DNA of 64,000 bases from a bacterium (lineage in GTDB: Bacteria > Hinthialibacterota > Hinthialibacteria > Hinthialibacterales > Hinthialibacteraceae). The DNA lies in contig CAXXSM010000079.1 in the NCBI GenBank assembly GCA_963663405.2, positions 21,956 to 85,955 of the forward strand. The letters run 5' to 3'. The notes under the pieces are model-generated. The model saw nothing but the letters and a program-made list of their open reading frames with translations. It did no database searches and was not told the origin of the DNA. This document shows positions 1 to 64,000 of this stretch, piece after piece (position 1 is the first letter of the stretch; the number at the start of each line of letters is the position of its first letter). The position numbers and the translations under genes are program-made.

Positions 1-940
1 TGGAGAATCGGCGGATATTGACTGCGTGTTTATAATACTCACGCATCATCTCTTCTTCCGCGAGCCGTCCCCGCCGGTCTCTATAACCGAGACGTTTGGA
101 AACTTCATGCTGAAGCGGCAGCGCCAAGACGTCTTGTTCTTTTCCCGTCAGGAAATGGAGATCATTGCGCAACCGCCAGAGAAAAGCGATTGCTTCTTCG
201 ACCATTGTCATCATTTGATCGTCGATTAGATGGCTGCGCTTCAGGTGGAGGAGTTTCATGGTTCTCCCCTCCCAAAGCGAAGCCGTCCAGATTCCCAAAT
301 GATAATCCCGCAGACCGCCTTTGCTTTCTTTCACATTCGGTTCGGAGATGTTGATCGTTAAGCCGAACCGGGAAGCGCGTTCTTCGCTCTCCCTCACTTT
401 CCGCCGGATATATTCATACCGGTTTTTCCAGAGCCGGCGCCACAAATCATTTTTAAATCGTTCAAACAACCGCCAATCGCCTGACAGGAAACGGCTTTCA
501 CACATCGCCGTCTGACTATGCGTGTCCCTTACCGCGATATCGAGCGCTTCTTTATAACTCCGGCAGCAATGTCCGACTTGAAAACCAAGGTCGAAGAGAT
601 TGCGGAAAATCCCTTTAACCAGTTCGCTCTCCTTCTTACTCAATGGATTCACATGGAGAAACATGATATCCACGTCGGATTTTGGATGCAGTTCCCGCCG
701 CCCATACCCCCCTTGAGCCAGCAAAAGAATATGCGAAGGCGGTTCATCACGATCAAGGATTCGCTGCAGATGGTAGAGATAGATCCTTAAAATCAAGGTA
801 TCCGTGGTTTCGACCATCTCGCGAACCACTTCACGCGGATCTTCATTCGCCTCATGCAAATGGCGAATCGCTGAGACGTCGTTTGTATAATGAGCGTAAC
901 CGCTTGATATTTCTGTATCTACAACAGAAGAAAGAGCCAT
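1..940 (-). CDS. glnD: [protein-PII] uridylyltransferase, N-terminal part (runs off the left edge; absent from the ORF track)
   Basis: Manual minus-strand translation from ATG 940 gives MALSSVVDTE...LLAQGGYGRRELHPKSDVDIMFL...EPNVKESKGGLRDYH...FLWRLRNDLHF. These are the GlnD nucleotidyltransferase and middle-domain motifs. Confidence 0.9.
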   Translation of the reverse strand, partial: MALSSVVDTEISSGYAHYTNDVSAIRHLHEANEDPREVVREMVETTDTLILRIYLYHLQRILDRDEPPSHILLLAQGGYGRRELHPKSDVDIMFLHVNPLSKKESELVKGIFRNLFDLGFQVGHCCRSYKEALDIAVRDTHSQTAMCESRFLSGDWRLFERFKNDLWRRLWKNRYEYIRRKVRESEERASRFGLTINISEPNVKESKGGLRDYHLGIWTASLWEGRTMKLLHLKRSHLIDDQMMTMVEEAIAFLWRLRNDLHFLTGKEQDVLALPLQHEVSKRLGYRDRRGRLAEEEMMREYYKHAVNIRRFS

Positions 941-1658
941 AAGTTATAACACGGGATATTTATCCAAATAAATTCATTACAAGACCACTCTTTCAACATA
1001 GTATGATCGCTGACACAAGCGGTCAAGGCTGTTTTGTCTAACATGACGGCGATTAACCGAAATCTCAATGATACATCCATAGATATAGATGTTCACAACC
1101 ATTCGTTATACAAAATATAGTGGATTCATATACTATTATCGCTTTATCGCCGTATTATTATGTATTTATAATAATTATATATCTTTTCATAAAATGCGCG
1201 GGGGGGTAAATTTAGGAGAAGCGAATGGACGCGCTTGCTCTCATGAAATTTTACAAAATCTTCTGCTTTCCGCACTGATCTTTTAAAAATTGATCAGCGC
1301 TACTAGACTTGTAATAATATTATTTTGAGTTCATTAATCACGCAGCGGCGGATAGGCTCTGTACTCAGCGCAAGCGCAGGGCCATTTAACAAAACTTCAT
1401 CATGCTGTGTAAAGCAAACAACCAACACCTATATGGTTAGGTTTCGGCTGCTTGCCGTTTCGTCATTAATAAACGCCAGATTCTATTATCCATGATATTA
1501 TTGATTTAGGATTCCGTTTTACTCGATTTACGAACAATCCTAACGAATCCTACGTCCAAACACCGTACAACAAATTTCTCCTATGCCACAAGCGCTGTTT
1601 GGAGAGAAATGCAGCAGAGCGGGATTAAATAGCTGGCAAAGAATCGAATAGTAGCCCT

Positions 1659-1748
1659 CATGATTGAGATCACAATAGCAAATGAAAATGAGTCGCGGTA
1701 GGGCGCCTCACGCTTTATCGACCCACCGGGAAACTCATTTTCATATAA
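1659..1748 (+). repeat. Dispersed structured element A, copy 1 (core replaced by a REP)
   Basis: CATGATTGAGATCACAA..AATGAAAATGAGT-[GTAG REP]-AAACTCATTTTCATATAA. Confidence 0.85.
1698..1727 (+). repeat. GTAG-REP family 2, chimeric copy nested in element A
   Basis: GTAGGGCGCCTCACGCTTTATCGACCCACC. The left arm matches the 3525 copy and the right arm matches the 48756 copy. Confidence 0.7.
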
Positions 1749-1753
1749 ACCAT

Positions 1754-1842
1754 CATGATTGAGATCACAACCACAGATGAAAATGAGCTGCGAGAGTAAT
1801 CTCGAACGAGTAAGTCTTAAAAACTCATTTTCATATAAAAGG
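1754..1842 (+). repeat. Dispersed structured element A, copy 2 (tandem with copy 1)
   Basis: CATGATTGAGATCACAACCACAGATGAAAATGAGCTGCGAGAGTAATCTCGAACGAGTAAGTCTTAAAAACTCATTTTCATATAAAAGG; ends about 10 nt before ATG 1852. Confidence 0.9.
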
Positions 1843-1851
1843 ACATACTGA

Positions 1852-3474
1852 ATGAAAGGTTTTTTAGTCACCACCTTATTTTGTTTACTCATAGAATTCG
1901 TCTTACCAGGTAGAGCCTTTACAGAAATCGAAATCGTCCGCAGCCGGTTTATTCCTTTGGCGATTTACGCGGACGGTTTGCAAACCAGCCGGATGGAAAT
2001 TCAGTTGAATCCCAACGGAGAAGCGCCACTCTCCATCTCCGTCACGAATCCCTACCAATCGATCTTGATCGATGGGCAATGGGAAAGTGTTCTTACATTA
2101 TATGACGATGGAACCAATGGTGACATTACCGCAGGGGATGGAATCTACACTCGAAATGGAATTCAAGTCAGTGGAGACACGATCCTCCGCTACCGGGACC
2201 ATACCGTCGACCGTCTTTCATTCTACCCCTTCGCCAACCTGATCGCCAATACGACAGAGGGCAGTCAAATCGTTCCTTTCTCTTCGCACAACGCGCCATC
2301 CTTGGGTCTCGTTTCACCGGATGTAGGAATTCAGGTTTATGAACCCGCTTCCGATATACGAATGAGTGACCGGATCGTCAATATGATTATTGAGAGTCCG
2401 TTTGAAGACAGCTTTCATCAATCCGGCGCCGTCCTCGAAGAGGGAACCATCCAGAATCAAGCCTTACGCCGTTTCTTCCAACTTTTTCACGATGAATACG
2501 ATTTCATCTTTCTTCTCCCGGAATCAAACGTGATGGGAGACTATCCGATTCACACTCTGATCACGAATGATGTCAGCGGTATCGGTCTCAGCGCAGAGAT
2601 CGACTATAGCCAATCGGTTGGAAGCGAGGGATATTTAAAAGGTGTGATGCGGCTGCCGATGGATCCAAATGGTTCATTTCTTCAAGCGATCATGAGACAG
2701 TGGGGTGTTTATCTCAGTTCCGAATTCGGTTTTGGGGGCGAACTTTACCCCAATTCCTGGGGGCTATCCAGCGTGAATGGCGCGCTGGGTGGATACAATC
2801 CCGAATCCTATGTCAATAACATGAATGGAACGGTCAACGTCGATTTTTTCCTCCCCGGCGGCTCAACGGACACAAAGCCATACGCCGATCTCGAACTCTA
2901 TCTCGCGGGAATGAAAACCGCCCAGGAAATCACGCCTGTAACAGTGATCCGTGATGGGCAGATCGAATCACAGGGCCGCACGATCACGATCCGGTTGGGA
3001 ACGCCGGAGACCATTACGATCCAACAAATCATCAACGTCCACGGGCCGCGAATTCCAGCGTATCAAGAATCCCAAACGGATTTCCGCGCGGCGTTCATTG
3101 TTCTTTCCACGCACCCATTCGAACAATCGGAACTGGCGTTCTATCACGCCATCGCCAAACACTTATCTCAAAAATACACCTCCTCCGAATATACCTTCTA
3201 TTTAGCCACTAAAGGGGAGGGAACACTGGACACAATACTCGGTGAGTTCAAAGATCCCGCGCTCTGGACTGTCCGCCGCTCCCAACCGACTCCCACTCCC
3301 GTGCAGGGCGATTACAACGCCGACGGACGAATTCACATCAACGATGTGATCCACTTAGCAAACGAATGGGGGAAAGACGTTTCACAAAATAACCGCTTTG
3401 ACTTGAATGATGACGGCGCCATCGATCAGCACGATCTCCTGCTCTTAATTGAAGGGAAAAAGGACCTGCCTTAG
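1852..3474 (+). CDS. Secreted protein: choice-of-anchor-X-like motif, degenerate zinc-metallopeptidase-like domain, C-terminal dockerin/EF-hand-like module
   Basis: Signal peptide; LYDDGTNGDITAGDGIYT; DEYDFIF...FLQAIMRQWG...YADLELYLAG; PTPTP linker; GDYNADGRIHINDV and DLNDDGAIDQHDL loops. Confidence 0.7.
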   Translation: MKGFLVTTLFCLLIEFVLPGRAFTEIEIVRSRFIPLAIYADGLQTSRMEIQLNPNGEAPLSISVTNPYQSILIDGQWESVLTLYDDGTNGDITAGDGIYTRNGIQVSGDTILRYRDHTVDRLSFYPFANLIANTTEGSQIVPFSSHNAPSLGLVSPDVGIQVYEPASDIRMSDRIVNMIIESPFEDSFHQSGAVLEEGTIQNQALRRFFQLFHDEYDFIFLLPESNVMGDYPIHTLITNDVSGIGLSAEIDYSQSVGSEGYLKGVMRLPMDPNGSFLQAIMRQWGVYLSSEFGFGGELYPNSWGLSSVNGALGGYNPESYVNNMNGTVNVDFFLPGGSTDTKPYADLELYLAGMKTAQEITPVTVIRDGQIESQGRTITIRLGTPETITIQQIINVHGPRIPAYQESQTDFRAAFIVLSTHPFEQSELAFYHAIAKHLSQKYTSSEYTFYLATKGEGTLDTILGEFKDPALWTVRRSQPTPTPVQGDYNADGRIHINDVIHLANEWGKDVSQNNRFDLNDDGAIDQHDLLLLIEGKKDLP

Positions 3475-3524
3475 AGCCGAGATTTGAACCACCATACAAA
3501 CGTTATATAGAATTATGCCAGCAT

Positions 3525-3587
3525 GTAGGGCGCCTCGCGCTTTATCGAGGCGCCATTTTCGCGAATCATTCCCGGTGGGTCATAAAG
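3525..3587 (+). repeat. GTAG-REP family 2 hairpin with conserved tail and an inverted half-copy
   Basis: GTAG-GGCGCCTCG-cgcttta-TCGAGGCGCC, then ATTTTCGCGAATCATTCCC, then GGTGGGTCATAAAG (reverse complement of the 48756 right arm). Confidence 0.75.
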
Positions 3588-3600
3588 ACACTTCTGCTTC

Positions 3601-3841
3601 ACCCTTCAACCTCCAACCAAAACCTCTATTTAACTTAGCGGGTGGCCAGGGCAAGGTTTTTTTTCTGCCCTGGCGCTACGTTCCAAAAATCACACTATAA
3701 CCCTTCAGCCTCCAACCTAAACCCCTATTTAACTTAGCGGGTGGCCAGGGCAAGGTTTTTCATCTGCCCTGGCGCTACGTTCCGGAAATCATGACGCAAC
3801 CCTTCCGCCTTCCGTCTTCAACCTAAACCCCTATTTAACTT
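3601..3841. repeat. ~99-bp tandem repeat (about 2.4 units); each full unit carries a GTAG-REP family 1 hairpin
   Basis: CTATTTAACTTAGCGGGTGGCCAGGGCAAGGTTTTT..TCTGCCCTGGCGCTACGTTCC occurs twice (hairpins 3645-3679 and 3744-3778). A partial third unit overlaps the stop codon of the 3831 ORF. Confidence 0.85.
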
Positions 3842-5134
3842 CTTCCGCCTGCTTTTCCAATGTGAGGAGGACTTTCACCGCTTTAGGGATAGGCGCCTCG
3901 TCCTGTACATATTGTTTTAGCTTGCGAAGATGATTTTTCATATCGTAATAACTTTGATAGAATTCCAAGAGAGAGGGGAGAGACCGTTCGTCTTTCTTCG
4001 CATGTTTCATCGCGGAATCAAGCCGGTCGACCGCTTGCTCATATCTCCCTGTCGCAAGCAGAGAAAGGCCGTACGCGGTTTGCGCTTCCAGGTCATCGGG
4101 AGCGAACGTTAGCAGAGATTTCAATTCCTTCCTCGCCTTGAAATACTGCCGTCCGGCGAATAATTTTTTCCCCTTCTCCAACATTAGTTGGGCCGGACTG
4201 AGTGTCAGTGGGGAATCCTCGTCTTGATTCACAATCTCACGCAAGTCCACCGTGATCGGAGACAGATGCGAAGACGGATTAACATTCGTAGAAATATCCT
4301 CATCCGCTTGCGTATCAGATCGCCGAGGAACACCGCGGAAAAAACTCCTATTTTCAACAGGCGGCAGAGTCGGCGTCATCGTAGGTTTCGGCCGCGGCGC
4401 CGCTGTCGGCGTGGAAAGGGGATCAGCGTTGGAATCGGTGTTTGAGAAACGGCCGGTCCCATCGATATACGTGGCATCAATGTGTCACGTAGATTAAATC
4501 CTGCGCCCGGTGGCGGCATATGAATAACATTTCTCTGCCGGGTTATGATATCTTCATCAAACGCCCTGGCGCCTTTCATCCACGAGTCGCCATAGATTTG
4601 GAAGGATGGATCCCTGAAATATTGATTATTTGGCCGCAGAGGAGGAGCCCCCCCTCCACCGGTTGGATGCATAATATAAGGTTTATTAATAATATAAGCA
4701 ATGTTGAGAATGCGCGCATTATTAATAATCTGGGCGTTGTTGAGAATATAGGGATTGTGAAGTGTGATCGGTTGAAATCGCATGCGATCCGCTTCAAGAC
4801 GCTCTTCATTCAGAATGGCCGGTTTATTGAGCGTTTCGGCCTTATTCAGGATTTTCGCGTCATTCAAAACCTTCGAATCATTCAGTATTTTGGATTGATT
4901 GAGGATTTTAGATTGATTGAGAATGTTGACTTTGTTGAGAATCCTGGGTTTGTGAAGCAGATGCGCTTTCCGGAGAGTGCGTGGCGACATGATTCCCTGC
5001 CGATCTTCCCAGACCATCCCAAAGTCATCCACCCAGACTTTCTTTTCTTGTGGACTCTCATCCTGCGATAACGTTTCCGGAATCGAAACGCATCCCACCA
5101 GAAATGGAAGAAGAAAGAAAAACCGCTTACACAT
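3831..5134 (-). CDS. Secreted protein with hexapeptide (LNxxKI) repeats, Pro/Thr linker and C-terminal TPR; probably one gene split by a frameshift near 4410
   Basis: ORF 4376-5134 (signal peptide, ILNQSK repeats) ends in TPIPTLIPF. The other frame continues PTAAPRPKPTMTPTLPP into TPR ORF 3831-4379 (GLSLLATGRYEQAVDRL). Confidence 0.6.
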
Positions 5135-5280
5135 TATACATCTCCAACGAACGGATATCTTGAAAAAAAGATATCACACGCCGATTCGTTCCCCTGATCC
5201 GCAGGGTTTCCCTTCCTGAAGGAGTGTATCACAATCGAACGGGCCTGTCCGTCATTCACCATAGAACCAGGAATCCTATC

Positions 5281-5318
5281 AAAACAGCCCGGTCAAAAAA
5301 CATTGACCGGGCTGAAAA
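5281..5318 (-). terminator. Intrinsic terminator
   Basis: CAGCCCGGTCAA/TTGACCGGGCTG stem with a T-run on the minus strand, just after the stop at 5338. Confidence 0.75.
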
Positions 5319-5337
5319 TGCAGAGATTCTGAAAAGT

Positions 5338-6646
5338 CTATATCTCTTCTGGAACGGTGAAGGGCGTACGATAGTCACCACACAAAATCATGTTCGCTTG
5401 ATCGTCATCGATGCAGCGTTCCGTTTTCGGATCGAACCGCAAGGTCCGCTCGGTCAGATAGGCCGCGTTCGCCAAATGACAAAGCGCAGAAGACAGGTGG
5501 CCTTCTTCGACAGGCGCGTTCAGGTCTTCTACTTTGCGGCTGCGCACGCAATCGATGAAATTGGCCCAGTGATCGCCGCTTTCATCTCCACTAGGTCCTG
5601 GTTTCCGTTCACGGCCCAAGTAGACTTGGTACTTGCTGTAACTGGGAATCACCATATACCCTTTGGAGCCCAGGAATAAGTTCCCGACAACGTTGCCCCG
5701 GCTTCCCTCACCCAATTCGTCCTGTGTGATCCAATGGCGAACCTCAAAGACCATCATTTTGTTCTCTTCCGGGTATTTATACGTCGCGACCATAGTATTC
5801 GGCGTTTCCTGGTCGTCGTCAAACATGAAGTGACCGCCAAGACAGTTGATCTGACTAGGCAGGCCGACATTCAATCCCCACCGGGCGACGTCAAATTGAT
5901 GCACGCCTTGATTGCCGATATCGCCATTGCCGTAATCCCAATGCCAGTGCCAGTTATAGTGGAAGCGGTTCTCGGCTGTATGGGCGCTGATCCGCCGGGC
6001 CAAGCCATTCATTATAATGCACACCCTCCGGCGGTTCGCTCTCCGGTGTGTGGCCGATTGTGTTCCGCCATTTATAACACGTGCCTTTCGCGTAATAGAC
6101 TTCCCCGATTAATCCATCGTGGAGCATCTTCATCGCTTCTTGGATCGACGGATTGCTGCGGATTTGCGTGCCGTGTTGGACGATGCGGTTGTACTTCTTC
6201 GCCGCTTCCACGAGTTTGCGTCCTTCATAAATATTATGGGAGAGGGGTTTTTCAACATAAACATCTTTCCCCGCTTGACAGGCCCAGATCGCCATCAGTG
6301 AATGCCAGTGGTTGGGGGTGGCGATGGTCACTGCATCGATATCCTCATTTTGAAGTAAGTCTTTGATATCCGTGTATTTCTTGGGATCGTTCGGAAACCG
6401 TGGATCGTTCTTTAACCGTTCCGCCCGGTCGTTCAAGATTTCTTCATCGACATCGCACAAGGCGGCGATTTTTACATTGGGAAGTCTCTTGAATCCATCA
6501 ATATGACTCCGGCCCCGGCCATTCAGTCCCACGCACGCGACATTGATGGTGTCGTTTGCGCTCGCTCCCGCGTTAGTCAACACCGTCAAACCAACCGCCG
6601 CGCCGGTGGCGCTTTTGAGAAAATTCCTGCGTGTTTCGTTTTTCAT
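5338..6646 (-). CDS. Tat-exported Gfo/Idh/MocA oxidoreductase (frameshift near 5975)
   Basis: TRRNFLK Tat motif, VGLNGRG, ATPNHWH, DVYVEKP, WDYGNGDIGNQGVHQFD; split over ORFs 5954-6676 and 5338-6024. Confidence 0.85.
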
Positions 6647-6812
6647 AATACACTCCATTCCATTCATGAATCCCATTCTCTGTCCGAAAGGGTTTTGTGA
6701 TTGATTGTATCCCGTATAGTAAAGGTATATATGTATAGGTCAAGCGGATGGATTTTATTGTTCCCAATATTACTATCTAAGGGGAAAATTATTTCATCCG
6801 GAGTCATTATAC

Positions 6813-7871
6813 ATGAAAACGCTATCCACCATTCTTTTAACAATCGGTTTAATCCTATTCGATTCTCCCTCCCCAATTCCAGCGGCGGAGGTAACGCCGG
6901 TTCCTGTCATCTTTGATACGGATATCGGCGCCGGCATCGATGACACCTGGGCGCTCGCCATGATCCTATGCTCACCGCAGTTAGACTTAAAACTCATCGT
7001 CACCGCCTATGACAATACCGTGAACAAGGCCAAAATCGCCGCGCGGTTTTTAGAGCGGGTGGGCCGGATGGATATCCCCATCGGGATCGGAATTAAACTC
7101 AACGATAACTCTTCTCTGCAAGACGAATGGGTTAAAAACTACGATTTGAAACGCTATCCAGGAGCGATTCATGAAGACGGCGTGGCCGCGATGATCAACA
7201 CAATCCGCGCGTCCAGCGGAACCATTACTCTTATCGCGGTAGGGCCTTATACAAACATTCACGAAGCCCTGCGCCGGGCGCCGGATATCACCCAGAAAGT
7301 CCGTGTGGTCACAATGAGCGGCAGTCTGAACCGGGGGTATGACGGAACATATTCCCCCGATGCGGAATACAATATCCGTGCCGACATCCCCGCCGCGAAA
7401 GCCCTCTATTCAGCGGGCTGGGATCTGACCATCGCGCCCCTCGACACCGCTGGACTGGTGTCAATTAAGGGGATGTCCTATCAACGATTGCTCAAAGAGG
7501 AGAAAGAACTCCTCCCTCTCACAGAACGGCAGCTCCGGCGCGGAGAGATCGCCCGCACACCGAAAAGTCCGTTGATCATCGCCCTGATGGAAAATTACCG
7601 TATTTGGAAAAAAGCCGGCCGGCGGAAAGCCGATCCGTTGGTTCGCAGTTCCATCCTTTATGACACCGTGGCCGTCTATTTGGCCTATGATCAATCTCTT
7701 TGTGAAATGAAGGACCTGCGTCTTCGCGTGAGTAACATTGGAATGACGGAGTTGAGTTCAAAAGGACAAGTGGCGCATGTCGCCGTTCAATGGAAAAACC
7801 AAACTCAATTTGAAGAACAATTGGCGCAGACTCTGATTAATGGGATTGTGGAGAAAAAGAAGAATCAATGA
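6813..7871 (+). CDS. Inosine/uridine-preferring nucleoside hydrolase family protein, secreted
   Basis: IFDTDIGAGIDDTWAL, VGPYTN, AEYNIRAD, APLD and LYDTVAV motifs; signal peptide. Confidence 0.85.
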   Translation: MKTLSTILLTIGLILFDSPSPIPAAEVTPVPVIFDTDIGAGIDDTWALAMILCSPQLDLKLIVTAYDNTVNKAKIAARFLERVGRMDIPIGIGIKLNDNSSLQDEWVKNYDLKRYPGAIHEDGVAAMINTIRASSGTITLIAVGPYTNIHEALRRAPDITQKVRVVTMSGSLNRGYDGTYSPDAEYNIRADIPAAKALYSAGWDLTIAPLDTAGLVSIKGMSYQRLLKEEKELLPLTERQLRRGEIARTPKSPLIIALMENYRIWKKAGRRKADPLVRSSILYDTVAVYLAYDQSLCEMKDLRLRVSNIGMTELSSKGQVAHVAVQWKNQTQFEEQLAQTLINGIVEKKKNQ

Positions 7872-7890
7872 AATTGTAATTCAGATACAA

Positions 7891-9417
7891 TTATCGAATC
7901 TCCTGCCACCGGTTCCCATCGCGGACAAGAAGCGAATTCGCTTCTTCAGGGCCAAGGCTTCCTTTCTCATAAAACACGAGTGGCAGAGACGGCTCCACTT
8001 CGATCGCTTGGATGACTGGATCCATAAATTCCCACGCTCTTTCAATCGCGTCTTTCCGGGCAAATAGCGTTAAATCACCACGGGCGCAATCGAGCAACAA
8101 CCGTTCATACGCTTCAGGAGGGCGCCGTTCAAATCCCGCGGCGTATTTAAAGTTCATATCCACATTCCCGATCTTTAACCGGTCACCCGGTTCTTTACAT
8201 ACAAAGCGCAGTGAAATCCCTTCATCCGGCTGAATCCGCATAATCAGCACGTTTGGATCGATCATTTGACAAACGTCTTCCCGCCCGAACAGGCAAAAAG
8301 GAATCGGGTTGAACTGGATCGCAATCTCCGTCACGCGCCGTTGCAACGCCTTCCCAGCCCGGAGATAAAACGGCACGCCCTGCCAACGCCAATTATCCAC
8401 CATCACTTTCATCGCGGCGTACGTAGGCGTATGGGAATCGGGAGACACATCCGCTTCCTCCCGGTACCCTTTGTATTGCCCGTAGACGGTATGATTCTGA
8501 ATCGCTGAACCAAGCAGCGGACGCAAAGACCGCAGCAACTGCAGTTTCTGATCGCGGATATCATTCGCTTGAAATGTAACCGGCATTTCCATCGAACAGA
8601 GCGAAAGAATTTCGAGCAAATGGTTTTGAACGATATCCCGGAAAACACCGGTCTCTTCATAAAAACTGGCGCGGCCCTCGATGCTGATATCTTCCAACGC
8701 GGTGATTTGCACGCAGTCAATAAACTTCCGGTTCCACAACGGCTCAAAAATCGAATTCCCGAAACGAAACACGAGGATATTTTGAACGGTTTCCTTTCCT
8801 AGATAATGATCGATACGGAAAATCTGATCTTCCTCAAGCATTTCCAGAAGAGTTTGATTGAGACGCCGCGCCGATGCGAGATCACGGCCAAAAGGTTTTT
8901 CAATGATGATCCGCTGCCAAGATTTCGAAGAAGGAGCCTGTTTCTGAATCAGCCCCGCCTTGGTCAAGTGGGAGAGAATGACGGGAAACACCTTTGGTGG
9001 TGTGGAAAAATAGAAAATCCGATTGCCATTCGTTCCCCGCTCGCGGTCGATCTCCTCGATCTGTTTACGGAGAGCGTCATACATCTCTTCTTTGTACACA
9101 TCCCCGCTCATGCAAGTCAGCGACGGCGCGAACCGGCGCCAAATCTCCTCATCAAATAAGGGGGAGAATTTCGAAGTGGATTCATGATGCAGATCCCGGA
9201 ACGCCTCGACAGACGACGCCCGGCGGCTTACACCCATGACGGCAAAAGGCTCCTTGAGCAACCCTTCCCGGAACAGATTGTAACAGGCGGGGATCAATTT
9301 CCGCTTGGCTAAATCCCCCGTCCCTCCAAAAATGATCAAGAGAAATGGATCGGGCCGTTCCAAATCGCCGTCCTGAGCGGATTTATGTAAATGAAACATC
9401 GTTTCCAATTCAAGCAT
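7891..9417 (-). CDS. zwf: Glucose-6-phosphate 1-dehydrogenase
   Basis: IFGGTGDLAKRKL, IEKPFG, RIDHYLGKE, WQGVPFYLRAGK, AYERLL; ATG 9417 follows a GGAG RBS. Confidence 0.95.
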   Translation of the reverse strand: MLELETMFHLHKSAQDGDLERPDPFLLIIFGGTGDLAKRKLIPACYNLFREGLLKEPFAVMGVSRRASSVEAFRDLHHESTSKFSPLFDEEIWRRFAPSLTCMSGDVYKEEMYDALRKQIEEIDRERGTNGNRIFYFSTPPKVFPVILSHLTKAGLIQKQAPSSKSWQRIIIEKPFGRDLASARRLNQTLLEMLEEDQIFRIDHYLGKETVQNILVFRFGNSIFEPLWNRKFIDCVQITALEDISIEGRASFYEETGVFRDIVQNHLLEILSLCSMEMPVTFQANDIRDQKLQLLRSLRPLLGSAIQNHTVYGQYKGYREEADVSPDSHTPTYAAMKVMVDNWRWQGVPFYLRAGKALQRRVTEIAIQFNPIPFCLFGREDVCQMIDPNVLIMRIQPDEGISLRFVCKEPGDRLKIGNVDMNFKYAAGFERRPPEAYERLLLDCARGDLTLFARKDAIERAWEFMDPVIQAIEVEPSLPLVFYEKGSLGPEEANSLLVRDGNRWQEIR

Positions 9418-9496
9418 ACTGTTCTCCCATCCCAGCGTCTTTTTTTTGTGAACGCGCGCTGGAATCATTGGGTGAATCGCGTTTTGGGTATTTATA

Positions 9497-10312
9497 TTAT
9501 CGCCAGTGAGAGACGCCGGGTCTATGTGTCTGGATTTGGTATAAACTCGTTCGAGCGGTGATATACAACGTTTTATAATCCGATCCGCCAAAGGCGCAGT
9601 TAGCCGGACGTTGAGGCAGTTCAATTGTTTCCAACCGGTTTCCCTTCGGATCCAAGACAACGATCCCTTCCGTGGACATGGCGTACAGATTTCCCTCCAC
9701 ATCCACTTTCATTCCATCCGGGCGGCCCACCTTGGCGAACACGCGACCTTCCTCCAGATCACCATCCGCTGTAACGCGAAAGAGATGTATCTCCTCTTGC
9801 TGTGTATCGGCGATATAAAGATGGCTCTCATCAGGAGTGAACGCCAATCCGTTCGGCCGATCCAATTCCTTGGTCAAAAGAATGGGGGAGGAGCCAGGGA
9901 GTACACGGAAGACACCGTTGAATGGGAGTTCTCTCTCTTCCTCCTTGGTTCCATAAGGCGGATCGGTGAAATAGACGATCCCATCGGAGCGGGAGACACA
10001 ATCGTTGGGACTGTTGAGACGTTGGTTTTGATAGTGGTCCGCGATGGAAACAACCGATCCATCGGGATTCGTCCGGCTTACCCGGCGGGCTTCATGTTCG
10101 CAGGCGATTAGACATCCCTCTGGATCAATAGTCAAACCATTGGATTGATTACTTGGAGAACGCCAAACAGAAAGCCCCTCATCCTCGCACCAGCGATAAA
10201 TCGTACTCTCCGGAATATCGCTAAACAGCAGATAACCGTCTTTATGCCAGACGGGGCCTTCGAGAAAAGTAAACGATTCAGCGATTGTTTTAACTGCGGA
10301 GGAGAAGATCAT
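9497..10312 (-). CDS. SMP-30/gluconolactonase family protein
   Basis: EGPVW, FSDIP, SNGL, NSPND, PNGLAF and PDGMKVD motifs. Confidence 0.9.
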   Translation of the reverse strand: MIFSSAVKTIAESFTFLEGPVWHKDGYLLFSDIPESTIYRWCEDEGLSVWRSPSNQSNGLTIDPEGCLIACEHEARRVSRTNPDGSVVSIADHYQNQRLNSPNDCVSRSDGIVYFTDPPYGTKEEERELPFNGVFRVLPGSSPILLTKELDRPNGLAFTPDESHLYIADTQQEEIHLFRVTADGDLEEGRVFAKVGRPDGMKVDVEGNLYAMSTEGIVVLDPKGNRLETIELPQRPANCAFGGSDYKTLYITARTSLYQIQTHRPGVSHWR

Positions 10313-10317
10313 GATTA

Positions 10318-10884
10318 TTAAGAATTGAAAAATGGATTGCCGTTTTTCTCAATTCCCACAGTCGTCATCGGACCGTGGCCGGGGCAGATTAAGAGATCAT
10401 CGGGCAGTGTGAATATTTTCTTTTGGATATTATCCATCTCTTCATTCTTGGCCGCCGCGCCACTCGTTCCACCAATCGATCCGGCGAATAACGCGTCGCC
10501 GACAAAAGCGAATCGATTCTCCACAACCAGTGTGATTGAGTTCGGCGTATGGCCGGAGGTGCGAAGAACGCGGGTATTCAATTTCCCCAGCGGCAGGGAG
10601 TCCCCTTCACCAACCGCCTTTCCATTGGACGTTGTCCCTGTGCTTGAATAGACGGGAACATTGTGACGCCGGAGGATCGAATCCAATCCGGCGTCGTGAT
10701 CCCAATGCAAATGAGTAAGAAAAACTCCCACAAGCCGCGCCTCAATCGCCGATAGAAACGCGTCGTATTCAGGCGTATCATCACCCGCGTCGATTAATAG
10801 CGCGTCTCCCGTCTCCCGGCAGCCAACGATATATGTATTCGCCTCGTTCGCTTCCTTGAGAAAAAATGGTTGAAAGAGAATCAT
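10318..10884 (-). CDS. MBL-fold metallo-hydrolase (glyoxalase II-like)
   Basis: THLHWDH, GHT, GDALF and PGHG motifs. Confidence 0.9.
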   Translation of the reverse strand: MILFQPFFLKEANEANTYIVGCRETGDALLIDAGDDTPEYDAFLSAIEARLVGVFLTHLHWDHDAGLDSILRRHNVPVYSSTGTTSNGKAVGEGDSLPLGKLNTRVLRTSGHTPNSITLVVENRFAFVGDALFAGSIGGTSGAAAKNEEMDNIQKKIFTLPDDLLICPGHGPMTTVGIEKNGNPFFNS

Positions 10885-10897
10885 CGTTCCGCTCCCT

Positions 10898-12355
10898 TTA
10901 CGGCGCCGGATAGGGTATGGGACTTTCCAACTCTTGCGTCATATGATCGGGAAGTATCCAAACGTCGCCCGATTGATTGCAGAAATAGAGACGGGATTCA
11001 GATGGCTCCAGCGCGTTTCCATCCGCCCAGAATCCATAAAAATCTGGATGCGCGTCGATCGGTTTTCGGACATAGGTATGATTGCGGGGACTGTCTTTTG
11101 TCATCTGGCGGACCTTCTTCCACGTTTTTCCCGCGTCCTCACTGGTCCAGAGAGCGATTTCACCACCCGTGCAATACGCCTGCGGCCCAGGTTCCGTGGG
11201 AGCGATGATGCGCCAGGTCCCATCGTCTTCGATATAAAGCGAACCCATATCATAGTTATGATCGGACTGCGTCACAACCTTGCGCTCCCATTCCTTCCCC
11301 GTCCAATGAACAATGAGCCACGTGCGTGGACCGTTCTTCGGTCCGGACTCGAATCCTTTGCTCAACACGACGAGAATCACGGGATTCCCTTTCAGGTCGT
11401 AAGTGATATCTTTTAAATAGACCAAATCACCGTCTTTTTGAAAGTCATAAACAAGGGCGTCATTTTGAGGTGAATCGAGCGGGATCTCCAGTTCTTTCCC
11501 ATCCACCGTAGTCCAGGTTTTCCCAAAATCGGGTGTTTCCATGTAATATAAATTCGTACGGGCGTTCAAACCCACTTTAGGAGGATGCCAGTTAAACGCC
11601 GTGCCCCGGCGGGAACCGCCACAACCACAACGGGCGCTGATCTGATAGTGCCCGGCGAATCCAGCGATTTTAATATCCTCGCCCCATTCACGGCCGTCCC
11701 GGCTCACATTGAAATAACATTCCCGCCCCCCCGTGTATTTCGTAAAGAGAAATAGAAAACCGAATCCCTCCTCGAACAGCGGCTGGGGATACGTGAATTC
11801 TTTTTTCATAACAAGTTCAAACGAATCGATCGAATATGGTTTTACACTCTTCCAGATAAAACCGTCTTTCCCGCCATGCGCGCTGGCAAAGACCCAAAGA
11901 TACCCGTCAGAATCGAGAGTCAGCACGGGATTATGATGAGCGTCGGATGTGCCTTTTTCCATGATAAGAGCGGGTTTAGGAACTTTCTTGGCCGTATGAT
12001 CGTAGTAAGAGACCATAATCAACAGGGCATTTGGTTCATTCACGCCTTTAGTTCCACCGTACACGAAAAAGGTCTTATTCACTTCCGGCGCATATTGGGC
12101 GTGATACCGGTGTTTCGCGCAGTATGTCCCAAGGCCGCCGCTGTATTTATACCGGTATTGATCGTCGGCTCTCTGGTTGCTGTACCAAATCCCGCGGTAG
12201 CCATCCACCCGCTCCGTTTTGACAATCACGGATTCGAATTTCGGAGATGTAGATGGACTGTCTTGCGCGACACCTTCCATAACGAAAAAGAAACAGGCCA
12301 CAGCAGCCAAGCCGCTCCAAATAATACGTGTTCTATTGGTTGTCACAATCGTCAC
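10898..12355 (-). CDS. Secreted BNR-4/Asp-box repeat protein
   Basis: Signal/TM N-terminus; DAHHNP; Asp-boxes SRDGREW, TPDFGKTW and SEDAGKTW. Confidence 0.75.
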   Translation of the reverse strand: MTIVTTNRTRIIWSGLAAVACFFFVMEGVAQDSPSTSPKFESVIVKTERVDGYRGIWYSNQRADDQYRYKYSGGLGTYCAKHRYHAQYAPEVNKTFFVYGGTKGVNEPNALLIMVSYYDHTAKKVPKPALIMEKGTSDAHHNPVLTLDSDGYLWVFASAHGGKDGFIWKSVKPYSIDSFELVMKKEFTYPQPLFEEGFGFLFLFTKYTGGRECYFNVSRDGREWGEDIKIAGFAGHYQISARCGCGGSRRGTAFNWHPPKVGLNARTNLYYMETPDFGKTWTTVDGKELEIPLDSPQNDALVYDFQKDGDLVYLKDITYDLKGNPVILVVLSKGFESGPKNGPRTWLIVHWTGKEWERKVVTQSDHNYDMGSLYIEDDGTWRIIAPTEPGPQAYCTGGEIALWTSEDAGKTWKKVRQMTKDSPRNHTYVRKPIDAHPDFYGFWADGNALEPSESRLYFCNQSGDVWILPDHMTQELESPIPYPAP

Positions 12356-12445
12356 CCCTTACCTTTATTTCGCGAATACCGGAAGGAGGCCCCAGGATAA
12401 TTCCTGGGACCACATTCCGATTCCATAAACGAATAATTGAATGGT

Positions 12446-14494
12446 TTAATACAAACTCCAGTTTTCAACAGGGACCGTGCCGTTGAAGACCGCGTCATTG
12501 CCATTCCCGGTGAGATCTTCGAGCATAGTTTCCGTCGCCCCGCGTGTGGAATAATAGGCGAACAGCCCGTTTGATTTCATCTCCTCGATATCCTCATCCG
12601 CCGGCGCGGTCGCGAGCAGCGCCGCGATCTCTTCCTCACTCAAAACACGGTTCCAAATTCGGATGTTCTCCATCGAGCCTTCAAATAAACCTGACGTATC
12701 GGAAAGAGCGCCAATGTAAATAGGCGATCCGGGCCAATCAATCAGCCCCGGAGCGTCCACATCATCCACCAGAACGCCGTTGTAGTAGAGTTTAATACTG
12801 TTTTCATCATACGTGGCGCAGATGTGAATCCACGTTTCCGGCGTGGGCATTACTGCGGCGGAATCACCAAATTCAGAAATCTGGAAATGGATGCGGTTTC
12901 CATATTGGGATGTGCCATAGAGGCTAAACGCTTCGCTCACGCCCCCCCAGCTGACGATTCCCCGGCTGCTCAATGTCCGGTCTATAAAAATAGGATCCAA
13001 GTTTACCCACGCTTCCACCGTGATGGTATCCACTTGAAACGATTCGATTGTGTCTACACGCGCGAAAGTAGTCTCTCCATCGAACACAATACCAATCTCC
13101 GGCTTGAAGGTGAGAAGTTCTTCACTGATTTCAAATGTGTGAAATTCTCCGTCAGAGCCATTCCCGGTCAGGTCCACGACGGTGTTATCATCCTGCACCG
13201 AACGCGCCGCCCAGTAGGCGATAAGACCGTTCGCTTTCATGTCTTCGATATTTTCATCCTCCGGCGCGGTTTGCAGTAAGGCGAGAATCTCATCCTCACC
13301 CAGCGCCCGGTTCCAAATCCTGAGGTTTTCCAATTGCCCGTCGAGATGGCGGCTGCCGGGTTCCAGCGCGCCGATGTAGAGAGGATTGGCGCTGTCGAGT
13401 TGAATGGGAGCGGTCACGTTTTCCCCCACTAACACTCCATTGTAATACAACTTGTAGTTTCCTTCTTCATCGTGGGTTCCGAGGATATGCGCCCACGTGT
13501 TCGCCGGTGGAACAAACGCATTGGCGTGGCTGTATCCAGCCGCGTCCTGGACGAGAAACCGGACCCGGTCATAGAGATAGAAGGTAAAATCACTCGGCGC
13601 GCCGCCCCGGTTCATGAAAACCTGGTTTTCGTATGTTTTATCGAAATAAACCCAGCATTCCAGCGTGAACGCCAACAAGTTAAACGGCGTTCCATCCTCA
13701 ACTTTGATGTACGTTGTCTTGCCGTCAAAGGCAATGCCGTATTCCGGTTTGAAGGTCAGATTGGTTTCATCGATGGTGAATTGCTTCCGTTCCAAATCGC
13801 TGATACCCGCTTGATCGCTGATGACGTTCTCATCCATCGACGCGCTGCTCCAATACGAGATGAGTCCATCCGCTTTCATGGCGTCAATATCTTCATCCTC
13901 CGGATTCGTAGCGAGAAGACCGGCGATATCCTCCACCGAAAGCGCCCGGTTCCAGATCCGGATATTCTCCAGCAATCCATTCAAATGACGTTCCCCCGCG
14001 ATCAAGGCGCCGGCAAAGAGCGAAACATCGCCGAAATTCGTCACGCCTGGATAGGCGGTTTCCGCCATTAATATCCCATTGTAATAGAGCCGGATGGTCT
14101 CTTCATCGTAGGTTCCAGTGATGTGAACCCATGTGTTGGCTGGAGGAACCGCCGCTTCCGCAAAACCGTAATCAGTTCCCGCGTTTTCGACGAGAAACCG
14201 GAAATCTCCATTGTTCGCATACAGCGTGAAGAACTCGGCGGCTCCACCCCGGCCTAACAGCTGTTGCTGTCCGGTGTTGTCTCTGAACTTTACCCACGTT
14301 TCCACAGTGATCTGATCGACATTGAAATCGTCGACGATCTCGGTCTCCGCGTAATCGATCGATCCATTGAACGAGATCCCCCGGTCAGGGGTCCAGGTCA
14401 ACAGCGATTCATCGAGCTGCGCGTATCCACTCTGCACGGCCAGCATGAACATCCCCATCCAGATCACTCGTTTTCCCCATATGTTTGCAATCAT
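12446..14494 (-). CDS. Secreted protein with three tandem LamG/concanavalin A-like domains and a C-terminal VENWSLY tail
   Basis: Three repeats of TVExWV...TWxHIxxTYD...LYYNG...IGAL...ENIRIWNRAL; RBS GAGGAGG before ATG 14494. Confidence 0.85.
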   Translation of the reverse strand: MIANIWGKRVIWMGMFMLAVQSGYAQLDESLLTWTPDRGISFNGSIDYAETEIVDDFNVDQITVETWVKFRDNTGQQQLLGRGGAAEFFTLYANNGDFRFLVENAGTDYGFAEAAVPPANTWVHITGTYDEETIRLYYNGILMAETAYPGVTNFGDVSLFAGALIAGERHLNGLLENIRIWNRALSVEDIAGLLATNPEDEDIDAMKADGLISYWSSASMDENVISDQAGISDLERKQFTIDETNLTFKPEYGIAFDGKTTYIKVEDGTPFNLLAFTLECWVYFDKTYENQVFMNRGGAPSDFTFYLYDRVRFLVQDAAGYSHANAFVPPANTWAHILGTHDEEGNYKLYYNGVLVGENVTAPIQLDSANPLYIGALEPGSRHLDGQLENLRIWNRALGEDEILALLQTAPEDENIEDMKANGLIAYWAARSVQDDNTVVDLTGNGSDGEFHTFEISEELLTFKPEIGIVFDGETTFARVDTIESFQVDTITVEAWVNLDPIFIDRTLSSRGIVSWGGVSEAFSLYGTSQYGNRIHFQISEFGDSAAVMPTPETWIHICATYDENSIKLYYNGVLVDDVDAPGLIDWPGSPIYIGALSDTSGLFEGSMENIRIWNRVLSEEEIAALLATAPADEDIEEMKSNGLFAYYSTRGATETMLEDLTGNGNDAVFNGTVPVENWSLY

Positions 14495-14578
14495 TGTTTC
14501 CTCCTCGTACTTAATTAGAGTATTGTGAAAATTCGTAAAGATTAACATACAATGAAGTAGAAAAGTTATTTAAATCGA

Positions 14579-15190
14579 TTATCGTTTCGCGCCGCTCAGA
14601 TCGGCGTTTTCAAAGTTGGCTTGACCGATAGCGGATGTTAGATCGGCGTTCACGAGTTTCGCTTTGCGAAAGATAGCGCGTTGAATCTCCGCGTCATGAA
14701 ACGTAACGCCGGAAAAATCCGCCGCGCCAGGCCGGGAATAATAGAATTTCGCGCCGTTGCAATTCGCCTCACGCGCGATCGTTCCGACCAAGTTGGACCG
14801 CCGCAGGTTGGCGTTCTGGAGATTGGCGCCGGTCAGGTTCGCCCGTCCAAGAATCGCGAATTCACAATCCGCGCCGGATAAATCCGCGCCGTCCAGGCGG
14901 GCGCTGTCGAGATTCACCCTCTGGAGATTCGCTCCCGCCAGATTCGCTCCCCGGAAATCACAGCGAACCAAACAGGCGGACGAGAAATCGAAGCCGCCAC
15001 AGTCCGCGCCGCTGAAATCTACATCCGCCAACACCCATCCCGCGAGGGATTCTCCCGCGCGGCCTCGTTCGAGAATTTTCTGTGTGAACGCGTCCCGGTC
15101 AAGAAGATGTTCCCAGCAATGCTCTTCACCCGTCAAAGCCAGCCGCCCATCCCCCGCCGCGCATTCAACAAATTGGAAATATGTATTCAT
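14579..15190 (-). CDS. Pentapeptide repeat protein
   Basis: Continuous A(D/N)LxG-type pentapeptide repeats. Confidence 0.9.
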   Translation of the reverse strand: MNTYFQFVECAAGDGRLALTGEEHCWEHLLDRDAFTQKILERGRAGESLAGWVLADVDFSGADCGGFDFSSACLVRCDFRGANLAGANLQRVNLDSARLDGADLSGADCEFAILGRANLTGANLQNANLRRSNLVGTIAREANCNGAKFYYSRPGAADFSGVTFHDAEIQRAIFRKAKLVNADLTSAIGQANFENADLSGAKR

Positions 15191-15395
15191 GAATTTCCGC
15201 CTCCCCCACTCCACAACAATACACTCCCTTATACTTTGACCGCGCGCAAGGGATCAAATGGAATGGATGGATGAAATAATCATAATCTATATAGCGTATA
15301 TCATACTATCCATTTAACAAATAGGAAACACATCGTAAATATTTAGAAATAAAGACCTTGAGTGAATAACAGGGAAAGGAGACGGTATCGGAACA

Positions 15396-15923
15396 ATGAA
15401 AACCCTCAAACAATTGGATCCAAAACACAAAGAAGTGAATAATATGCTGCGCGTAATCGGCCCTATTGTAGCGGCGGCGGGTCTACTTTTCATGTTGGCC
15501 GGCTTTATCGATTTTTTTACCTGTGATGGGATGCCTCAATATTTCTGGTGTTTTTTTGTTGGCATGCCGATTTTCTTTGTTGGATCAGTGTTATCGAAAT
15601 TCGGGTATATGGGATCGATCACCCGGTATATGGCGGGTGAAATGGCCCCAGTCGCGAAAGACACATTCAACTACATGGCGGACGGAACGCAGGAAGGAGT
15701 CAAAACCCTGGCCAAAGCGGTTGGAGAAGGCCTTTCTTCAGGATCAGGCGCCGCTGCAACCGTCATTCTCTGCCATAAATGCAACGCGGAAAACGATAAA
15801 GACGCGAAATTCTGCTCTCAATGTGGAGCGCCCATCCAAAAATCAAAACCTTGCCCCCAATGCGCAGAACTCAACGATCCAGACGCGAAATTCTGTGATA
15901 ATTGCGGGAGAGCGTTTGGGTAA
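15396..15923 (+). CDS. Membrane protein with C-terminal double zinc ribbon
   Basis: Two TM helices; CHKC..FCSQCG..CPQC..FCDNCG. Confidence 0.85.
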   Translation: MKTLKQLDPKHKEVNNMLRVIGPIVAAAGLLFMLAGFIDFFTCDGMPQYFWCFFVGMPIFFVGSVLSKFGYMGSITRYMAGEMAPVAKDTFNYMADGTQEGVKTLAKAVGEGLSSGSGAAATVILCHKCNAENDKDAKFCSQCGAPIQKSKPCPQCAELNDPDAKFCDNCGRAFG

Positions 15924-15937
15924 GAACTTGCCTTATG

Positions 15938-16030
15938 TATACTGAGCGCGGTTATAATCTGCGTTTCTCGTTTACCAAAAACCAGCCCATTAATAGCAAA
16001 TACATGAATTGAAAAGATCTGATTATGCCC
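15938..16030. repeat. MITE-like element B, copy 1
   Basis: TATACTGAGCGCGGTTATAATCT...TTTCTC..TTACCA..GCCCATT..GAAAAG..GATTATGCCC; similar to 17538-17623. Confidence 0.6.
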
Positions 16031-16039
16031 GTGCGGGCG

Positions 16040-16086
16040 CCCAGGGCAAGGCTTTTTTCTGCCCTGGCTACGTTCCGGAAATTATG
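16040..16086 (-). repeat. GTAG-REP family 1 unit (47 bp, identical to 17446-17492)
   Basis: CCCAGGGCAAGGCTTTTTTCTGCCCTGGCTACGTTCCGGAAATTATG. Confidence 0.85.
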
Positions 16087-16277
16087 TAGAAATACTTCTT
16101 TATATTTTTACAGTCTACACTCTCCTCAAACTGAAAAACAAGCGGATTCCATCCATACGGAAAAAGTATTCACCCAGCGATTCAAGGGCTTGACGGCGTA
16201 TATCTTCATAGTGCATCTTGGACTCACGAACGCAGATTCTGGCATTCTATATACCACATCACTCCAAGGGGGAAGCG

Positions 16278-17357
16278 ATGAAAAAGTCTATCCAATTGAT
16301 CGCTATGTTTTTGATCGGCTCCTGTTTGTGTCCTAACGTCTTCGCGCAGCAAACCGCGGGAGAGGGAGAATATCACGCATGGTGGAACGAGGGTTATTTC
16401 GGACGTCCGCGCGCCAATCCGCAGGCGAAAATCCTCCCCTTGATTCAGGTCCAGGGAAACAGATTCGTCAATCCAGATGGTGAGACGGTATTGTTCCGTG
16501 GATTGTCCATCTCCGATCCCGACAAAATCGAAAACCAGGGGCATTGGTCCAAGGCGCATTTTGAACACGTAAAAGAGACCGGCGCGATGATAGTCCGTAT
16601 CCCCGTTCACCCCGTCGCCTGGCGTGAACGGACACCGGGGAAATATCTGGAACTGCTCGATCAAGCGGTCCAATGGTGTACGGAATTAGAGATGTACATC
16701 ATCATCGATTGGCATTCGATCGGTAATTTGAAAATGGAACTGTTCCAAAATCCCATGTACGACACGACACAAAAAGAAACCTATGAGTTCTGGCGCGCGA
16801 TCGCACGACGTTTCCGGGGCCATAACACCGTCGCGTTTTACGAAATATTCAACGAACCATCCATCTACCGGGGACAGCTGGGCCGGGCGGCATGGGGAGA
16901 ATGGAAAAAGATCAACGAAGACATCATCTATCTAATCCGCGCCTACGATCCGGAGACCATTCCACTCGTCGCGGGTTTTGATTGGGCGTACGATTTGACT
17001 CCCCTTATCCGGGAACCTCTTGATGCGCAGGGGATCGGTTATGTGACACATCCATATTCACACAAACGGACGAAACCTTGGGAACCCAAATGGGAAGAAG
17101 ATTTTGGATTCGCCGCGGACCGCTATCCTGTATTCGCGACGGAATTCGGTTTTGGGCTTCGTGGTGAAGACACTGTGGATGAAGACCATTATGGGAATGT
17201 GATTCTCAAATACCTGGAAGGAAAAGGGATCAGCTGGTGCGCCTGGGTCTATGATCCGGAATGGTATCCCCGTATGCTTGAATCGTGGGACACATATAAA
17301 CTGACGGGAAGCGGAGAGTTTTTCAAAAACGCGATGCGACACCCGCTGGGAAAATGA
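16278..17357 (+). CDS. Glycoside hydrolase family 5 (cellulase-like), secreted
   Basis: VRIP, IIDWH, YEIFNEP (acid/base), HPY, ATEFG (nucleophile), WCAW. Confidence 0.9.
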   Translation: MKKSIQLIAMFLIGSCLCPNVFAQQTAGEGEYHAWWNEGYFGRPRANPQAKILPLIQVQGNRFVNPDGETVLFRGLSISDPDKIENQGHWSKAHFEHVKETGAMIVRIPVHPVAWRERTPGKYLELLDQAVQWCTELEMYIIIDWHSIGNLKMELFQNPMYDTTQKETYEFWRAIARRFRGHNTVAFYEIFNEPSIYRGQLGRAAWGEWKKINEDIIYLIRAYDPETIPLVAGFDWAYDLTPLIREPLDAQGIGYVTHPYSHKRTKPWEPKWEEDFGFAADRYPVFATEFGFGLRGEDTVDEDHYGNVILKYLEGKGISWCAWVYDPEWYPRMLESWDTYKLTGSGEFFKNAMRHPLGK

Positions 17358-17445
17358 TAAATAGGGCTCACACTGCATGTGATTACGTAAAGTTTCATAT
17401 TACTCTCATTTCATGTAATATTATGCAATAATGTTCGCACGGGTA

Positions 17446-17523
17446 CCCAGGGCAAGGCTTTTTTCTGCCCTGGCTACGTTCCGGAAATTATGCAAGGGGA
17501 GAAAAAAGCCTTCCCCTTGCTAC
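17446..17523 (-). repeat. Pair of GTAG-REP family 1 hairpins; the second has a covaried stem and an inverted loop
   Basis: CCAGGGC-AAGGCTTTTTTCT-GCCCTGG-CTAC followed by CAAGGGG-AGAAAAAAGCCTT-CCCCTTG-CTAC. Confidence 0.8.
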
Positions 17524-17537
17524 CCAGCTGATTGATA

Positions 17538-17623
17538 TATACTCTGTGGGATCGTAATCTTCGTTTCTCATTACCAGAAACAAGCCCATTGAAAAGCTTC
17601 AGATTATGCCCGCGTTCAGTATA
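17538..17623. repeat. MITE-like element B, copy 2
   Basis: TATACT...TAATCT...AGATTATGCCCGCGTTCAGTATA. The right end is a near reverse complement of 15938-15960. Confidence 0.6.
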
Positions 17624-17641
17624 AATAGGAATATATAAACC

Positions 17642-18688
17642 ATGAAACGGCGGACATTTCTTCACTCATTGAACCTTCTCGCGCTCTCAAGCGCTATTCA
17701 TGGGAAAGCTATATACGCGCAAGATTCGCGGGATGGCAAAATCGTTACCGTTCTCGGTCCCATCGATCCAGCTGCGTTAGGAACAACCCTTCCACATGAA
17801 CATGTGTTAGTCGATTTCATCGGCGCGGATCAGATCTCCGAAGGCCGGTACGACCGGGATGAAGCGTTCGATGTCATCCTCCCGTATTTGAACGAAGCGA
17901 AAGGGCATGGCCTTCGCGCGCTCTTTGAATGCACACCCGCTTATTTGGGACGCGATCCTATTCTCCTGCGGCGCCTGGCTAAAGCGTCCGGACTGCATCT
18001 GGTAACAAACACGGGCTATTACGCCGCGATGAAGGAGAAATTCATGCCCGCGCACGCCCACAAAGAGACGGCGGATCAACTGGCGGCGCGTTGGATTCAG
18101 GAATGGGAAAAAGGGATTGAAAACACGGGCGTATTCCCCGGTTTCATCAAAATCGGCGTAGAAACGAAACCGCTGTCCATCATGGACAAAAAACTGGTCC
18201 ACGCCGCCGCGAAAACCAGCCGCGCGACAGGAATGACCATCGCGGCCCACACCGGCAACGCCGCCGCGATGGAGGAACTAGAGATTCTCGAAGAAGAAGG
18301 CGTCCATCCCAGCGCCTGGATCTGGGTTCACGCCAATCGAGGAGATCAAAAAGACGTGCGGCGCGCCGCGGAAAAAGGCGCTTGGATCTCCTTCGATAAA
18401 ATATCTCCACAATCAATCGCCGACCATGTCAATTTGGTGAAAGACATGAAAGATGACGGCTATCTCAGCCGTGTGATGATTTCACACGACGCGGGATGGT
18501 ACACACCAGGGGAGCCCCGTGGAGGAAATTATAGGGGCTACAACACCGTTTTTGAAGAATTCATTCCGGCTCTGAAAAGCGCTGGTTTAAGTGAGGAAGA
18601 CATTCACCAGATCATGGTAACCACACCCGCCAACGCGTTCACGATCCACAAACAGCTCCATCCCACCGGTACCAAAAAAGATCTATAG
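17642..18688 (+). CDS. Phosphotriesterase-family amidohydrolase with Tat signal
   Basis: KRRTFL, TLPHEH, NTGYY, GFIKIG, AAHTG, WVHA, ISHDAG. Confidence 0.9.
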   Translation: MKRRTFLHSLNLLALSSAIHGKAIYAQDSRDGKIVTVLGPIDPAALGTTLPHEHVLVDFIGADQISEGRYDRDEAFDVILPYLNEAKGHGLRALFECTPAYLGRDPILLRRLAKASGLHLVTNTGYYAAMKEKFMPAHAHKETADQLAARWIQEWEKGIENTGVFPGFIKIGVETKPLSIMDKKLVHAAAKTSRATGMTIAAHTGNAAAMEELEILEEEGVHPSAWIWVHANRGDQKDVRRAAEKGAWISFDKISPQSIADHVNLVKDMKDDGYLSRVMISHDAGWYTPGEPRGGNYRGYNTVFEEFIPALKSAGLSEEDIHQIMVTTPANAFTIHKQLHPTGTKKDL

Positions 18689-18736
18689 TGTGACGGCGCC
18701 GGATTTCTCGGTTTAATCTGTATTAATCCAGTCCGA

Positions 18737-20197
18737 TCAGCTGTCCCGGTTGAAGACAAAACCAAGCACGTTCGTTCCGGCAAGGGCGACGCGCTTGAAT
18801 TCATCCCAACTGCGGATGCGTTTCACCCAACGCCAAAGATAACTTGGCCGCAGGTAAAACTTCCGGTAGATGCGCCGGATGATTTTCCCCATATCCTCGT
18901 TGGAGAGATCGGTGAAGAATTGATTGAAGAACGCGTCGGTATGCAGGCGGCTGATGTCCATCATGCTGCCGTCTCCAATTTCCGGATGCGCGGCTTTCAC
19001 TTCCTCAAACAACGGCGTTCCTGGATAGGGAGTCGTAATCCCAAATGTAATGACCGTCGGTTCGATTTCGAGGATAAATTTGATCGTTCGTTCAATGGTT
19101 TCCTTCGTTTCGCCGGGGCTGCCGACCATGCAATGCGCGTGAGTGTCGATGTCGAATTCGTGACACCATTGGAACGCCTTCCGCGTCTCATCGACTGTGA
19201 TGTTCTTGTTCACATTATCGAGAATTTCCTGTGCGCCGGATTCCACGCCAAACCGTATCAAATGACAACCGGCTTCTTTCATTACTTTCAGCATATCCGG
19301 ATCGACGTTATTGACGCGGGAACTGCAGATCCACGTCAGATCCAGTTTCCGTTCTTTGATCCGTTCGCAGATTTCGAAGACGCGTTTTTTAGACGCGGTA
19401 AACAATTCGTCGCGGAAAAAGATTTCCCGATATCCGAGATTCTGGCAAATTTCCATCTCCCGAACAACTTTTTCCGCGCTGATGAAACGCACTTTGTTCC
19501 CATAGAAAACGGGTGAGGTGCAATACGTGCACCGGGCCGTGCAGCCCCGTGTCGTGAACATGGTCGTAAAGGGCATCCGTTTTACGACAGGATTGAAATA
19601 ATCAATATTTTGTGGAAGCATGGAACGATCGGCGATGGGCAGATCGTCCAGATTTGGGATCAACGCGGCGGGCGGATTGAGAACCACCTCCCCGTTCTCA
19701 TCGGTATATCCAATCCCTTTTACGTCTTTATACGCTCCATCCCCTTTCTCCAACGCGTTCACCAGTTCGACCAAGACGGCTTCCTGTTCGCGTTGAACGG
19801 CGAAATCGATTCCCTTGCGGGCGAGGGTGGATTGTGGCATAAAAGTGGGCTGCGATCCGGTCACGATCGTTTTCATGCCCGGATTCACGGATTTGAGTTC
19901 ATCCAAGATTTCCGAATCTTCGATCACCGTCATCGTCGAGGTCAACATCTGGCAGATATCGTACTTTTCCCGCTTGAAATCTTCTTTGATTTCATCGATC
20001 GACATTTGAAGCCCCGCTCCATCCAACAGGCTGGAATCGTGACCGGCCTCTTTCAACACCGTCGCGACAAGACACTGAGAAACAGGCGGAAATTGAATCC
20101 CCGCGATCCGCTTCCCTTTACACCAGCATCCATACACCAGATCGCGCGCGACATTTTTGCTATGCTTGCTTGGAGGGATTAAAGTAACAATTTTCAT
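18737..20197 (-). CDS. B12-binding-domain radical SAM protein (HpnJ-like)
   Basis: N-terminal cobalamin-binding-like domain, TRGCTARCTYC, FGVESG, TPYPGT. Confidence 0.85.
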   Translation of the reverse strand: MKIVTLIPPSKHSKNVARDLVYGCWCKGKRIAGIQFPPVSQCLVATVLKEAGHDSSLLDGAGLQMSIDEIKEDFKREKYDICQMLTSTMTVIEDSEILDELKSVNPGMKTIVTGSQPTFMPQSTLARKGIDFAVQREQEAVLVELVNALEKGDGAYKDVKGIGYTDENGEVVLNPPAALIPNLDDLPIADRSMLPQNIDYFNPVVKRMPFTTMFTTRGCTARCTYCTSPVFYGNKVRFISAEKVVREMEICQNLGYREIFFRDELFTASKKRVFEICERIKERKLDLTWICSSRVNNVDPDMLKVMKEAGCHLIRFGVESGAQEILDNVNKNITVDETRKAFQWCHEFDIDTHAHCMVGSPGETKETIERTIKFILEIEPTVITFGITTPYPGTPLFEEVKAAHPEIGDGSMMDISRLHTDAFFNQFFTDLSNEDMGKIIRRIYRKFYLRPSYLWRWVKRIRSWDEFKRVALAGTNVLGFVFNRDS

Positions 20198-20259
20198 TAC
20201 AGTTATACGCCTTTAGAAACGTGATCCCCGGCTCTGGCAGGTGATCGCGTTTAGGTTCA

Positions 20260-20353
20260 CCGTTTATATGAAAATGAATTTTATAAACTTGCTCGTTCGA
20301 GATTTCTATCACAATTCATTTTCATTTGCAGTTATGATCTCAAATCATGATGG
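20260..20353 (-). repeat. Dispersed structured element A, copy 3
   Basis: Reverse complement reads CCATCATGATTTGAGATCATAACTGCAAATGAAAATGAATTGTGATAGAAATCTCGAACGAGCAAGTTTATAAAATTCATTTTCATATAAACGG. Confidence 0.85.
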
Positions 20354-20627
20354 TTAAATTGAATTGATAATGATATACGTAAATCGAACGGTTCCGTCAC
20401 ATAAAAATCACGATTATTTTCTCCAAATGGGAAAATAATATCATCGAAATGGGAAATCTTTTCCATTTATTAAAATCAGAAAGCTGATCCTATATACCCA
20501 TGATTACACTACTTCGAGAAAAAGACAAGGGAGGGTGTCAAAAAGATGGAACGTTTGATCCACAGAAAGGGTACTCCTTAGCTATAGGAAAAGAATGTAG
20601 TAATGTTTTCACCAAAAGAACCGGCGC

Positions 20628-21530
20628 TCAATCCTGTCTCGAACGGCCCTGGGCGACGATCAAATCCGCCAATAATCCCATACACCCGATCAAAACCCCC
20701 GCGAGAACGAGAATAATATCGCCCTCCTGCAACGTGCCTTGTTCCGAAACAAAATCCATGATCCCCCGGACGCAGCCGATCAGAAACAACATCAATCCAA
20801 CCGGCATAAAAACACGTAGCGGATTGAAATACATCACCATACGTATAACGGTAGAAAGGTATTTTCCCGTATCTTTGATAGGATGAAATTTCGATTTCCC
20901 GATCCGCTTGTGATATTTTGATGGGATCCACTTCACTGCGTAACCGTTGCAGAGAAAAGCCAGTGTCATTGTCGTAACGCATGAAAAACCATCCGGGATC
21001 ACCCAAAGATATTTCATCATCACACTGCGTTTAAACGCTTTCAAGCCCGTATTCAAATCAGGAATTCGTTGTCCGGATAAATAAATCGCCAACCGGCGAA
21101 TCAACCATTTCGCAGGCACGCGAAGTAATTTCATCGTCCCTTCCTCGGACAACCTCTCACCGTTCACTTGGTCCCATTCGGGTAACAATTCCAACATTTT
21201 CGGGATATCGGCGGCGGTGTACGTTCCATCAGCGTCCAGCATGACGATCAGTTCACCTCTCGCTTCCCGGATTCCCGTTTTCCGGGCGGCGCCGGAACCG
21301 CCGTTGATTTGGCGTTTAACGATTCGTACGTTTTTTTCCTGCGCGATGGATACGGTCGCGTCTTGGGAACAGTCATCCACCACGAGGATTTCGTAGGCGT
21401 AGTCCGTCGAATTCATCGCGGTCCGCACTTCATCGATCACAGGCCCAATCGCGTCTTCCTCATTGAATGTGGGAAGAACAACGCTGACTTCGACTGGATT
21501 TTGGTCATTCGAATGTTCAGGCATAATCAT
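20628..21530 (-). CDS. GT2 polyprenol-phosphate glycosyltransferase (DPM/ArnC-like)
   Basis: VVLPTFNEE, VDDCSQD, MLDADGTY, DLNTGLKAF, RIGKSK; two C-terminal TM helices. Confidence 0.9.
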   Translation of the reverse strand: MIMPEHSNDQNPVEVSVVLPTFNEEDAIGPVIDEVRTAMNSTDYAYEILVVDDCSQDATVSIAQEKNVRIVKRQINGGSGAARKTGIREARGELIVMLDADGTYTAADIPKMLELLPEWDQVNGERLSEEGTMKLLRVPAKWLIRRLAIYLSGQRIPDLNTGLKAFKRSVMMKYLWVIPDGFSCVTTMTLAFLCNGYAVKWIPSKYHKRIGKSKFHPIKDTGKYLSTVIRMVMYFNPLRVFMPVGLMLFLIGCVRGIMDFVSEQGTLQEGDIILVLAGVLIGCMGLLADLIVAQGRSRQD

Positions 21531-21869
21531 TTATCTCCAATTAGCATTGTGCGGCGCGCAGAAAGAAGTTCAAGATCAGGAAGAGCAGGTTTTTCAGTTT
21601 TTTATTCTATCCACTTCAACGGCAAAACACATGCAAGATGAAACGCAGTGTAATCTTATATGTAACGCCTCGATCAATTCCAATCATTTTGCGGACATTG
21701 TTTTTCCACCAGTTTTTCTCCATTTCGTTGTACTTGTATATAAAAATACTCTGGATAGCGTTATACTAGAATCTTCAAAGGATACAGTCGAATTCATCTT
21801 TTATATGCGCTTTACTTATAGTTTGTAGAGAGTTTTTTTTCGAGTGAACACGCTAGAAAGGAATCCAAA

Positions 21870-23078
21870 ATGGAAAAAAAAGAAACCCGCCGTGAATTTG
21901 TCAAAAATACCGCCACCGCTGGATTGGGCATCGCGGCAATGAGTCAAATCGCGCCTTCTTCGGTTTTAGGCGCAAACGACCGCCTGCGTATTGGAGGCAT
22001 TGGAACGGGTGACCGTGGCACAGACCGCCTGCGCACCGCCAAGCGGCTCGGTTGTGAGATTGTCGCTCTATCGGACGTCAATGAAGCGATGTTGGACCGC
22101 TGTGATGAACGGTTGGATCAAAAAACAAAACGGTACGTTGATTATGGCGATTTATTGGCCCGTGATGACATTGATGGAGTCGTTGTCGCCGCGCCCGATC
22201 ATTGGCACCACAATATGTTCCTTGACACCCTTAAGGCGAAAAAAGACGTTTACATCGAAAAACCTCTCTCCCGCACGATTGAAGAAGGCCAAAACATGGT
22301 CAAAATCGCCAACGCTTCCAATCAAATCGTCCAAGTGGGCAACCACCGCCGCAGCGGGAAACATTGGGCGATCGCTCATGAAATCGTCGCATCCGGCGCC
22401 ATCGGCGCGATCCGCTACGTGCGCGCCTGGGATTGCCGGTACCGGTTGATCGACCCCTACCAGAGACGCGCGGAAGACAAGAATCTCTATAATCCGGAAC
22501 GAATCGACTGGCAACGCTTTTTAGGAAACGCCCCATCCCGCCCATTCGACGCGGAACGATGTTCGGCTTGGCGCTGGTTTTGGGATTACGCGGGAGGGTT
22601 AATGACGGATATCGGCCCTCACATGCTCGACGTCGCGATGTGGATCACCGAATGCCCCGGCCCCAAGCGAGTGGTCTGCAATGGTGGCAATTACCACTAT
22701 CCCCGCTGGGAAACGCCCGACAACGTTCACGCCATCCTGGACTGCTCCACTTACTCCATTGTCTTTGACGTGCAGTTCATGAATGGTTTCGAAGGCGACG
22801 GCGCCGCTTTCTACGGTGAAAAAGGAAGCGTCATTCAAGAGCGCGACGGGATGTTCCGGCAGTATGACACCGACAACAAAGTCGTGAAAGAATGGAAATA
22901 CGGTGATGAGGGAACCGCTCATATGCAGAACTTCATGGACTGCATCCGGTCGCGGAAAACCGCCAATTCCCCAGCGGATATCGCCCACCGGGTTATCGCT
23001 GGCGCGCATTTAGCTAATATCTCCTATCAGACCGGCAAACGAATCGGCTGGGATCCTCACAAAGAGAAGATTATTTAA
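21870..23078 (+). CDS. Tat-exported Gfo/Idh/MocA oxidoreductase
   Basis: TRREFVK, IGTGDRG, APDHWH, YIEKP, WDYAGGLMTDIGPH. Confidence 0.9.
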   Translation: MEKKETRREFVKNTATAGLGIAAMSQIAPSSVLGANDRLRIGGIGTGDRGTDRLRTAKRLGCEIVALSDVNEAMLDRCDERLDQKTKRYVDYGDLLARDDIDGVVVAAPDHWHHNMFLDTLKAKKDVYIEKPLSRTIEEGQNMVKIANASNQIVQVGNHRRSGKHWAIAHEIVASGAIGAIRYVRAWDCRYRLIDPYQRRAEDKNLYNPERIDWQRFLGNAPSRPFDAERCSAWRWFWDYAGGLMTDIGPHMLDVAMWITECPGPKRVVCNGGNYHYPRWETPDNVHAILDCSTYSIVFDVQFMNGFEGDGAAFYGEKGSVIQERDGMFRQYDTDNKVVKEWKYGDEGTAHMQNFMDCIRSRKTANSPADIAHRVIAGAHLANISYQTGKRIGWDPHKEKII

Positions 23079-23097
23079 CTGCAGGAGTTATGAAACC

Positions 23098-23454
23098 TTA
23101 TTCCTCATCCGATTGAAGGGTGTTTTGTAATTCCGTGATCCCTTCCATGAGAGTATTGATATCGTCTTTGATCGATGTATGGATCGTGACCAAGCTCAAT
23201 TGGATATGGGCGGCGGCTTTGACGACGGTGTCGATGATTTCCTCATGCGGATCTCCATGCCGGAGTTGTTCGATCGCTTCTTCAAGATTTTCTAAAATCA
23301 TTTTGTTGGTTTCGTACATTTCCGAAAGAGAAGAAAACGACCGGGAAAAAAAGAGCGGGGATAAATTTTCTTCGTTGACTTTTTCGGAGATCGACTGAAT
23401 TTCATTTAACATTCCATCCAACATTCTATCACGAAGGAAACGCACTTTAGCCAT
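23098..23454 (-). CDS. Hypothetical helical protein
   Basis: 118-aa ORF with GGAG RBS and coiled-coil character. Confidence 0.6.
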   Translation of the reverse strand: MAKVRFLRDRMLDGMLNEIQSISEKVNEENLSPLFFSRSFSSLSEMYETNKMILENLEEAIEQLRHGDPHEEIIDTVVKAAAHIQLSLVTIHTSIKDDINTLMEGITELQNTLQSDEE

Positions 23455-23590
23455 AATAAATGTCTCCCATTCTCATAGTCTCAAGAAATTAATACAATCA
23501 AAAAGTTGAAATTCGCTTCTTTATTGTACTCAATTTAATCATTGAAGAATACTCTATTCTTTGGATTTACGTTAAAAAAAGCATATAAAC

Positions 23591-23682
23591 TATCACGATC
23601 GAGATCACAACTGCAAATGAAAATGAGTTGCGGGAGTAAATACAAACGAGAATGTTTTCGAAACTCATTTTCATATAAAAGG
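23591..23682 (+). repeat. Dispersed structured element A, copy 4
   Basis: ATCACGATCGAGATCACAACTGCAAATGAAAATGAGTTGCGGGAGTAAATACAAACGAGAATGTTTTCGAAACTCATTTTCATATAAAAGG; about 14 nt before ATG 23696. Confidence 0.9.
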
Positions 23683-23695
23683 CAAAAAAAGTCCA

Positions 23696-24319
23696 ATGGA
23701 AAATACTACGATACAGCCGATAAAAAATATTATCTTCGATCTTGGCGGTGTGCTGATCACCTTCGATCCTCCTGGATTCATCGAAAAAGTGATCGAGCCC
23801 GCTGAAGTTCAATCCCGCTGTCACACACTGATCTTTAAAGGCCCTGAATGGATCGGTATGGATCGCGGGCAACTGACCGCCGAACAGGCCAAACAAGGGA
23901 TGATCGAACGCGATCCGGAAATGCGGCCCCAAGTGGAGCGCTTTTTCCAAACCTGGTTCGACATGTTTCATACCATCGATGAAACAGTTCCCATTCTGGA
24001 AGAACTGCGCGCAAAAGGATTTCATTTGTATATCCTTTCCAACTATATACGCGAGTGTTATGTATACGTCCGGAAAAAGTTCCGTTTCTTCGACTACTTT
24101 GAAGGTGAAGTAATCTCTTCCCACGAAGGATACGCCAAACCCGAAAAAGAGATCTACGAGTGTCTACTACAGAAATACAACTTAAAAGCGGAAGAATGTC
24201 TCTTCACCGACGATATGGAGGTCAATGTAGAAGGCGCGCGAGCGGTGGGAATCAACACGATCCGCTTCCAATCCGCACAGCAGTTTCGTGAGGAATTGAA
24301 AAAAAGGGGGATACTTTGA
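23696..24319 (+). CDS. HAD-family phosphatase (YihX-like)
   Basis: IFDLGGVL, LSN, KP, FTDD..NVEGA. Confidence 0.9.
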   Translation: MENTTIQPIKNIIFDLGGVLITFDPPGFIEKVIEPAEVQSRCHTLIFKGPEWIGMDRGQLTAEQAKQGMIERDPEMRPQVERFFQTWFDMFHTIDETVPILEELRAKGFHLYILSNYIRECYVYVRKKFRFFDYFEGEVISSHEGYAKPEKEIYECLLQKYNLKAEECLFTDDMEVNVEGARAVGINTIRFQSAQQFREELKKRGIL

Positions 24320-24375
24320 TTCATTGACGGAAATGAAATAGTTGGGGCGCCAAACACAAAAGAAAGGAATGAGTC

Positions 24376-24688
24376 ATGGAAAAAAGCAAACAAAAGAAGT
24401 TGGAACAAGCGGGCTGGAAAGTGGGTGACATTAAGGATTTTCTTAGACTATCGGATGAAGAAAGCGCTCTGATTGCTAAAACACAAACTCGTACAGCTCG
24501 TTCGAGAAACCAGGGCCAATCAAAACATGACTCAACACGCATTAGCGAAGATCCTTCACTCAAGCCAGTCCCGCATAGCGAAGATTGAAAACAGTTCTCC
24601 GGATGTTTCTATCGATCTGATCATGCGGGCGTTATTCGCAATGGGGGTAACAAATAAGGAGTTGGGGAAAGCGATCATTTCATCTTAA
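24376..24688 (+). CDS. XRE-family HTH protein / HigA-like antitoxin (frameshift near 24475)
   Basis: MEKSKQKKLEQAGWKVG..FLRLSDEE plus MTQHALAKILHSSQSRIAKIE..VSIDL, in two frames. Confidence 0.7.
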
Positions 24689-24700
24689 CTATCCTATCAA

Positions 24701-27148
24701 TCATCGATTCGGCGTAATCCGCGCTTCGTACCAAAGCGCGTGATCGCTGGTTGTGTCTCCTTGGGGGCCGGGGCCTGTTTCGAAGGTGAACGAAAGCAGG
24801 TGGCGTGAATGTTCGCTCAGGTCAATCTTGCGAATTCTCCAGGTCCGGTCTTCAGGACGTTCCTGCGGACGAAGCGCATCTTCAAAGAGTAAAAACCGTT
24901 TCCCCAGCGCGTGATTTCTCATGTAGAGCCGGTAATCCACACCATCGCTGCGATCCACAGCGTTAGGATGGATTCCATACTTAACTACAAGCGATTGATC
25001 GAATCCAATCCGAACCGGTGGGATTTCGATACGGTCCACACCCATGCCCGGATGCTGCAACACGGAGTAATAGACCAATCCATCGAGATTGATTTTCATC
25101 GTCTCGTTGTATCCATCCGGATGTAGATTCCGCTGCAACTCCCCTGCGAGCGCGCGAGTCAAATCGGTTGTCCACAACGTCTCTGAATAGAGACGCAAGT
25201 CTCCCCACTGGAGATCGTGCCCGGTATACGAAAACGTCAGATATTCAGGCCGTGATCCGGCGTAAATCCAAAACTCCTGCCAGCGTTTGCCTCCCGATTG
25301 TGGAACTACTGTGATTCGGCCGAGTTCCGTTTTATTCTGGTTGCGGACCGTCACACGGACAGGTTTGCCGCTGTGGACATTATGTCCCAATACCCATCCA
25401 TGCAGCCAGCGCCGTCCTTCTTTCCGAATGGGGGACAAGTCAATATGGAGCGCGGATTCTCCAGGCGGGATGACGGCGCCGATGTGTATTTCAACTCCAT
25501 CATCCATGATTTTTTTCGGTGGAGAGTCGCCATCAGGAGTATGCAGCAGCCCCATGAGTGAAACATGAGGCGACCAGAGCGATTCCCAAAGCTGTGTGCC
25601 CGTCTGTTCGTAGACTTTGGTATAGGATTTATTCAACCGTTCGTACAACGGCACGGCGTCAGACGAACGCATTGTGAAAGCGGTTTTGGAATCTCGCTGC
25701 GTAATCGCGACGAATTCAGGCCGGTAACGAATCAAAAATTTATCGGGGAGTGAGACTTTCACCGCATGATAGAAAAAAGCGGTTTCACATCCCGCATAGT
25801 AACCCATCGGATCCACACGATTTGTGTACAACAGGGGGCCGCCCATCGCCGATCGTCTCTCCTCTTGCAAACAATCCGTCGCGGCGGAACAAATCCGGCC
25901 AAGTTGAACTGACGTGAGTAATGGCGTTGTCGTTCGCAGGAAATACGTAACAGGAAGGGAAAACACAAGTAGAATGATTGTAAGAATGACCGCTCCCTGC
26001 CACCGCAGTCGATCGAGTATCAGGCCATACGCCACACAAAACAACGGAGTGAAATAAAAAAGACACCAGAAGTGATTCTGCGATCCACGCGAGAAAATCG
26101 CGAGATAGGCGAATGAAAAAGAAGCGAACACAACACACCAATGATGCAGCCCTTCCCGGTATTTTTTAGCGTATACAACCCATCCACACCACACCAGAGT
26201 TGTCAACGCGAGCGCAGGAGAGCCATAGTGAAAAACACGTTCCACCAGTGACGTCCACCATCTCCAATCGGAAAGTATTGGAGGCAGCCGGTACCCGGCG
26301 CTGGGCAGAAAGGTTCCCGATTGGACTGTGGCGTGATGCAGAAAAGTATCCAAGAATCCGATGGAATAGAGAGCGATCGCATACCCGATACTTGCTGTCA
26401 AAGCCAATCCCCAAACCAGGTAGACCGGCCGGTAATACGCCTTGCTTACATCCCGCCGGAACCAGGCAAAAACAAAGAGACATCCCGCAAAAAGGGGATA
26501 AGGCCAATCCAGAAGTGTACCCGCCACGGCCAACAATCCCAAACCAATAAACCGGCTCCAGCGGAAAGAATGATTCAATTCTTCAACCAAAACCGCGGTC
26601 CAAATCACACAGGCCACGACGAGTGGTTCAAAATTAACAACTCTGCCGGAAAAGAAAAACAAGGGAGCGAACGCGTACGCCATCACAACCGCTAACCGCC
26701 CATCCGCTGATATCTTTCCGTGTGTCAAACGCCAAAGCCCCCAAAAAGAAAGAATAAACGAGGCGAGTGGCACAATCCGGCTCGTTTGTTCAGAATCACC
26801 GAAGATCCAATAGAGAAACGCGAGGATAAGTTGCAGCAACGGTGGATGAATAGGATTGTAATTCGGTTCGGGATCTAAAAATGTAATCGTTGAAATCCCA
26901 TGCGTTTCCGAAAGACCGGGTTGGAGATGATGCCGTGCGATCATTTCTTGAAAACCGGTTTCATACGCAAGCATGTAGGGATCTCCAAATCGCCACAACT
27001 GCCCTGCGAGAGCGGCGCCAAAAACCAGGATCAACGCGGCTTTCCGCCACGATGACATATGGTTTCGATCCCGATCGCTTTCACCGGTTCGCAACAATCG
27101 AATCAATACATTCTTCACGTCAAATCCTTTTCTGACAACGATGGTCAA
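24701..27148 (-). CDS. ArnT/PMT (GT-C) family membrane glycosyltransferase with large periplasmic C-terminus
   Basis: HPPLL motif, multi-TM region, RVVNFEP; the start may instead be ATG 27058. Confidence 0.7.
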   Translation of the reverse strand: MTIVVRKGFDVKNVLIRLLRTGESDRDRNHMSSWRKAALILVFGAALAGQLWRFGDPYMLAYETGFQEMIARHHLQPGLSETHGISTITFLDPEPNYNPIHPPLLQLILAFLYWIFGDSEQTSRIVPLASFILSFWGLWRLTHGKISADGRLAVVMAYAFAPLFFFSGRVVNFEPLVVACVIWTAVLVEELNHSFRWSRFIGLGLLAVAGTLLDWPYPLFAGCLFVFAWFRRDVSKAYYRPVYLVWGLALTASIGYAIALYSIGFLDTFLHHATVQSGTFLPSAGYRLPPILSDWRWWTSLVERVFHYGSPALALTTLVWCGWVVYAKKYREGLHHWCVVFASFSFAYLAIFSRGSQNHFWCLFYFTPLFCVAYGLILDRLRWQGAVILTIILLVFSLPVTYFLRTTTPLLTSVQLGRICSAATDCLQEERRSAMGGPLLYTNRVDPMGYYAGCETAFFYHAVKVSLPDKFLIRYRPEFVAITQRDSKTAFTMRSSDAVPLYERLNKSYTKVYEQTGTQLWESLWSPHVSLMGLLHTPDGDSPPKKIMDDGVEIHIGAVIPPGESALHIDLSPIRKEGRRWLHGWVLGHNVHSGKPVRVTVRNQNKTELGRITVVPQSGGKRWQEFWIYAGSRPEYLTFSYTGHDLQWGDLRLYSETLWTTDLTRALAGELQRNLHPDGYNETMKINLDGLVYYSVLQHPGMGVDRIEIPPVRIGFDQSLVVKYGIHPNAVDRSDGVDYRLYMRNHALGKRFLLFEDALRPQERPEDRTWRIRKIDLSEHSRHLLSFTFETGPGPQGDTTSDHALWYEARITPNR

Positions 27149-27831
27149 TCATTGGATGGAGGCGCGAAATTTCTCGGTTGTGGGATTTCAGAGGTGGGAA
27201 TTGGGGCGTCTTTCAGCGCGTTATTCAGGGCATCTTGTTTTTCAGCGACTTGCGCGTTCAGTTCTTCCAAGGCGGATTTTGTTTTTTCCATATTCGCAAG
27301 ATTAAACGTCTTTTTCTGTGCGATGTCTTCCTGCTGAATCTTCAATTCACTCAAATCCTTCATGAGATAATAGCCGGAGATAGCAAGCGTTACAACTAAA
27401 AAGAATAGCGCGGCCATTGAAAACTGAAGGACCAGCGAGAGCAGCATAAAGACTCCCCCCACAATCCCCAGCAGAACGGAATTAATTCCAGGGATTACAC
27501 TGGGCTTCAAGGAGGCGTTCTGAAACTCAAGCGTCTCCAACCGTTCGTTCATATCACTTCGTTTTCGCTTCAGGGATTCGATCTCTTCTTTCAGAGCCTC
27601 CGCATCAACAGCGGGTTCCCCCGGGCCGCCTTCTCGATTGACTTGCCGCTGCGCTTCTTCAATCAATGTATCAAGTTGATCGACATTATAACGGGTTTCC
27701 CCGGCGAGAGTATTCAGCGCCTCGATAAAATCTTCTTGCGCCGCGGATTCAACGGATCTCAGAAGCCCTTCCGGAAAAGAGATCTCGCTGCGGTGCACTT
27801 GGAATGCGAGATTGAACGCTGCGCTTTTCAT
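27145..27831 (-). CDS. Hypothetical coiled-coil membrane protein
   Basis: Coiled coil, two TM helices, coiled coil. Confidence 0.65.
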   Translation of the reverse strand: MKSAAFNLAFQVHRSEISFPEGLLRSVESAAQEDFIEALNTLAGETRYNVDQLDTLIEEAQRQVNREGGPGEPAVDAEALKEEIESLKRKRSDMNERLETLEFQNASLKPSVIPGINSVLLGIVGGVFMLLSLVLQFSMAALFFLVVTLAISGYYLMKDLSELKIQQEDIAQKKTFNLANMEKTKSALEELNAQVAEKQDALNNALKDAPIPTSEIPQPRNFAPPSND

Positions 27832-28177
27832 TTGTTATCACAGTATTGCGGGTTTTGCATTCGCACGTTGATTTAACTTATAACAATACCACAGTTTTTC
27901 GAGAAAGGCAAAAAACCAATTTTTCTTGCACGAAATGGTCAATATGGTCAATAGACGAAGATGACAATCGTTTCCTATAGATATCGGCCTTGATTCACTT
28001 TTTCTATACAACAATCCTTCCGGTTCGCCTCAAAGAATCTTTTTATCGCTTCTTCTTTTGAATTTTCAACAAATCATATTACAGCATATATATTTTATAC
28101 GAAAGAAAAAAATGATAGAAAAGAGAATTGTTTCTGTCATCACTTGAGAGCATTTGTGTTTTAAGCCTATGGAATTA

Positions 28178-29120
28178 TTAGAGTGATAAATGTTGGCGAT
28201 ACCATTCAATCGTTTTTTCCAAACCGGCTTCGAAACGGATCTGGGGTTCGTACCCGAGTATAGACCGGGCCTTTTCAATCGAAGCGCAGGAATGTTGAAT
28301 ATCACCGGGACGGGGCGGCGCAAAGACCGGCTCGATATTTTTTCCTAAGATTTCATTAATGGTTTGAACGATGTCCAAAACACTATATCGCTCACCACAA
28401 GCTACGTTGATGACCTGCCCCGGCGCTTGTTCCGCCGTCAGAGCGGCCATATTCGCCTGCACGTTATTGTCGACGTAGGTGTAATCCCGCGAGGCCGATC
28501 CATCGCCATAAATCACGGGTTGTTTATCTTGCAGCATTAGAGGAATAAATATCGCCATGACGCCGGTATAGGGGGAATCGGGATTCTGCCGGGGACCGAA
28601 CACATTGAAATATCGAAGCGATACGGTTTCCAGCCCGTAGCTATGATAAAACGCTTTGCAATAATATTCCCCCGCCAGTTTCGCCGCTCCATACGGAGAA
28701 ATCGGACAAGGGGACAACTCCTCATGTTTGAAAGAAACGTCCACATCCCCATACGCTGAAGACGACGCGGAATAGAGAAACCGCTTCACACCCGCGTCCC
28801 GCGAGGCGATCAACGCGTTCAGGATTCCCGTTGTATTGTGCTCGTGGCTTTCCGCTGGATTTTTTACGGAGCGGGGAACGGACGGGAGCGCGGCCTGATG
28901 CAAGACATATTCCGCGCCGATTATGGCTTGTTTTACTGCGTCCCCATCCCGCAGATCGATCTCATGCAGGGTGATCCGGTCCCGGAACGGTATTAGATTT
29001 TCACGAAGCCCCGTAACGAAATTATCAATCACATGCACTTCGTGATTCTCGGCGAGTAAGCGATCAATCAAGTGAGAACCGATGAAACCGGCGCCTCCCG
29101 TCACTACAAAAACGTGCCAT
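28178..29120 (-). CDS. NAD-dependent UDP-sugar 4-epimerase (WbpP-like SDR)
   Basis: VTGGAGFIGS, HQAALPSV, YGAAK, RYFNVFGP. The true ATG is probably 29120, with one extra T in a T-run. Confidence 0.9.
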
Positions 29121-29337
29121 CCGTAGTTCCTCACAATCAAATTTGTCTCGTTCTTTTCACGATCACATAAGTTAGGGCGATCATAAAAACGTATAATACA
29201 CAGTAAAAGAAACTATAATTTTAGCCGTATGGGTAATGTTTCGTACACCCCCTATAGAAACACTTCAAGATTTAATACCAAAATGGACACATGAAAATGA
29301 GCAGCGGCAAAGCTCTATTTTAAGGGTGAAAATGGAT

Positions 29338-30019
29338 TTAAAAGGGGCGATCCATCGAGAGAGGGTGGATGGGTGGATCGGGATCCGGATCCAGCGTCAA
29401 CCGGGGGCGCTGATCGTTGGAGACTGAGGATTCTTTAGAAAACAACGCAACATTCGCGGTTCCCTGAAGAACAAACGCAAGCGTGGATTGTCCTTTCAAG
29501 AGATCCACATGCGCTGTAAAAACCGGACACACAGCGGAATCAATCACATGCTCTTGAAGCAAGGAACCTCGTTCATTCGGACCCGGCCGCGCCTGGGATT
29601 TCCCAGGGCCTGGAATTATAATGTTGATGACTCCATGTTGGATAATCACTGTCTACTGGAGGGGGATAGTGATAATCTCCTGGATCCGTCCAATCGACCG
29701 CATTCAGTCTATAGACCGCCATGGTTCCACTCGTAATAAAATCAGAAATAGTGAATTCCAGTTTGAATTCATATTTTCCAGGAGAGATAGTAAGGTTATC
29801 AAATTTAAGAACACTTATTTTAGTTACATTTCGAATCGCGAAAATATACCCATTGGAGAGCATGGGAGCCTCCTCTTTGATGTAAACTTCCCCTGATCCC
29901 GTATAGCCGTTCTCTCCTTCTTGAAAGGTATAGGTTTGCGCTTCCGCTATTCTTGTCACTAATAACGCACATAAAAAAACGATTAAATAACCTGTACGTC
30001 TTGTCGTTTCTTGATCCAT
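29338..30019 (-). CDS. Secreted DNRLRE/CBM96-like protein (frameshift near 29585)
   Basis: Signal peptide, TFQEGENGYTG, VLKFD, PTW...PWEIPGA, then FSKE...QRPRLTL in a second frame. Confidence 0.55.
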
Positions 30020-30347
30020 TATTTTTTCTCCTTTCTTCGCAGGATGCCGGGGAATATATAGTGGAGCGTAGTCAGGAAAATCCACTCTCCCACTCATTGT
30101 AAAAACACCGCAAAAACGAGCGGATACATCCTGCGCAGGATCGTTTTTTGAAGGGAAAAAACACAATCCGGATCGATTGTAAGAATGGGCAGTTCAATCC
30201 GTGTGGCTTGGGTTCAATCCCCATTCCGAGATACAATTCCCAACATAAACCAAATCCTGGAATGATTCGTCTGGAAATGGAGATTGTTTCACTTCGTCCC
30301 TTTGTACTACTATTCCTAGTGGATGAGATCCCCTTGGAGGAAACTAG

Positions 30348-31484
30348 ATGGAAATATCGGACCTATTCAAACTTACAGCGGAGAAGGGCGCTTCCGATCT
30401 TCTCTTAACCGCGGGCGCGCCTCCCATCCTCCGTATCCATGGAAAATTGAAACGCACGGACTACGCCGCTCTTTCTCCGAATGAAGTCAAGCGGTTGGTC
30501 TATAGCCTGTTAAATGAACAGCAACGCTTGACTTATGAGCAAAACAAGGAATTGGACCTTTCCCTTGGAATGGGCGCGCACCACCGGTTCCGTGTCAACG
30601 TGTATCTTCAGAAAGGGTGTGTGGCGGCGGCGTTCCGGCCCATCCCCAGGACAATACCGAAATTAAAAGATCTCGGCCTGCCACCGATTGTCTACGATCT
30701 GTCGTTTCTGCCTCATGGAATGATTCTAGTCACCGGCCCGACCGGCCACGGCAAATCGACGACGCTGGCTTCGATGATCGACCTGATCAATACGAACAAG
30801 CAATGCCATATTATCTCGATTGAAGATCCGATCGAATACATTCATTCCCATAAAAACAGTATCATCGATCAACGGGAGTTGGGGGGAGACACCTTGTCCT
30901 TCTCTGGAGCGTTGAAATATGTGCTGCGGCAGGATCCCGATGTGATTCTCGTCGGCGAGATGCGGGATCAGGACACAATTTCAGCGGCGTTAACCGCGGC
31001 GGAAACCGGTCACTTGGTATTGGCGACGCTGCATACAAACGACGCCGTACAAACCATTGACCGGATTATCGATGTATTTCCCGAACGCCAGCAACAGCAA
31101 GTGCGCGTCCAGCTCTCACTCACGCTGCGGGCGATTATCTCGCAGCGATTGCTTCCAAAAGCAGATGGAAATGGGCGAGTTCTGGGCCTGGAGGTTCTTA
31201 AAAACGTTCATTCTTCCGCCAATCTGATCCGTGAAGCGAAAACCCATCAGCTCTATAGCGTGATCGAGACCGGCACAAAGGAAGGCATGTCCACCATGGA
31301 CGCGTCCTTAATCCATCTTACCCAAAAAGGCTTGATTACGATGGAAGAAGCGCGGATTCACATGCGCAATCCACAAGCGCTTTTAGAAGCCACCATGAAC
31401 CAACCCATCGACAAAAAAACACAGACGGCCGTCAAACAACCCGAAGCCAATGGCAATAAATCAAGGCTATGGAGCCGGTCGTAG
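30348..31484 (+). CDS. pilT: Type IV pilus retraction ATPase
   Basis: ASDL, VTGPTGHGKSTT, EDPIEY, LRQDPD, GEMRD, AETGHLV, TLHTN. Confidence 0.9.
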   Translation: MEISDLFKLTAEKGASDLLLTAGAPPILRIHGKLKRTDYAALSPNEVKRLVYSLLNEQQRLTYEQNKELDLSLGMGAHHRFRVNVYLQKGCVAAAFRPIPRTIPKLKDLGLPPIVYDLSFLPHGMILVTGPTGHGKSTTLASMIDLINTNKQCHIISIEDPIEYIHSHKNSIIDQRELGGDTLSFSGALKYVLRQDPDVILVGEMRDQDTISAALTAAETGHLVLATLHTNDAVQTIDRIIDVFPERQQQQVRVQLSLTLRAIISQRLLPKADGNGRVLGLEVLKNVHSSANLIREAKTHQLYSVIETGTKEGMSTMDASLIHLTQKGLITMEEARIHMRNPQALLEATMNQPIDKKTQTAVKQPEANGNKSRLWSRS

Positions 31485-31503
31485 TTCATTCAAGATAAAA
31501 AAC

Positions 31504-31541
31504 AAAACCGGGGATCATGTTGAATCAATCCCCGGTTTTTT
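31504..31541. terminator. Bidirectional intrinsic terminator between convergent genes
   Basis: AAAACCGGGGAT...ATCCCCGGTTTTTT. Confidence 0.8.
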
Positions 31542-31563
31542 ATTGAATTAGAATTCCGCCCTA

Positions 31564-33148
31564 CTACATTTCATCGCAGTCCTGATCGGTTGCGAATTGT
31601 GTTTCTTGCGAAGTATCGGAATCTCCTAACAGGATTTTTTTCCGTTCAGCGGCTTCATGCCGCAAGCGGTTTTCCTGTTCATCGGAACGTCTTTTCATCA
31701 AGGCTCTAACGTAGAGGTTAATTCCCAAACAAATAAGAATTCCAATTGATCCAAACAGACAAATCACTTTGGCGCAAATACCAGTAACAATGGCGGGCGA
31801 TAAAAGCGGAAATAAACCAACAAAATACAACCCAAATTGTTCGGCCCATTTTCAAATGGGCGTCACCGCGAACGAAAATTCTATCCGCCCACCCAGTTGC
31901 GATAACGGCGGCGAATGCGACATACGTCGTTGACACAGGTAAACCCATCCCTGAAGCGAACGCAATCACACTTCCTGAGACAGAGGTAATAACAGCCGCC
32001 CGTAACGCGTCGTAATGTTGTAATTTATGCTTTTCCGTAAAATGAGGTTCGGGAGCCAAAGCCTCATCGGGTTTCCGTTCCTTGATGAATTGTTTGGCAA
32101 GAGTTACACACCATTTGGGCGCGTATAACCTCACGACATCCCCTTGACTGCCCGTATTCACCTCAGCGCGCGTAACACGCTGAGCGGTTCGTGTGGCCAT
32201 ACCCAACGCCAAGAGGACTCCGCACAAAAGAAGCAGATAGATCGAGACCGGCACTTCAGCCAACATTTTGACGTCTTCCCCTAAATGTTGAAGAATCATC
32301 AAGGAGGAGACACCGGGAGAAGCGCAATTGGCGAGATCGTTTTGACCAAATGCGATGGCTGTCGCCAACATACCTAAAACCGCCATTCCTGCAAACAGAT
32401 TTTTCTGTATGATCTCCCCCCCCAATCGAAGCGCCATCCAAGAAAGAAAAGCCAATACTGCGAACACAATAGTAAGCACAGCAGGGGCTCCAAGCGCTTC
32501 AAATGTGGTTTTTTGTATAGAGGCGACGAAATCTACATGGCTCATCCCTTTGATAAGCATGAAATAGACCAGACCGGTCATAAGAAAGGCCGCGATCCAA
32601 GGCCCATGAAGACGGACTCGTTCCGTATCTTCACATTCTTGACCGATCGCCCCACGAAACGCGCGCTGGATAAAAAAGCCGATTATCCCGCTAAAAATAA
32701 TCGATAGGATAATACCAAGAATCACTCGCCCGCTTGAAATCCACTGGATTGTGTCATAACCGCCGACAGCATAGCCTCCCCCAAGCAACGCGAAAACAAG
32801 AGTGGCCGTCGTCGAGACGGGCATACCATACGAGGAAAAAGAAAAAAGAAGCACAGTATTGGTAATATAAACAGCTAAATAGATTGCGAGAGCATCTGTA
32901 AGAGAAATCGTAGTGGGATCAAAGATTCCTTTCCGGGCGGTTTCCATAACCTGTGAGGATGCGACGGCGCCGAGAATTACAGCGAGTCCCGCAATCCGGA
33001 CAGCCCATTTCCGCTTCATTACCCGGGCTCCAAAAACTGCGTTCACAATATTCGCCGCATCGTTCCGACCCACTTCAATCGTGTTCCAGACAAGCATAAC
33101 ACCGGCTATACAACCTGCGAGATAAAAAAAGATATAGGATTCATTCAT
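31564..33148 (-). CDS. Inorganic phosphate transporter (PiT family), frameshift near 31795
   Basis: GRNDAAN, GMPVSTT, FGQNDLAN, GLPVSTTYV; the C-terminus continues in ORF 31564-31830. Confidence 0.8.
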
Positions 33149-33608
33149 AGCAGGATTCAGCTCCTATTTTCCCTTTGCCTTGTTTTCACGTACCCAAAAT
33201 TACGTAATTGCGGATGAACTTCTTTCAATTGCAGGATGGAAAATTGATTGTGGTTTTTAGAAAAATAGATGAGAGAGACCCATGGCGAGTCAATCAGTGG
33301 ATAACGATTTTGAAATCCTATATAAGGATTATTATTCATGTTCGATCGTTCTGCTCGTCATACCAAAGTGAGTTCGACCGGTTTTAGGGATTCCGAGATA
33401 GTTGTAGTCCTGTTTTGTTTTTTCATTAAACATGGCGCATTGCTGCAAAGCCTTCTATCCAGTGCTGACCCCGGACGTTAAATGAAACTCAAGCCAATTT
33501 TATATACAATAAGTTTCTCAACAACTAGATCAATATTTCCTTTTTTTTCTGGCTTTTAAACGTTTCATTTTATAACGAAAAAACATTAATTTTATTTATT
33601 TTTCAATG

Positions 33609-33677
33609 TTAACATACAATTTACAGACTCGATCGAAAACCTCAAGCCGTTCAGCATGGATTAACAATTCTCTAACA
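33609..33677. promoter_or_regulatory. Two Pho-box-like 11-bp-period direct repeats
   Basis: TTAACA-N5-TTTACA (33609-33625) and TTAACA-N5-CTAACA (33661-33677), upstream of the phosphate transporter. Confidence 0.45.
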
Positions 33678-33691
33678 ATACATAAAATAAC

Positions 33692-33866
33692 ATAGAAAAG
33701 ACCGGCCCAAGCTCCGCCTGGTTACCGGTCTTAAAGTTACCGAAGGTTGGTCAGTTAGCTCCGCCAACATAAACCTTCGTCAATTCCGAAGGCTGTTTCG
33801 GTCACCTCGGCAGTTCACTCGAAATATCCTGTCGAAGTTCCTGTCAACCTTCTCTACAGCACCCAG
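33692..33866 (-). ncRNA. Candidate sigma54-dependent sRNA with GGA-apex hairpins (CsrB/RsmZ-like)
   Basis: GC-rich structured island in an AT-rich intergenic region; GACAGGA x2; GTTGGC-GGA-GCTAAC; CCAGGC-GGA-GCTTGG inside a terminal AGACCGG/CCGGTCT stem followed by Us. Confidence 0.55.
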
Positions 33867-33876
33867 GCTATTTATT

Positions 33877-33892
33877 TACAAATCGTGTGCCA
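33877..33892 (-). promoter_or_regulatory. Sigma54 (-24/-12) promoter
   Basis: TGGCACACGATTTGTA, i.e. GG-N10-GT against consensus TGGCACR-N4-TTGCW; AT-rich upstream region. Confidence 0.6.
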
Positions 33893-34104
33893 ATTCAGTT
33901 TTGAAATAGAAATCCAGGGTTAATTGACAACAAAAAGCATATAAAACACTGATTTAAAAGAGTTTAAAAAATAACAACATAAAAAGCGGCCAGATTGAAC
34001 TTACGAAAAAGAGAACGAATAGAAAAGTGATAAGTAGGAATTTTTTACCTAATGGACAAACCATACCGGAATGAATCGTCTACAGAGACCTACGCGATTT
34101 CTTA

Positions 34105-34803
34105 TTACTCGGTATCCGATCCAGCGGCGACAACAACACCTTCCTGGATTTCATATTCGTCATACGCGTATCCCGGTTTTAAAACACGAGTGATACAACC
34201 GGGTTTCACGGTATCCGAAGATTCCTGTCCAGAACAATGAACATACTCCGGATCAACTTTATCACCGACAACCGCCGTCCGGCGCAGCGGCATTTTATCA
34301 ACCGCGGCGGAAAACAGATCGGCGGACTGACTCATCGGCTTATGGATGAAGATAAAACTGTTCTTTAAAACGCCTAAATCCCCTTCTTCGACCTTTTTGT
34401 CCATGAAAAGCATCGTCTCAAGGAAAAGATCGAACCGTGTCAATAGATCCGCCATCCGGTCTTCCCTGATCGAAACGGTGTCAGCGCCTCTGTAAGAATA
34501 AACCTGGTAGGAGAGCGTCTCCTGTCCATACGGGAATTCCTGCAAGCGGCCCAACCGGCCGGGATGTTCTCCCGATTCTTCCATAACAATCTCCTGCGCC
34601 GAAGAGAGAAACCGTATCAGATGATTATGACATTTCTCAATTGCTGTGCCGATATCTCCTGAGACTGTCGCCGTGTACCGCTCAAACGGTTCCAAGGCGC
34701 GGGAAAAGGCGGGATCCATCCCCCGTGGAAGGGGAGCGACCAGATCAGTCATGGTTCGCCAACTCTCAGCGGGCACATATAAATCTCTAAGGCTTTGGGA
34801 CAT
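34105..34803 (-). CDS. Hypothetical protein with GrpE-like C-terminal beta domain
   Basis: VGDKVDPEYVHC...PGCITRVLKPGY...VVVA. Confidence 0.55.
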   Translation of the reverse strand: MSQSLRDLYVPAESWRTMTDLVAPLPRGMDPAFSRALEPFERYTATVSGDIGTAIEKCHNHLIRFLSSAQEIVMEESGEHPGRLGRLQEFPYGQETLSYQVYSYRGADTVSIREDRMADLLTRFDLFLETMLFMDKKVEEGDLGVLKNSFIFIHKPMSQSADLFSAAVDKMPLRRTAVVGDKVDPEYVHCSGQESSDTVKPGCITRVLKPGYAYDEYEIQEGVVVAAGSDTE

Positions 34804-36187
34804 CTTGAATATTCTCCTCTTTTATTTCAGAAAATCCGGGGCCGCGGGTTTCTTCCTCAGCGGCGCCCCGGTTCGAAAAAGTCTGATAGATCCACTTGCC
34901 AGAATCGGTCAGAGACGCGATGCCGATCCAACTATAAAGGATTAAAAATGGTTCTATCGGCATTCGAAACCGGGTGCGGGCGAAATAGATTAAACAAATA
35001 AAAGTATAGAGAATGATAATAGAGATCAAATGCCCATGACGGAACCGATGAAGGAACGCGTAAACGAATCCCGCAAAGGCCATCAACAAAAGAAACGGAT
35101 TCCACCGGAAAACAGGCCATCGAATCCCGCTGGGGAAATTCAATCCCCTCGTCTGGTTGGTGATGTATTCCTCCCAGGGCCAAGGTTCTATGTCCATTAG
35201 ATACAGAAAATAGAGTTTCATGATTGAATGGCGTATGAGAAGCGATGGATGCTGTATAATATTCTCTACCCCCAGCTGGAAGAAATACCGGTCTTCCAGC
35301 GCCTCATCGGCGCCAAATTGTTCTTTGAATTCCCGGCGGATTTCTTCTTTCTCTCCCGTGTAGAAATAATCATAGTTTGGATGATGTCCGATATAGAAAT
35401 TGACGCCCGAATTGGTCGTGATAAAAACAAAATGGCCCAGTTGAATTGTATTCCGCACACTCCAAGGAATAATGGGGAGCAGCCAGAGAAACAAAGGAAT
35501 CCAGATCGCTGCGCGCCAGCGTTCTTTTGGAATGACCCATAATGTCTTAAAGACGAGAATGGGAAGAAAAACCAACGCCATTGGCCGGATTAAAACCAAA
35601 AGCCCAAGCAGAAGCGAAGCAAGATATAAATAGATGGTTTTTCCGGATGGCGCGCATCGCATCAGGAGCCACGCCCATACAAGAAGGAGAAAAATAAATA
35701 GGGTTTCCGTCATCAGAATCGCGCTGAAGAAGATTTGATCCGCGAACCAGGCAAAAGTTAATCCCGCGCCAAAGGGAATCCAGATCGAGCGGGACCACCA
35801 TGTAAGCGGTGTGTTTTTACGGGCGTTTCTGAGCAGTCTATGCGCGATGAGATACAATAAAACCGCGGAAGCCGAGCTGAGAATCGATTGAATCACACGG
35901 ATTGAAAACAGATAGTTATCGGGAAAGCACTTCATACACGTGGCGATGAAAAGAGGATACAACGGCGCCCGATACGCGAGCCGGCCCGGTTCCATGGCTA
36001 AGAGCGTATGTCTTAGATAATTGAATGCGCATAGATAATAATCTTCCATATCCGAAAAGGGCGGTGGATGTTGAACCCACGCCCATAGCAACCGTGGAAT
36101 CAGGGCGAGGCCAAAAAGCAAGACGCCCAATCCCCACAAAAGGACCACGGGGCGGTCAATCTCCGTTGATAGCGAAAAACGTTTCAT
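34787..36187 (-). CDS. ArnT/PMT (GT-C) family membrane glycosyltransferase
   Basis: SDMEDY, YRAPLYP, MTETL, LIRP, PWSVRN, NFYIG, RFRMPIEP. Confidence 0.85.
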   Translation of the reverse strand: MKRFSLSTEIDRPVVLLWGLGVLLFGLALIPRLLWAWVQHPPPFSDMEDYYLCAFNYLRHTLLAMEPGRLAYRAPLYPLFIATCMKCFPDNYLFSIRVIQSILSSASAVLLYLIAHRLLRNARKNTPLTWWSRSIWIPFGAGLTFAWFADQIFFSAILMTETLFIFLLLVWAWLLMRCAPSGKTIYLYLASLLLGLLVLIRPMALVFLPILVFKTLWVIPKERWRAAIWIPLFLWLLPIIPWSVRNTIQLGHFVFITTNSGVNFYIGHHPNYDYFYTGEKEEIRREFKEQFGADEALEDRYFFQLGVENIIQHPSLLIRHSIMKLYFLYLMDIEPWPWEEYITNQTRGLNFPSGIRWPVFRWNPFLLLMAFAGFVYAFLHRFRHGHLISIIILYTFICLIYFARTRFRMPIEPFLILYSWIGIASLTDSGKWIYQTFSNRGAAEEETRGPGFSEIKEENIQDVPKP

Positions 36188-36357
36188 ATTATCTAGTATT
36201 AAGTTGAAGGTTTTCCCCGTTCATCGTCGGTCTCCAGTCTAAACCTCTTACCCATTCGATTCTAGGAAACCGTTCTTTTGATAGAGCAATCTCAAAACTT
36301 TCCTCAAGGTCTATCGTTTTATTATTTTGGGGGCTGAATGTGCGAAAAGGAGAGAGA

Positions 36358-36774
36358 ATGATGTGGAAAATGGCAATCGGAATCGTTTTGGCTTTTTACG
36401 CCGCGTCTGATGATGAGCGTATCCTATCCATTTTTGGATGGGCGCCGCAGTTGGAAACTAACGAAGATCGCGAAGAGACCGTTATCAAAACTGAATCACT
36501 GAAAGTCTATACAATCCAATATACACCGCGCCGTTCCGAAGGAAAAAGTGTTAAATCTCGACAAGCGCCACGGCGGTTTCAACCATACACGCTTCCTCCG
36601 GATGTGATCATTCAAAGACCGTGGGAGAAATTCCTTCCACCTCGCTGTTCCATTCGAGTTCAGAAGCCGGATCCATCGATGGATTATTCCATCAATCTCA
36701 ATCCACCGCCTCCGAATTACCAAGGATCTATCCGTTTGAATCCTGGCCATTCCAGCAAGAATCAAACTCAATAA
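36358..36774 (+). CDS. Hypothetical Pro-rich exported protein
   Basis: AGGAG RBS, hydrophobic N-terminus, PDPSMDYSI motif. Confidence 0.5.
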   Translation: MMWKMAIGIVLAFYAASDDERILSIFGWAPQLETNEDREETVIKTESLKVYTIQYTPRRSEGKSVKSRQAPRRFQPYTLPPDVIIQRPWEKFLPPRCSIRVQKPDPSMDYSINLNPPPPNYQGSIRLNPGHSSKNQTQ

Positions 36775-38523
36775 TCATTTTTTCTCTCCGTCTTTGCATA
36801 CGAGTGAAGATTCGAGCAGATTGGTGATTTGGGCGTATATGTCATGAAAGATTTGGATAGATTGACCGAATGGATCTTGTATTTCAAAAGAACCTACATT
36901 GTGAAGGCGCCCAAGATAATGTATTTTTGATGCGGCGTATGGATACGAACGCTTTAAAACGGAATGATTTTCTCTATCAAAAACGAAGATGATATCCGCG
37001 CGTTGTATCATCGAATCCGAAAGCGTCTTTGAACGATGAGACCGCATGTCAACTTGGAAATCCTCAGCCGCTTGGATGGCTTCTATTGGACAGGAGCGTT
37101 CACTGATGGGATAATACCCCGCAGAAAAGAACTCTTTCTCTCCCTGCCAAAGCGAGTCCGCGTAATACTGAGCAAATGGGCTTCGGCAAATATTTCCCTT
37201 ACAAACGAATAAAACCGAACGGGCATTCTGAAAATTCTTGATTATTGTTTTCATCTTTCTCGATCGGACCGGTTTCCATTGAGACACTTTGAAACAACCC
37301 CGGTTGAACAATTCAGACGCGCAATGTTGAAAAAACTGCCTGAATTCAACAATGGCCGGCCATAGATCATCCCACACCCACGTATCGCTGGATTCTTTGA
37401 ATTGAAGAAGATGAAACCATTCCATGAACGATTGGATTACTGGAGAATGATTCAAGGTTCGATCGCTCCGATCCGCGCGGAGATTTTGAACCATCCATCG
37501 GAAATCAAGAATCCAGTTACGGCAATAGCGGTGAATCGGATATTCGGTTGGAAAAGAATTTCTATTACGAACAAGCATTTCATAGAGGAAAAAAGGAAAA
37601 TCGATACCGCAAGAGACCGCGAGTGGAAGCGATCCCCAAAAACGGGCGTTGATTTCGACAAAAATCCACTCGCCTGTGGTCAGGTTTTTGCGGAATTCAA
37701 TCATGGCGGCCCCAGTATAGTTCAACTCTCGAATAATACTTTCCGCCGCTCTTCTAAGATCGGGATCAATCGGAACACTCATTCGATACGAACTGCCACC
37801 GCCATGCAGCGGTTCATGAACGCGTTGATGTTGAAACGCGGTTCGAACCTCTCCATCCTTTGATAAAATCTCAATCCCTACACCTGTGCCGAAAAAAAAT
37901 TCCTGCGCTAACAAAGGAAACATATCCCGCCGATTCGCGATCCATTGGACCGCCTCGGCCACATCGAACGCGCGGCCCACCGTATTCCGCCGCCAGAGAG
38001 CCTGTTTCGACACCGAGAAACCGGGTTTAATCACAATTGGAAAACGAAGAGATTCAATGCGTTCACGCGCGGTGTCAGGATTATCAAGAATTACACTCTT
38101 GGGCGCGGGAATGGAAAGGCGGCTGATGAATGTATGGGTTTGGCACTTATTAAAAAGCAGATCATAGTTTTGCTCTTCCGGAATCGCCATCCGGCACAAA
38201 GGTTCGATGCGCCTGCGGTTTTCATGCAGCGGGATAATGAAGGAATCAGCGCATGGAATCAGTAAATCATACCGTTCAGCGGTTAGAATACGGATGAGTT
38301 TCTCGATCCATTCCTCATCCTGACCGATCCGATATTCCGGGAGAATATGAATCTGAGTGATGTATTTTGAGTGGCTGGCAGGATCCGATTCCCGGCAACC
38401 AACGCTATGTACTTGTATGCCTTTCCGGCCTAAGGAGCGCGCGACTGTTAAAAAACTGCGAGTATCGGCGCCGAATACAAGGACTCTGCCGGTAACATCA
38501 GAGGAAACGTTTTGATTACTCAT
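36775..38523 (-). CDS. ATP-grasp (carboxylate-amine ligase-like) / low-molecular-weight protein tyrosine phosphatase fusion
   Basis: VARSLGRKG, IVIKP, QEFF, FVEINARFWGS; C-terminal FVCKGNICRSP and IQDP. Confidence 0.85.
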   Translation of the reverse strand: MSNQNVSSDVTGRVLVFGADTRSFLTVARSLGRKGIQVHSVGCRESDPASHSKYITQIHILPEYRIGQDEEWIEKLIRILTAERYDLLIPCADSFIIPLHENRRRIEPLCRMAIPEEQNYDLLFNKCQTHTFISRLSIPAPKSVILDNPDTARERIESLRFPIVIKPGFSVSKQALWRRNTVGRAFDVAEAVQWIANRRDMFPLLAQEFFFGTGVGIEILSKDGEVRTAFQHQRVHEPLHGGGSSYRMSVPIDPDLRRAAESIIRELNYTGAAMIEFRKNLTTGEWIFVEINARFWGSLPLAVSCGIDFPFFLYEMLVRNRNSFPTEYPIHRYCRNWILDFRWMVQNLRADRSDRTLNHSPVIQSFMEWFHLLQFKESSDTWVWDDLWPAIVEFRQFFQHCASELFNRGCFKVSQWKPVRSRKMKTIIKNFQNARSVLFVCKGNICRSPFAQYYADSLWQGEKEFFSAGYYPISERSCPIEAIQAAEDFQVDMRSHRSKTLSDSMIQRADIIFVFDRENHSVLKRSYPYAASKIHYLGRLHNVGSFEIQDPFGQSIQIFHDIYAQITNLLESSLVCKDGEKK

Positions 38524-39529
38524 GTAGCGCCTTTGTAGATGAACGCTGGACAAAGAAGTGATAAAAATCTGTTAGCCCCGCTCCTGTATAGTTCTTCGAT
38601 GCGGTTTCAAATAGAATTTCCAGATTTTCATACAATTTATCTATACTCTCCCGATCTGGAAATGTTGGGCTGCCGCCGGGCATAAATTCAGATGAATGCA
38701 ACATAAATTCGACGCAACTTCGCTTTTCATGCAATGCGCGTTGGACAATAGCCAGCATCGCATTCAGATTGTTTGTACCCGGACGAAGCCAGGACATTCG
38801 CAATAATCTATTCATCACTCGCCGAAGAAGAGAAATGTTTGGCGCCAGCTTTCGTATTGGTTCAAGCCAAACCCATTTTGTCGATATAATCGTCATGGGA
38901 ACTTCGAGCAGTTTTGAGTTACCGGGTTGTTGTATGTTGTTGAGATCGAGAAAATATGGCTCTTCTAAAAAATGGGTATAATCCGTCCCTCCATTTTGTT
39001 CTGGATCCCCCCGCACATCCCGCCAGGAAATATGCGGCGTGACGGAACAGTCAACCAGATATCCTTTCTCCTCCAGGATCGAGATATAGAATTCATTCAA
39101 CGCCCACCGGCCGGAACGGTGACTGGTCATTTTTATCCCGAATGTGTCTTCCAATAACTGGGTCAAGTAATCAATCTTGTCTCGTATGATTTGTGGTGGA
39201 TACTCGGTTAAATAGGGGAGATATTGATAATCATCATCCGTCAGCGCTTGAATCGGGGGTGAATTCCAAGCATGCAGGTGCATCCCGATTTCCCCCACTT
39301 TTCTCTGTATGACATCCCGGCCAAATTCTTGAAAGACAGGGTCGATGGCCATTTCATAATTGGTTAAATACGTTGGTTTGAATCCATAGTGATCACAGAG
39401 TGATTGGAACCGGGGAAGGAATGAAGCGTTTTGTGTGGTTATATTTTTTGGACTGGTCCAAAGGTTATCCCCTTCCGTATCAATGGTTATCAAAAAGAAA
39501 GGTGGTTGTTGATCTTTCGTGCCATGCAT
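38516..39529 (-). CDS. WalW-like polysaccharide deacetylase
   Basis: ITIDTEGDN, EIGMHLHAW, SHRSGRW, DCSVTP, MLHSSEFMPG. Confidence 0.85.
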   Translation of the reverse strand: MHGTKDQQPPFFLITIDTEGDNLWTSPKNITTQNASFLPRFQSLCDHYGFKPTYLTNYEMAIDPVFQEFGRDVIQRKVGEIGMHLHAWNSPPIQALTDDDYQYLPYLTEYPPQIIRDKIDYLTQLLEDTFGIKMTSHRSGRWALNEFYISILEEKGYLVDCSVTPHISWRDVRGDPEQNGGTDYTHFLEEPYFLDLNNIQQPGNSKLLEVPMTIISTKWVWLEPIRKLAPNISLLRRVMNRLLRMSWLRPGTNNLNAMLAIVQRALHEKRSCVEFMLHSSEFMPGGSPTFPDRESIDKLYENLEILFETASKNYTGAGLTDFYHFFVQRSSTKALHE

Positions 39530-39546
39530 TTGACTGCGCGCCCCCC

Positions 39547-39585
39547 CTCATTTTCCTTTGCGCGTTGCGATCTCAATTATGATGG
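39547..39585 (-). repeat. Element A, 5' half-copy
   Basis: Reverse complement reads CCATCATAATTGAGATCGCAACGCGCAAAGGAAAATGAG, just upstream of ATG 39529. Confidence 0.65.
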
Positions 39586-39643
39586 ATTGTATATATTACA
39601 TAGAGGTGGACCAAAGTCAACAATATGATTCCCACCTAACCAA

Positions 39644-40117
39644 TCATGATAGATTGACGATGAGTTGCACTTCCCCACGGGGCAGGCGAAGTTCTTCAGC
39701 GATTTTTTCAAGCGGCCAGCCTTGGCGGTGGAGTTCGATAATGCGGTCTTTTTCTTTATGCTTGGAAAAACCCTGTTTAGGGGCGAGAGGGACGATACGA
39801 GCTGGAGGCTTTCCAGACTCAACCGGAGGAGGATCAATTTCCATCAGTTTCATTTCCATGCGTTCGCACATCGTTTGAATCGCCTGGGTTTGCACGCGCA
39901 TTCGCTTCAGTTGAGATTCGGTGTAAATCTCAACGTTTTCGACTAAATCCTGCATAAACGTTTGTAAATGATGTAGATCTTTGACGGAAAGAGTCCCCGG
40001 TTTGGGGGGGCTGTGCTCGAATTCCCGCTCGACTTTAGTCAACCGGGTTTTCAACTGGAGCAACCAAGACACCAGTCCTATGTTGAGGAGAATCAACAAG
40101 AATTCAATAATCGACAT
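39644..40117 (-). CDS. DUF2802/DUF6115-like flagellar-locus membrane protein with C-terminal HTH
   Basis: N-terminal TM, coiled coil, QGWPLEKIAEELRLPRGEVQLI. Confidence 0.7.
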   Translation of the reverse strand: MSIIEFLLILLNIGLVSWLLQLKTRLTKVEREFEHSPPKPGTLSVKDLHHLQTFMQDLVENVEIYTESQLKRMRVQTQAIQTMCERMEMKLMEIDPPPVESGKPPARIVPLAPKQGFSKHKEKDRIIELHRQGWPLEKIAEELRLPRGEVQLIVNLS

Positions 40118-40255
40118 CACTGCCCTCAACCGAAAAAATCGGAATGAAATCTATAGAAAATAAAGATAAAATTGGTTCATCCGGTAAGTAAATACGTAAA
40201 GTAAAAAATATTCTCTTTCCATGGAAGTTTGTGTATCCATGTTCACCTATCAGTA

Positions 40256-40302
40256 TGTCCCTCCGGGACAAAAGAAAATAGCCCAGGGTTTTAACCCTGG
40301 GG
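40256..40302. repeat. Double palindrome (REP-like)
   Basis: TGTCCC-TCC-GGGACA and CCCAGGGTT-TT-AACCCTGGG. Confidence 0.5.
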
Positions 40303-40379
40303 ATAGAGGCATGTGCTTTCTCGTTATTAGCAGCATTTACAAATAGTACTCACTTACCAAATGAGCCATAAAATATACG

Positions 40380-40712
40380 TTACGCCTGAATATCCAGGAT
40401 ATGTCCATGAACGCCGTCGCTGGCGCGAGGCTGGGTTTGTGTTTTCTCTTTTTCATCCCGCCGCGCGGCCCGGCGGCGGGGGAGTTTTCTTTTGGAACCG
40501 GTGTCCCCGCGTTCCGTGTCTTCTTCGTTGATGCGGTCTTTCTCGCTCTGTTCCTTCGTTTCCCGGACAGAGCGCTGCTCTTCCAGGACATCTTCCTCGT
40601 TCTCCTGCATGAGGATAACAGGAGTCGATTGAACCTGCGTTTGCTGTGTCTGCTGCATCTGCTGCATCACAGGCATGTTGGCTAACGGATTCTGGAAGTC
40701 GGCGAGACTCAT
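40380..40712 (-). CDS. Hypothetical protein typical of flagellar loci
   Basis: Gln-rich, then charged, ending GHILDIQA; lies downstream of fliA. Confidence 0.6.
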   Translation of the reverse strand: MSLADFQNPLANMPVMQQMQQTQQTQVQSTPVILMQENEEDVLEEQRSVRETKEQSEKDRINEEDTERGDTGSKRKLPRRRAARRDEKEKTQTQPRASDGVHGHILDIQA

Positions 40713-40824
40713 TCCCGCGCACCTGCCTCGTTCAAATCGTTACAATACGGCGCGGCTATATTATAACAATTTTAACATGCAATACAAGCGGGTTTATTAA
40801 AAAGGATAGGCTATTATAGATAGA

Positions 40825-40862
40825 ACCGGGCAGGAGTAAAATTGTCACATCTCCTGCCCGGT
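40825..40862 (-). terminator. Probable terminator hairpin
   Basis: ACCGGGCAGGAG...CTCCTGCCCGGT after the stop at 40879; weak U-tract. Confidence 0.55.
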
Positions 40863-40878
40863 CACTAGGATTCGTCAA

Positions 40879-41880
40879 TCAATAATTCCCCCAAATCAAC
40901 TTTTCATCTTGTCTTTTTAATTCATCTAGTGATACATTGTCCGGTATATTTAGTTTTTCTCGTATTTTTCTCTCTCTTTGTTTCTGACGTTCCGTTTTTT
41001 CTTTACATACATTTCGAATCGAATGCCGCCATTTGATCAACTTATCTTTTATGCATTGTACTTGTGTGGCTATATTCGGTTCTAAACTTTCAAGTAATTC
41101 TTGATCGAGGATGTTCGGATCGATGGTGTTTAGGAATGACGCCGCGCGCAACCGCAAATCTTCCCGGAGATTCTTGTCTTGAAGAGCGCTGATTAATTTT
41201 GGAACAGACTGCTCTTGATTTTTCAAGATTGCGAACGCTGAGGGCCAAAATTTAAGCCGTTGATCGGGTATAATCGTTTGATACGCGTCAATAGTGTTAT
41301 CCCAAAGTTTTGAAAACATTGGTAGGCTCCCCGTCGCCAATGAATCATCACCGATATAAACCGTGGAGAATTCGAGATACGGTTCGATTTGTTGAATCGA
41401 GCCAATACATCCAGAAATAAGAATGGCAGCCAACACGCGAGCAGGATTGATTCTCTCTGGATCTTTTGAACTCACAGCCATCAAGCCATTCATTCCTTCA
41501 ATAGGAAATCTGTTTTTCTTGGTCATCTCTTCCTTTAATAAAGATGACAAATAATCATCTCGTTTTTCTTTAACTAAAGAACCAGACCAATACATTGCGA
41601 GTATCTCACGGCTTACGATACCGTTTTCAAGGTTTTTTATGCTTCCAAGCCGCATTTCCACAATTTTATCAACTCCATTCCTGTCATATGGGAAACCAAT
41701 AAGTGTTTTAAGTATTTCATAATCTGCGATTTGTTTCTCATTTGGTAACTGTTGATTTCGAGATTTTTCAAGCAAAGATCCAATCGATGGATCTCCTAGT
41801 TCAACAGGCGGCCCATCTTGCGAAACAGATAGTTGAACGCTGAAGAGTAGAATGATTGAGGCTGCGTAATATTTGAACAT
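40879..41880 (-). CDS. Secreted hypothetical helical protein (AT-rich insertion)
   Basis: Signal peptide; HEAT-like VPKLISALQD..LRLRAASFL; visibly AT-richer than fliA. Confidence 0.65.
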   Translation of the reverse strand: MFKYYAASIILLFSVQLSVSQDGPPVELGDPSIGSLLEKSRNQQLPNEKQIADYEILKTLIGFPYDRNGVDKIVEMRLGSIKNLENGIVSREILAMYWSGSLVKEKRDDYLSSLLKEEMTKKNRFPIEGMNGLMAVSSKDPERINPARVLAAILISGCIGSIQQIEPYLEFSTVYIGDDSLATGSLPMFSKLWDNTIDAYQTIIPDQRLKFWPSAFAILKNQEQSVPKLISALQDKNLREDLRLRAASFLNTIDPNILDQELLESLEPNIATQVQCIKDKLIKWRHSIRNVCKEKTERQKQRERKIREKLNIPDNVSLDELKRQDEKLIWGNY

Positions 41881-42048
41881 TGGTTTCCTATCCCCAACTC
41901 CTTGGTCTTATTCCATCTTAGGTACAGAAACATAACTAGCGGGAGAAATAGAGGTAACGCATGGAGTATATAATCTACGATGCGGATAGAATGTCAGGAT
42001 GAGAATGACTTAATTAGAAAATCGGTTCTAATTGTTCCCCAATCCGTT

Positions 42049-42861
42049 TTAAATCACCATATCACTCTGCCAGGTGGCGAGTTTGCCGCGGAGACGCAGC
42101 ATGGCTTTGGTGTGGAGTTGGCAGATTCTTGATTCAGTGACACCGAGTACTTCGCCGATTTCACGCAGTGTCAATTCTTCATTGTAATACATGACGACGA
42201 CGAGACGTTCTTTATCGGGGAGGCCCTCGATGGCTTGGGTGAGGAGTTCGACGATTTCTTCCTGCTGGATCTGATCGCGGGGATCGTCCGTGTTCCGCGA
42301 GGGGGTGACATCGGCGCGGGTGGTTGTGCCGTCGTCGGAGATGCGCAGCACCTCATCCAAAGAAAGCAGCGCCGCCCGGCTGGCGTGATTCAACAGTCCC
42401 TGCAGATCTTCGGGCTCAATCCCCAGTTTTGCGGCGAGTTCCAACTCATTCGCGGGACGGAGGAGTTGGCTCTCCAGCTCGTTGAAGGCGTTTTGAAGTT
42501 TATTCACCTGCTGCCGGAGGGAGCGGGGGATCCAATCCACCGACCGCAGTTCATCGATAATCGATCCTTTGATGCGGGGAATGGCGTACGTGATAAATTT
42601 CACGTCGCGGCCGGGATCGAAGTTATCGATCGCGGAAAGCAATCCCATTACCCCGCAGGAATAGAGATCATCGTAATCCAACACCTCACTCTCGATATGA
42701 GATACCGCCAGCATCCGGTTGATGACGTATTTAATTAAGTGGATATATTTTTCGGCGAGTTTTTCGCGGACTTCAAGCGAGCCGGACTGAGTGAACTCGG
42801 CCCACAGCTGCTTTTCCTCCTCCTCGGAAATTTTTTCTCTAATGGCGTTGTAATAGCGCAT
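42049..42861 (-). CDS. fliA: RNA polymerase sigma factor FliA/WhiG (sigma28)
   Basis: DDLYSCGVMGL, FITYAIPRIKGSIIDELRSVDWIPRS, LTLREIGEVLGVTESRICQLH. Confidence 0.95.
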   Translation of the reverse strand: MRYYNAIREKISEEEEKQLWAEFTQSGSLEVREKLAEKYIHLIKYVINRMLAVSHIESEVLDYDDLYSCGVMGLLSAIDNFDPGRDVKFITYAIPRIKGSIIDELRSVDWIPRSLRQQVNKLQNAFNELESQLLRPANELELAAKLGIEPEDLQGLLNHASRAALLSLDEVLRISDDGTTTRADVTPSRNTDDPRDQIQQEEIVELLTQAIEGLPDKERLVVVMYYNEELTLREIGEVLGVTESRICQLHTKAMLRLRGKLATWQSDMVI

Positions 42862-42949
42862 GGAGTTTCCATCAACCGGATCGTTGAGTTACATTAAAAT
42901 ACAATCTATTATACAAGGAATATTATATTTCCTTCCGTCTTTAGCCTGA

Positions 42950-43429
42950 CTAAAAACCGCTTTCTAACTGCTTTTGCCCTTCTACATTGACGCTAGTAAT
43001 ATTGTTCTCACGCAGGGTATTGATCATCCGTTGATTTAAAATCGCTCCCGCGCGGACAAGCAAAGCCTGCTCTTTATTGTATACTTCATCAATAACTTTC
43101 ATCCCTGGAGTCAGGTCGGCGACATTGACCGTCATGGAATACCGTCTTCCAGATTGATTGCTCAACTCGGTGATCCGCTGACGTTCTTCTTCGCGGTACG
43201 AATCAATCAAGGGCCGTTCAACGATCGCCACATACATACGGCTAAAAAGATAGCCTAACACGCCAAAGACTAAAAAGGCGGCGATCACATTGATTAATAT
43301 ACGGTTAAAATTACTCCCATGAAAATAAAGTGATACAAAAAAAACTACCAAAAAACCACTCATGGCCGTTGTGACAAAGAGCTGTTGCTGAATTCGCGAT
43401 ACGGTCTTGGTGAGTCTCCGCTTATCCAT
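42950..43429 (-). CDS. Hypothetical membrane protein
   Basis: Two TM helices plus DLTPGM...LLVRAGAIL (DUF3391-like) tail. Confidence 0.6.
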   Translation of the reverse strand: MDKRRLTKTVSRIQQQLFVTTAMSGFLVVFFVSLYFHGSNFNRILINVIAAFLVFGVLGYLFSRMYVAIVERPLIDSYREEERQRITELSNQSGRRYSMTVNVADLTPGMKVIDEVYNKEQALLVRAGAILNQRMINTLRENNITSVNVEGQKQLESGF

Positions 43430-43632
43430 AATTGAGAATCATCGCATACTGACGAATATGACACAGCGGCAAAAAAGTCCAGTAAAAGAAACTTAAGGGC
43501 GCTTTCAACAAAGATATCTTTTCCAATCCAGGCTTTTCTGACGTTTCGTCTGTCAATACAGTATATCACACCTTAAATACGGAAACAATAAGCGAAATTT
43601 CATGAAGTTACGTTCTTTCGTGGGCCACGGCT

Positions 43633-44574
43633 TCACGGAGCCGTGGCTGAAGGCGCCTGGCGGGTTTCGGGGGGGATGATATCCTGAATCCGGCCTTGGC
43701 GGCGCTCAATCAACTTCTCGGCTTCCTCCCGGCTGACTTCACAAAAATACATCACCAACGCGGTTTTAACCCGCCCACCCGCGTCTTGGATGAGCTGGTC
43801 CGCCTCTTCATAAGAGATCTCACAAAGCGTATTCAATATACGCCGCGCCCGGTTTTCTAACTTATTACAGGTGACATTCAAATCCACCATCAAGTTTTGA
43901 TACACCTTGCCGATCCGGATCATAGAAACGGTGGTAAGCATATTAAGCGTCAGTTTCGTGGCTGTCCCCGCTTTGAGCCGGGTTGAGCCGGTCAGAAGTT
44001 CCGGCCCGACAACCAAGGTGATGGTCACATCCGCGATAGAAATTGAATCCTGATTGGGATGGCAAGTAATAAAAATCGTTTTGGCGCCGCGCGAATGCGC
44101 TTCATGAAGGGCGCCGGACACGAAAGGCGTTGTGCTTGACGCGGCGATCCCGGCGACCACGTCGTTATTTGACACATTCCGTTCAGCGATTTCTTTCGCT
44201 CCATTTTCCGGAAAGTCTTCCGCATGTTCGACAGACCGGCGCAACGCCAGCCAGCCGCCGGAGATGATCCCCTGCACCATTTCCAGATCACAGCCAAAGG
44301 TCGGTGGACATTCAGACGCGTCGAGAACCCCCAAGCGGCCACTTGTTCCCGCGCCGACATAGATCAAACGGCCGTTATTCTGAAACGCGTTGACGATCAT
44401 ATCGATCGCCTGTTCGATTCGCTTCAACTCCGGTTCGACAGCCTTAAACGCGTTGAGATTATCCTCATGCATAAGCTGGAGAATTTCCCGCGTGGAAAGC
44501 AAGTCGATATTCATCGATTTTGGATTTCGTTGTTCAGTTAAAAGGGAAGCCAATTTCTCGGGGGAAACCTTCAT
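43633..44574 (-). CDS. murQ: N-acetylmuramic acid 6-phosphate etherase
   Basis: TEQRN, GAGTSGRLG, DASECPPTF, GPELLTGSTRLKAGTA, NLMVD. Confidence 0.95.
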   Translation of the reverse strand: MKVSPEKLASLLTEQRNPKSMNIDLLSTREILQLMHEDNLNAFKAVEPELKRIEQAIDMIVNAFQNNGRLIYVGAGTSGRLGVLDASECPPTFGCDLEMVQGIISGGWLALRRSVEHAEDFPENGAKEIAERNVSNNDVVAGIAASSTTPFVSGALHEAHSRGAKTIFITCHPNQDSISIADVTITLVVGPELLTGSTRLKAGTATKLTLNMLTTVSMIRIGKVYQNLMVDLNVTCNKLENRARRILNTLCEISYEEADQLIQDAGGRVKTALVMYFCEVSREEAEKLIERRQGRIQDIIPPETRQAPSATAP

Positions 44575-46088
44575 GCGATCTCCTCGTTAATCTGTTCGAA
44601 ATGGAGATCGGCTCCAGGCAGTATTTTCAATGTGGCTTCATAGCGTTTTTGAAGAATCTCGATTTGATCCTGCTTTTCTTCATTGATTTTCGCCGCCAAC
44701 CGGGGATGAACGATTAATGTTACATTCGTAGCCCCTTCTTCTTTACAAATCTCTTCAAATGTGCGAAATATTTTTACAATCATCGTGTCTGTGGATAAAA
44801 TATGACCTTCCCGCTTACAGTACGGGCACGGCTGTGTTAGCGCTTTGTTTAAACTTTTCCGAACCCGCTTGCGCGTCATTTGCAGCAATCCAAGATCAGT
44901 GAGGGGCAAGAGGTGGGAACGGGACCGGTCACGTTTCAGATGCTCCTCCAGATGGTTGATTAAACTCTCCTGGTGCGCCTTTGACCGCATGTCAATAAAA
45001 TCGATAATGATAATACCCCCAATATCCCGTAAGCGAATCTGGCGGGCGATTTCCGTGGCGGCTTCTACATTCGTTCGATAGACCGTCTCTTCCAGGTTGT
45101 GGGCTCCGATGTAGCGTCCTGTATTCACATCAATCACGGTCATCGCTTCGGTTTCTTCAATGACGATATAACCGCCGCAATTCAGCCATGTCTTTTTAGC
45201 GCGCAAGCCGCTGATTTCTGTTTCCACGCCATACGCTCGGAAGATTGGAGGGGAATCATCGTACAAACTGATATGTTGAATAACGTTCGGCCCCAGTTCT
45301 TTCACATAACCTACCACTTCGGAATATAAAACAGGATCGTCGATTACAATCTCATCGATCTGTTCACCGATTAAATCCCGGATCAATCGGTAGACCACGC
45401 CTGGATTCTGAAAGACCAGACAGGGCGCATTGCTGTTTTCACTTCTCGTTTTAATTTTCTCCCATTCTTGTTGCAGGAGTTCTAAATCTTTTTTGAATTC
45501 TTCTTCTTCCGCGTCTTTTCCCGCAGTCCGGATAATCGCGCCGGTGTTTTCTTTCATGAGATTGGAGACGAGTTCTTTGAGGCGTTCGCGTTCGCTCTCG
45601 TCCTCGATCCGGCGGGAAATCCCGATATGGTTCGTGCAGGGTAAAAGAACCAGATAACTTCCCGCTATGGTGATATTGGTCGTCACACGGCTGCCCTTCG
45701 CCCCAATTGGTTCTTTTAACAATTGGACGAGAATCTGTTGTTGTTCTTTTAGCAGATCACGAATTGAAGCGGGTGGGAGATCGACTTTTGGCGTGACATC
45801 ATCGTTTTCTTCCTCTTCATACCCATTCTCATCATCCGTTAAATAACTGAATTCATCCTCTCTGGGATACAGATCATTGACGTAAAGAAACGCATTGCGG
45901 GAGAGGCCGATATCGATAAACGCCGCGTCGATACCGGGGATGATGGATGTGACAATCCCTTTATAGATATTGCCAACGGTCCGTTGCTCATCCCGCCGCT
46001 CAAAAAAATACTCCGCGAGCTTAGAGTTTTCTATAATGGCGATGCGGATTTCGTAATCATCCGCGCTGATTAAGATTCGACGGTGCAT
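44571..46088 (-). CDS. rng: Ribonuclease G/E family endoribonuclease
   Basis: GNIYKG, AAFIDIG, IDVNTG, RLRDIGGIIIIDFIDM, TRKR, CPYC; 505 aa (RNase G size). Confidence 0.9.
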   Translation of the reverse strand: MHRRILISADDYEIRIAIIENSKLAEYFFERRDEQRTVGNIYKGIVTSIIPGIDAAFIDIGLSRNAFLYVNDLYPREDEFSYLTDDENGYEEEENDDVTPKVDLPPASIRDLLKEQQQILVQLLKEPIGAKGSRVTTNITIAGSYLVLLPCTNHIGISRRIEDESERERLKELVSNLMKENTGAIIRTAGKDAEEEEFKKDLELLQQEWEKIKTRSENSNAPCLVFQNPGVVYRLIRDLIGEQIDEIVIDDPVLYSEVVGYVKELGPNVIQHISLYDDSPPIFRAYGVETEISGLRAKKTWLNCGGYIVIEETEAMTVIDVNTGRYIGAHNLEETVYRTNVEAATEIARQIRLRDIGGIIIIDFIDMRSKAHQESLINHLEEHLKRDRSRSHLLPLTDLGLLQMTRKRVRKSLNKALTQPCPYCKREGHILSTDTMIVKIFRTFEEICKEEGATNVTLIVHPRLAAKINEEKQDQIEILQKRYEATLKILPGADLHFEQINEEIA

Positions 46089-46116
46089 ATTATATTAGCA
46101 AAACAACGTATGGGCT

Positions 46117-48646
46117 CTACAAGAATGGCGCGAGATTGCCATTGCCGTCCAATTGATATGTTTCATCCCGAGTCAGCCCAGTGATCTCAATGGAACATCC
46201 AATCGCGTCCTGCAATCTCGCAACGAGACTGTCCGCCTTCGTATATTTCCCACCTGAGACAGCGCAGGTATATTGTATCTTACACCCATTTTTGATTCCA
46301 GCAACATATGATCGATAAAGATTGAAATCCTTACGCCATTCCGGATGATTTAACAATCTTTGGATCGTTTCCAGCGGCGGCCCGGCGCCCGGAATTGAAC
46401 AATGGATCGTAAATTGAAACGCGTTGAGAGCGGCTGTTATTTTCTTCGCCTGCGCGCCGAGTTCACAAACGGCTACAATCCGCAATCCTTCGGGACACAA
46501 TCGATTCAGACGCTGGATCAAGGATTCAGGATCGCAGCGTTCTGTTGTGTACAAATCCAAATACTCTCCCAGACTCTCGACACCGACCGGCAGCGCGGAA
46601 GCGAATACGATCTTTGGATGGGGATGAAATCCTTGCGAGAAAGCAATGGGGATTTCCGCCCGGCGGAAGAGCGCTTCAAACATCGACATGAGATCGAGGT
46701 GCGAAAGATAGATCAAACGGCCTGTTTTGCTGAACTTCAACCGGCAGCGGAACGGTGATGTTTGGGATTGGGCGCCTTCTGAAGAACGCCGGCTGGTGTC
46801 AGGACTCCGCGCTGTTTCCGGCTCTACGCTGGGCGCATGGATTGTCATCGTGTTCTCACCATCACAGACACCGCAAAGAGTACAGAATTCGTTCCCACAA
46901 TGGCGGTTTCCGGAGGCGGAAAGCGTTTTTTCCCATTCGCTCCAGAGATAGTGATCCGAAATCCGGGCCGAGATGGGTCTCCAAGGCAAAAGATCGTCCT
47001 GTTCGTATTGTTTCGAGGCGTATTCTTCCAGAGAAAGGCCATGACTGGCAAACGCGTCGACCCATCGCTCGAAAGAGAAGCGCTCCTTCCATTCATCGAA
47101 ACGCCCTCCATTTTCATACACGGTCCGTATAACGGATCCAACCCGGACATCACCGCGCGCGAGCGCTGACTCCACTACACTTTTCCGGGGATCATGCCAA
47201 TTTACTTTGATCCATTTATCGGACAAACCCGACCGGATCACATTCACGCGCCGTTCCATTTCTTCCAAAGAAATCTGGCCGTACCACTGAAAAGCAGTGT
47301 GGGGTTTGGGAACGAAAGGAGAAATCCCAACGTGGATTTTCGTCCGTTTCTTCCCTTCCCGGCGCAACATATCCTTGATTTTATGGATTAGGTCAACAAT
47401 TCCATGAATATCTTGATCCGTCTCGGTGGGTAAACCCAACATAAAATACAGTTTGATGACTGTCTGCTTTTTTTGGACGGTTTCTCGAGCCAGATCGAGA
47501 ATTTCATCGTCATGAATGAGTTTATTGATCGCCCAGCGCAGGCGCTCGGTCCCCGCTTCGGGCGCAAATGTGAGACCGGTTCCACGGACTTTACCTATCT
47601 CTTCAATTACATGAGAGGGAAAATTATCTACCCGTAGTGACGGCAGTGATAGAGCGACGCGCTGAGAATAGAAACCTTGGATCAATCCATAGCAGAGATC
47701 CGGTAACCGGGAATAATCCCCTGTCGAGAGCGAAAGAAGGCTGAGTTCATCCAATCCCGTTTCGCGCAAGCTCATTTTCGCGTCGCGCAGAAGCCGTTCG
47801 TATGAACGTTCCCTTACGGGCCGGTTGGTATACCCCGCCTGGCAGAAACGGCAGCCGCCGGAACAGCCACGCATCACCTCGAGCGCCACGCGGTGATGAA
47901 TCACCTGCGTGTTGGGAACGATTGGTTTTTCGGGATAATAGGACCGCTCGAAATCCATGATCAAACGCTTTTCAACGCGTTCGGGGATTCCGTTATGTTT
48001 TGGGGTGTAGAAGAATCGTTTCCCCCAACCGGTTTGTGACTGTCTCATATAATGAAGGAACGAAAACACCGGGGATTTTCCCCAACTCGCATAGAATCTC
48101 ACTTCGTTGCGCGCGAGCGTCCCGCAATCTCTTCACACAGCCACATATCTCCAGAATCACCTCTTCCCCTTCACCGACCGCAAACGCATCCATGAAATCC
48201 ACGAGCGGCATGGGATTATACGCGCAGGGCCCCCCGGCGATCACGATTGGATCATCATCACGGCGCTGTTCGGCGATAATAGAAATCCCTCCAAGATCGA
48301 GAACCGTTAGAATGTTCGTATAGAGCATTTCATGCTGTAAAGCAAATCCAACGATGTTCATTTCATGGAGCGGCGTACCGCTCTCCAGTACGCATAAGCG
48401 CTTTTTCTCTTGACGCAGCTGCGCTTCCCGGTCCGGCCATGGCGCGAACGCCCGTTCGCACCAGATCGTTTCCTCCTTATTTAAGAGTCCGTAAAGAAGC
48501 TGCAAACCGAGGAAGGACATCCCTACTTCATATACATCCGGATAGACAAATGCAAAACGCAGTTTGCCCTGTGGATCCTTATGAACAGCGTTCCATTCCG
48601 ATCCAATATACCGAACAGGTTTTTCCACGGAGACTAAATTCTTCAT
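46117..48646 (-). CDS. Radical SAM protein (TIGR03960-like) fused to a TIGR03936-like domain; frameshift near 48010
   Basis: EKPVRYIGSE, PDVYEVGMS, WCERAF, RGCSGGCRFC, TFAPEAG, FVPKPHT, YLSHLD, GFHPHPK. Confidence 0.85.
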
Positions 48647-48701
48647 TAATAAATTCTTTATTGATTTGATGTGAGAATGAATTTCGATAATATACAAGCA
48701 T

Positions 48702-48804
48702 GTAGGGTGAGTCGCGTCTAAAGGAGGCGCCAATTTCGTAAATCATTCCCAGACTGTAGGGTGGGTCGCGCCTTTATGACCCACCGTTTTCGTGAATCAT
48801 TCCC
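48702..48804 (+). repeat. Two tandem GTAG-REP family 2 units (54-bp period)
   Basis: GTAGGGTGAGTCGCGTCTAAAGGAGGCGCC and GTAGGGTGGGTCGCGCCTTTATGACCCACC, each followed by a TTTCG..AATCATTCCC tail. Confidence 0.8.
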
Positions 48805-48811
48805 TACTTCT

Positions 48812-48851
48812 ACTCATTTTCATTTGCAGGTTGTGATCTCAATCATGACGG
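48812..48851 (-). repeat. Element A, 5' half-copy abutting the REP pair
   Basis: Reverse complement reads CCGTCATGATTGAGATCACAACCTGCAAATGAAAATGAGT. Confidence 0.8.
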
Positions 48852-49126
48852 ATTATATATACATAAATCAATACGGGATTGTAGCCATTTGAAACAGCAA
48901 GCTGAAGTGGATAGAGCCAGGGGAAAACAGCCATTGTATCAATCTCCGAATGGAACAAAAGCCAATCCCATACGAGTTCAGGATTGGGCTCAATTGAAAA
49001 AGTCCCTCGATTTTTTTATAGATCTCTCAAGAGATGGACGCATTGTGATATAATAATACTGTTTTCCTCGACAATCGATCAAATCGAAATGGATGAACTG
49101 CGCTTGATGTGGGATTGAGGAGTATT

Positions 49127-50257
49127 ATGAAGCCAATTACATCTCTTATTTTGACCATTCTTGTCTTGGCGGCAGTAGCCTGCCAGACAGTAAGTCCTAA
49201 ACAGCCGCCCGTATCCGATCAGGAGCGATTCACCCGCCAAGTCATGCTGCCAGACACTACGCGAATCCTTGAAATCAACCACCGCGGCGGCGCCGTGACG
49301 GTAAAAGGCTGGGAAAAACACTATCTCCTGATTGAAGGGATCAAAAGTGTGACCGCGGCCACTGTGCAGGAGGCGCGTGACGCGTTTGAACAATTTGAGA
49401 TCACCGCGTACGAACGGCCGCCGAATCGTCTTGTGTTGGAAGCGATGAAATCTTCCAGTCAATCGAACTATGACGCCTTTATAGAATACACGGTCAGCGT
49501 TCCCCGATCTCTGGCCATTGACCTGGATGTAAGACATGGACCGGTCATCGTTTCAGAGATCGACAACCATGTGTCAGTCGACCATCGCTTCGGAGACGTA
49601 CGAGTGGAATCCATCGGTGGAAAAGCGCAAATCCGGTCTCAAGGTGGAAACGTGACGGTCAATTCGGTTTCGAAAACACTCAAATTAGACACACGGCAAG
49701 GCAGTGTTTTCATTTCCCATATCGGCGGGGATGTCGCAATCCGCCACCAGAAAGAACGCATCGATATCACAGATGTGGGTGGTGGAGTGATTTTGAACTG
49801 TCTTAACACAGAGATAAAAATGGATGGTGTGAAAGGCCGGATCGATTTGGATAATCGGGGGGGAGATGTCATCTGTGAGAATTTCGAGGAAGGTCTCCGG
49901 GCGTACGTCAACCGGGGGACACTCAAACTGCAGCCCAATCAATCCGTAGCGCAGAGTTATTATTGCAGCGTGGAAGACGGCGACATAATCCTGCGTGTAC
50001 CCGAAGAATCCAGTATGCTGCTCGAAGTCGAGGTGGAACATGGGCGAATCCACTCCGATTTCCCTATGCCTGTCTGGGCGGAAAAGAATGTCTCCTACGC
50101 GCGTGGCGCCTTCGAAAAAGCGCGTCATAACATACGGTTGCAGGTCCGAAAAGGAAGCGCCTCGATACTGAAAAGCATCCAACCGATAACCCCCAAAGAT
50201 GATACTCCCAAAAATCCCAACGCGAACGATTCAATTACGGAGAAAAAGATACCTTAG
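49127..50257 (+). CDS. DUF4097 beta-strand repeat lipoprotein
   Basis: Lipobox LAAVAC; repeated GxVxIxxxxGxxxIxxxxG units. Confidence 0.8.
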   Translation: MKPITSLILTILVLAAVACQTVSPKQPPVSDQERFTRQVMLPDTTRILEINHRGGAVTVKGWEKHYLLIEGIKSVTAATVQEARDAFEQFEITAYERPPNRLVLEAMKSSSQSNYDAFIEYTVSVPRSLAIDLDVRHGPVIVSEIDNHVSVDHRFGDVRVESIGGKAQIRSQGGNVTVNSVSKTLKLDTRQGSVFISHIGGDVAIRHQKERIDITDVGGGVILNCLNTEIKMDGVKGRIDLDNRGGDVICENFEEGLRAYVNRGTLKLQPNQSVAQSYYCSVEDGDIILRVPEESSMLLEVEVEHGRIHSDFPMPVWAEKNVSYARGAFEKARHNIRLQVRKGSASILKSIQPITPKDDTPKNPNANDSITEKKIP

Positions 50258-50278
50258 ATAAAGGGATGGAGTAATATT

Positions 50279-51628
50279 ATGTTGGAATGGGGTTATATTC
50301 TATTATCGAAGATTGCAAAAAGCAAACATATATTGAGTTTATCTATAGTATTGTTATTCGTAACTTGGTGTATACTTGCGTTGTTCTGCATAAAAGTCGG
50401 TATTAATCAAAACAATATGTGGAAGATGGCGGCTGATTATGATCAAATTGCAGAGAATATTGTTTTCTCTGGGCAGTATTCCTTAAATGGGGAATCGATA
50501 ACCGGATATCGCCCACCTTTGTATCCTCTCCTATTGTCTCTCTTTATGTTTTTAGATTTCGAACAATGGAGAATATACGTTTTTTTCTTACAACTTGTGT
50601 TAAGCGGATGTTGTTTATTTCTCGTTTATAAAACGGCTTTCAACCTTTTCAAGAATGAAATAATCGCTTTTGTATCAGTGGCCTTGTTTCTTTTCAATCC
50701 TTCACTGTTTTTAGCGGCATTCACGATTCAAGAAACCCTTCTTTTTACTTTCTTGTTATTGCTTTTTTTCTATATGGCGACGAAAGAAGAATATGGTTTC
50801 ACTGAGATTATGACGATGGGATTATGCGCCGGCCTTCTTCATTTAACGCGCCCGACCGGTATTATTATTATACTTCTCGCATTCATCGTCTTTATTGTTG
50901 AAATAAGACATTTGACAAAAGCAAAGATTATATATTGGTGTTCTTCGGCAGTTCTTCTTTTTGGAATTATTTTACCTTGGCACATTTTTCTGTGGAAGAA
51001 TCTGGATCTTGTCAGTATATCCTCCAGTACAACGGGAGGCCTTAATCTGTATAAAGGCAATAATATAATGACCTACTATACCTACCCTTGGATCGATGTT
51101 GATCGTCAAACTGTACTCATAAACGAGATGTTAAAAAACAATAATATCGCTGGTGAAAAAGAAAGCGATCGTTATTTGCGTGAACAAGTACTTGCATTTA
51201 TCAAAGAGAATCCTTCTTTAGCCGCATACTTTGCAATAAAAAAATTGGGGGCGCTATATTCACCTATTCCATCTTATTTCGGAAGCGGTGAAATTGTTAA
51301 AGATGGAAATCAATATTCGATTGACAACTTCATGTGGAATGATACAAAACTAGTTTTGATTCAAGGATTACCGGGCAGTATTCTCATCTTCGGTTTTTTA
51401 GGATTTCTATTCTTTTGCATTCGAAAAAGCCCGGTCAACAATTATAAAATTACTTATATATACATTTTTATTGGCTTATTGACAATTCTGCACCTAATAA
51501 CATTTGCAGAAACAAGATTTAGAATCCCGATGGATCCTTTACTCGGTATATTCTCGGCTTACTTTTACTTTTCCTTTTTGCAAAAACGCTTTAATATGAT
51601 AACGCCTTCATCAAAAACACAGCAATGA
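50279..51628 (+). CDS. ArnT/PMT (GT-C) family membrane glycosyltransferase, AT-rich
   Basis: YRPPLYP, QETL, LTRP, NLYKGNN, RFRIPMDP. Confidence 0.85.
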   Translation: MLEWGYILLSKIAKSKHILSLSIVLLFVTWCILALFCIKVGINQNNMWKMAADYDQIAENIVFSGQYSLNGESITGYRPPLYPLLLSLFMFLDFEQWRIYVFFLQLVLSGCCLFLVYKTAFNLFKNEIIAFVSVALFLFNPSLFLAAFTIQETLLFTFLLLLFFYMATKEEYGFTEIMTMGLCAGLLHLTRPTGIIIILLAFIVFIVEIRHLTKAKIIYWCSSAVLLFGIILPWHIFLWKNLDLVSISSSTTGGLNLYKGNNIMTYYTYPWIDVDRQTVLINEMLKNNNIAGEKESDRYLREQVLAFIKENPSLAAYFAIKKLGALYSPIPSYFGSGEIVKDGNQYSIDNFMWNDTKLVLIQGLPGSILIFGFLGFLFFCIRKSPVNNYKITYIYIFIGLLTILHLITFAETRFRIPMDPLLGIFSAYFYFSFLQKRFNMITPSSKTQQ

Positions 51629-51898
51629 ACCGTAGCGCTGAAATCCTATCCCTCGTATCCGGTATTCCTCGATGTCAATAGCGCTTTCGTAGAACAAGCC
51701 TTCACACCAATCAACTATCATTTCAGGAATTTCTCGACTCACGTTTTTCAAGACGATAGGGATGGAGTGTTCAGCGGGAATGCGCTTCAATCAATGCGTT
51801 TGTTAAAAACCGCGTTATCCGGAGTGACGCTTGATTAATAATAGATACAATAAACGGAAAGTGATTCGGACCATTCTAAACGAGAAATGTGAATCGAT

Positions 51899-52795
51899 AT
51901 GAAGCGGCCATCCCGTCTGGGCGCCACCTCAGTGGCGGTGATTTCAGTTCTGTTGTTTTCCACTGGTGGCATGTTCATCAAAGGATTGCCACTCGGCGCG
52001 GCGTCAGTGGCGGGGATCCGGTCGGCGTTCGCCGCAATTTTCTTCGCGTTGATTCTGGCTCGAGACAGTTCTCCTAGTGATTGGCTCCGGATGAGCGGGC
52101 TCGGATGGTTCGCGGCGTGTATGTACGCGCTGATGGTGACGAGTTACGTCTTTTCCATGAAACTCACCACCGCCGCAAACGCGATTTTTCTGCAATACAC
52201 CATGCCCGCCTGGGTGTTGATCGGGGGCGCGCTCTGGTTGAAAGAGCGCGCAACGATCATTCGTCTAGTGACGATATCCCTCTGCCTAACTGGAATGACG
52301 CTCTTTTTTATGGGGAAATTGGAGACAAAGGATTGGCTCGGAAGTGTGATCGCGTTGTTCAGTGGAATCACCTTCGCGGCGCTGACGCTGGCGTTGCGAA
52401 AAAACCGCCGGGGCCGCCCTCTGCACGCGGTTTTGATGGGGAACGCGATCACAGCGATCGTCCTTGTTCCCCCATCCATGATATTCGATTCCCAAGCGTC
52501 GTCAACACTTTTCTCGGCGCCGGTTTTCGCGAGTTTTATCTGGCTGGGCGTCTTTCAGATTGGAATCGCTTATCTTTGCTATGTGACCGCGTTGCGATAC
52601 CTTCAGGCGTTTGAAGTCGCCGTGATCGCCTTAATCGAGCCGATCTTAAATCCGTTCTGGGTCTATCTCTGGAATGGAGAAACCCCGTCCGGCTGGGCGT
52701 TCGCCGGCGGAACGATTATCCTATGTTCGATCGCGCTGCAAACGCTCAGCGCTGGGAAAGTACAAACGAAGGCGCAGATGGAACCGGCGACGTAG
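51899..52795 (+). CDS. EamA/DMT family transporter
   Basis: 10 TM helices, ANAIFLQYT, LIEPILNP. Confidence 0.85.
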   Translation: MKRPSRLGATSVAVISVLLFSTGGMFIKGLPLGAASVAGIRSAFAAIFFALILARDSSPSDWLRMSGLGWFAACMYALMVTSYVFSMKLTTAANAIFLQYTMPAWVLIGGALWLKERATIIRLVTISLCLTGMTLFFMGKLETKDWLGSVIALFSGITFAALTLALRKNRRGRPLHAVLMGNAITAIVLVPPSMIFDSQASSTLFSAPVFASFIWLGVFQIGIAYLCYVTALRYLQAFEVAVIALIEPILNPFWVYLWNGETPSGWAFAGGTIILCSIALQTLSAGKVQTKAQMEPAT

Positions 52796-52796
52796 A

Positions 52797-53633
52797 ATGA
52801 ATGTGTGGAATGAACTATGGCCTTACCGCCGCTTGATTCAGCAACTCGCGGCGCGGGATTTAAAAGCCCGATACAAAGTGTCGGTCCTGGGATTTTTTTG
52901 GAGCCTCCTCCGGCCCTTGCTCACAATCGCCGTCTTGGCGGTGGTATTTTCGCTCTTGCTTGGTTTAAAGAGCGCCAGTTATAACGTCTCTTTTCCCTTA
53001 TTGATCGTCGCTTCTTATATCCCCTGGTTTTTTTTCTCGACAGCGATTTTGGAAGGGACCCAATCGCTATTAGGCAACGCGCATCTGATCAAAAAAGTGT
53101 ACTGCCCCCGCGCTGTGTTCCCTACATCCGTGGTGATGGCGAATCTAGTCAATTTTCTCTTCTCTTTTTTAGTCTTACTGCCAGCGATTTATATTCTTAC
53201 ACACGCCACACCGAGTTTCGCTCTCCTGCAGCTGCCTTTCGTGATCCTCACAAACACGGCCTTTCTGCTGGGGCTCTGTTACATCACTTCAGCGTTGAAT
53301 GTGCTTTATCGGGACATGACTCAAATCACAGAATTTGTTGTCTTCGTCTGGTTTTATCTTTCTCCGGTTCTCTATGATGTCAATGAAGCGTTCACCCAGA
53401 TTCCCGAAAAGGCGCCCTGGCTTTATTGGCCCTATTTTCTCAATCCCATGGTTGGATTGATGGAGTGGTACCGATACACTTTTTTCGCATCGGAATTCAA
53501 TGGGAATCCGCAATACGTATCCACGATTTTTTATCAAGCGATTCCCTACACGATCGCGCTCTCTCTCCTCGTTCTCCTCGCGGGTTATCATATATTGAAA
53601 AAATTGGAAACGCGCGCCGTGGATGAATTGTAA
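52797..53633 (+). CDS. Polysaccharide ABC exporter permease (Wzm-like)
   Basis: RDLKARYKVSVLGFFWS, LIKKVYCP, YRD, SPVLY, LNPM. Confidence 0.9.
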   Translation: MNVWNELWPYRRLIQQLAARDLKARYKVSVLGFFWSLLRPLLTIAVLAVVFSLLLGLKSASYNVSFPLLIVASYIPWFFFSTAILEGTQSLLGNAHLIKKVYCPRAVFPTSVVMANLVNFLFSFLVLLPAIYILTHATPSFALLQLPFVILTNTAFLLGLCYITSALNVLYRDMTQITEFVVFVWFYLSPVLYDVNEAFTQIPEKAPWLYWPYFLNPMVGLMEWYRYTFFASEFNGNPQYVSTIFYQAIPYTIALSLLVLLAGYHILKKLETRAVDEL

Positions 53634-53658
53634 CCGGCGGCGGGGAGAATAGCGGCGT

Positions 53659-54429
53659 ATGCGGCCCGAAGCCTACCGCCTTAATTACGAATGGGAGGAG
53701 ACGCATTGGTGGTTCCTCGCCCGGCGGGACATCCTTCTCTCCATGATTCATCATTTGATTGAACGGCGGCGCCTTCCATCTCCACCTTTGGACATACTGG
53801 ACTATGGATGCGGCACAGGGGCTTTGACACGGGCATTGGAATTGTTTGGAACCGTGGACGGTGTGGATGAATCCGAAGAGGCGGTTTCGTACTGCCAACA
53901 GCGGGGGATGAAAAACGTCCGGTTTCTCCCCTCTCCCTGCAATTTGCCGTCCGGCGCCTATGATTTGATCGGTTCCTTTGATGTTTTGGAACACGCGGAA
54001 GACGACAGCGCGGTTTTGCGGGAATTAAATCGTTCTCTCCGCCCAGCTGGAACGCTCCTTCTCACGGTTCCCGCTCTGCGCGTCTTGTGGAGCGGGGAAG
54101 ATGTTGTCTCTAACCATCAACGGCGGTATTCAAGAAATGAAATTATCCAGCAAGTGGAATCCGCAGGTTTTAATAGTATCAAATGCTCTTATTTCAATAC
54201 ATTTCTCTTCGCCCCTATACTCGCGGCGCGGCTTTTCAATCGCTGGTTCCGACCCGCTACGTTACAGCGTTCTGACGTGGCGCCCGTCCACGAACCGGTC
54301 AATACTCTTCTCCGTCACATTTTCTCTTCTGAACGTCATCTATTAAAGTATATGAATTTACCGATCGGTGTTTCTCTATTGCTCGCCGCGGAAAAATCCA
54401 ATCCACAAGCAAGCGCTTCAACATTATAA
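53659..54429 (+). CDS. Class I SAM-dependent methyltransferase
   Basis: EETHWWF..RR, LDYGCGTG, DVLEH, TVPA, HQRRY. Confidence 0.9.
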   Translation: MRPEAYRLNYEWEETHWWFLARRDILLSMIHHLIERRRLPSPPLDILDYGCGTGALTRALELFGTVDGVDESEEAVSYCQQRGMKNVRFLPSPCNLPSGAYDLIGSFDVLEHAEDDSAVLRELNRSLRPAGTLLLTVPALRVLWSGEDVVSNHQRRYSRNEIIQQVESAGFNSIKCSYFNTFLFAPILAARLFNRWFRPATLQRSDVAPVHEPVNTLLRHIFSSERHLLKYMNLPIGVSLLLAAEKSNPQASASTL

Positions 54430-54445
54430 ACACTTCTCGACAAAT

Positions 54446-55171
54446 TCACTGCGGTCCTCCCCCATCGCGCAATGCGCCCAATGAATAGAGATCGTATCGA
54501 AGACGATCTCGTTCGATCCATTGTCTGAGAATTTCCACAACGCCATGATTGATATACGCATCCAAAATTGTCTGAACGCCTTCTTCAACCGAATCCATTG
54601 GTAAAACGGACGCGGTTGTATACAAAAACGCGCGCAGATCGTCGGTGTGACGCAGATTGGATGGAATTTCAGGTTCGTGAATCGTATCGAAATCGATCCA
54701 ATAGGCGTTCGTTCGATTGGAGTCAATAATGACATTCTCAACCGTCGCGTCTCCGTGGCTGAGTGTGTAGTATTGTCCTGAGTGATCGGTAATCGATGTT
54801 TGATGAAACTTCGCGAGCGCGGTTGACGCCAGCGCGATGGATTTTATTTTTTCTTCACGCGCTGTGTCACAATTCTGTAAAATAGCGCGTAAATTTTGGG
54901 AGGAAATATAAGGAATCCCGAAACGATGAGCGGATATCTTGATCGTGGATTGGTGATAGAGTTCCGAATACATAAACGTTTCCCATTGAAACCATTCTTC
55001 ACCATACAGCATCCTCGCAGGAACGATACGGCGCCGCAACAGCCAGTTGGCCATAGGCAGAATCAATCCCGCGATTGATGGACGCCATTTAAGCAGGTAG
55101 ACTTTATCGTCTCTTACGATTTTCTCGATTTTTGAAAAGGGAAACGCGCCTAAGGCTTTACCGATCATCAT
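54446..55171 (-). CDS. Protein-kinase-like / phosphotransferase fold protein
   Basis: LLK, HGDATVENV, IDFD and DL motifs. Confidence 0.6.
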   Translation of the reverse strand: MMIGKALGAFPFSKIEKIVRDDKVYLLKWRPSIAGLILPMANWLLRRRIVPARMLYGEEWFQWETFMYSELYHQSTIKISAHRFGIPYISSQNLRAILQNCDTAREEKIKSIALASTALAKFHQTSITDHSGQYYTLSHGDATVENVIIDSNRTNAYWIDFDTIHEPEIPSNLRHTDDLRAFLYTTASVLPMDSVEEGVQTILDAYINHGVVEILRQWIERDRLRYDLYSLGALRDGGGPQ

Positions 55172-55177
55172 TCACCT

Positions 55178-55576
55178 TTAAGGATTCCTGACTGGAATCG
55201 AGATCGAAGACGCGATGGAAAGGCAGACACCAACCGCGATCAGCAAAATCCCCACGCTTTTTAACCACGATACGGATTCATTAAACAACCAGACGCTCAG
55301 CAAGGGAATCAAGATGTATGTCAAGCTGGAAACGCAGTACGCGAAAGAGAGTGGCGTACGCGAAACGATCCAGATCCATAACGCCGCCGCGCCACACCAG
55401 AGAAAGAGTCCCAACACGATCCGCCACTCGGTCATAGCCGATTGGAAAAACATAATGATTGATACTCCATCCGCGCTGGAAGAAGAGACGCTTTTCGCGC
55501 CAATTCGAAGAAGCAGATGGCCGCAAGTGGACATACAAACATAGATCAATATCCAGAAAACGCATTGATTCATCAT
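55178..55576 (-). CDS. Small EamA / ArnE-F-like flippase subunit
   Basis: 4 TM helices, PLSFAY, LFNE..S..K..GI.LI..GV. Confidence 0.75.
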   Translation of the reverse strand: MMNQCVFWILIYVCMSTCGHLLLRIGAKSVSSSSADGVSIIMFFQSAMTEWRIVLGLFLWCGAAALWIWIVSRTPLSFAYCVSSLTYILIPLLSVWLFNESVSWLKSVGILLIAVGVCLSIASSISIPVRNP

Positions 55577-55580
55577 CGAT

Positions 55581-56321
55581 TCACCGTATCGTATCGGTAT
55601 AGCCGTTCCGCCCACTTTTATGAAGAATGGCCCATACATATTTCAGAAATGTCCGTGTGTATCCCCACGTTTGATATTCCATCCGACGGCTGGATGTGAT
55701 AGCCGCAATCGAACGATCGTAGATGAACCGTTTGGGAGACTCTTTATAACATCCCGCCAGAATCGGCCACTCTTCTCCGATCTGCACACTTCCATCGAAT
55801 GGACCGAACTGTTCGAACGCTTCTTTTGTACAAAACATGAAGGCGGGCATCGCTTTCGCGTAGGCGAGAGGAAGACGGCGAACGTGTTCCCAAAACGTCC
55901 ACCATAGGCGATCCCACACGTTTCCATGATCCCCCACTAGTTTAAAAATTCCCGCGCGATATTGGTCTCTATACACCAAGTCATAAATCCGCTTCAAGGC
56001 GTTTTGGGGGATTCTCGTATCGGCGTCGATCGTAACGAGTATATCCCCACGAGCCATCCGGAATCCTACATTCCTCGCATGAGCGGAGCCGATGGAATGA
56101 CAGCGCAACAGGCGGACGGAATGATTGGAAGAATAGCGCTGCGCGATTTCAGCGGTGCGATCGTGGCTGTCATTATCCACAACAATGAATTCGATAGGAA
56201 ACGAAACCGATTCTTGAAGGGATTCTTTCAAGTATGCTTGCGATGCCAGTACAGCCTCAATGGTTCCCGCAATCAACCGCTCTTCATTACGGGCGGGGAT
56301 AACGATTGACATACCGTTCAT
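55581..56321 (-). CDS. GT2 family glycosyltransferase
   Basis: IVIPARNEE, VDNDSHD, ARNVG, IDADT, TSSRR. Confidence 0.85.
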   Translation of the reverse strand: MNGMSIVIPARNEERLIAGTIEAVLASQAYLKESLQESVSFPIEFIVVDNDSHDRTAEIAQRYSSNHSVRLLRCHSIGSAHARNVGFRMARGDILVTIDADTRIPQNALKRIYDLVYRDQYRAGIFKLVGDHGNVWDRLWWTFWEHVRRLPLAYAKAMPAFMFCTKEAFEQFGPFDGSVQIGEEWPILAGCYKESPKRFIYDRSIAAITSSRRMEYQTWGYTRTFLKYVWAILHKSGRNGYTDTIR

Positions 56322-56929
56322 GGTGTTTTTTCCAATATGAATAAATGTTTGGCCAAGTGGATCACCGGAAGGAACGAGGGGATCTCTTTTTGAACCGTCC
56401 AACCGGATTGTTGAAAGATTTCACGAATACGGGATAGATTCATATACCCGCTGGGAATCATTGGATTGGGGAAGTCCGGCACATAACCAAGACGTTTAGA
56501 AAACCAATAAGCGCCTTTCCCAAAGAGGGCTTCCCGGCATTGCAACAACCGGGACGCCGCATGACTGTGATAGATCGATTGATAAACAATCAACCGCCGC
56601 TTTGCGATCCGGCGTAGATCCGAAAGAAATCGCGCTGGATCCGCGCTGTAGTGTAATACATAAATGAGAAGGATCGAATCGAAACAGTCTTGTTGAAACG
56701 GAAGCGTTTCACCATCAAACAGAACTGGTTCCGGCCCCACTCGTTTCATATCCGTCACATCACATTCGGTAATACGCCAAGGACCGTTGCGCCGTAAAAA
56801 GTCCGCGTTGTGTCCAGTTCCACAGCCTACATCCAAGACGGTCTCCTGCTCCTCAAGAAAGGGAAGCAGCGATCGGCCGATTTGTTCCGCGCGGCGCCGC
56901 ATGATGTTATCCATCCATTGATGTATCAT
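56318..56929 (-). CDS. Class I SAM-dependent methyltransferase
   Basis: VLDVGCGTG, FDGETLPF, VLHY. Confidence 0.85.
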   Translation of the reverse strand: MIHQWMDNIMRRRAEQIGRSLLPFLEEQETVLDVGCGTGHNADFLRRNGPWRITECDVTDMKRVGPEPVLFDGETLPFQQDCFDSILLIYVLHYSADPARFLSDLRRIAKRRLIVYQSIYHSHAASRLLQCREALFGKGAYWFSKRLGYVPDFPNPMIPSGYMNLSRIREIFQQSGWTVQKEIPSFLPVIHLAKHLFILEKTP

Positions 56930-57641
56930 GATTCATTCCATTCCTGCTAAATTTCTCCAATTCATCCAAAAAAACAGGCGAAAATCCTTGGTTGAGAAAA
57001 TCAGTAAGTCTTCGAATCCCATAATTCAAGAATCCCCGGTTCACATCCTGCGGATGAAAAACAATACATGGAATTCCAGGACATAAGAATCGATGAACAT
57101 TTCCATACCACCCAGCCAGATATCCCAATCCCGCGAATCGCCCACAATCCCAAAAACCATGTGTTGATCCATTCAGCTTGATTCGAACGAGTATGTATAA
57201 GCCGTGTAAGACCAAGAACTATATCAATCCCTATCGAAGATAAATGGCTGGATTGAAGCGGCCCCATCTGCCAGCAGGGAGGGATAAACGTTCGAATAGA
57301 CCTTTGGGTAATCTCTTCCAAGATATCTTTACCACGCTGCAAGCGGGAAACAGCACTGTCTACAGCGCGTCCACTCATTTCATTCGCGCCGCCGGTGAGA
57401 TACGAAAGAAGATCCAATCGACGACCGCTCCGGTGATCGAAACCATGCAGAGCAAAGGAAAACGCTTTCTCATCAAAGATTGTACCTGAAAAAAGAACTC
57501 GTTTTTTTCTCAAAAGCGCCAGGAACAACAGCCAAAATCGCTTTTGTACCGATATAAGGTTGAACGCGATCGAGAATTACGCCAATCTCTCGTTCAATAA
57601 CAGGGCATAATATCATGGATGGTTACAAAGACTGTCTTCAT
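56907..57641 (-). CDS. DUF2334-like polysaccharide deacetylase (multiple frameshifts)
   Basis: MKTVFVTIHDIMP.., ALHGFDH, E, FIPPCW and VFHPQD are distributed over several frames. Confidence 0.6.
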
Positions 57642-57871
57642 TGTTGTTCGATCGTGAAAATATCTGGTTTACAAAGACTTTCTAATTTGGCCAACAGATG
57701 AAAGCATACCCTATGCTGGCGTATAGATACTTGAACGAATTCAAGTATACAGAGGTAACTTTGTAATATAAAGTCCACAGAAAAATAAAGTTGAATCGGT
57801 ATAAGGTAACTCATCCCTATTCGCCGCCCGGATCAAGAAGATGTAAATCGAAGCGCGCCCAAGCGCCGTGA

Positions 57872-58170
57872 TTACACTCTCTTTTCCCACTGACGTGGGA
57901 TTCCGGCTGCCATGCATTACAGCCAACACAACAATGGATTGCTCAATCGTTTGGTAATAAACGCCAAAAGGGAATTTGTGAATTAACGCTCGCCGTACTT
58001 CCTTATGAACAAAAGGGTATAAAAAAGGGGTTTCATCGATGGTTTTCAGAGTGTGGAGGATTTCATCCAAAAATCGCTCACCAAGGCCTTTGCGTTGACT
58101 TTCATACCAGACAGCGGCGTCTTCGATATCCTTTTCCGCCTCCGTCCGTATTTATTTTATTTCTATTACA
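57872..58170 (-). CDS. RelE/ParE family toxin (frameshifted ends)
   Basis: EAEKDIEDAAVWYESQRKGLGERFLDEI...RRALIHKFPFGVYY...LAVMHGSRNP. Confidence 0.75.
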
Positions 58171-58375
58171 ATCGTTTTCTAATTTCGTCTATGACAACTT
58201 CAGCCGGTCGGCCTTGGGCTCCATCCAATTTAAGAGATTCCAACCGCCGATCCAATTCTTTTCTTTGTTCGCCAGTTAATACCAACGCCTGCTGATCCTC
58301 CGCAATACTATCCCAAAGGTCTTCCACAATCTGAAGGCGTTGCTCGATCGTAAGGTCTCTCAGCGATTGATTCAT
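58166..58375 (-). CDS. Addiction-module antitoxin (TIGR02574-like)
   Basis: LTIEQRLQIVEDLWDSI...QRKELDRRL; directly upstream of the ParE-like toxin. Confidence 0.85.
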   Translation of the reverse strand: MNQSLRDLTIEQRLQIVEDLWDSIAEDQQALVLTGEQRKELDRRLESLKLDGAQGRPAEVVIDEIRKRL

Positions 58376-58403
58376 AATCCATGCCTCGTTTTTCTAATAA
58401 TAA

Positions 58404-58499
58404 CCTCTTTTTATATGAAAATGAGTTTCTAAGGCTTACTCGTTCGAGATTACTCCCGCAACTCATTTTCATTTGCAGTTCTGATCTCAATCATACTGG
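58404..58499 (-). repeat. Dispersed structured element A, full copy upstream of the toxin-antitoxin module
   Basis: Reverse complement reads CCAGTATGATTGAGATCAGAACTGCAAATGAAAATGAGTTGCGGGAGTAATCTCGAACGAGTAAGCCTTAGAAACTCATTTTCATATAAAAAGAGG. Confidence 0.9.
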
Positions 58500-58573
58500 T
58501 TAATTTGAAAAACCGTATTTACCAATAACAAGAGCCTAAAATCTTACCGAACCAGAAATCTATAATCACCAAT

Positions 58574-59164
58574 TCACAACTCAAACCGCGAATTCAGCGC
58601 TAAAGCCAATGTCGTTTCATCCGCGTATTCAAGGTCGCTTCCGGAGGGGAGACCGCGGGCGATGCGGGTGACTTTCACGCCTAAAGGTTTGATCGCGGTT
58701 TGGAGGTAGGCGGCGGTCGCGTCGCCTTCCATGGTGGGATTAGTAGCGAGGATCACTTCTTGGATGGAGGGGGTGAGGCGTTGGAGAAGTTTGGGCGCGC
58801 CGATTTCATCCGGTCCGATGCCGTCGATGGGAGAAAGAGCGGCGCCGAGAATATGATAGAGTCCCTTGAATTGGCCGGTGCGTTCGATCGCCTGCACGTC
58901 CTGCGGTTGTTCGACCACACAGAGGACACTCGTATCCCGCCCCGGCCCCGCGCAAATCGGACAAGGGTCCGACTGAGCGTAGCCGCCGCAGGTTGAACAT
59001 TTCCGCACATCCTTAACCAGCGATTGGAGAGCGCCGATCAATTCTTCGATCTCGCTTCTGCCACGCTTCAGCATGGCGTAGGTCAGCCGCTGCGCCATGC
59101 GCGGACCGATCCCCGGCATCTTCGCCAATTGCTTGGCGGCTGTTTCCACGGCGGGAATCACCAT
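58574..59164 (-). CDS. recR: Recombination mediator RecR
   Basis: PGIGPRMAQRL, CSTC..CPIC, VVE, SPIDGIGP, EVILATNPTMEG, DLEYAD. Confidence 0.95.
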   Translation of the reverse strand: MVIPAVETAAKQLAKMPGIGPRMAQRLTYAMLKRGRSEIEELIGALQSLVKDVRKCSTCGGYAQSDPCPICAGPGRDTSVLCVVEQPQDVQAIERTGQFKGLYHILGAALSPIDGIGPDEIGAPKLLQRLTPSIQEVILATNPTMEGDATAAYLQTAIKPLGVKVTRIARGLPSGSDLEYADETTLALALNSRFEL

Positions 59165-59196
59165 GCTCTGTGATTTCACCGCGCCAAACCGGTCGT

Positions 59197-59530
59197 TCAT
59201 AACGATAATCCAGGAATCGAAATCCCACCGGTAATTTCGCTCATGCGTTCCTTTCACCATCTCCTGCGTTCGTTCCTGCGCTTCGTTACGGCGACGAGAA
59301 CTAAATCTTCCAGCATGGAGACGTTTTCCGGATCAACGATATCCGGCTCTATTTTAATAGGAAGTAACGATCTGTTTTCCATTCATGGTTACCGTCACCA
59401 TGCCTCCACCGGCGGTGGCGGTCACCTCTTGCTGCGCGAGTTCTTCCCGCATATCGGCCAGTTTCTGCTGCATCTCTTTCGCCTGCTTGACCATTCCTGC
59501 GAGATTCGCCAAATTTCCGAGACCTTTCAT
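59197..59530 (-). CDS. ybaB: Nucleoid-associated protein YbaB/EbfC (frameshifted)
   Basis: [39 protein letters not shown]; directly upstream of recR. Confidence 0.8.
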
Positions 59531-59572
59531 AAGGACACTCCTTTTTTGCTGTTCCATCACAACCGCCGTCAA

Positions 59573-61658
59573 TCAATACGCGCCTTTTCCAAAGAGGACA
59601 ACGGGAATTGTTTTCAATAATATAAGTATATCAAATAAAGCGATTGGTTTTGGATGTAATAGAAATCGTATTCCAGATTGGAATGAAGCGGCAGGTCTTT
59701 GCGGCCGCTGATCTGCCATAAGCCCGTAATGCCTGGAATCACGGAGAGACGGCGTCGCTGCCAGGGTTCGTATGAATCGACAATAAATGACATCTCCGGG
59801 CGAGGGCCGACCATGCTCATTTCTCCTTTAAGCACATTGTAGAGCTGTGGCAGTTCATCCAGGCTGGTGCGCCGCAGCAGTGACCGATCGGTAGGATGCG
59901 TGGATCCCCTTTCTTAATGGGCGCTTCTTCATATTCGTTCACTTCCCTGTACATGGTCCGGAATTTATACATCGTGAACGGCTCTCCGTTGATTCCCGAT
60001 GCGTTGATGCCGGAAAATCGCGGGACCAGGAGAATTCAACCGGATTGCGAGACAGATTATAGGAAAGAACGGCAAGCTGACAGCCAACATCGCGCTGGCG
60101 ATCAGAACATCCATGATCCGCTTGCTTGTGCGTTCAAAGGGGGACAATCCTCCCTGCCGCAGCACTTTAAAAGGAATATCATCTACATCATCGAAATAAC
60201 GCGTCATCAGCGACGACGCCCATCATATCCGTCAGGATGTTGTATTGACGGATTGTGCTCTTCTCTCCACAGGAGACGACTAAGTTGAGCATCTCGCGCC
60301 GTTCCATCTTCGAATCGACGAAAAACACTTCATCCGCCGCCAGCGTATTCGCCCAATCCGGAAGCTGCTCGACTGGACCGAGAACAGGACGCCCGAAGAC
60401 TGTCTCACCTGTTTGATGCGTATCATCAAGCAGACCGAGGATATCGTATTTGCCTTCCGGATGCCGGTGCAGCCGCTCGACGATCTTTCTCGCATGATCC
60501 CCGGCGCCGACGACCAACGCGCGAACCCGTCCGATTCCCTCCTGAAACATCGCTTTTTCCATCCATGACCAGATCAAGCGGGAAGCGGTCAATAAGATAA
60601 CGCCAGTACAGACCGCAACACAAGCACCGCCCGTCCTAGATCAATCCTTTCATCAGAAACGCGACCGCCATCGAAGTAATCATGAACAGAAACGCCATTT
60701 TCACAATCGCGTTCAATCGTCCAAGGCAGTCCGCAAGTATTGACGGCGGTAGAGTCCAGGGACGCGCAAATGATGATCCATATAACAATAATGAAAGGAA
60801 GCGCGATGACGTAATTTTCGAGCGGATTTAGATCTTTCCGGATAAACTCAGGCAAAAAGGAGAGTTTGGGAAAAAACTTCCGATCGTAAAAAGTAGGATA
60901 GAAACCATGCGGCGCACGCCAATAAGGCGTCTGTAAAGACAAGAAAACCACCCGGAACGTAAAAACGATGTTTCCTAAAAGATACCGCTTCCATAAACGG
61001 CGGGGTTCTAAGCAGAGCCGCCACAACCATTCCAAACCGGATTGACGCATCCATAGCGGCGCACGCTCGATTCCTTTCGCGGAATAATCAAGCAAGCCGC
61101 CAACCCCCCAAACGACCGGAACGCCGAGTTCGTCCAGATGCCGCCGGATCCATAGTTCCTGTTTCGGCGCCCCCATGCCGACGATTAATATATCCGGTTT
61201 CGCCGCACGGATTTTTTCGAGAACCGCTGGATTCTCCTCCTCTTGGAAAAAACCAGGTGACAACCGGTGATCTGCAATTGAGGGAACCGGGAGCGGAAAT
61301 CTTCGGCGGCTTTTTCCGCGATACCGCCTTCCCCGCCTAAAAGAAATATCCGGTGTCCCTGCTTCTCCGCCCTCCGCTGAATTCCGGCAATAGATCGTTG
61401 GCGTTCAATCGTTCCGGCAGGGGATGGCCAAACAGGCGCGAAGCCCCAAACCACCCCCCATTCCATCCGCATAGACGAGATGAGAGCCGGTGATCGCTTC
61501 CCCGGTAGTCGGGATCCGACCAGCATTTATTTAAACAATCCGCGTTGAGATAAGAGATTTGGTGGACCGCGCCGATTGAACGAATTCATCAATACGATTC
61601 AAAAATTCTTCGCTCGTTAGGGAATCGATATCAAGCCAAACAACCGGCTTCGTACCAT
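59573..61658 (-). CDS. WecB/TagA/CpsF (WecG-like) glycosyltransferase fused to a WcaJ-like undecaprenyl-phosphate sugar phosphotransferase; heavily frameshifted
   Basis: Fragments [38 protein letters not shown]; TM block; LVVGAG; KRIMDV; [35 protein letters not shown]. Confidence 0.75.
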
Positions 61659-61785
61659 TCTTGTGTCAATCCTAATCGTATAGAATGACGCGCTTTCCAT
61701 TCCGCGGCTTGTTGAAAACAAGCTATTCATTATACAACAGGCTCCCATTCCAGCGAGGGCCATTCTCAGTGTAGTGATAAAATCC

Positions 61786-61813
61786 TTGACTCCTAAGTCC
61801 TTAAGAGTATGAT
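61786..61813 (+). promoter_or_regulatory. Sigma70-type promoter upstream of tatA
   Basis: TTGACT-N16-TATGAT. Confidence 0.45.
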
Positions 61814-61866
61814 GAGAATGGATTGTAGTACGTCAATTTTAGAGGCGGTATAGAAGGAGTCAGAAT

Positions 61867-62079
61867 ATGAACCCATGTCTCGCGTTTTATCAGATGGGTA
61901 TGTGGGAGATGATGATTCTCCTCGTTGTCGTATTATTATTGTTCGAGCGAAGCGCATTCCCGAAGTCGCAAAATCCCTTGGATCGGGCATTCGCGAATTT
62001 TAAAAATCCGTGATCGATAATTCAGATGATGATGAAACGCCGAAAACCGAAGATTGACGAAGACAAGGATTCCGTTTAA
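61867..62079 (+). CDS. tatA: Twin-arginine translocase TatA (frameshifted)
   Basis: AAGGAG RBS; MGMWEMMILLVVVLLLF..KRIPEVAKSLGSGIREF across frames. Confidence 0.75.
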
Positions 62080-62270
62080 TCGTCACCTTCTCTTTTCCAT
62101 GCCTCAGGCGTGACCGGTGATTTTCCAGCGAGTGTGAATGACACGGCGATAGGAAAAGTTTCCGCACTATAAAACGTTTTCTTCTAAAGCGTTACACATC
62201 ACAATGCATGCGGATTCAAAGCTGTGTGAGATTAGCTGCGTGATCGGCGATTGGGAAGAATCACTCAATC

Positions 62271-62679
62271 ATGAAAATTCACACCGAAAACTGCGGCGGC
62301 GTTGTTATCCTTACCCTCAATGGGGAATTGGATACCCGTGGCAATCAAATCCTCGATCAAACGCTCAAAAACTCACCCAGGAACAATGCTATAAAATCGT
62401 CCTGGATCTTGCTTCCATTCGTTTCATCGGCAGTAAGACGATTGCGCTCTTGCTCTCTAACATGAAAGAAATCCGTGCGGGGAGGTGGGGATATCAAAAC
62501 TGCTGAATACGCAGCGCGGCCTGCTTCAATATTTGAAGCAGCAGCGGATTTTTGAAATTTTTGATACGTTCTCTTCCCGCTCGGAAGTATTGCGGGCCTT
62601 TCCACCCACCCCGGCGCCGGCTCCCGCCGCTGACCCGAATGGCGCCGTTCCATCCAGCGCCAAAACAGCGAAGCGATGA
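62271..62679 (+). CDS. STAS-domain anti-sigma factor antagonist (frameshifted)
   Basis: LTLNGELD, IVLDLASIRFIGS, IKLLN, IFEIFDTF. Confidence 0.7.
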
Positions 62680-62850
62680 ATCCATTCCGTGATCTGGCGT
62701 CCGGCCAATTCCAAACGGGGGAAGTGCTTTACGCGAACAGCTGCATTCTCGCGGCGCTGATAAAAACCCTGGAAGAAAAGGGAATGCTGACCTCGAAAGA
62801 GGTCCGTGAATTAACCGACTACGAGAGCCTCTCTTTGAAAGGAGTAATTG
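62676..62850 (+). CDS. Small hypothetical protein (probably frameshifted)
   Basis: YANSCILAALIKTLEEKGMLTSKEV; lies between two STAS genes, with an ATGA overlap. Confidence 0.4.
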
Positions 62851-62851
62851 A

Positions 62852-63196
62852 ATGATTCCAGTTCAGCGTGACGACCGCGACAACATCACGATCTTGCGAA
62901 TTAAGGGAGATTTGAGTTTTGAAAATACCGTTTGGCTGCGGGTGAACTCCACGATCTGCTCAAACAGGATCGAATCCGTATCATACTCGACATGTCTGAA
63001 AGTGAATATGATTTCATCTTATACGGTAGGCGTCTTCGTCGCGATCGCGCGGGATCTGAACGACCGGCAAGGCGACCTGAAATTCTTCAACCTCCAAAAA
63101 CGAGTCATCCAAACCTTCCAAGCCACCCGCATCGATTCCATCCTCCAAACCTTCAAACCGAACAAGAAGCGGTCGAAGCGTTTGGGGGGGGAATGA
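62852..63196 (+). CDS. STAS-domain anti-sigma factor antagonist (frameshifted)
   Basis: ILRIKGDL, IILDMS, ISSYTVG, GDLKFFNL, TRIDSI. Confidence 0.75.
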   Translation: MIPVQRDDRDNITILRIKGDLSFENTVWLRVNSTICSNRIESVSYSTCLKVNMISSYTVGVFVAIARDLNDRQGDLKFFNLQKRVIQTFQATRIDSILQTFKPNKKRSKRLGGE

Positions 63197-63322
63197 CCGC
63201 TTTTTAATTGGAGATACAAATCCATTTCAACTCCGATTTTCTATATTTCCTTAGATTAGGTCTATCTACAAAGAATCTCCATGTTGTGTAAACAACGAAT
63301 AATCCCTCATTGATATTTCTTC

Positions 63323-63351
63323 TTGACAAATACCAACTAATAAAATAGTAT
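63323..63351 (+). promoter_or_regulatory. Sigma70-type promoter
   Basis: TTGACA-N17-TAGTAT ahead of ATG 63414. Confidence 0.55.
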
Positions 63352-63413
63352 ATTTTTCAATACTTATTACAAAATATGTCACTTTTCTTTAATTCTACTT
63401 TAGAAGGTTATCA

Positions 63414-64000
63414 ATGACCTCCGATTTGAAAAATATTGCATCTCCATTTTCTACCAGTGGTGGTGGATTTTTCTTTGAATCAAACGTATTGGCTTCTTTT
63501 GGTCGTTTTGATGCTTACAAATGGATTTTCTCCTTGCTTAAAGAGATACCCAATTACCAAAATTATCACACAAGCAAAGTATAAGAATTTTCATACTGAT
63601 GACCTGATTGTATTAGCTGAAAGCCATCCACAAAAAAAGAATATAAGTTATTAGGACAAGTTAAACGTAATATAACTCTTAAACAAAGGAGATAAAACTT
63701 TTCGAGATGTTTTAACATCTGCGTGGTTTGATTTTAATAATCCGAAATTTAATAGAGATAAAGATGTCATAGCATTAATAACAGGGCCATTGAGTGGAAC
63801 GGATTTGAATTCCGAGATGTTCTTGAAATGGCACGATCATCATTAAATGCAAATGATTTTTTTAAAAAAATAGAAATTCAAAAATCATTAGCGAAAAAAA
63901 GCGTAAAAAATTAGAATCTTTTCGTTATCATTTGAAATCTGCAAATGATAACAATGATGTTTCTGACGATGATCTCTGGGAATTTTTAAAGTATTCCATT
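63414..64000 (+). CDS. N-terminus of a putative PD-(D/E)XK-type nuclease defence protein (frameshifted, runs off the right edge)
   Basis: Frames piece together as SPFSTSGGGFFFE..VVLMLTNG..PC..HTDDLIV..LLGQVK..AWFDFNNP..DVIALITGPLS; strongly AT-rich. Confidence 0.55.

Follow-up and report, generated by a model that had tools for sequence, protein, structure and literature searches.

The repeated element in the window (the whole 64,000-nt stretch analysed here) is, in our reading, a non-autonomous and non-coding mobile repeat that inserts site-specifically in a fixed orientation, and not a dedicated leader RNA; we give this reading a probability of about 0.6. It is best placed nearest to the gene-less derivatives of IS200/IS605 elements (PATEs) and to the REP/BIME repeats. 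Insertion is one-oriented, directly 3' of a tail-like site, (TTTT)CATATAAA, and the target is not duplicated. There is no consistent tie between the element and gene starts, and effects on neighbouring genes are probably incidental.

Genome-wide, 266 non-overlapping units of about 91 nt were located at 243 loci of the assembly (8.4 Mb, 82% complete), 193 of them full length and almost evenly divided between the strands (134+/132-); from these counts we estimate that the units make up approximately 0.26% of the genome. Genes were called with a crude ORF and hexamer caller of our own, by which nearly all units are intergenic and 12 lie inside genes, compared with 262 CATATAAA sites inside genes that carry no element. 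The family is old, its copies averaging 83% identity to the consensus. Three parts form a conserved frame, namely a 5' module of about 27 nt with the mini-hairpin TGAT(C)-N4-(G)ATCA, an AT-rich stem base (ATGAAAAT...ATTTTCAT) and the terminal motif CATATAAA. The core between the stem arms is variable, being a sequence of about 32 nt in most copies of this genome and a REP-like palindrome in some, and many 5' halves likewise carry REP-like inserts consisting of a GTAGGG head and a palindrome.

All seven copies listed by the first-pass annotation are present in the window, with coordinates right to within a few bases, and the 26-nt 5' consensus has four matches at ≤3 mismatches versus none in 100 shuffles. 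We delimited the refined bodies from CCATCATG... to ...CATATAAA. Copies 1 (1655..1749) and 2 (1750..1839), both on the + strand, form a head-to-tail pair in which copy 2 begins right at the end of the CATATAAA of copy 1. The former combines a normal 5' module, stem base and CATATAAA tail with a REP-like core (GTAGGGCGCC...; GTAGGG plus a hairpin) that had been overlooked, and the latter has the canonical core and a 3' end 12 nt before the ATG at 1852. Copy 3 (20263..20353, - strand), also with the canonical core, sits between two tandem genes, 65 nt ahead of the start codon at 20197. Copy 4 (23590..23679, + strand) lies in a divergent spacer 16 nt from the start codon, and its left flank (23582-23589) is CATATAAA, identical to its own 3' end. 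Copy 5 (58410..58499, - strand), which is near the family consensus, also sits between tandem genes; a small antitoxin-family gene (58166-58375) starts 34 nt downstream of it. Two 5' parts complete the set, both on the - strand. One is a truncated, degenerate 5' module (39547..39585) that breaks off inside the left stem arm, with the ATG at 39529 lying 17 nt further on, and the other (48812..48851) comprises the 5' module and left stem arm in a divergent spacer about 165 nt from the start codon. No 3' arm was found at the latter; two REP-like units, also missed previously, follow it at 48691-48804.

The boundaries of the family carry a distinct insertion signature. Conservation extends from about 12 nt left of CCATCATG to CATATAAA, and the right flank shows neither conservation nor a conserved ribosome-binding site. 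A degenerate (tt)CATATAAA forms the left flank and repeats the 3' end of the element; in the 171 non-tandem copies its profile (C.60, A.74, T.74, A.71, T.65, A.71, A.89, A.89) is that of the element's own last 8 nt. Terminal inverted repeats are absent, the termini being CCATCATG... and ...CATATAAA, and the sole inverted repeat is internal (body positions 28-40 / 73-85). Deviations in the left 8-mer are mirrored on the right in 22 cases against 18.1 expected, a number reached in 377 of 2000 shuffles, so that the flanks do not share deviations and no target-site duplication is present. Inverted repeats at the termini and short duplications of the target characterise classical bacterial MITEs, which derive from DDE transposons and include Correia, ERIC and RUP (for a review, see PMC10969869). 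The element resembles them in its length of about 90 nt, copy number, intergenic position, internal hairpin and capacity to affect the transcripts of its neighbours, but lacks both hallmarks, each of which was tested, and is therefore not an ordinary MITE.

Further support for insertion comes from 21 arrays (19 doubles and 2 triples), in all of which the units are on the same strand, in phase and head-to-tail with one common CATATAAA. Such arrays would be accounted for if the tail of a resident copy is itself a target, and 9 of 13 neighbouring pairs are as similar as random pairs (0.71-0.79 versus a mean of 0.75), as expected under independent insertions. A paralogous region of 76% identity has the site filled in one version and empty in the other. 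On the other side, neither an exact empty site nor an insertion polymorphism at the population level was seen for the element, and a second strain, from another study, retains the copies at 1655-1839.

The pattern that had suggested a regulatory leader does not extend beyond the window. The first-pass annotation had described the element as always lying in a 5' leader and co-oriented with the next gene, and this orientation does hold at all six window loci; however, three of them (1655/1750, 23590 and 48812) are in divergent spacers, where co-orientation is automatic, which leaves three informative loci. Its proximity to start codons is likewise real for the four copies that end <35 nt from one, but not for those at 65 and about 165 nt, and the ribosome-binding site it was thought to supply is not conserved. 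Across the genome, 75 loci in tandem spacers are co-oriented and 55 anti-oriented (p=0.095), close to random, while a further 78 loci lie in divergent and 21 in convergent spacers. Position within spacers is uniform (mean 0.49), and 21 of 125 co-oriented full copies end ≤30 nt from a start codon. The fixed orientation and distance to the start codon of a leader RNA or riboswitch were thus not found.

A cis-regulatory RNA, or a mobile promoter or 5'-UTR module acting on the downstream gene, is a very improbable explanation, even though the window loci fit it and some genome-wide observations lean the same way. Approximately 5 of 17 short 5' fragments adjoin a ribosome-binding site and ATG (e.g. 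...AAATGAAAAGGAG followed by ATG), and counting tandem-spacer units instead of loci gives a co-oriented excess of 83:58 (p=0.043), with unoccupied CATATAAA sites in such spacers leaning the opposite way (21:43). Against this, scanning of three window loci found no sigma-70-like promoter, the genes beside copies are unrelated, and 60 of 181 copies carry an indel at body position 22 that disrupts any short reading frame, ruling out a leader peptide. Every full-length window copy folds into the 13-bp outer stem ATGAAAATGAGTT/AACTCATTTTCAT, the three GNRA-type loops are as described, and the compensatory G-C to A-U change in copy 3 (the stem pair of body positions 38-75) is genuine, the same A-T pair recurring in 7 of 181 aligned genomic copies. 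However, the covariation term is negligible (-0.15 kcal/mol), pairing barely exceeds that with permuted partners for both the outer stem (93.4% versus 91.5%) and the inner 'GNRA' hairpin (68.5% versus 67.0%), only two pairs show double changes, of which one is linked to a subfamily haplotype, and Rfam returned no match. By the conditions that the first-pass annotation itself had set for refutation, the leader reading is not upheld.

A sister family in a genome of one other genus of the same taxonomic family (G009) separates what is constant in the element from what is exchangeable. This genome has 36 exact pattern matches (control, 0) with the same 5' module, AT-rich stem base and CATATAAA tail and flank, the left flank reading TTTCATA(T/G)AAA, and four tandem arrays among 31 copies. 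Most of its copies carry a REP-like palindromic core. At least four unrelated palindromes are interchanged in the upper stem with pairing kept, including a 27-bp perfect hairpin (-49 kcal/mol), and the copies fall into length classes of 90-92, 103, 106, 136-137 and 162 nt. Orientation to genes (11 co-oriented versus 9 anti-oriented) again speaks against a leader. What survives of the mobile leader proposed earlier is therefore the module of mobile type and a hairpin that matters as structure, the latter because these swaps preserve pairing, and not the cis-regulatory role.

The conservation of this frame across two genera could also reflect host retention, in which the units, having spread, are kept by selection as structural sites like enterobacterial BIME/REP, serving to stabilise or terminate transcripts through their hairpins, or to be bound by a DNA-binding protein. 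Conservation reaches 95-99% at stem positions and drops to 40-60% in the core, the 5' module contains the palindromes ATCATGAT and TGAT...ATCA, and the sister-genome copy that was scanned (L034, with a GC-rich core) gives terminator calls on both strands, with 6 sites versus 0.2 in shuffles. We nonetheless consider this explanation unlikely. Window copies contain no terminator-like sites, linked non-pairing variants define subfamilies, and selection for transposability among source copies would explain the uneven conservation equally well. In a segmental duplicate, 9 nt of the left arm are gone from one copy, and this single duplicated pair shows decay without maintenance. Furthermore, of 35 searched genomes of the class, 33 lack the element.

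The mobile-repeat reading also draws on comparison with known gene-less elements. PATEs are gene-less IS200/IS605 derivatives moved in trans by the Y1 HUH transposase TnpA. Like the element, they are short multicopy sequences that encode no protein, show neither terminal inverted repeats nor duplication of the target, have hairpins a few bases inside their ends and insert strand-specifically. The left ends of IS200/IS605 are described as inserting 3' of a specific tetra- or pentanucleotide (PMC5027513), and the account in PMC10055086 includes gene-less PATE-like forms as well as flank (TAM) and end (TEM) motifs that differ slightly and are read by DNA guides, an arrangement matched by the left end of the element adjoining a flank motif that recurs almost identically at its other end. 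Two features depart from this model and count against our main reading. Flank and tail resemble each other over 8-12 nt, whereas 4-5 nt is the known length for IS200/IS605. The two hairpins are unlike each other, contrary to IS608-type ends, the left one having 4-5 bp (TGAT(C)-N4-(G)ATCA) and the right stem at least 8-13 bp (ATGAAAAT.../...ATTTTCAT). The replication-strand bias is weak and can be cited for or against the reading, with unit orientation agreeing with GC skew, measured on unordered contigs, in 153 of 266 cases (57.5%, p=0.017) and in 92 of 151 where the skew is strong. The exchangeable palindromic insert at the hairpin centre also distinguishes the element from PATEs.

This insert is in turn a point of likeness to the REP/BIME/REPIN-RAYT systems, which are similarly abundant intergenic hairpin repeats built as mosaics of palindromic units and conserved extra motifs; REP-like inserts occur in copy 1, in many 5' halves and in the sister genome, and this genome encodes a RAYT-like gene. 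The frame itself (5' module, AT-rich stem base and CATATAAA) is, however, not a REP, and the units are directional and head-to-tail rather than inverted doublets. The RAYT-like gene (C71:25059-25622) is flanked not by the element but by a different hairpin family (CCAGGGCAAGG). It is one of two Y1 transposase genes in this genome, both with ends unlike the element, the other being an IS200-like copy on contig C38 with CC(C/T)CCGGC...GCCGG hairpins at its ends. The 5' module and tail are absent from all nine Y1 loci that were fetched, seven of them from relatives, and no TnpB was found. The main reading is further weakened in that neither a cognate TnpA nor a longer relative with the element's ends was recovered and no partner transposase was found, the assembly being 82% complete.

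The genome does encode 16 near-identical copies of an IS91-family transposase, which raises the option that the element is mobile by a non-Y1 route, either as an IS91/Helitron-like Y2 mini-element or through recombinase integration of small circles via the shared CATATAAA core. As described in PMC3189936, IS91-family elements end in and insert beside the same tetranucleotide and have a stem-loop at the terminating end, and their truncated products keep the origin end; the one-ended miniatures (IS801 fragments) are thus comparable to the element in target motif, stem-loop and a common end among truncated forms. Here, 17 of 40 5' fragments terminate at or near an internal ATGAAAA, which resembles ATATAAA, although 5' fragments are over-represented partly because the 3' part, at only 18 nt, is harder to detect. 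The cut point cannot be placed inside the 8-nt repeat, as expected for a shared recombination core. This route nevertheless appears doubtful, as the ends of the resident IS91-like elements (TTGGACGAAGCGG... and ...CTCCTATCTATT / ...CTATCTATT) are unrelated to the element, the sister genome has the family and no Y2 transposase, and no recombinase gene recurs beside copies.

Returning to a site-specific mobile repeat as the preferred reading, the identity of flank and end motif, the hairpin a few bases from the cleaved end and the lack of inverted termini or duplication lead us to infer HUH-type transposition. This could proceed as a single-strand 'peel-and-paste' or a rolling-circle process, by an enzyme supplied in trans. 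Pairing with its own left stem arm may be how the element reads the target, in which case one internal DNA guide would read both target and tail. Incidental effects on neighbours could include hairpins in transcripts and, in the sister genome, terminator-like hairpins. More tentatively, it is possible that the family represents an undescribed HUH-type mini-element, in which left-arm pairing picks the 8-12-nt target and the frame is a vehicle for interchangeable palindromes; REP-like and terminator-like hairpins would then be spread through the genome by its movement.

These results remove a false lead, since no new riboswitch-like leader is present here, and add a well-defined small mobile repeat for a lineage that has been little studied and is known from metagenome assemblies alone. 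Because their AT-rich tails resemble promoter -10 boxes, the units will mislead annotation and motif finders. With its clean insertion signature (a flank equal to its own tail, no duplication and head-to-tail arrays) and modular hairpin, the family could help to show how gene-less hairpin elements pick their targets and acquire palindromic inserts.

The repeat reported by the first-pass annotation was recovered at every place named for it in the window, and its 26-nt 5′ consensus gave 4 matches with up to 3 mismatches against 0 in 100 shuffles. The body of this ~91-nt hairpin-bearing element begins with CCATCATG and ends with CATATAAA. Full copies lie at 1655-1749 (+; copy 1, whose core is a REP-like unit starting GTAGGG, unlike the other cores), 1750-1839 (+; copy 2), 20263-20353 (-; copy 3), 23590-23679 (+; copy 4) and 58410-58499 (-; copy 5), and 5′ parts at 39547-39585 (-) and 48812-48851 (-), the latter followed by two REP-like units with the same GTAGGG start. 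On folding, each full window copy forms a 13-bp stem, ATGAAAATGAGTT/AACTCATTTTCAT.

A search profile made from the full copies identified 266 non-overlapping units (134+/132-; 243 loci after merging) in the source assembly, G000 (8.44 Mb, 170 contigs, 47% GC, estimated 82% complete), comprising 193 full copies, 40 5′ parts, 6 3′ parts and 27 others. Copies share a mean pairwise identity of 75%, or 83% with the consensus, and 176 of 181 aligned copies have distinct cores. Many 5′ halves are in fact complete elements: REP doublets or a second hairpin family occupy the core, and the 3′ arm comes 110-250 nt further on. Seventeen short fragments end at or near an internal ATGAAAA, about five of which adjoin a ribosome-binding site and ATG. 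The GTAGGG-headed REP-like family, with a GC-rich hairpin and a ...TTTTCGTGAATCATTCCC tail (window 3514-3573, 48691-48804 and 1698-1730), often forms inverted doublets and occurs within element cores at several genomic loci. In the related genome G009, a GTAGGGTGGG hairpin lies upstream of a RAYT-like gene. Separately, seven contigs (C110, C141, C4, C86, C161, C47 and C99) have 4-13 kb blocks in common at 88-96% identity, perhaps because they are large multi-copy elements or because the bin mixes strains.

Conservation extends from ~12 nt left of CCATCATG through CATATAAA and then stops. In the 171 copies without a preceding copy, the left flank (C.60, A.74, T.74, A.71, T.65, A.71, A.89, A.89; T enriched further left) is a degenerate form of the element's own last eight bases. 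Deviations on the left have no counterpart on the right (22 shared against 18.1 expected), so the flank motif represents a target preference, not a duplication. Inverted repeats are absent from the element termini, and several placements of the cut point within the shared 8-mer fit the sequence equally. All 21 arrays are head-to-tail and in phase, with one CATATAAA common to neighbours, and in 9 of 13 neighbour pairs the two members resemble each other no more than randomly paired copies do, which fits independent insertion beside a resident tail. Of the unoccupied CATATAAA sites, 262 are genic and 102 intergenic.

The flank-based search for empty sites gave a sole usable case, a paralogous pair with one site filled and one empty, whose 76% identity is too low to fix the junction. 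The element is present in both copies of a segmental duplicate, and in one of them 9 nt of its left arm have been lost. A second strain, from another study, retains copy 1 in its contigs, one of which resumes within copy 2; no allele without the element was seen in contigs of 4 runs over 1401-21400. In a strain from another study, a block of REP and 99-nt repeats (window 3491-3807) is replaced by 31 nt.

The first-pass annotation had proposed a cis-regulatory RNA or mobile leader, citing co-orientation with the downstream gene at six of six loci. This orientation holds in the window, but three of the six loci are divergent spacers, and as such spacers give a co-oriented downstream gene either way, the observation rests on three informative loci. 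Genome-wide, using our own crude ORF and hexamer scorer for gene calls, 12 units fall inside genes, 78 loci in divergent and 21 in convergent spacers, and tandem spacers hold 75 co-oriented and 55 anti-oriented loci (57.7% co-oriented, p=0.095, unchanged at three gene-score cut-offs; 83:58 by units, p=0.043). Empty target motifs were rejected as the source of this lean because unoccupied motifs lean the opposite way (21:43). Relative position in tandem spacers is uniform (mean 0.49), co-oriented starts lie at widely varying distances from the 3′ end (≤30 nt in 21 of 125 full copies), and flank conservation across copies revealed no conserved ribosome-binding site on the right. A leader peptide (ATG plus 8 codons in the 5′ module) was rejected, given frame-breaking indels in 60 of 181 copies.

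The downstream genes in the window are, as first noted, unrelated (a dockerin protein, B12/radical-SAM enzymes, a HAD hydrolase and an antitoxin), and clustering of genes adjoining copies genome-wide returned only large, ordinary host paralogue families. At window 46117-48733 (-), an ORF for a radical-SAM N-terminal domain (47993-48733) overlaps a radical-SAM/DUF2344 body ORF (46117-48102) by 110 nt in different frames, which may reflect a frameshift, an assembly error or the presence of two genes. A 700-aa ORF at 12446-14548 (-) contains three internal ~650-nt repeats of 62-78% identity.

Covariation in support of a conserved leader RNA fold was negligible. RNAalifold on ten copies predicted the outer stem alone, with a covariation term of -0.15 kcal/mol, and pairing across 181 copies was close to that of permuted partners for both the outer stem (93.4% versus 91.5%) and the inner hairpin first proposed (68.5% versus 67.0%); GNRA-type loops occur in 100 of the 181. 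The A-T change singled out in copy 3 is real, lying at pair 38-75 and found in 7 copies including this one. Double changes are confined to that pair and 40-73, where the states (T-A in 105 copies, C-G in 44, C-A in 21) are linked to non-pairing variants marking a subfamily. An asymmetry between wobbles and mismatches, considered for picking the folding strand, was dropped as our tally had no clear preference. Apart from hairpin noise, Rfam held no match to the element at gathering thresholds or at E up to 10, and neither a sigma-70-like promoter nor an intrinsic terminator was predicted at three window loci. The sole window Rfam match above gathering is Acido-Lenti-1 RNA at 40256-40301 (-; 38.6 bits, cut-off 37). 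The data do not fit the leader RNA reading.

BLAST of one element copy against 30 relatives returned no matches, missing a sister family in G009, a genome of a different genus in the same family. A covariance model gave three weak matches there, and the 5′-module pattern 36 exact matches against 0 in the control; among 35 genomes of the class, only G000 (64 matches) and G009 (36) carried this pattern. Among the 5′-module matches, the mini-hairpin varies by a single C-G to T-A change and, in two cases, by T-G. The 31 unique G009 copies extracted share the G000 frame, CCGTCATGATC-N4-GATCACAACGAAGGATGAAAAT ... ATTTTCATATAAA, with the left flank TTTCATA(T/G)AAA and four head-to-tail arrays. Their cores include at least four unrelated palindromes with stem pairing retained, and the copies form discrete length classes (90-92, 103, 106, 136-137 and 162 nt); one GC-rich copy had terminator scores on either strand. 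Relative to crude ORFs, the orientation counts are 11 co-oriented and 9 anti-oriented. The exact hairpin pattern had 11 single matches in unrelated GTDB species representatives, and the one inspected was a plain terminator-like hairpin. Two element patterns had no matches in JGI metagenomes, nor did the element in IMG/VR viral contigs, in scans that may omit records of G000 and close kin.

A longer element bounded by the same ends was not found among G000 end pairs: 5′/3′ pairs 130-6000 nt apart are separate copies around ordinary genes or copies with REP inserts. TnpB was not found in G000, which has six IS110-type matches and two Y1 genes. The IS200-like Y1 copy was rejected as partner, its twin hairpins being unrelated to the element, and the RAYT-like one because it is flanked by CCAGGGCAAGG hairpins instead. 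Among the family's 20 genomes, 16 carry Y1 genes, and the fetched Y1 loci contained no element ends. An IS91-family partner was likewise rejected, since its 16 near-identical copies have ends unrelated to the element and G009 lacks a Y2 gene.

The CCAGGGCAAGG-T6-CTGCCCTGG hairpins form a third family (window 3601-3841, 16022-16086 and 17428-17525; G000 C71:24500-25800), including 99-nt tandem units at 3601-3798. On contig C71 they lie on both sides of the 187-aa RAYT-like gene, where the gene's own REPs would be expected. Direct CCAGGGCAAGG copies also bracket a GH5 cellulase gene (16218-17357; variant region 15982-17597) that is missing or swapped for 30 nt in some contigs of two public runs. 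IS91-family (Y2) transposase matches occur at 16 places in G000 (e.g. C6:10913-11419), 14 with identical bit score, and the ends TTGGACGAAGCGGCTCCGCC... and ...CTCCTATCTATT are common to 14 or 15 of 16 aligned loci, which suggests a rolling-circle insertion sequence active until recently. A Y2 gene is present in only one other genome of the family.

Among described systems, IS200/IS605 and its gene-less PATE derivatives come closest in their logic. Passages in PMC5027513 describe IS200/IS605 left ends inserting 3′ of a specific short motif, and passages in PMC10055086 a flank motif almost identical to the end motif, both read by DNA guides within the element. For the IS91 family, passages in PMC3189936 describe a target that matches the element's end in a similar way, as well as truncated products. 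Unlike IS200/IS605, however, the element has two hairpins that differ from each other, a motif 8-12 nt long, a weak GC-skew bias (orientation agrees in 153 of 266 units) and no cognate enzyme found in the partner search. Taken together, the results match what a selfish, non-autonomous element with site-specific insertion in a fixed orientation would produce. It would be a variant among known small mobile repeats, and its mechanism is inferred.

Follow-up and report, generated by a model that had tools for sequence, protein, structure and literature searches.

The question raised by this locus is what a short GC-rich segment encodes that lies within a 950-nt intergenic gap of the window, by which we mean the whole stretch of 64,000 nucleotides that was analysed. 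An earlier note on the same DNA had proposed a sigma-54-transcribed small RNA which presents GGA motifs on hairpin tips and acts like a CsrA/RsmA sponge. As judged from sequence comparison, the segment probably encodes a small regulatory RNA that is transcribed on its own, acts in trans and belongs to a new family conserved in an uncultured lineage. The gene and its neighbours are as follows.

33694 to 33864, minus strand: the sRNA gene, about 170 nt, with a predicted 5' end; covariance model score on the window 168.1 bits
34105 to 34803, minus strand: GrpE-like ORF of 232 aa, upstream of the RNA and on the same strand
34787 to 36187, minus strand: TMEM260-like glycosyltransferase ORF, upstream of the RNA and on the same strand
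31718 to 33148, minus strand: PHO4/PiT phosphate transporter, downstream of the RNA
Plus strand: PilT-like ATPase, downstream and on the strand opposite to the RNA

On the minus strand, TGGCACACGATTTGT at 33892-33878 (TGGCACACGATTTGTA when read to 33877) is followed by a GC-rich RNA of about 170 nt (33864-33694), which ends in a hairpin and a U-tract. The GC content is 0.495 at 33700-33899, and 0.25 and 0.32 in the two flanks. The long helix CGAAGGTT/AACCTTCG, topped by GTTGGC-GGA-GCTAAC, is present as previously described, and so is the terminal hairpin with its U-run, in which the helix GACCGG/CCGGTC carries the tip CCAGGC-GGA-GCTTGG and is followed by CTTTTCT. The sequence GGCGGAGC is found in two places of the 64-kb window, and both lie within the RNA. 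The minus strand folds to -64.8 kcal/mol, clearly better than its shuffled versions (z -4.00, with none of 200 shuffles equally good); the plus-strand fold reached -50.9 with a z of -3.69. A simple scan of the minus strand flagged neither a sigma-70-type promoter nor a terminator at the RNA, and we take the 3' hairpin to have been passed over because its stem is interrupted by internal loops. The claim that these GC-rich 170 nt or so hold no credible ORF is borne out by the homologs described below, in which the longest stop-free stretch ranges from 28 to 58 aa and loop lengths differ by non-multiples of three. Comparison of the nine sequences introduced below supports the prediction of a non-coding, independently terminated small RNA.

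Relatives of the locus were found through the neighbouring GrpE-like protein, which gave 31 database matches including the window's own, the other 30 at 43-65% identity. Some of these matches are named Candidatus Omnitrophota bacterium, and three related MAGs are labelled Candidatus Omnitrophota. Fourteen species-level MAG loci (L001-L014) were retrieved via the alignment of this protein, which is only 53-65% identical at these loci. Homologs of the RNA in related MAGs, for which the earlier note had suggested a search, were detected by blastn at eight of these fourteen syntenic loci with 70.6-78.9% identity over 175-209 nt, always 190-330 nt downstream of the GrpE-like gene and on the same strand. 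The window and these eight RNA-bearing loci make up the nine-sequence set used throughout. A covariance model built from the nine sequences scored 127-179 bits on the eight loci, with one copy per locus. The RNA has a mean pairwise identity of 0.79, compared with 0.58 in both flanks, which could not be aligned. A covariance search of the six remaining loci with filters off gave nothing above 11 bits (E 0.19); five of the fourteen loci are without the RNA beside the GrpE-like gene, and at the sixth, L005, the contig ends early. A dispersed repeat or mobile element was considered and rejected, since there is one copy per locus in the 263,837 bases of window and loci and blastn against plasmid and phage collections found no match to the RNA.

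The secondary structure was derived in two ways. RNAalifold was run on an unfitted MAFFT alignment of the nine sequences, and separate counts were made on an alignment fitted to the covariance model. The unfitted alignment gave 40 pairs in six helices, of which 5 pairs were compensatory, and the model-fitted set consists of the same pairs. Together they show a three-domain fold of the predicted RNA, in which P1 encloses P2, P3 encloses the P4 hairpin, and the terminator helix P5 encloses the P6 hairpin. The parts of the RNA are listed here.

33853 to 33864, minus strand: 5' tail GGGUGCUGUAGA, single-stranded in the consensus, first 7 nt invariant; a candidate base-pairing seed
33788 to 33852, minus strand: domain 1, composed of P1, J1/2, P2 and L2
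33852-33845 with 33795-33788, minus strand: outer helix P1, 2 compensatory pairs, 98.6% paired
33844-33838, minus strand: variable loop J1/2 (ACAGGAA), with GGA in 6 of 9 sequences
33837-33829 with 33813-33805, minus strand: inner helix P2, 1 compensatory pair, 100% paired
33828-33814, minus strand: loop L2 with the invariant UUCGAGUGAA; GGA at the edge of P2 and L2 in seven sequences out of nine
33742 to 33778, minus strand: domain 2, P3 enclosing P4
33778-33771 with 33749-33742, minus strand: outer helix P3, same sequence as P1, 1 compensatory pair
33768-33754, minus strand: hairpin P4, tip GGA at 33762-33760 within an invariant GCGGAGC, 1 compensatory pair
33694 to 33729, minus strand: domain 3, the intrinsic terminator, composed of P5, P6 and the U-tract
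33729-33725 with 33705-33701, minus strand: helix P5, 1 compensatory pair, 100% paired
33720-33708, minus strand: hairpin P6, tip GGA at 33715-33713 within an invariant GCGGAGC, 2 compensatory pairs, 100% paired
33700-33694, minus strand: U-tract following P5

In the model-fitted alignment, which favours the structure by construction, 98.9% of the cells were paired, compared with 96.1% in shuffles. Eight pairs changed on both sides, compared with 1.1 +/- 1.0 in shuffles (none of 500 reached this number) and at most three in slid controls, and on the same alignment every one of the six helices holds at least one compensatory pair. Single-sequence folds recovered at least 36 of the 38-40 consensus pairs in seven of the nine sequences, with 32/40 in L001 and 18/40 in L010, and their z values ranged from -2.5 to -7.1. 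The P5/P6 hairpin is followed by a run of at least four T in all nine, which marks it as an intrinsic terminator. The unpaired parts that do not vary are the 5' GGGUGCU, UUCGAGUGAA in L2, and the GCGGAGC tips of P4 and P6. The invariance of GCGGAGC at both tips (9/9) agrees with the observation in the earlier note that the two apical stems differ in sequence and share their tip, and the two stems also covary. Other details of that description fared less well. The proposed CCGAGG/CTTCGG hairpin is not a conserved pairing, because CCGAGG forms the 3' strand of P2 and CCTTC belongs to the 3' strand of P1; GACAGGAAC and GACAGGATAT, said to lie in short stems, are both present in the RNA on the minus strand, but the first GACAGGAAC falls in a variable loop and is not conserved as such.

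The helices P1 and P3 have the same 8-bp sequence in most homologs, so their strands could swap partners. A strand-swapped fold, in which the 5' strand of P1 pairs with the 3' strand of P3, is nearly as good as the nested one because of this shared sequence: it is 95.8% and 97.2% paired and shows no compensatory change, while the nested fold is 98.6% and 98.6% paired and shows three compensatory changes. The nested fold is tentatively preferred on the strength of L014, the only lineage that separates the two. Both a switch and the trace of a duplication are candidate readings of the shared sequence of P1 and P3. As a switch, the exchange of strands may hide or show the binding hairpins.

The control of the gene can be read from two upstream elements.

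33878 to 33892, minus strand: sigma-54-type promoter TGGCAC-ACGAT-TTGT, with the -24 GG and with GT replacing GC at -12
34037 to 34049: palindrome GGTAAAAAATTCC, a candidate UAS to which an enhancer-binding activator would bind; its centre is 151 nt upstream of TGGCAC

The sigma-54 promoter consensus is TGGCAC-N5-TTGC, with GG at -24 and GC at -12 in exact spacing. The -24/-12 motif named in the earlier note on the minus strand is present, and its TGGCAC and TTGT are invariant in all nine sequences, with exact spacing and a 5-nt spacer that is different in each. The conservation of the nine-sequence alignment starts exactly at TGGCAC and nothing aligns further upstream. The conserved block GGGTGCT begins 13-14 nt past TTGT, and a sigma-54 start site is expected at about this distance from the -12 element. 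Each RNA-bearing locus (8/8) has the exact TGGCAC-N5-TTGT once, in a constant position, and the other six loci do not have it. The window alone holds three one-mismatch matches to TGGCAC-N5-TTGC, with 3.33 expected, which is chance level; the significance of the match comes from its conservation among the loci and not from the single window.

The same elements could be read otherwise, as an operator, as part of the promoter of another sigma factor, or as a stretch near the start of a longer transcript, and we regard such a non-sigma-54 origin as quite unlikely. It is favoured by the -12 element, which is TTGT instead of the usual TTGC in all nine sequences, by the chance-level match of the window on its own, and by the lack of a visible rpoN or activator gene: a scan of window ORFs, which covered 63 of the 99 with 110 aa or more (those nested in longer ORFs were left out) and 44 of the 49 small intergenic ones, found no RpoN or sigma-54 activator, and a six-frame search of the 263,837 bases of window and loci for GAFTGA, Walker A and RpoN-box motifs, which is a weak test, also found none. 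Against it stand the perfect -24 hexamer and the -12 tetramer, both unchanged in nine of nine sequences at an exact 5-nt distance across a freely varying spacer, the fixed distance from TTGT to the conserved start of the RNA, an upstream region without any other conserved promoter-like element, the palindrome at enhancer distance, and a second, perfect TGGCAC-N5-TTGC upstream of an ORF start in L010. This last site, TTGGCACGAGTATTGCAT at about 440 on the minus strand of L010, lies some 100-130 nt ahead of ATG starts close to the end of the locus, which truncates the gene behind it, and is a second candidate sigma-54 promoter in the lineage. The reading of the RNA as a putatively sigma-54-transcribed sRNA is well supported by these comparisons.

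The palindrome was picked by an unbiased 14-mer scan of the nine upstream regions, taken as the sequence between the GrpE-like gene and the promoter, with 16 total mismatches compared with 28-33 in 30 shuffles. Its family consensus is AGGAAATTTTTTCC (14 nt), from which the nine sequences deviate by 0-3 mismatches. In seven of the nine sequences the centre of the palindrome is 145-154 nt upstream of TGGCAC; the exceptions are L007, with 195 nt, and L014, with 127 nt. The distance of the palindrome to the end of the upstream gene varies from about 26 to 181 nt. Since the distance is fixed to TGGCAC and variable to the upstream gene, the palindrome is part of the promoter and not of that gene. 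It sits where activator sites lie, roughly 100-200 bp upstream, and would be enhancer-like in position. At 2327-2492 of L005, the contig ends about 30 nt past TGGCACACACCTTGA, and a palindrome GGCAAATTTTTCC is present 129 nt upstream; the bases after TGGCACACACCTTGA do not match the RNA family. This site may be a cut-off and diverged tenth copy of the unit of promoter and RNA.

The position of the RNA before a transporter gene raised the possibility of a cis-acting leader, that is, an attenuator or riboswitch of the downstream PHO4/PiT gene. PHO4 comes after the RNA in the same orientation, both in the window and at five of the eight RNA-bearing loci, often 150-230 nt away, it is found at that place in none of the six loci without a detected RNA, and the terminator at the end of the RNA would suit an expression platform. 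We nevertheless consider a leader very improbable. A leader is always upstream of the gene that it regulates and in the same orientation, but the next gene after the RNA is convergent in L014 and L006, and in L001 the RNA is separated from PHO4 by an ORF on the opposite strand, the minus strand of that locus; the window has 546 nt between the RNA and PHO4. Inspected by eye, the stretch from the RNA to PHO4 is not obviously conserved, and no conserved alternative to the terminator hairpin was found. The locus L012 ends before the context of its next gene can be read. Because the next gene is convergent in two loci, the RNA is read as a stand-alone transcript, which has its own predicted promoter and terminator and does not need PHO4.

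Several other features of the window were recorded. The sole Rfam match in the window at gathering score is an Acido-Lenti-1 sRNA at 40256-40301 on the minus strand (38.6 bits, cut-off 37). It precedes a DUF2802/DUF6115 ORF (39644-40129) at a short distance, and a FliA-like sigma factor gene (42049-42861) is close by; the MAG relatives found here are labelled Omnitrophota. Three genes are seemingly split into overlapping ORFs, a GFO_IDH_MocA oxidoreductase (5338-6676), a radical SAM/DUF2344 gene (46117-48733) and a WecG glycosyltransferase (60589-61526), and these look like frameshifts, through assembly error or as pseudogenes. A small ORF at 58166-58375 on the minus strand, beside recR (58574-59260), matches the antitoxin family Unstab_antitox (E 5.5e-13).

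The sponge function proposed in the earlier note, in the sense of CsrB/RsmZ, is not supported. The RNA carries 4-7 GGA per 168-179 nt, while the means of dinucleotide shuffles are 4.5-6.3 (P 0.21-0.86 in all nine sequences), only the two GGAs at the tips of P4 and P6 are invariant, and no Rfam family matches. A many-site CsrA sponge was therefore rejected, since GGA is not enriched over composition and only two GGAs are invariant.

In the model of the earlier note the RNA titrates CsrA/RsmA, whose dimers would sit on the loop-exposed GGAs, so that sigma-54-driven bursts of the RNA would free CsrA-repressed mRNAs; we judge this model unlikely. In its favour, two short hairpins (6 and 5 bp), and these two sites only, leave a GGA unpaired at the apex in nine of nine sequences and on covarying stems, and the constant spacing of 44-47 nt between the two tips would suit one dimer on both. 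An ACAGGA(U) is also present at the P2/L2 edge in seven of the nine sequences and a GGA in the J1/2 loop in six, and the lineage has flagellar and pilus genes (FliA-like sigma factor, DUF2802, PilT), those for the sigma factor and DUF2802 lying 6-8 kb from the RNA. Against titration, GGA is no more frequent than in shuffled sequence, the whole heptamer GCGGAGC is fixed and not GGA alone, the invariant 5' tail and L2 loop are left unexplained, and neither a Csr/Rsm nor any other Rfam family matched at E up to 10. An A usually precedes GGA in the CsrA consensus, and GCGGAGC does not have it; CsrA sites are also usually drawn with looser loops than a GGA triloop closed by C-G. Among the window ORFs scanned, the same 63 and 44 as for RpoN, there was no CsrA, FliW or Hfq, nor was csrA or fliW found in the loci, and a six-frame search for CsrA motifs in the 263,837 bases of window and loci, again a weak test, gave none. 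From the literature, hairpins with GGA at the tip match the stated CsrA target, of which one CsrA dimer takes up two (PMC7366521), and McaS is an example of the known small CsrA binders with two sites (PMC13501541). On the other side, RNA antagonists are reported not to have been found to date in species where FliW antagonises CsrA (PMC7366521).

A two-site CsrA decoy is accordingly a doubtful candidate. Its most specific form, a CsrA antagonist under sigma-54 and activator control in which a two-hairpin clamp would hold one CsrA dimer on the invariant GCGGAGC tips, in a flagellated lineage outside the Proteobacteria, would be similarly improbable. If this clamp were true, CsrA would be opposed by an RNA in a group for which the protein FliW is the sole expected antagonist, and should the tips bind CsrA, its control by RNA would reach beyond Gammaproteobacteria. 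The earlier note also offered an sRNA with a duplicated element as an alternative, which accounts for the data no less well than a CsrA sponge does.

For the stand-alone regulatory RNA that we prefer, the following course of events is suggested. An enhancer-binding activator on the palindrome would switch on the sigma-54 RNA polymerase, transcription would start about 12 nt past TTGT, at GGGUGCU, and stop at the U-tract, and the RNA would then act on other molecules via its invariant exposed parts. As for the effector, we tentatively favour base pairing with mRNAs, for which the RNA would use the GGGUGCU of its single-stranded 5' tail and UUCGAGUGAA in loop L2, while the twin hairpins would give a hold to a dimeric RNA-binding protein that may be CsrA, a combination to which we give somewhat less than an even chance. 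Such an RNA would be a dual-function riboregulator or a two-site decoy, and not a many-site sponge. When the whole RNA was compared by RNAduplex with the starts of ORFs that reach 150 aa or more, the duplexes were long and unrealistic and no partner was consistent, and the 8-mer complements to the four conserved segments in the 264 kb, a search of low power, were mostly the opposite strand of the gene itself, plus scattered matches. One intergenic site at 21839-21849 on the minus strand, between the ORFs 20628-21530 (minus) and 21870-23078 (plus), has the sequence GTTCACTCGAA, which is perfectly complementary over 11 nt to the invariant loop L2, and this could be chance.

A full control unit can be read here from the sequence, with an enhancer-like site, a sigma-54-type promoter, a structured RNA whose exposed elements are invariant, and a terminator. 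It opens a direct way into one sigma-54 regulon of organisms without culture, and the covariance model of this candidate for a new RNA family is ready for wider searches.

The RNA has not been catalogued before. Rfam at gathering score placed no family at the RNA in the window and gave no match in the eight related loci. At E up to 10, the region 33300-34200 gave three chance-level matches to a fly lncRNA and a plant microRNA family (12.6-15.6 bits, cut-offs 60-75). In the literature searched on Omnitrophota/Omnitrophica and on sigma-54-dependent sRNAs and CsrA sponges, neither such an RNA nor any other regulatory RNA of the lineage was found.

Among the RNAs which bind CsrA, CsrB/CsrC and RsmX/Y/Z likewise expose GGA at the apices of short hairpins and have a terminator behind them, but they have many GGA sites and are typically driven by GacA/UvrY-type regulators (PMC7366521), whereas the present RNA has two invariant GGAs without enrichment, a sigma-54-type promoter, and no Rfam match. 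McaS-type RNAs are small RNAs with few GGA sites. Partial CsrA sequestration is implicated for them besides base pairing (PMC13501541); they belong to another group of organisms and show no homology, and our RNA is a possible CsrA binder. CrcZ of Pseudomonas depends on CbrB and sigma-54, and differs from our RNA in being longer, with A-rich CA motifs instead of the GGA hairpins, and in giving no Rfam match here. It is like the candidate decoy in that it is a protein-decoy sRNA, for Hfq (PMC13501541).

In Enterobacteriaceae, glmY is transcribed by the sigma-54 polymerase and GlrR binds palindromic sites more than 100 bp upstream (PMC4152352). The layout of our locus mirrors that of glmY because of its palindrome more than 100 bp upstream of a sigma-54-type promoter. 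GlmY/GlmZ are also of similar size, and GlmY is a decoy of the protein RapZ (PMC4152352; PMC13501541), comparable to the candidate decoy role here. Unlike in our case, glrK-glrR adjoin glmY; no activator gene is beside our RNA and no link to RapZ is known, the palindrome and the phylum are different, and Rfam shows no match in sequence or structure. The Qrr sRNAs of Vibrio require sigma-54 and the phosphorylated activator LuxO, and are multi-hairpin, base-pairing sRNAs with a terminator (PMC13501541); by contrast, the present RNA has one copy per locus, its conserved segments are unrelated, and there is no Rfam match. Its placement as a predicted new family within the known class of sigma-54-dependent sRNAs, as that class is described for Qrr and GlmY in the two sources cited (PMC13501541; PMC4152352), is well supported.
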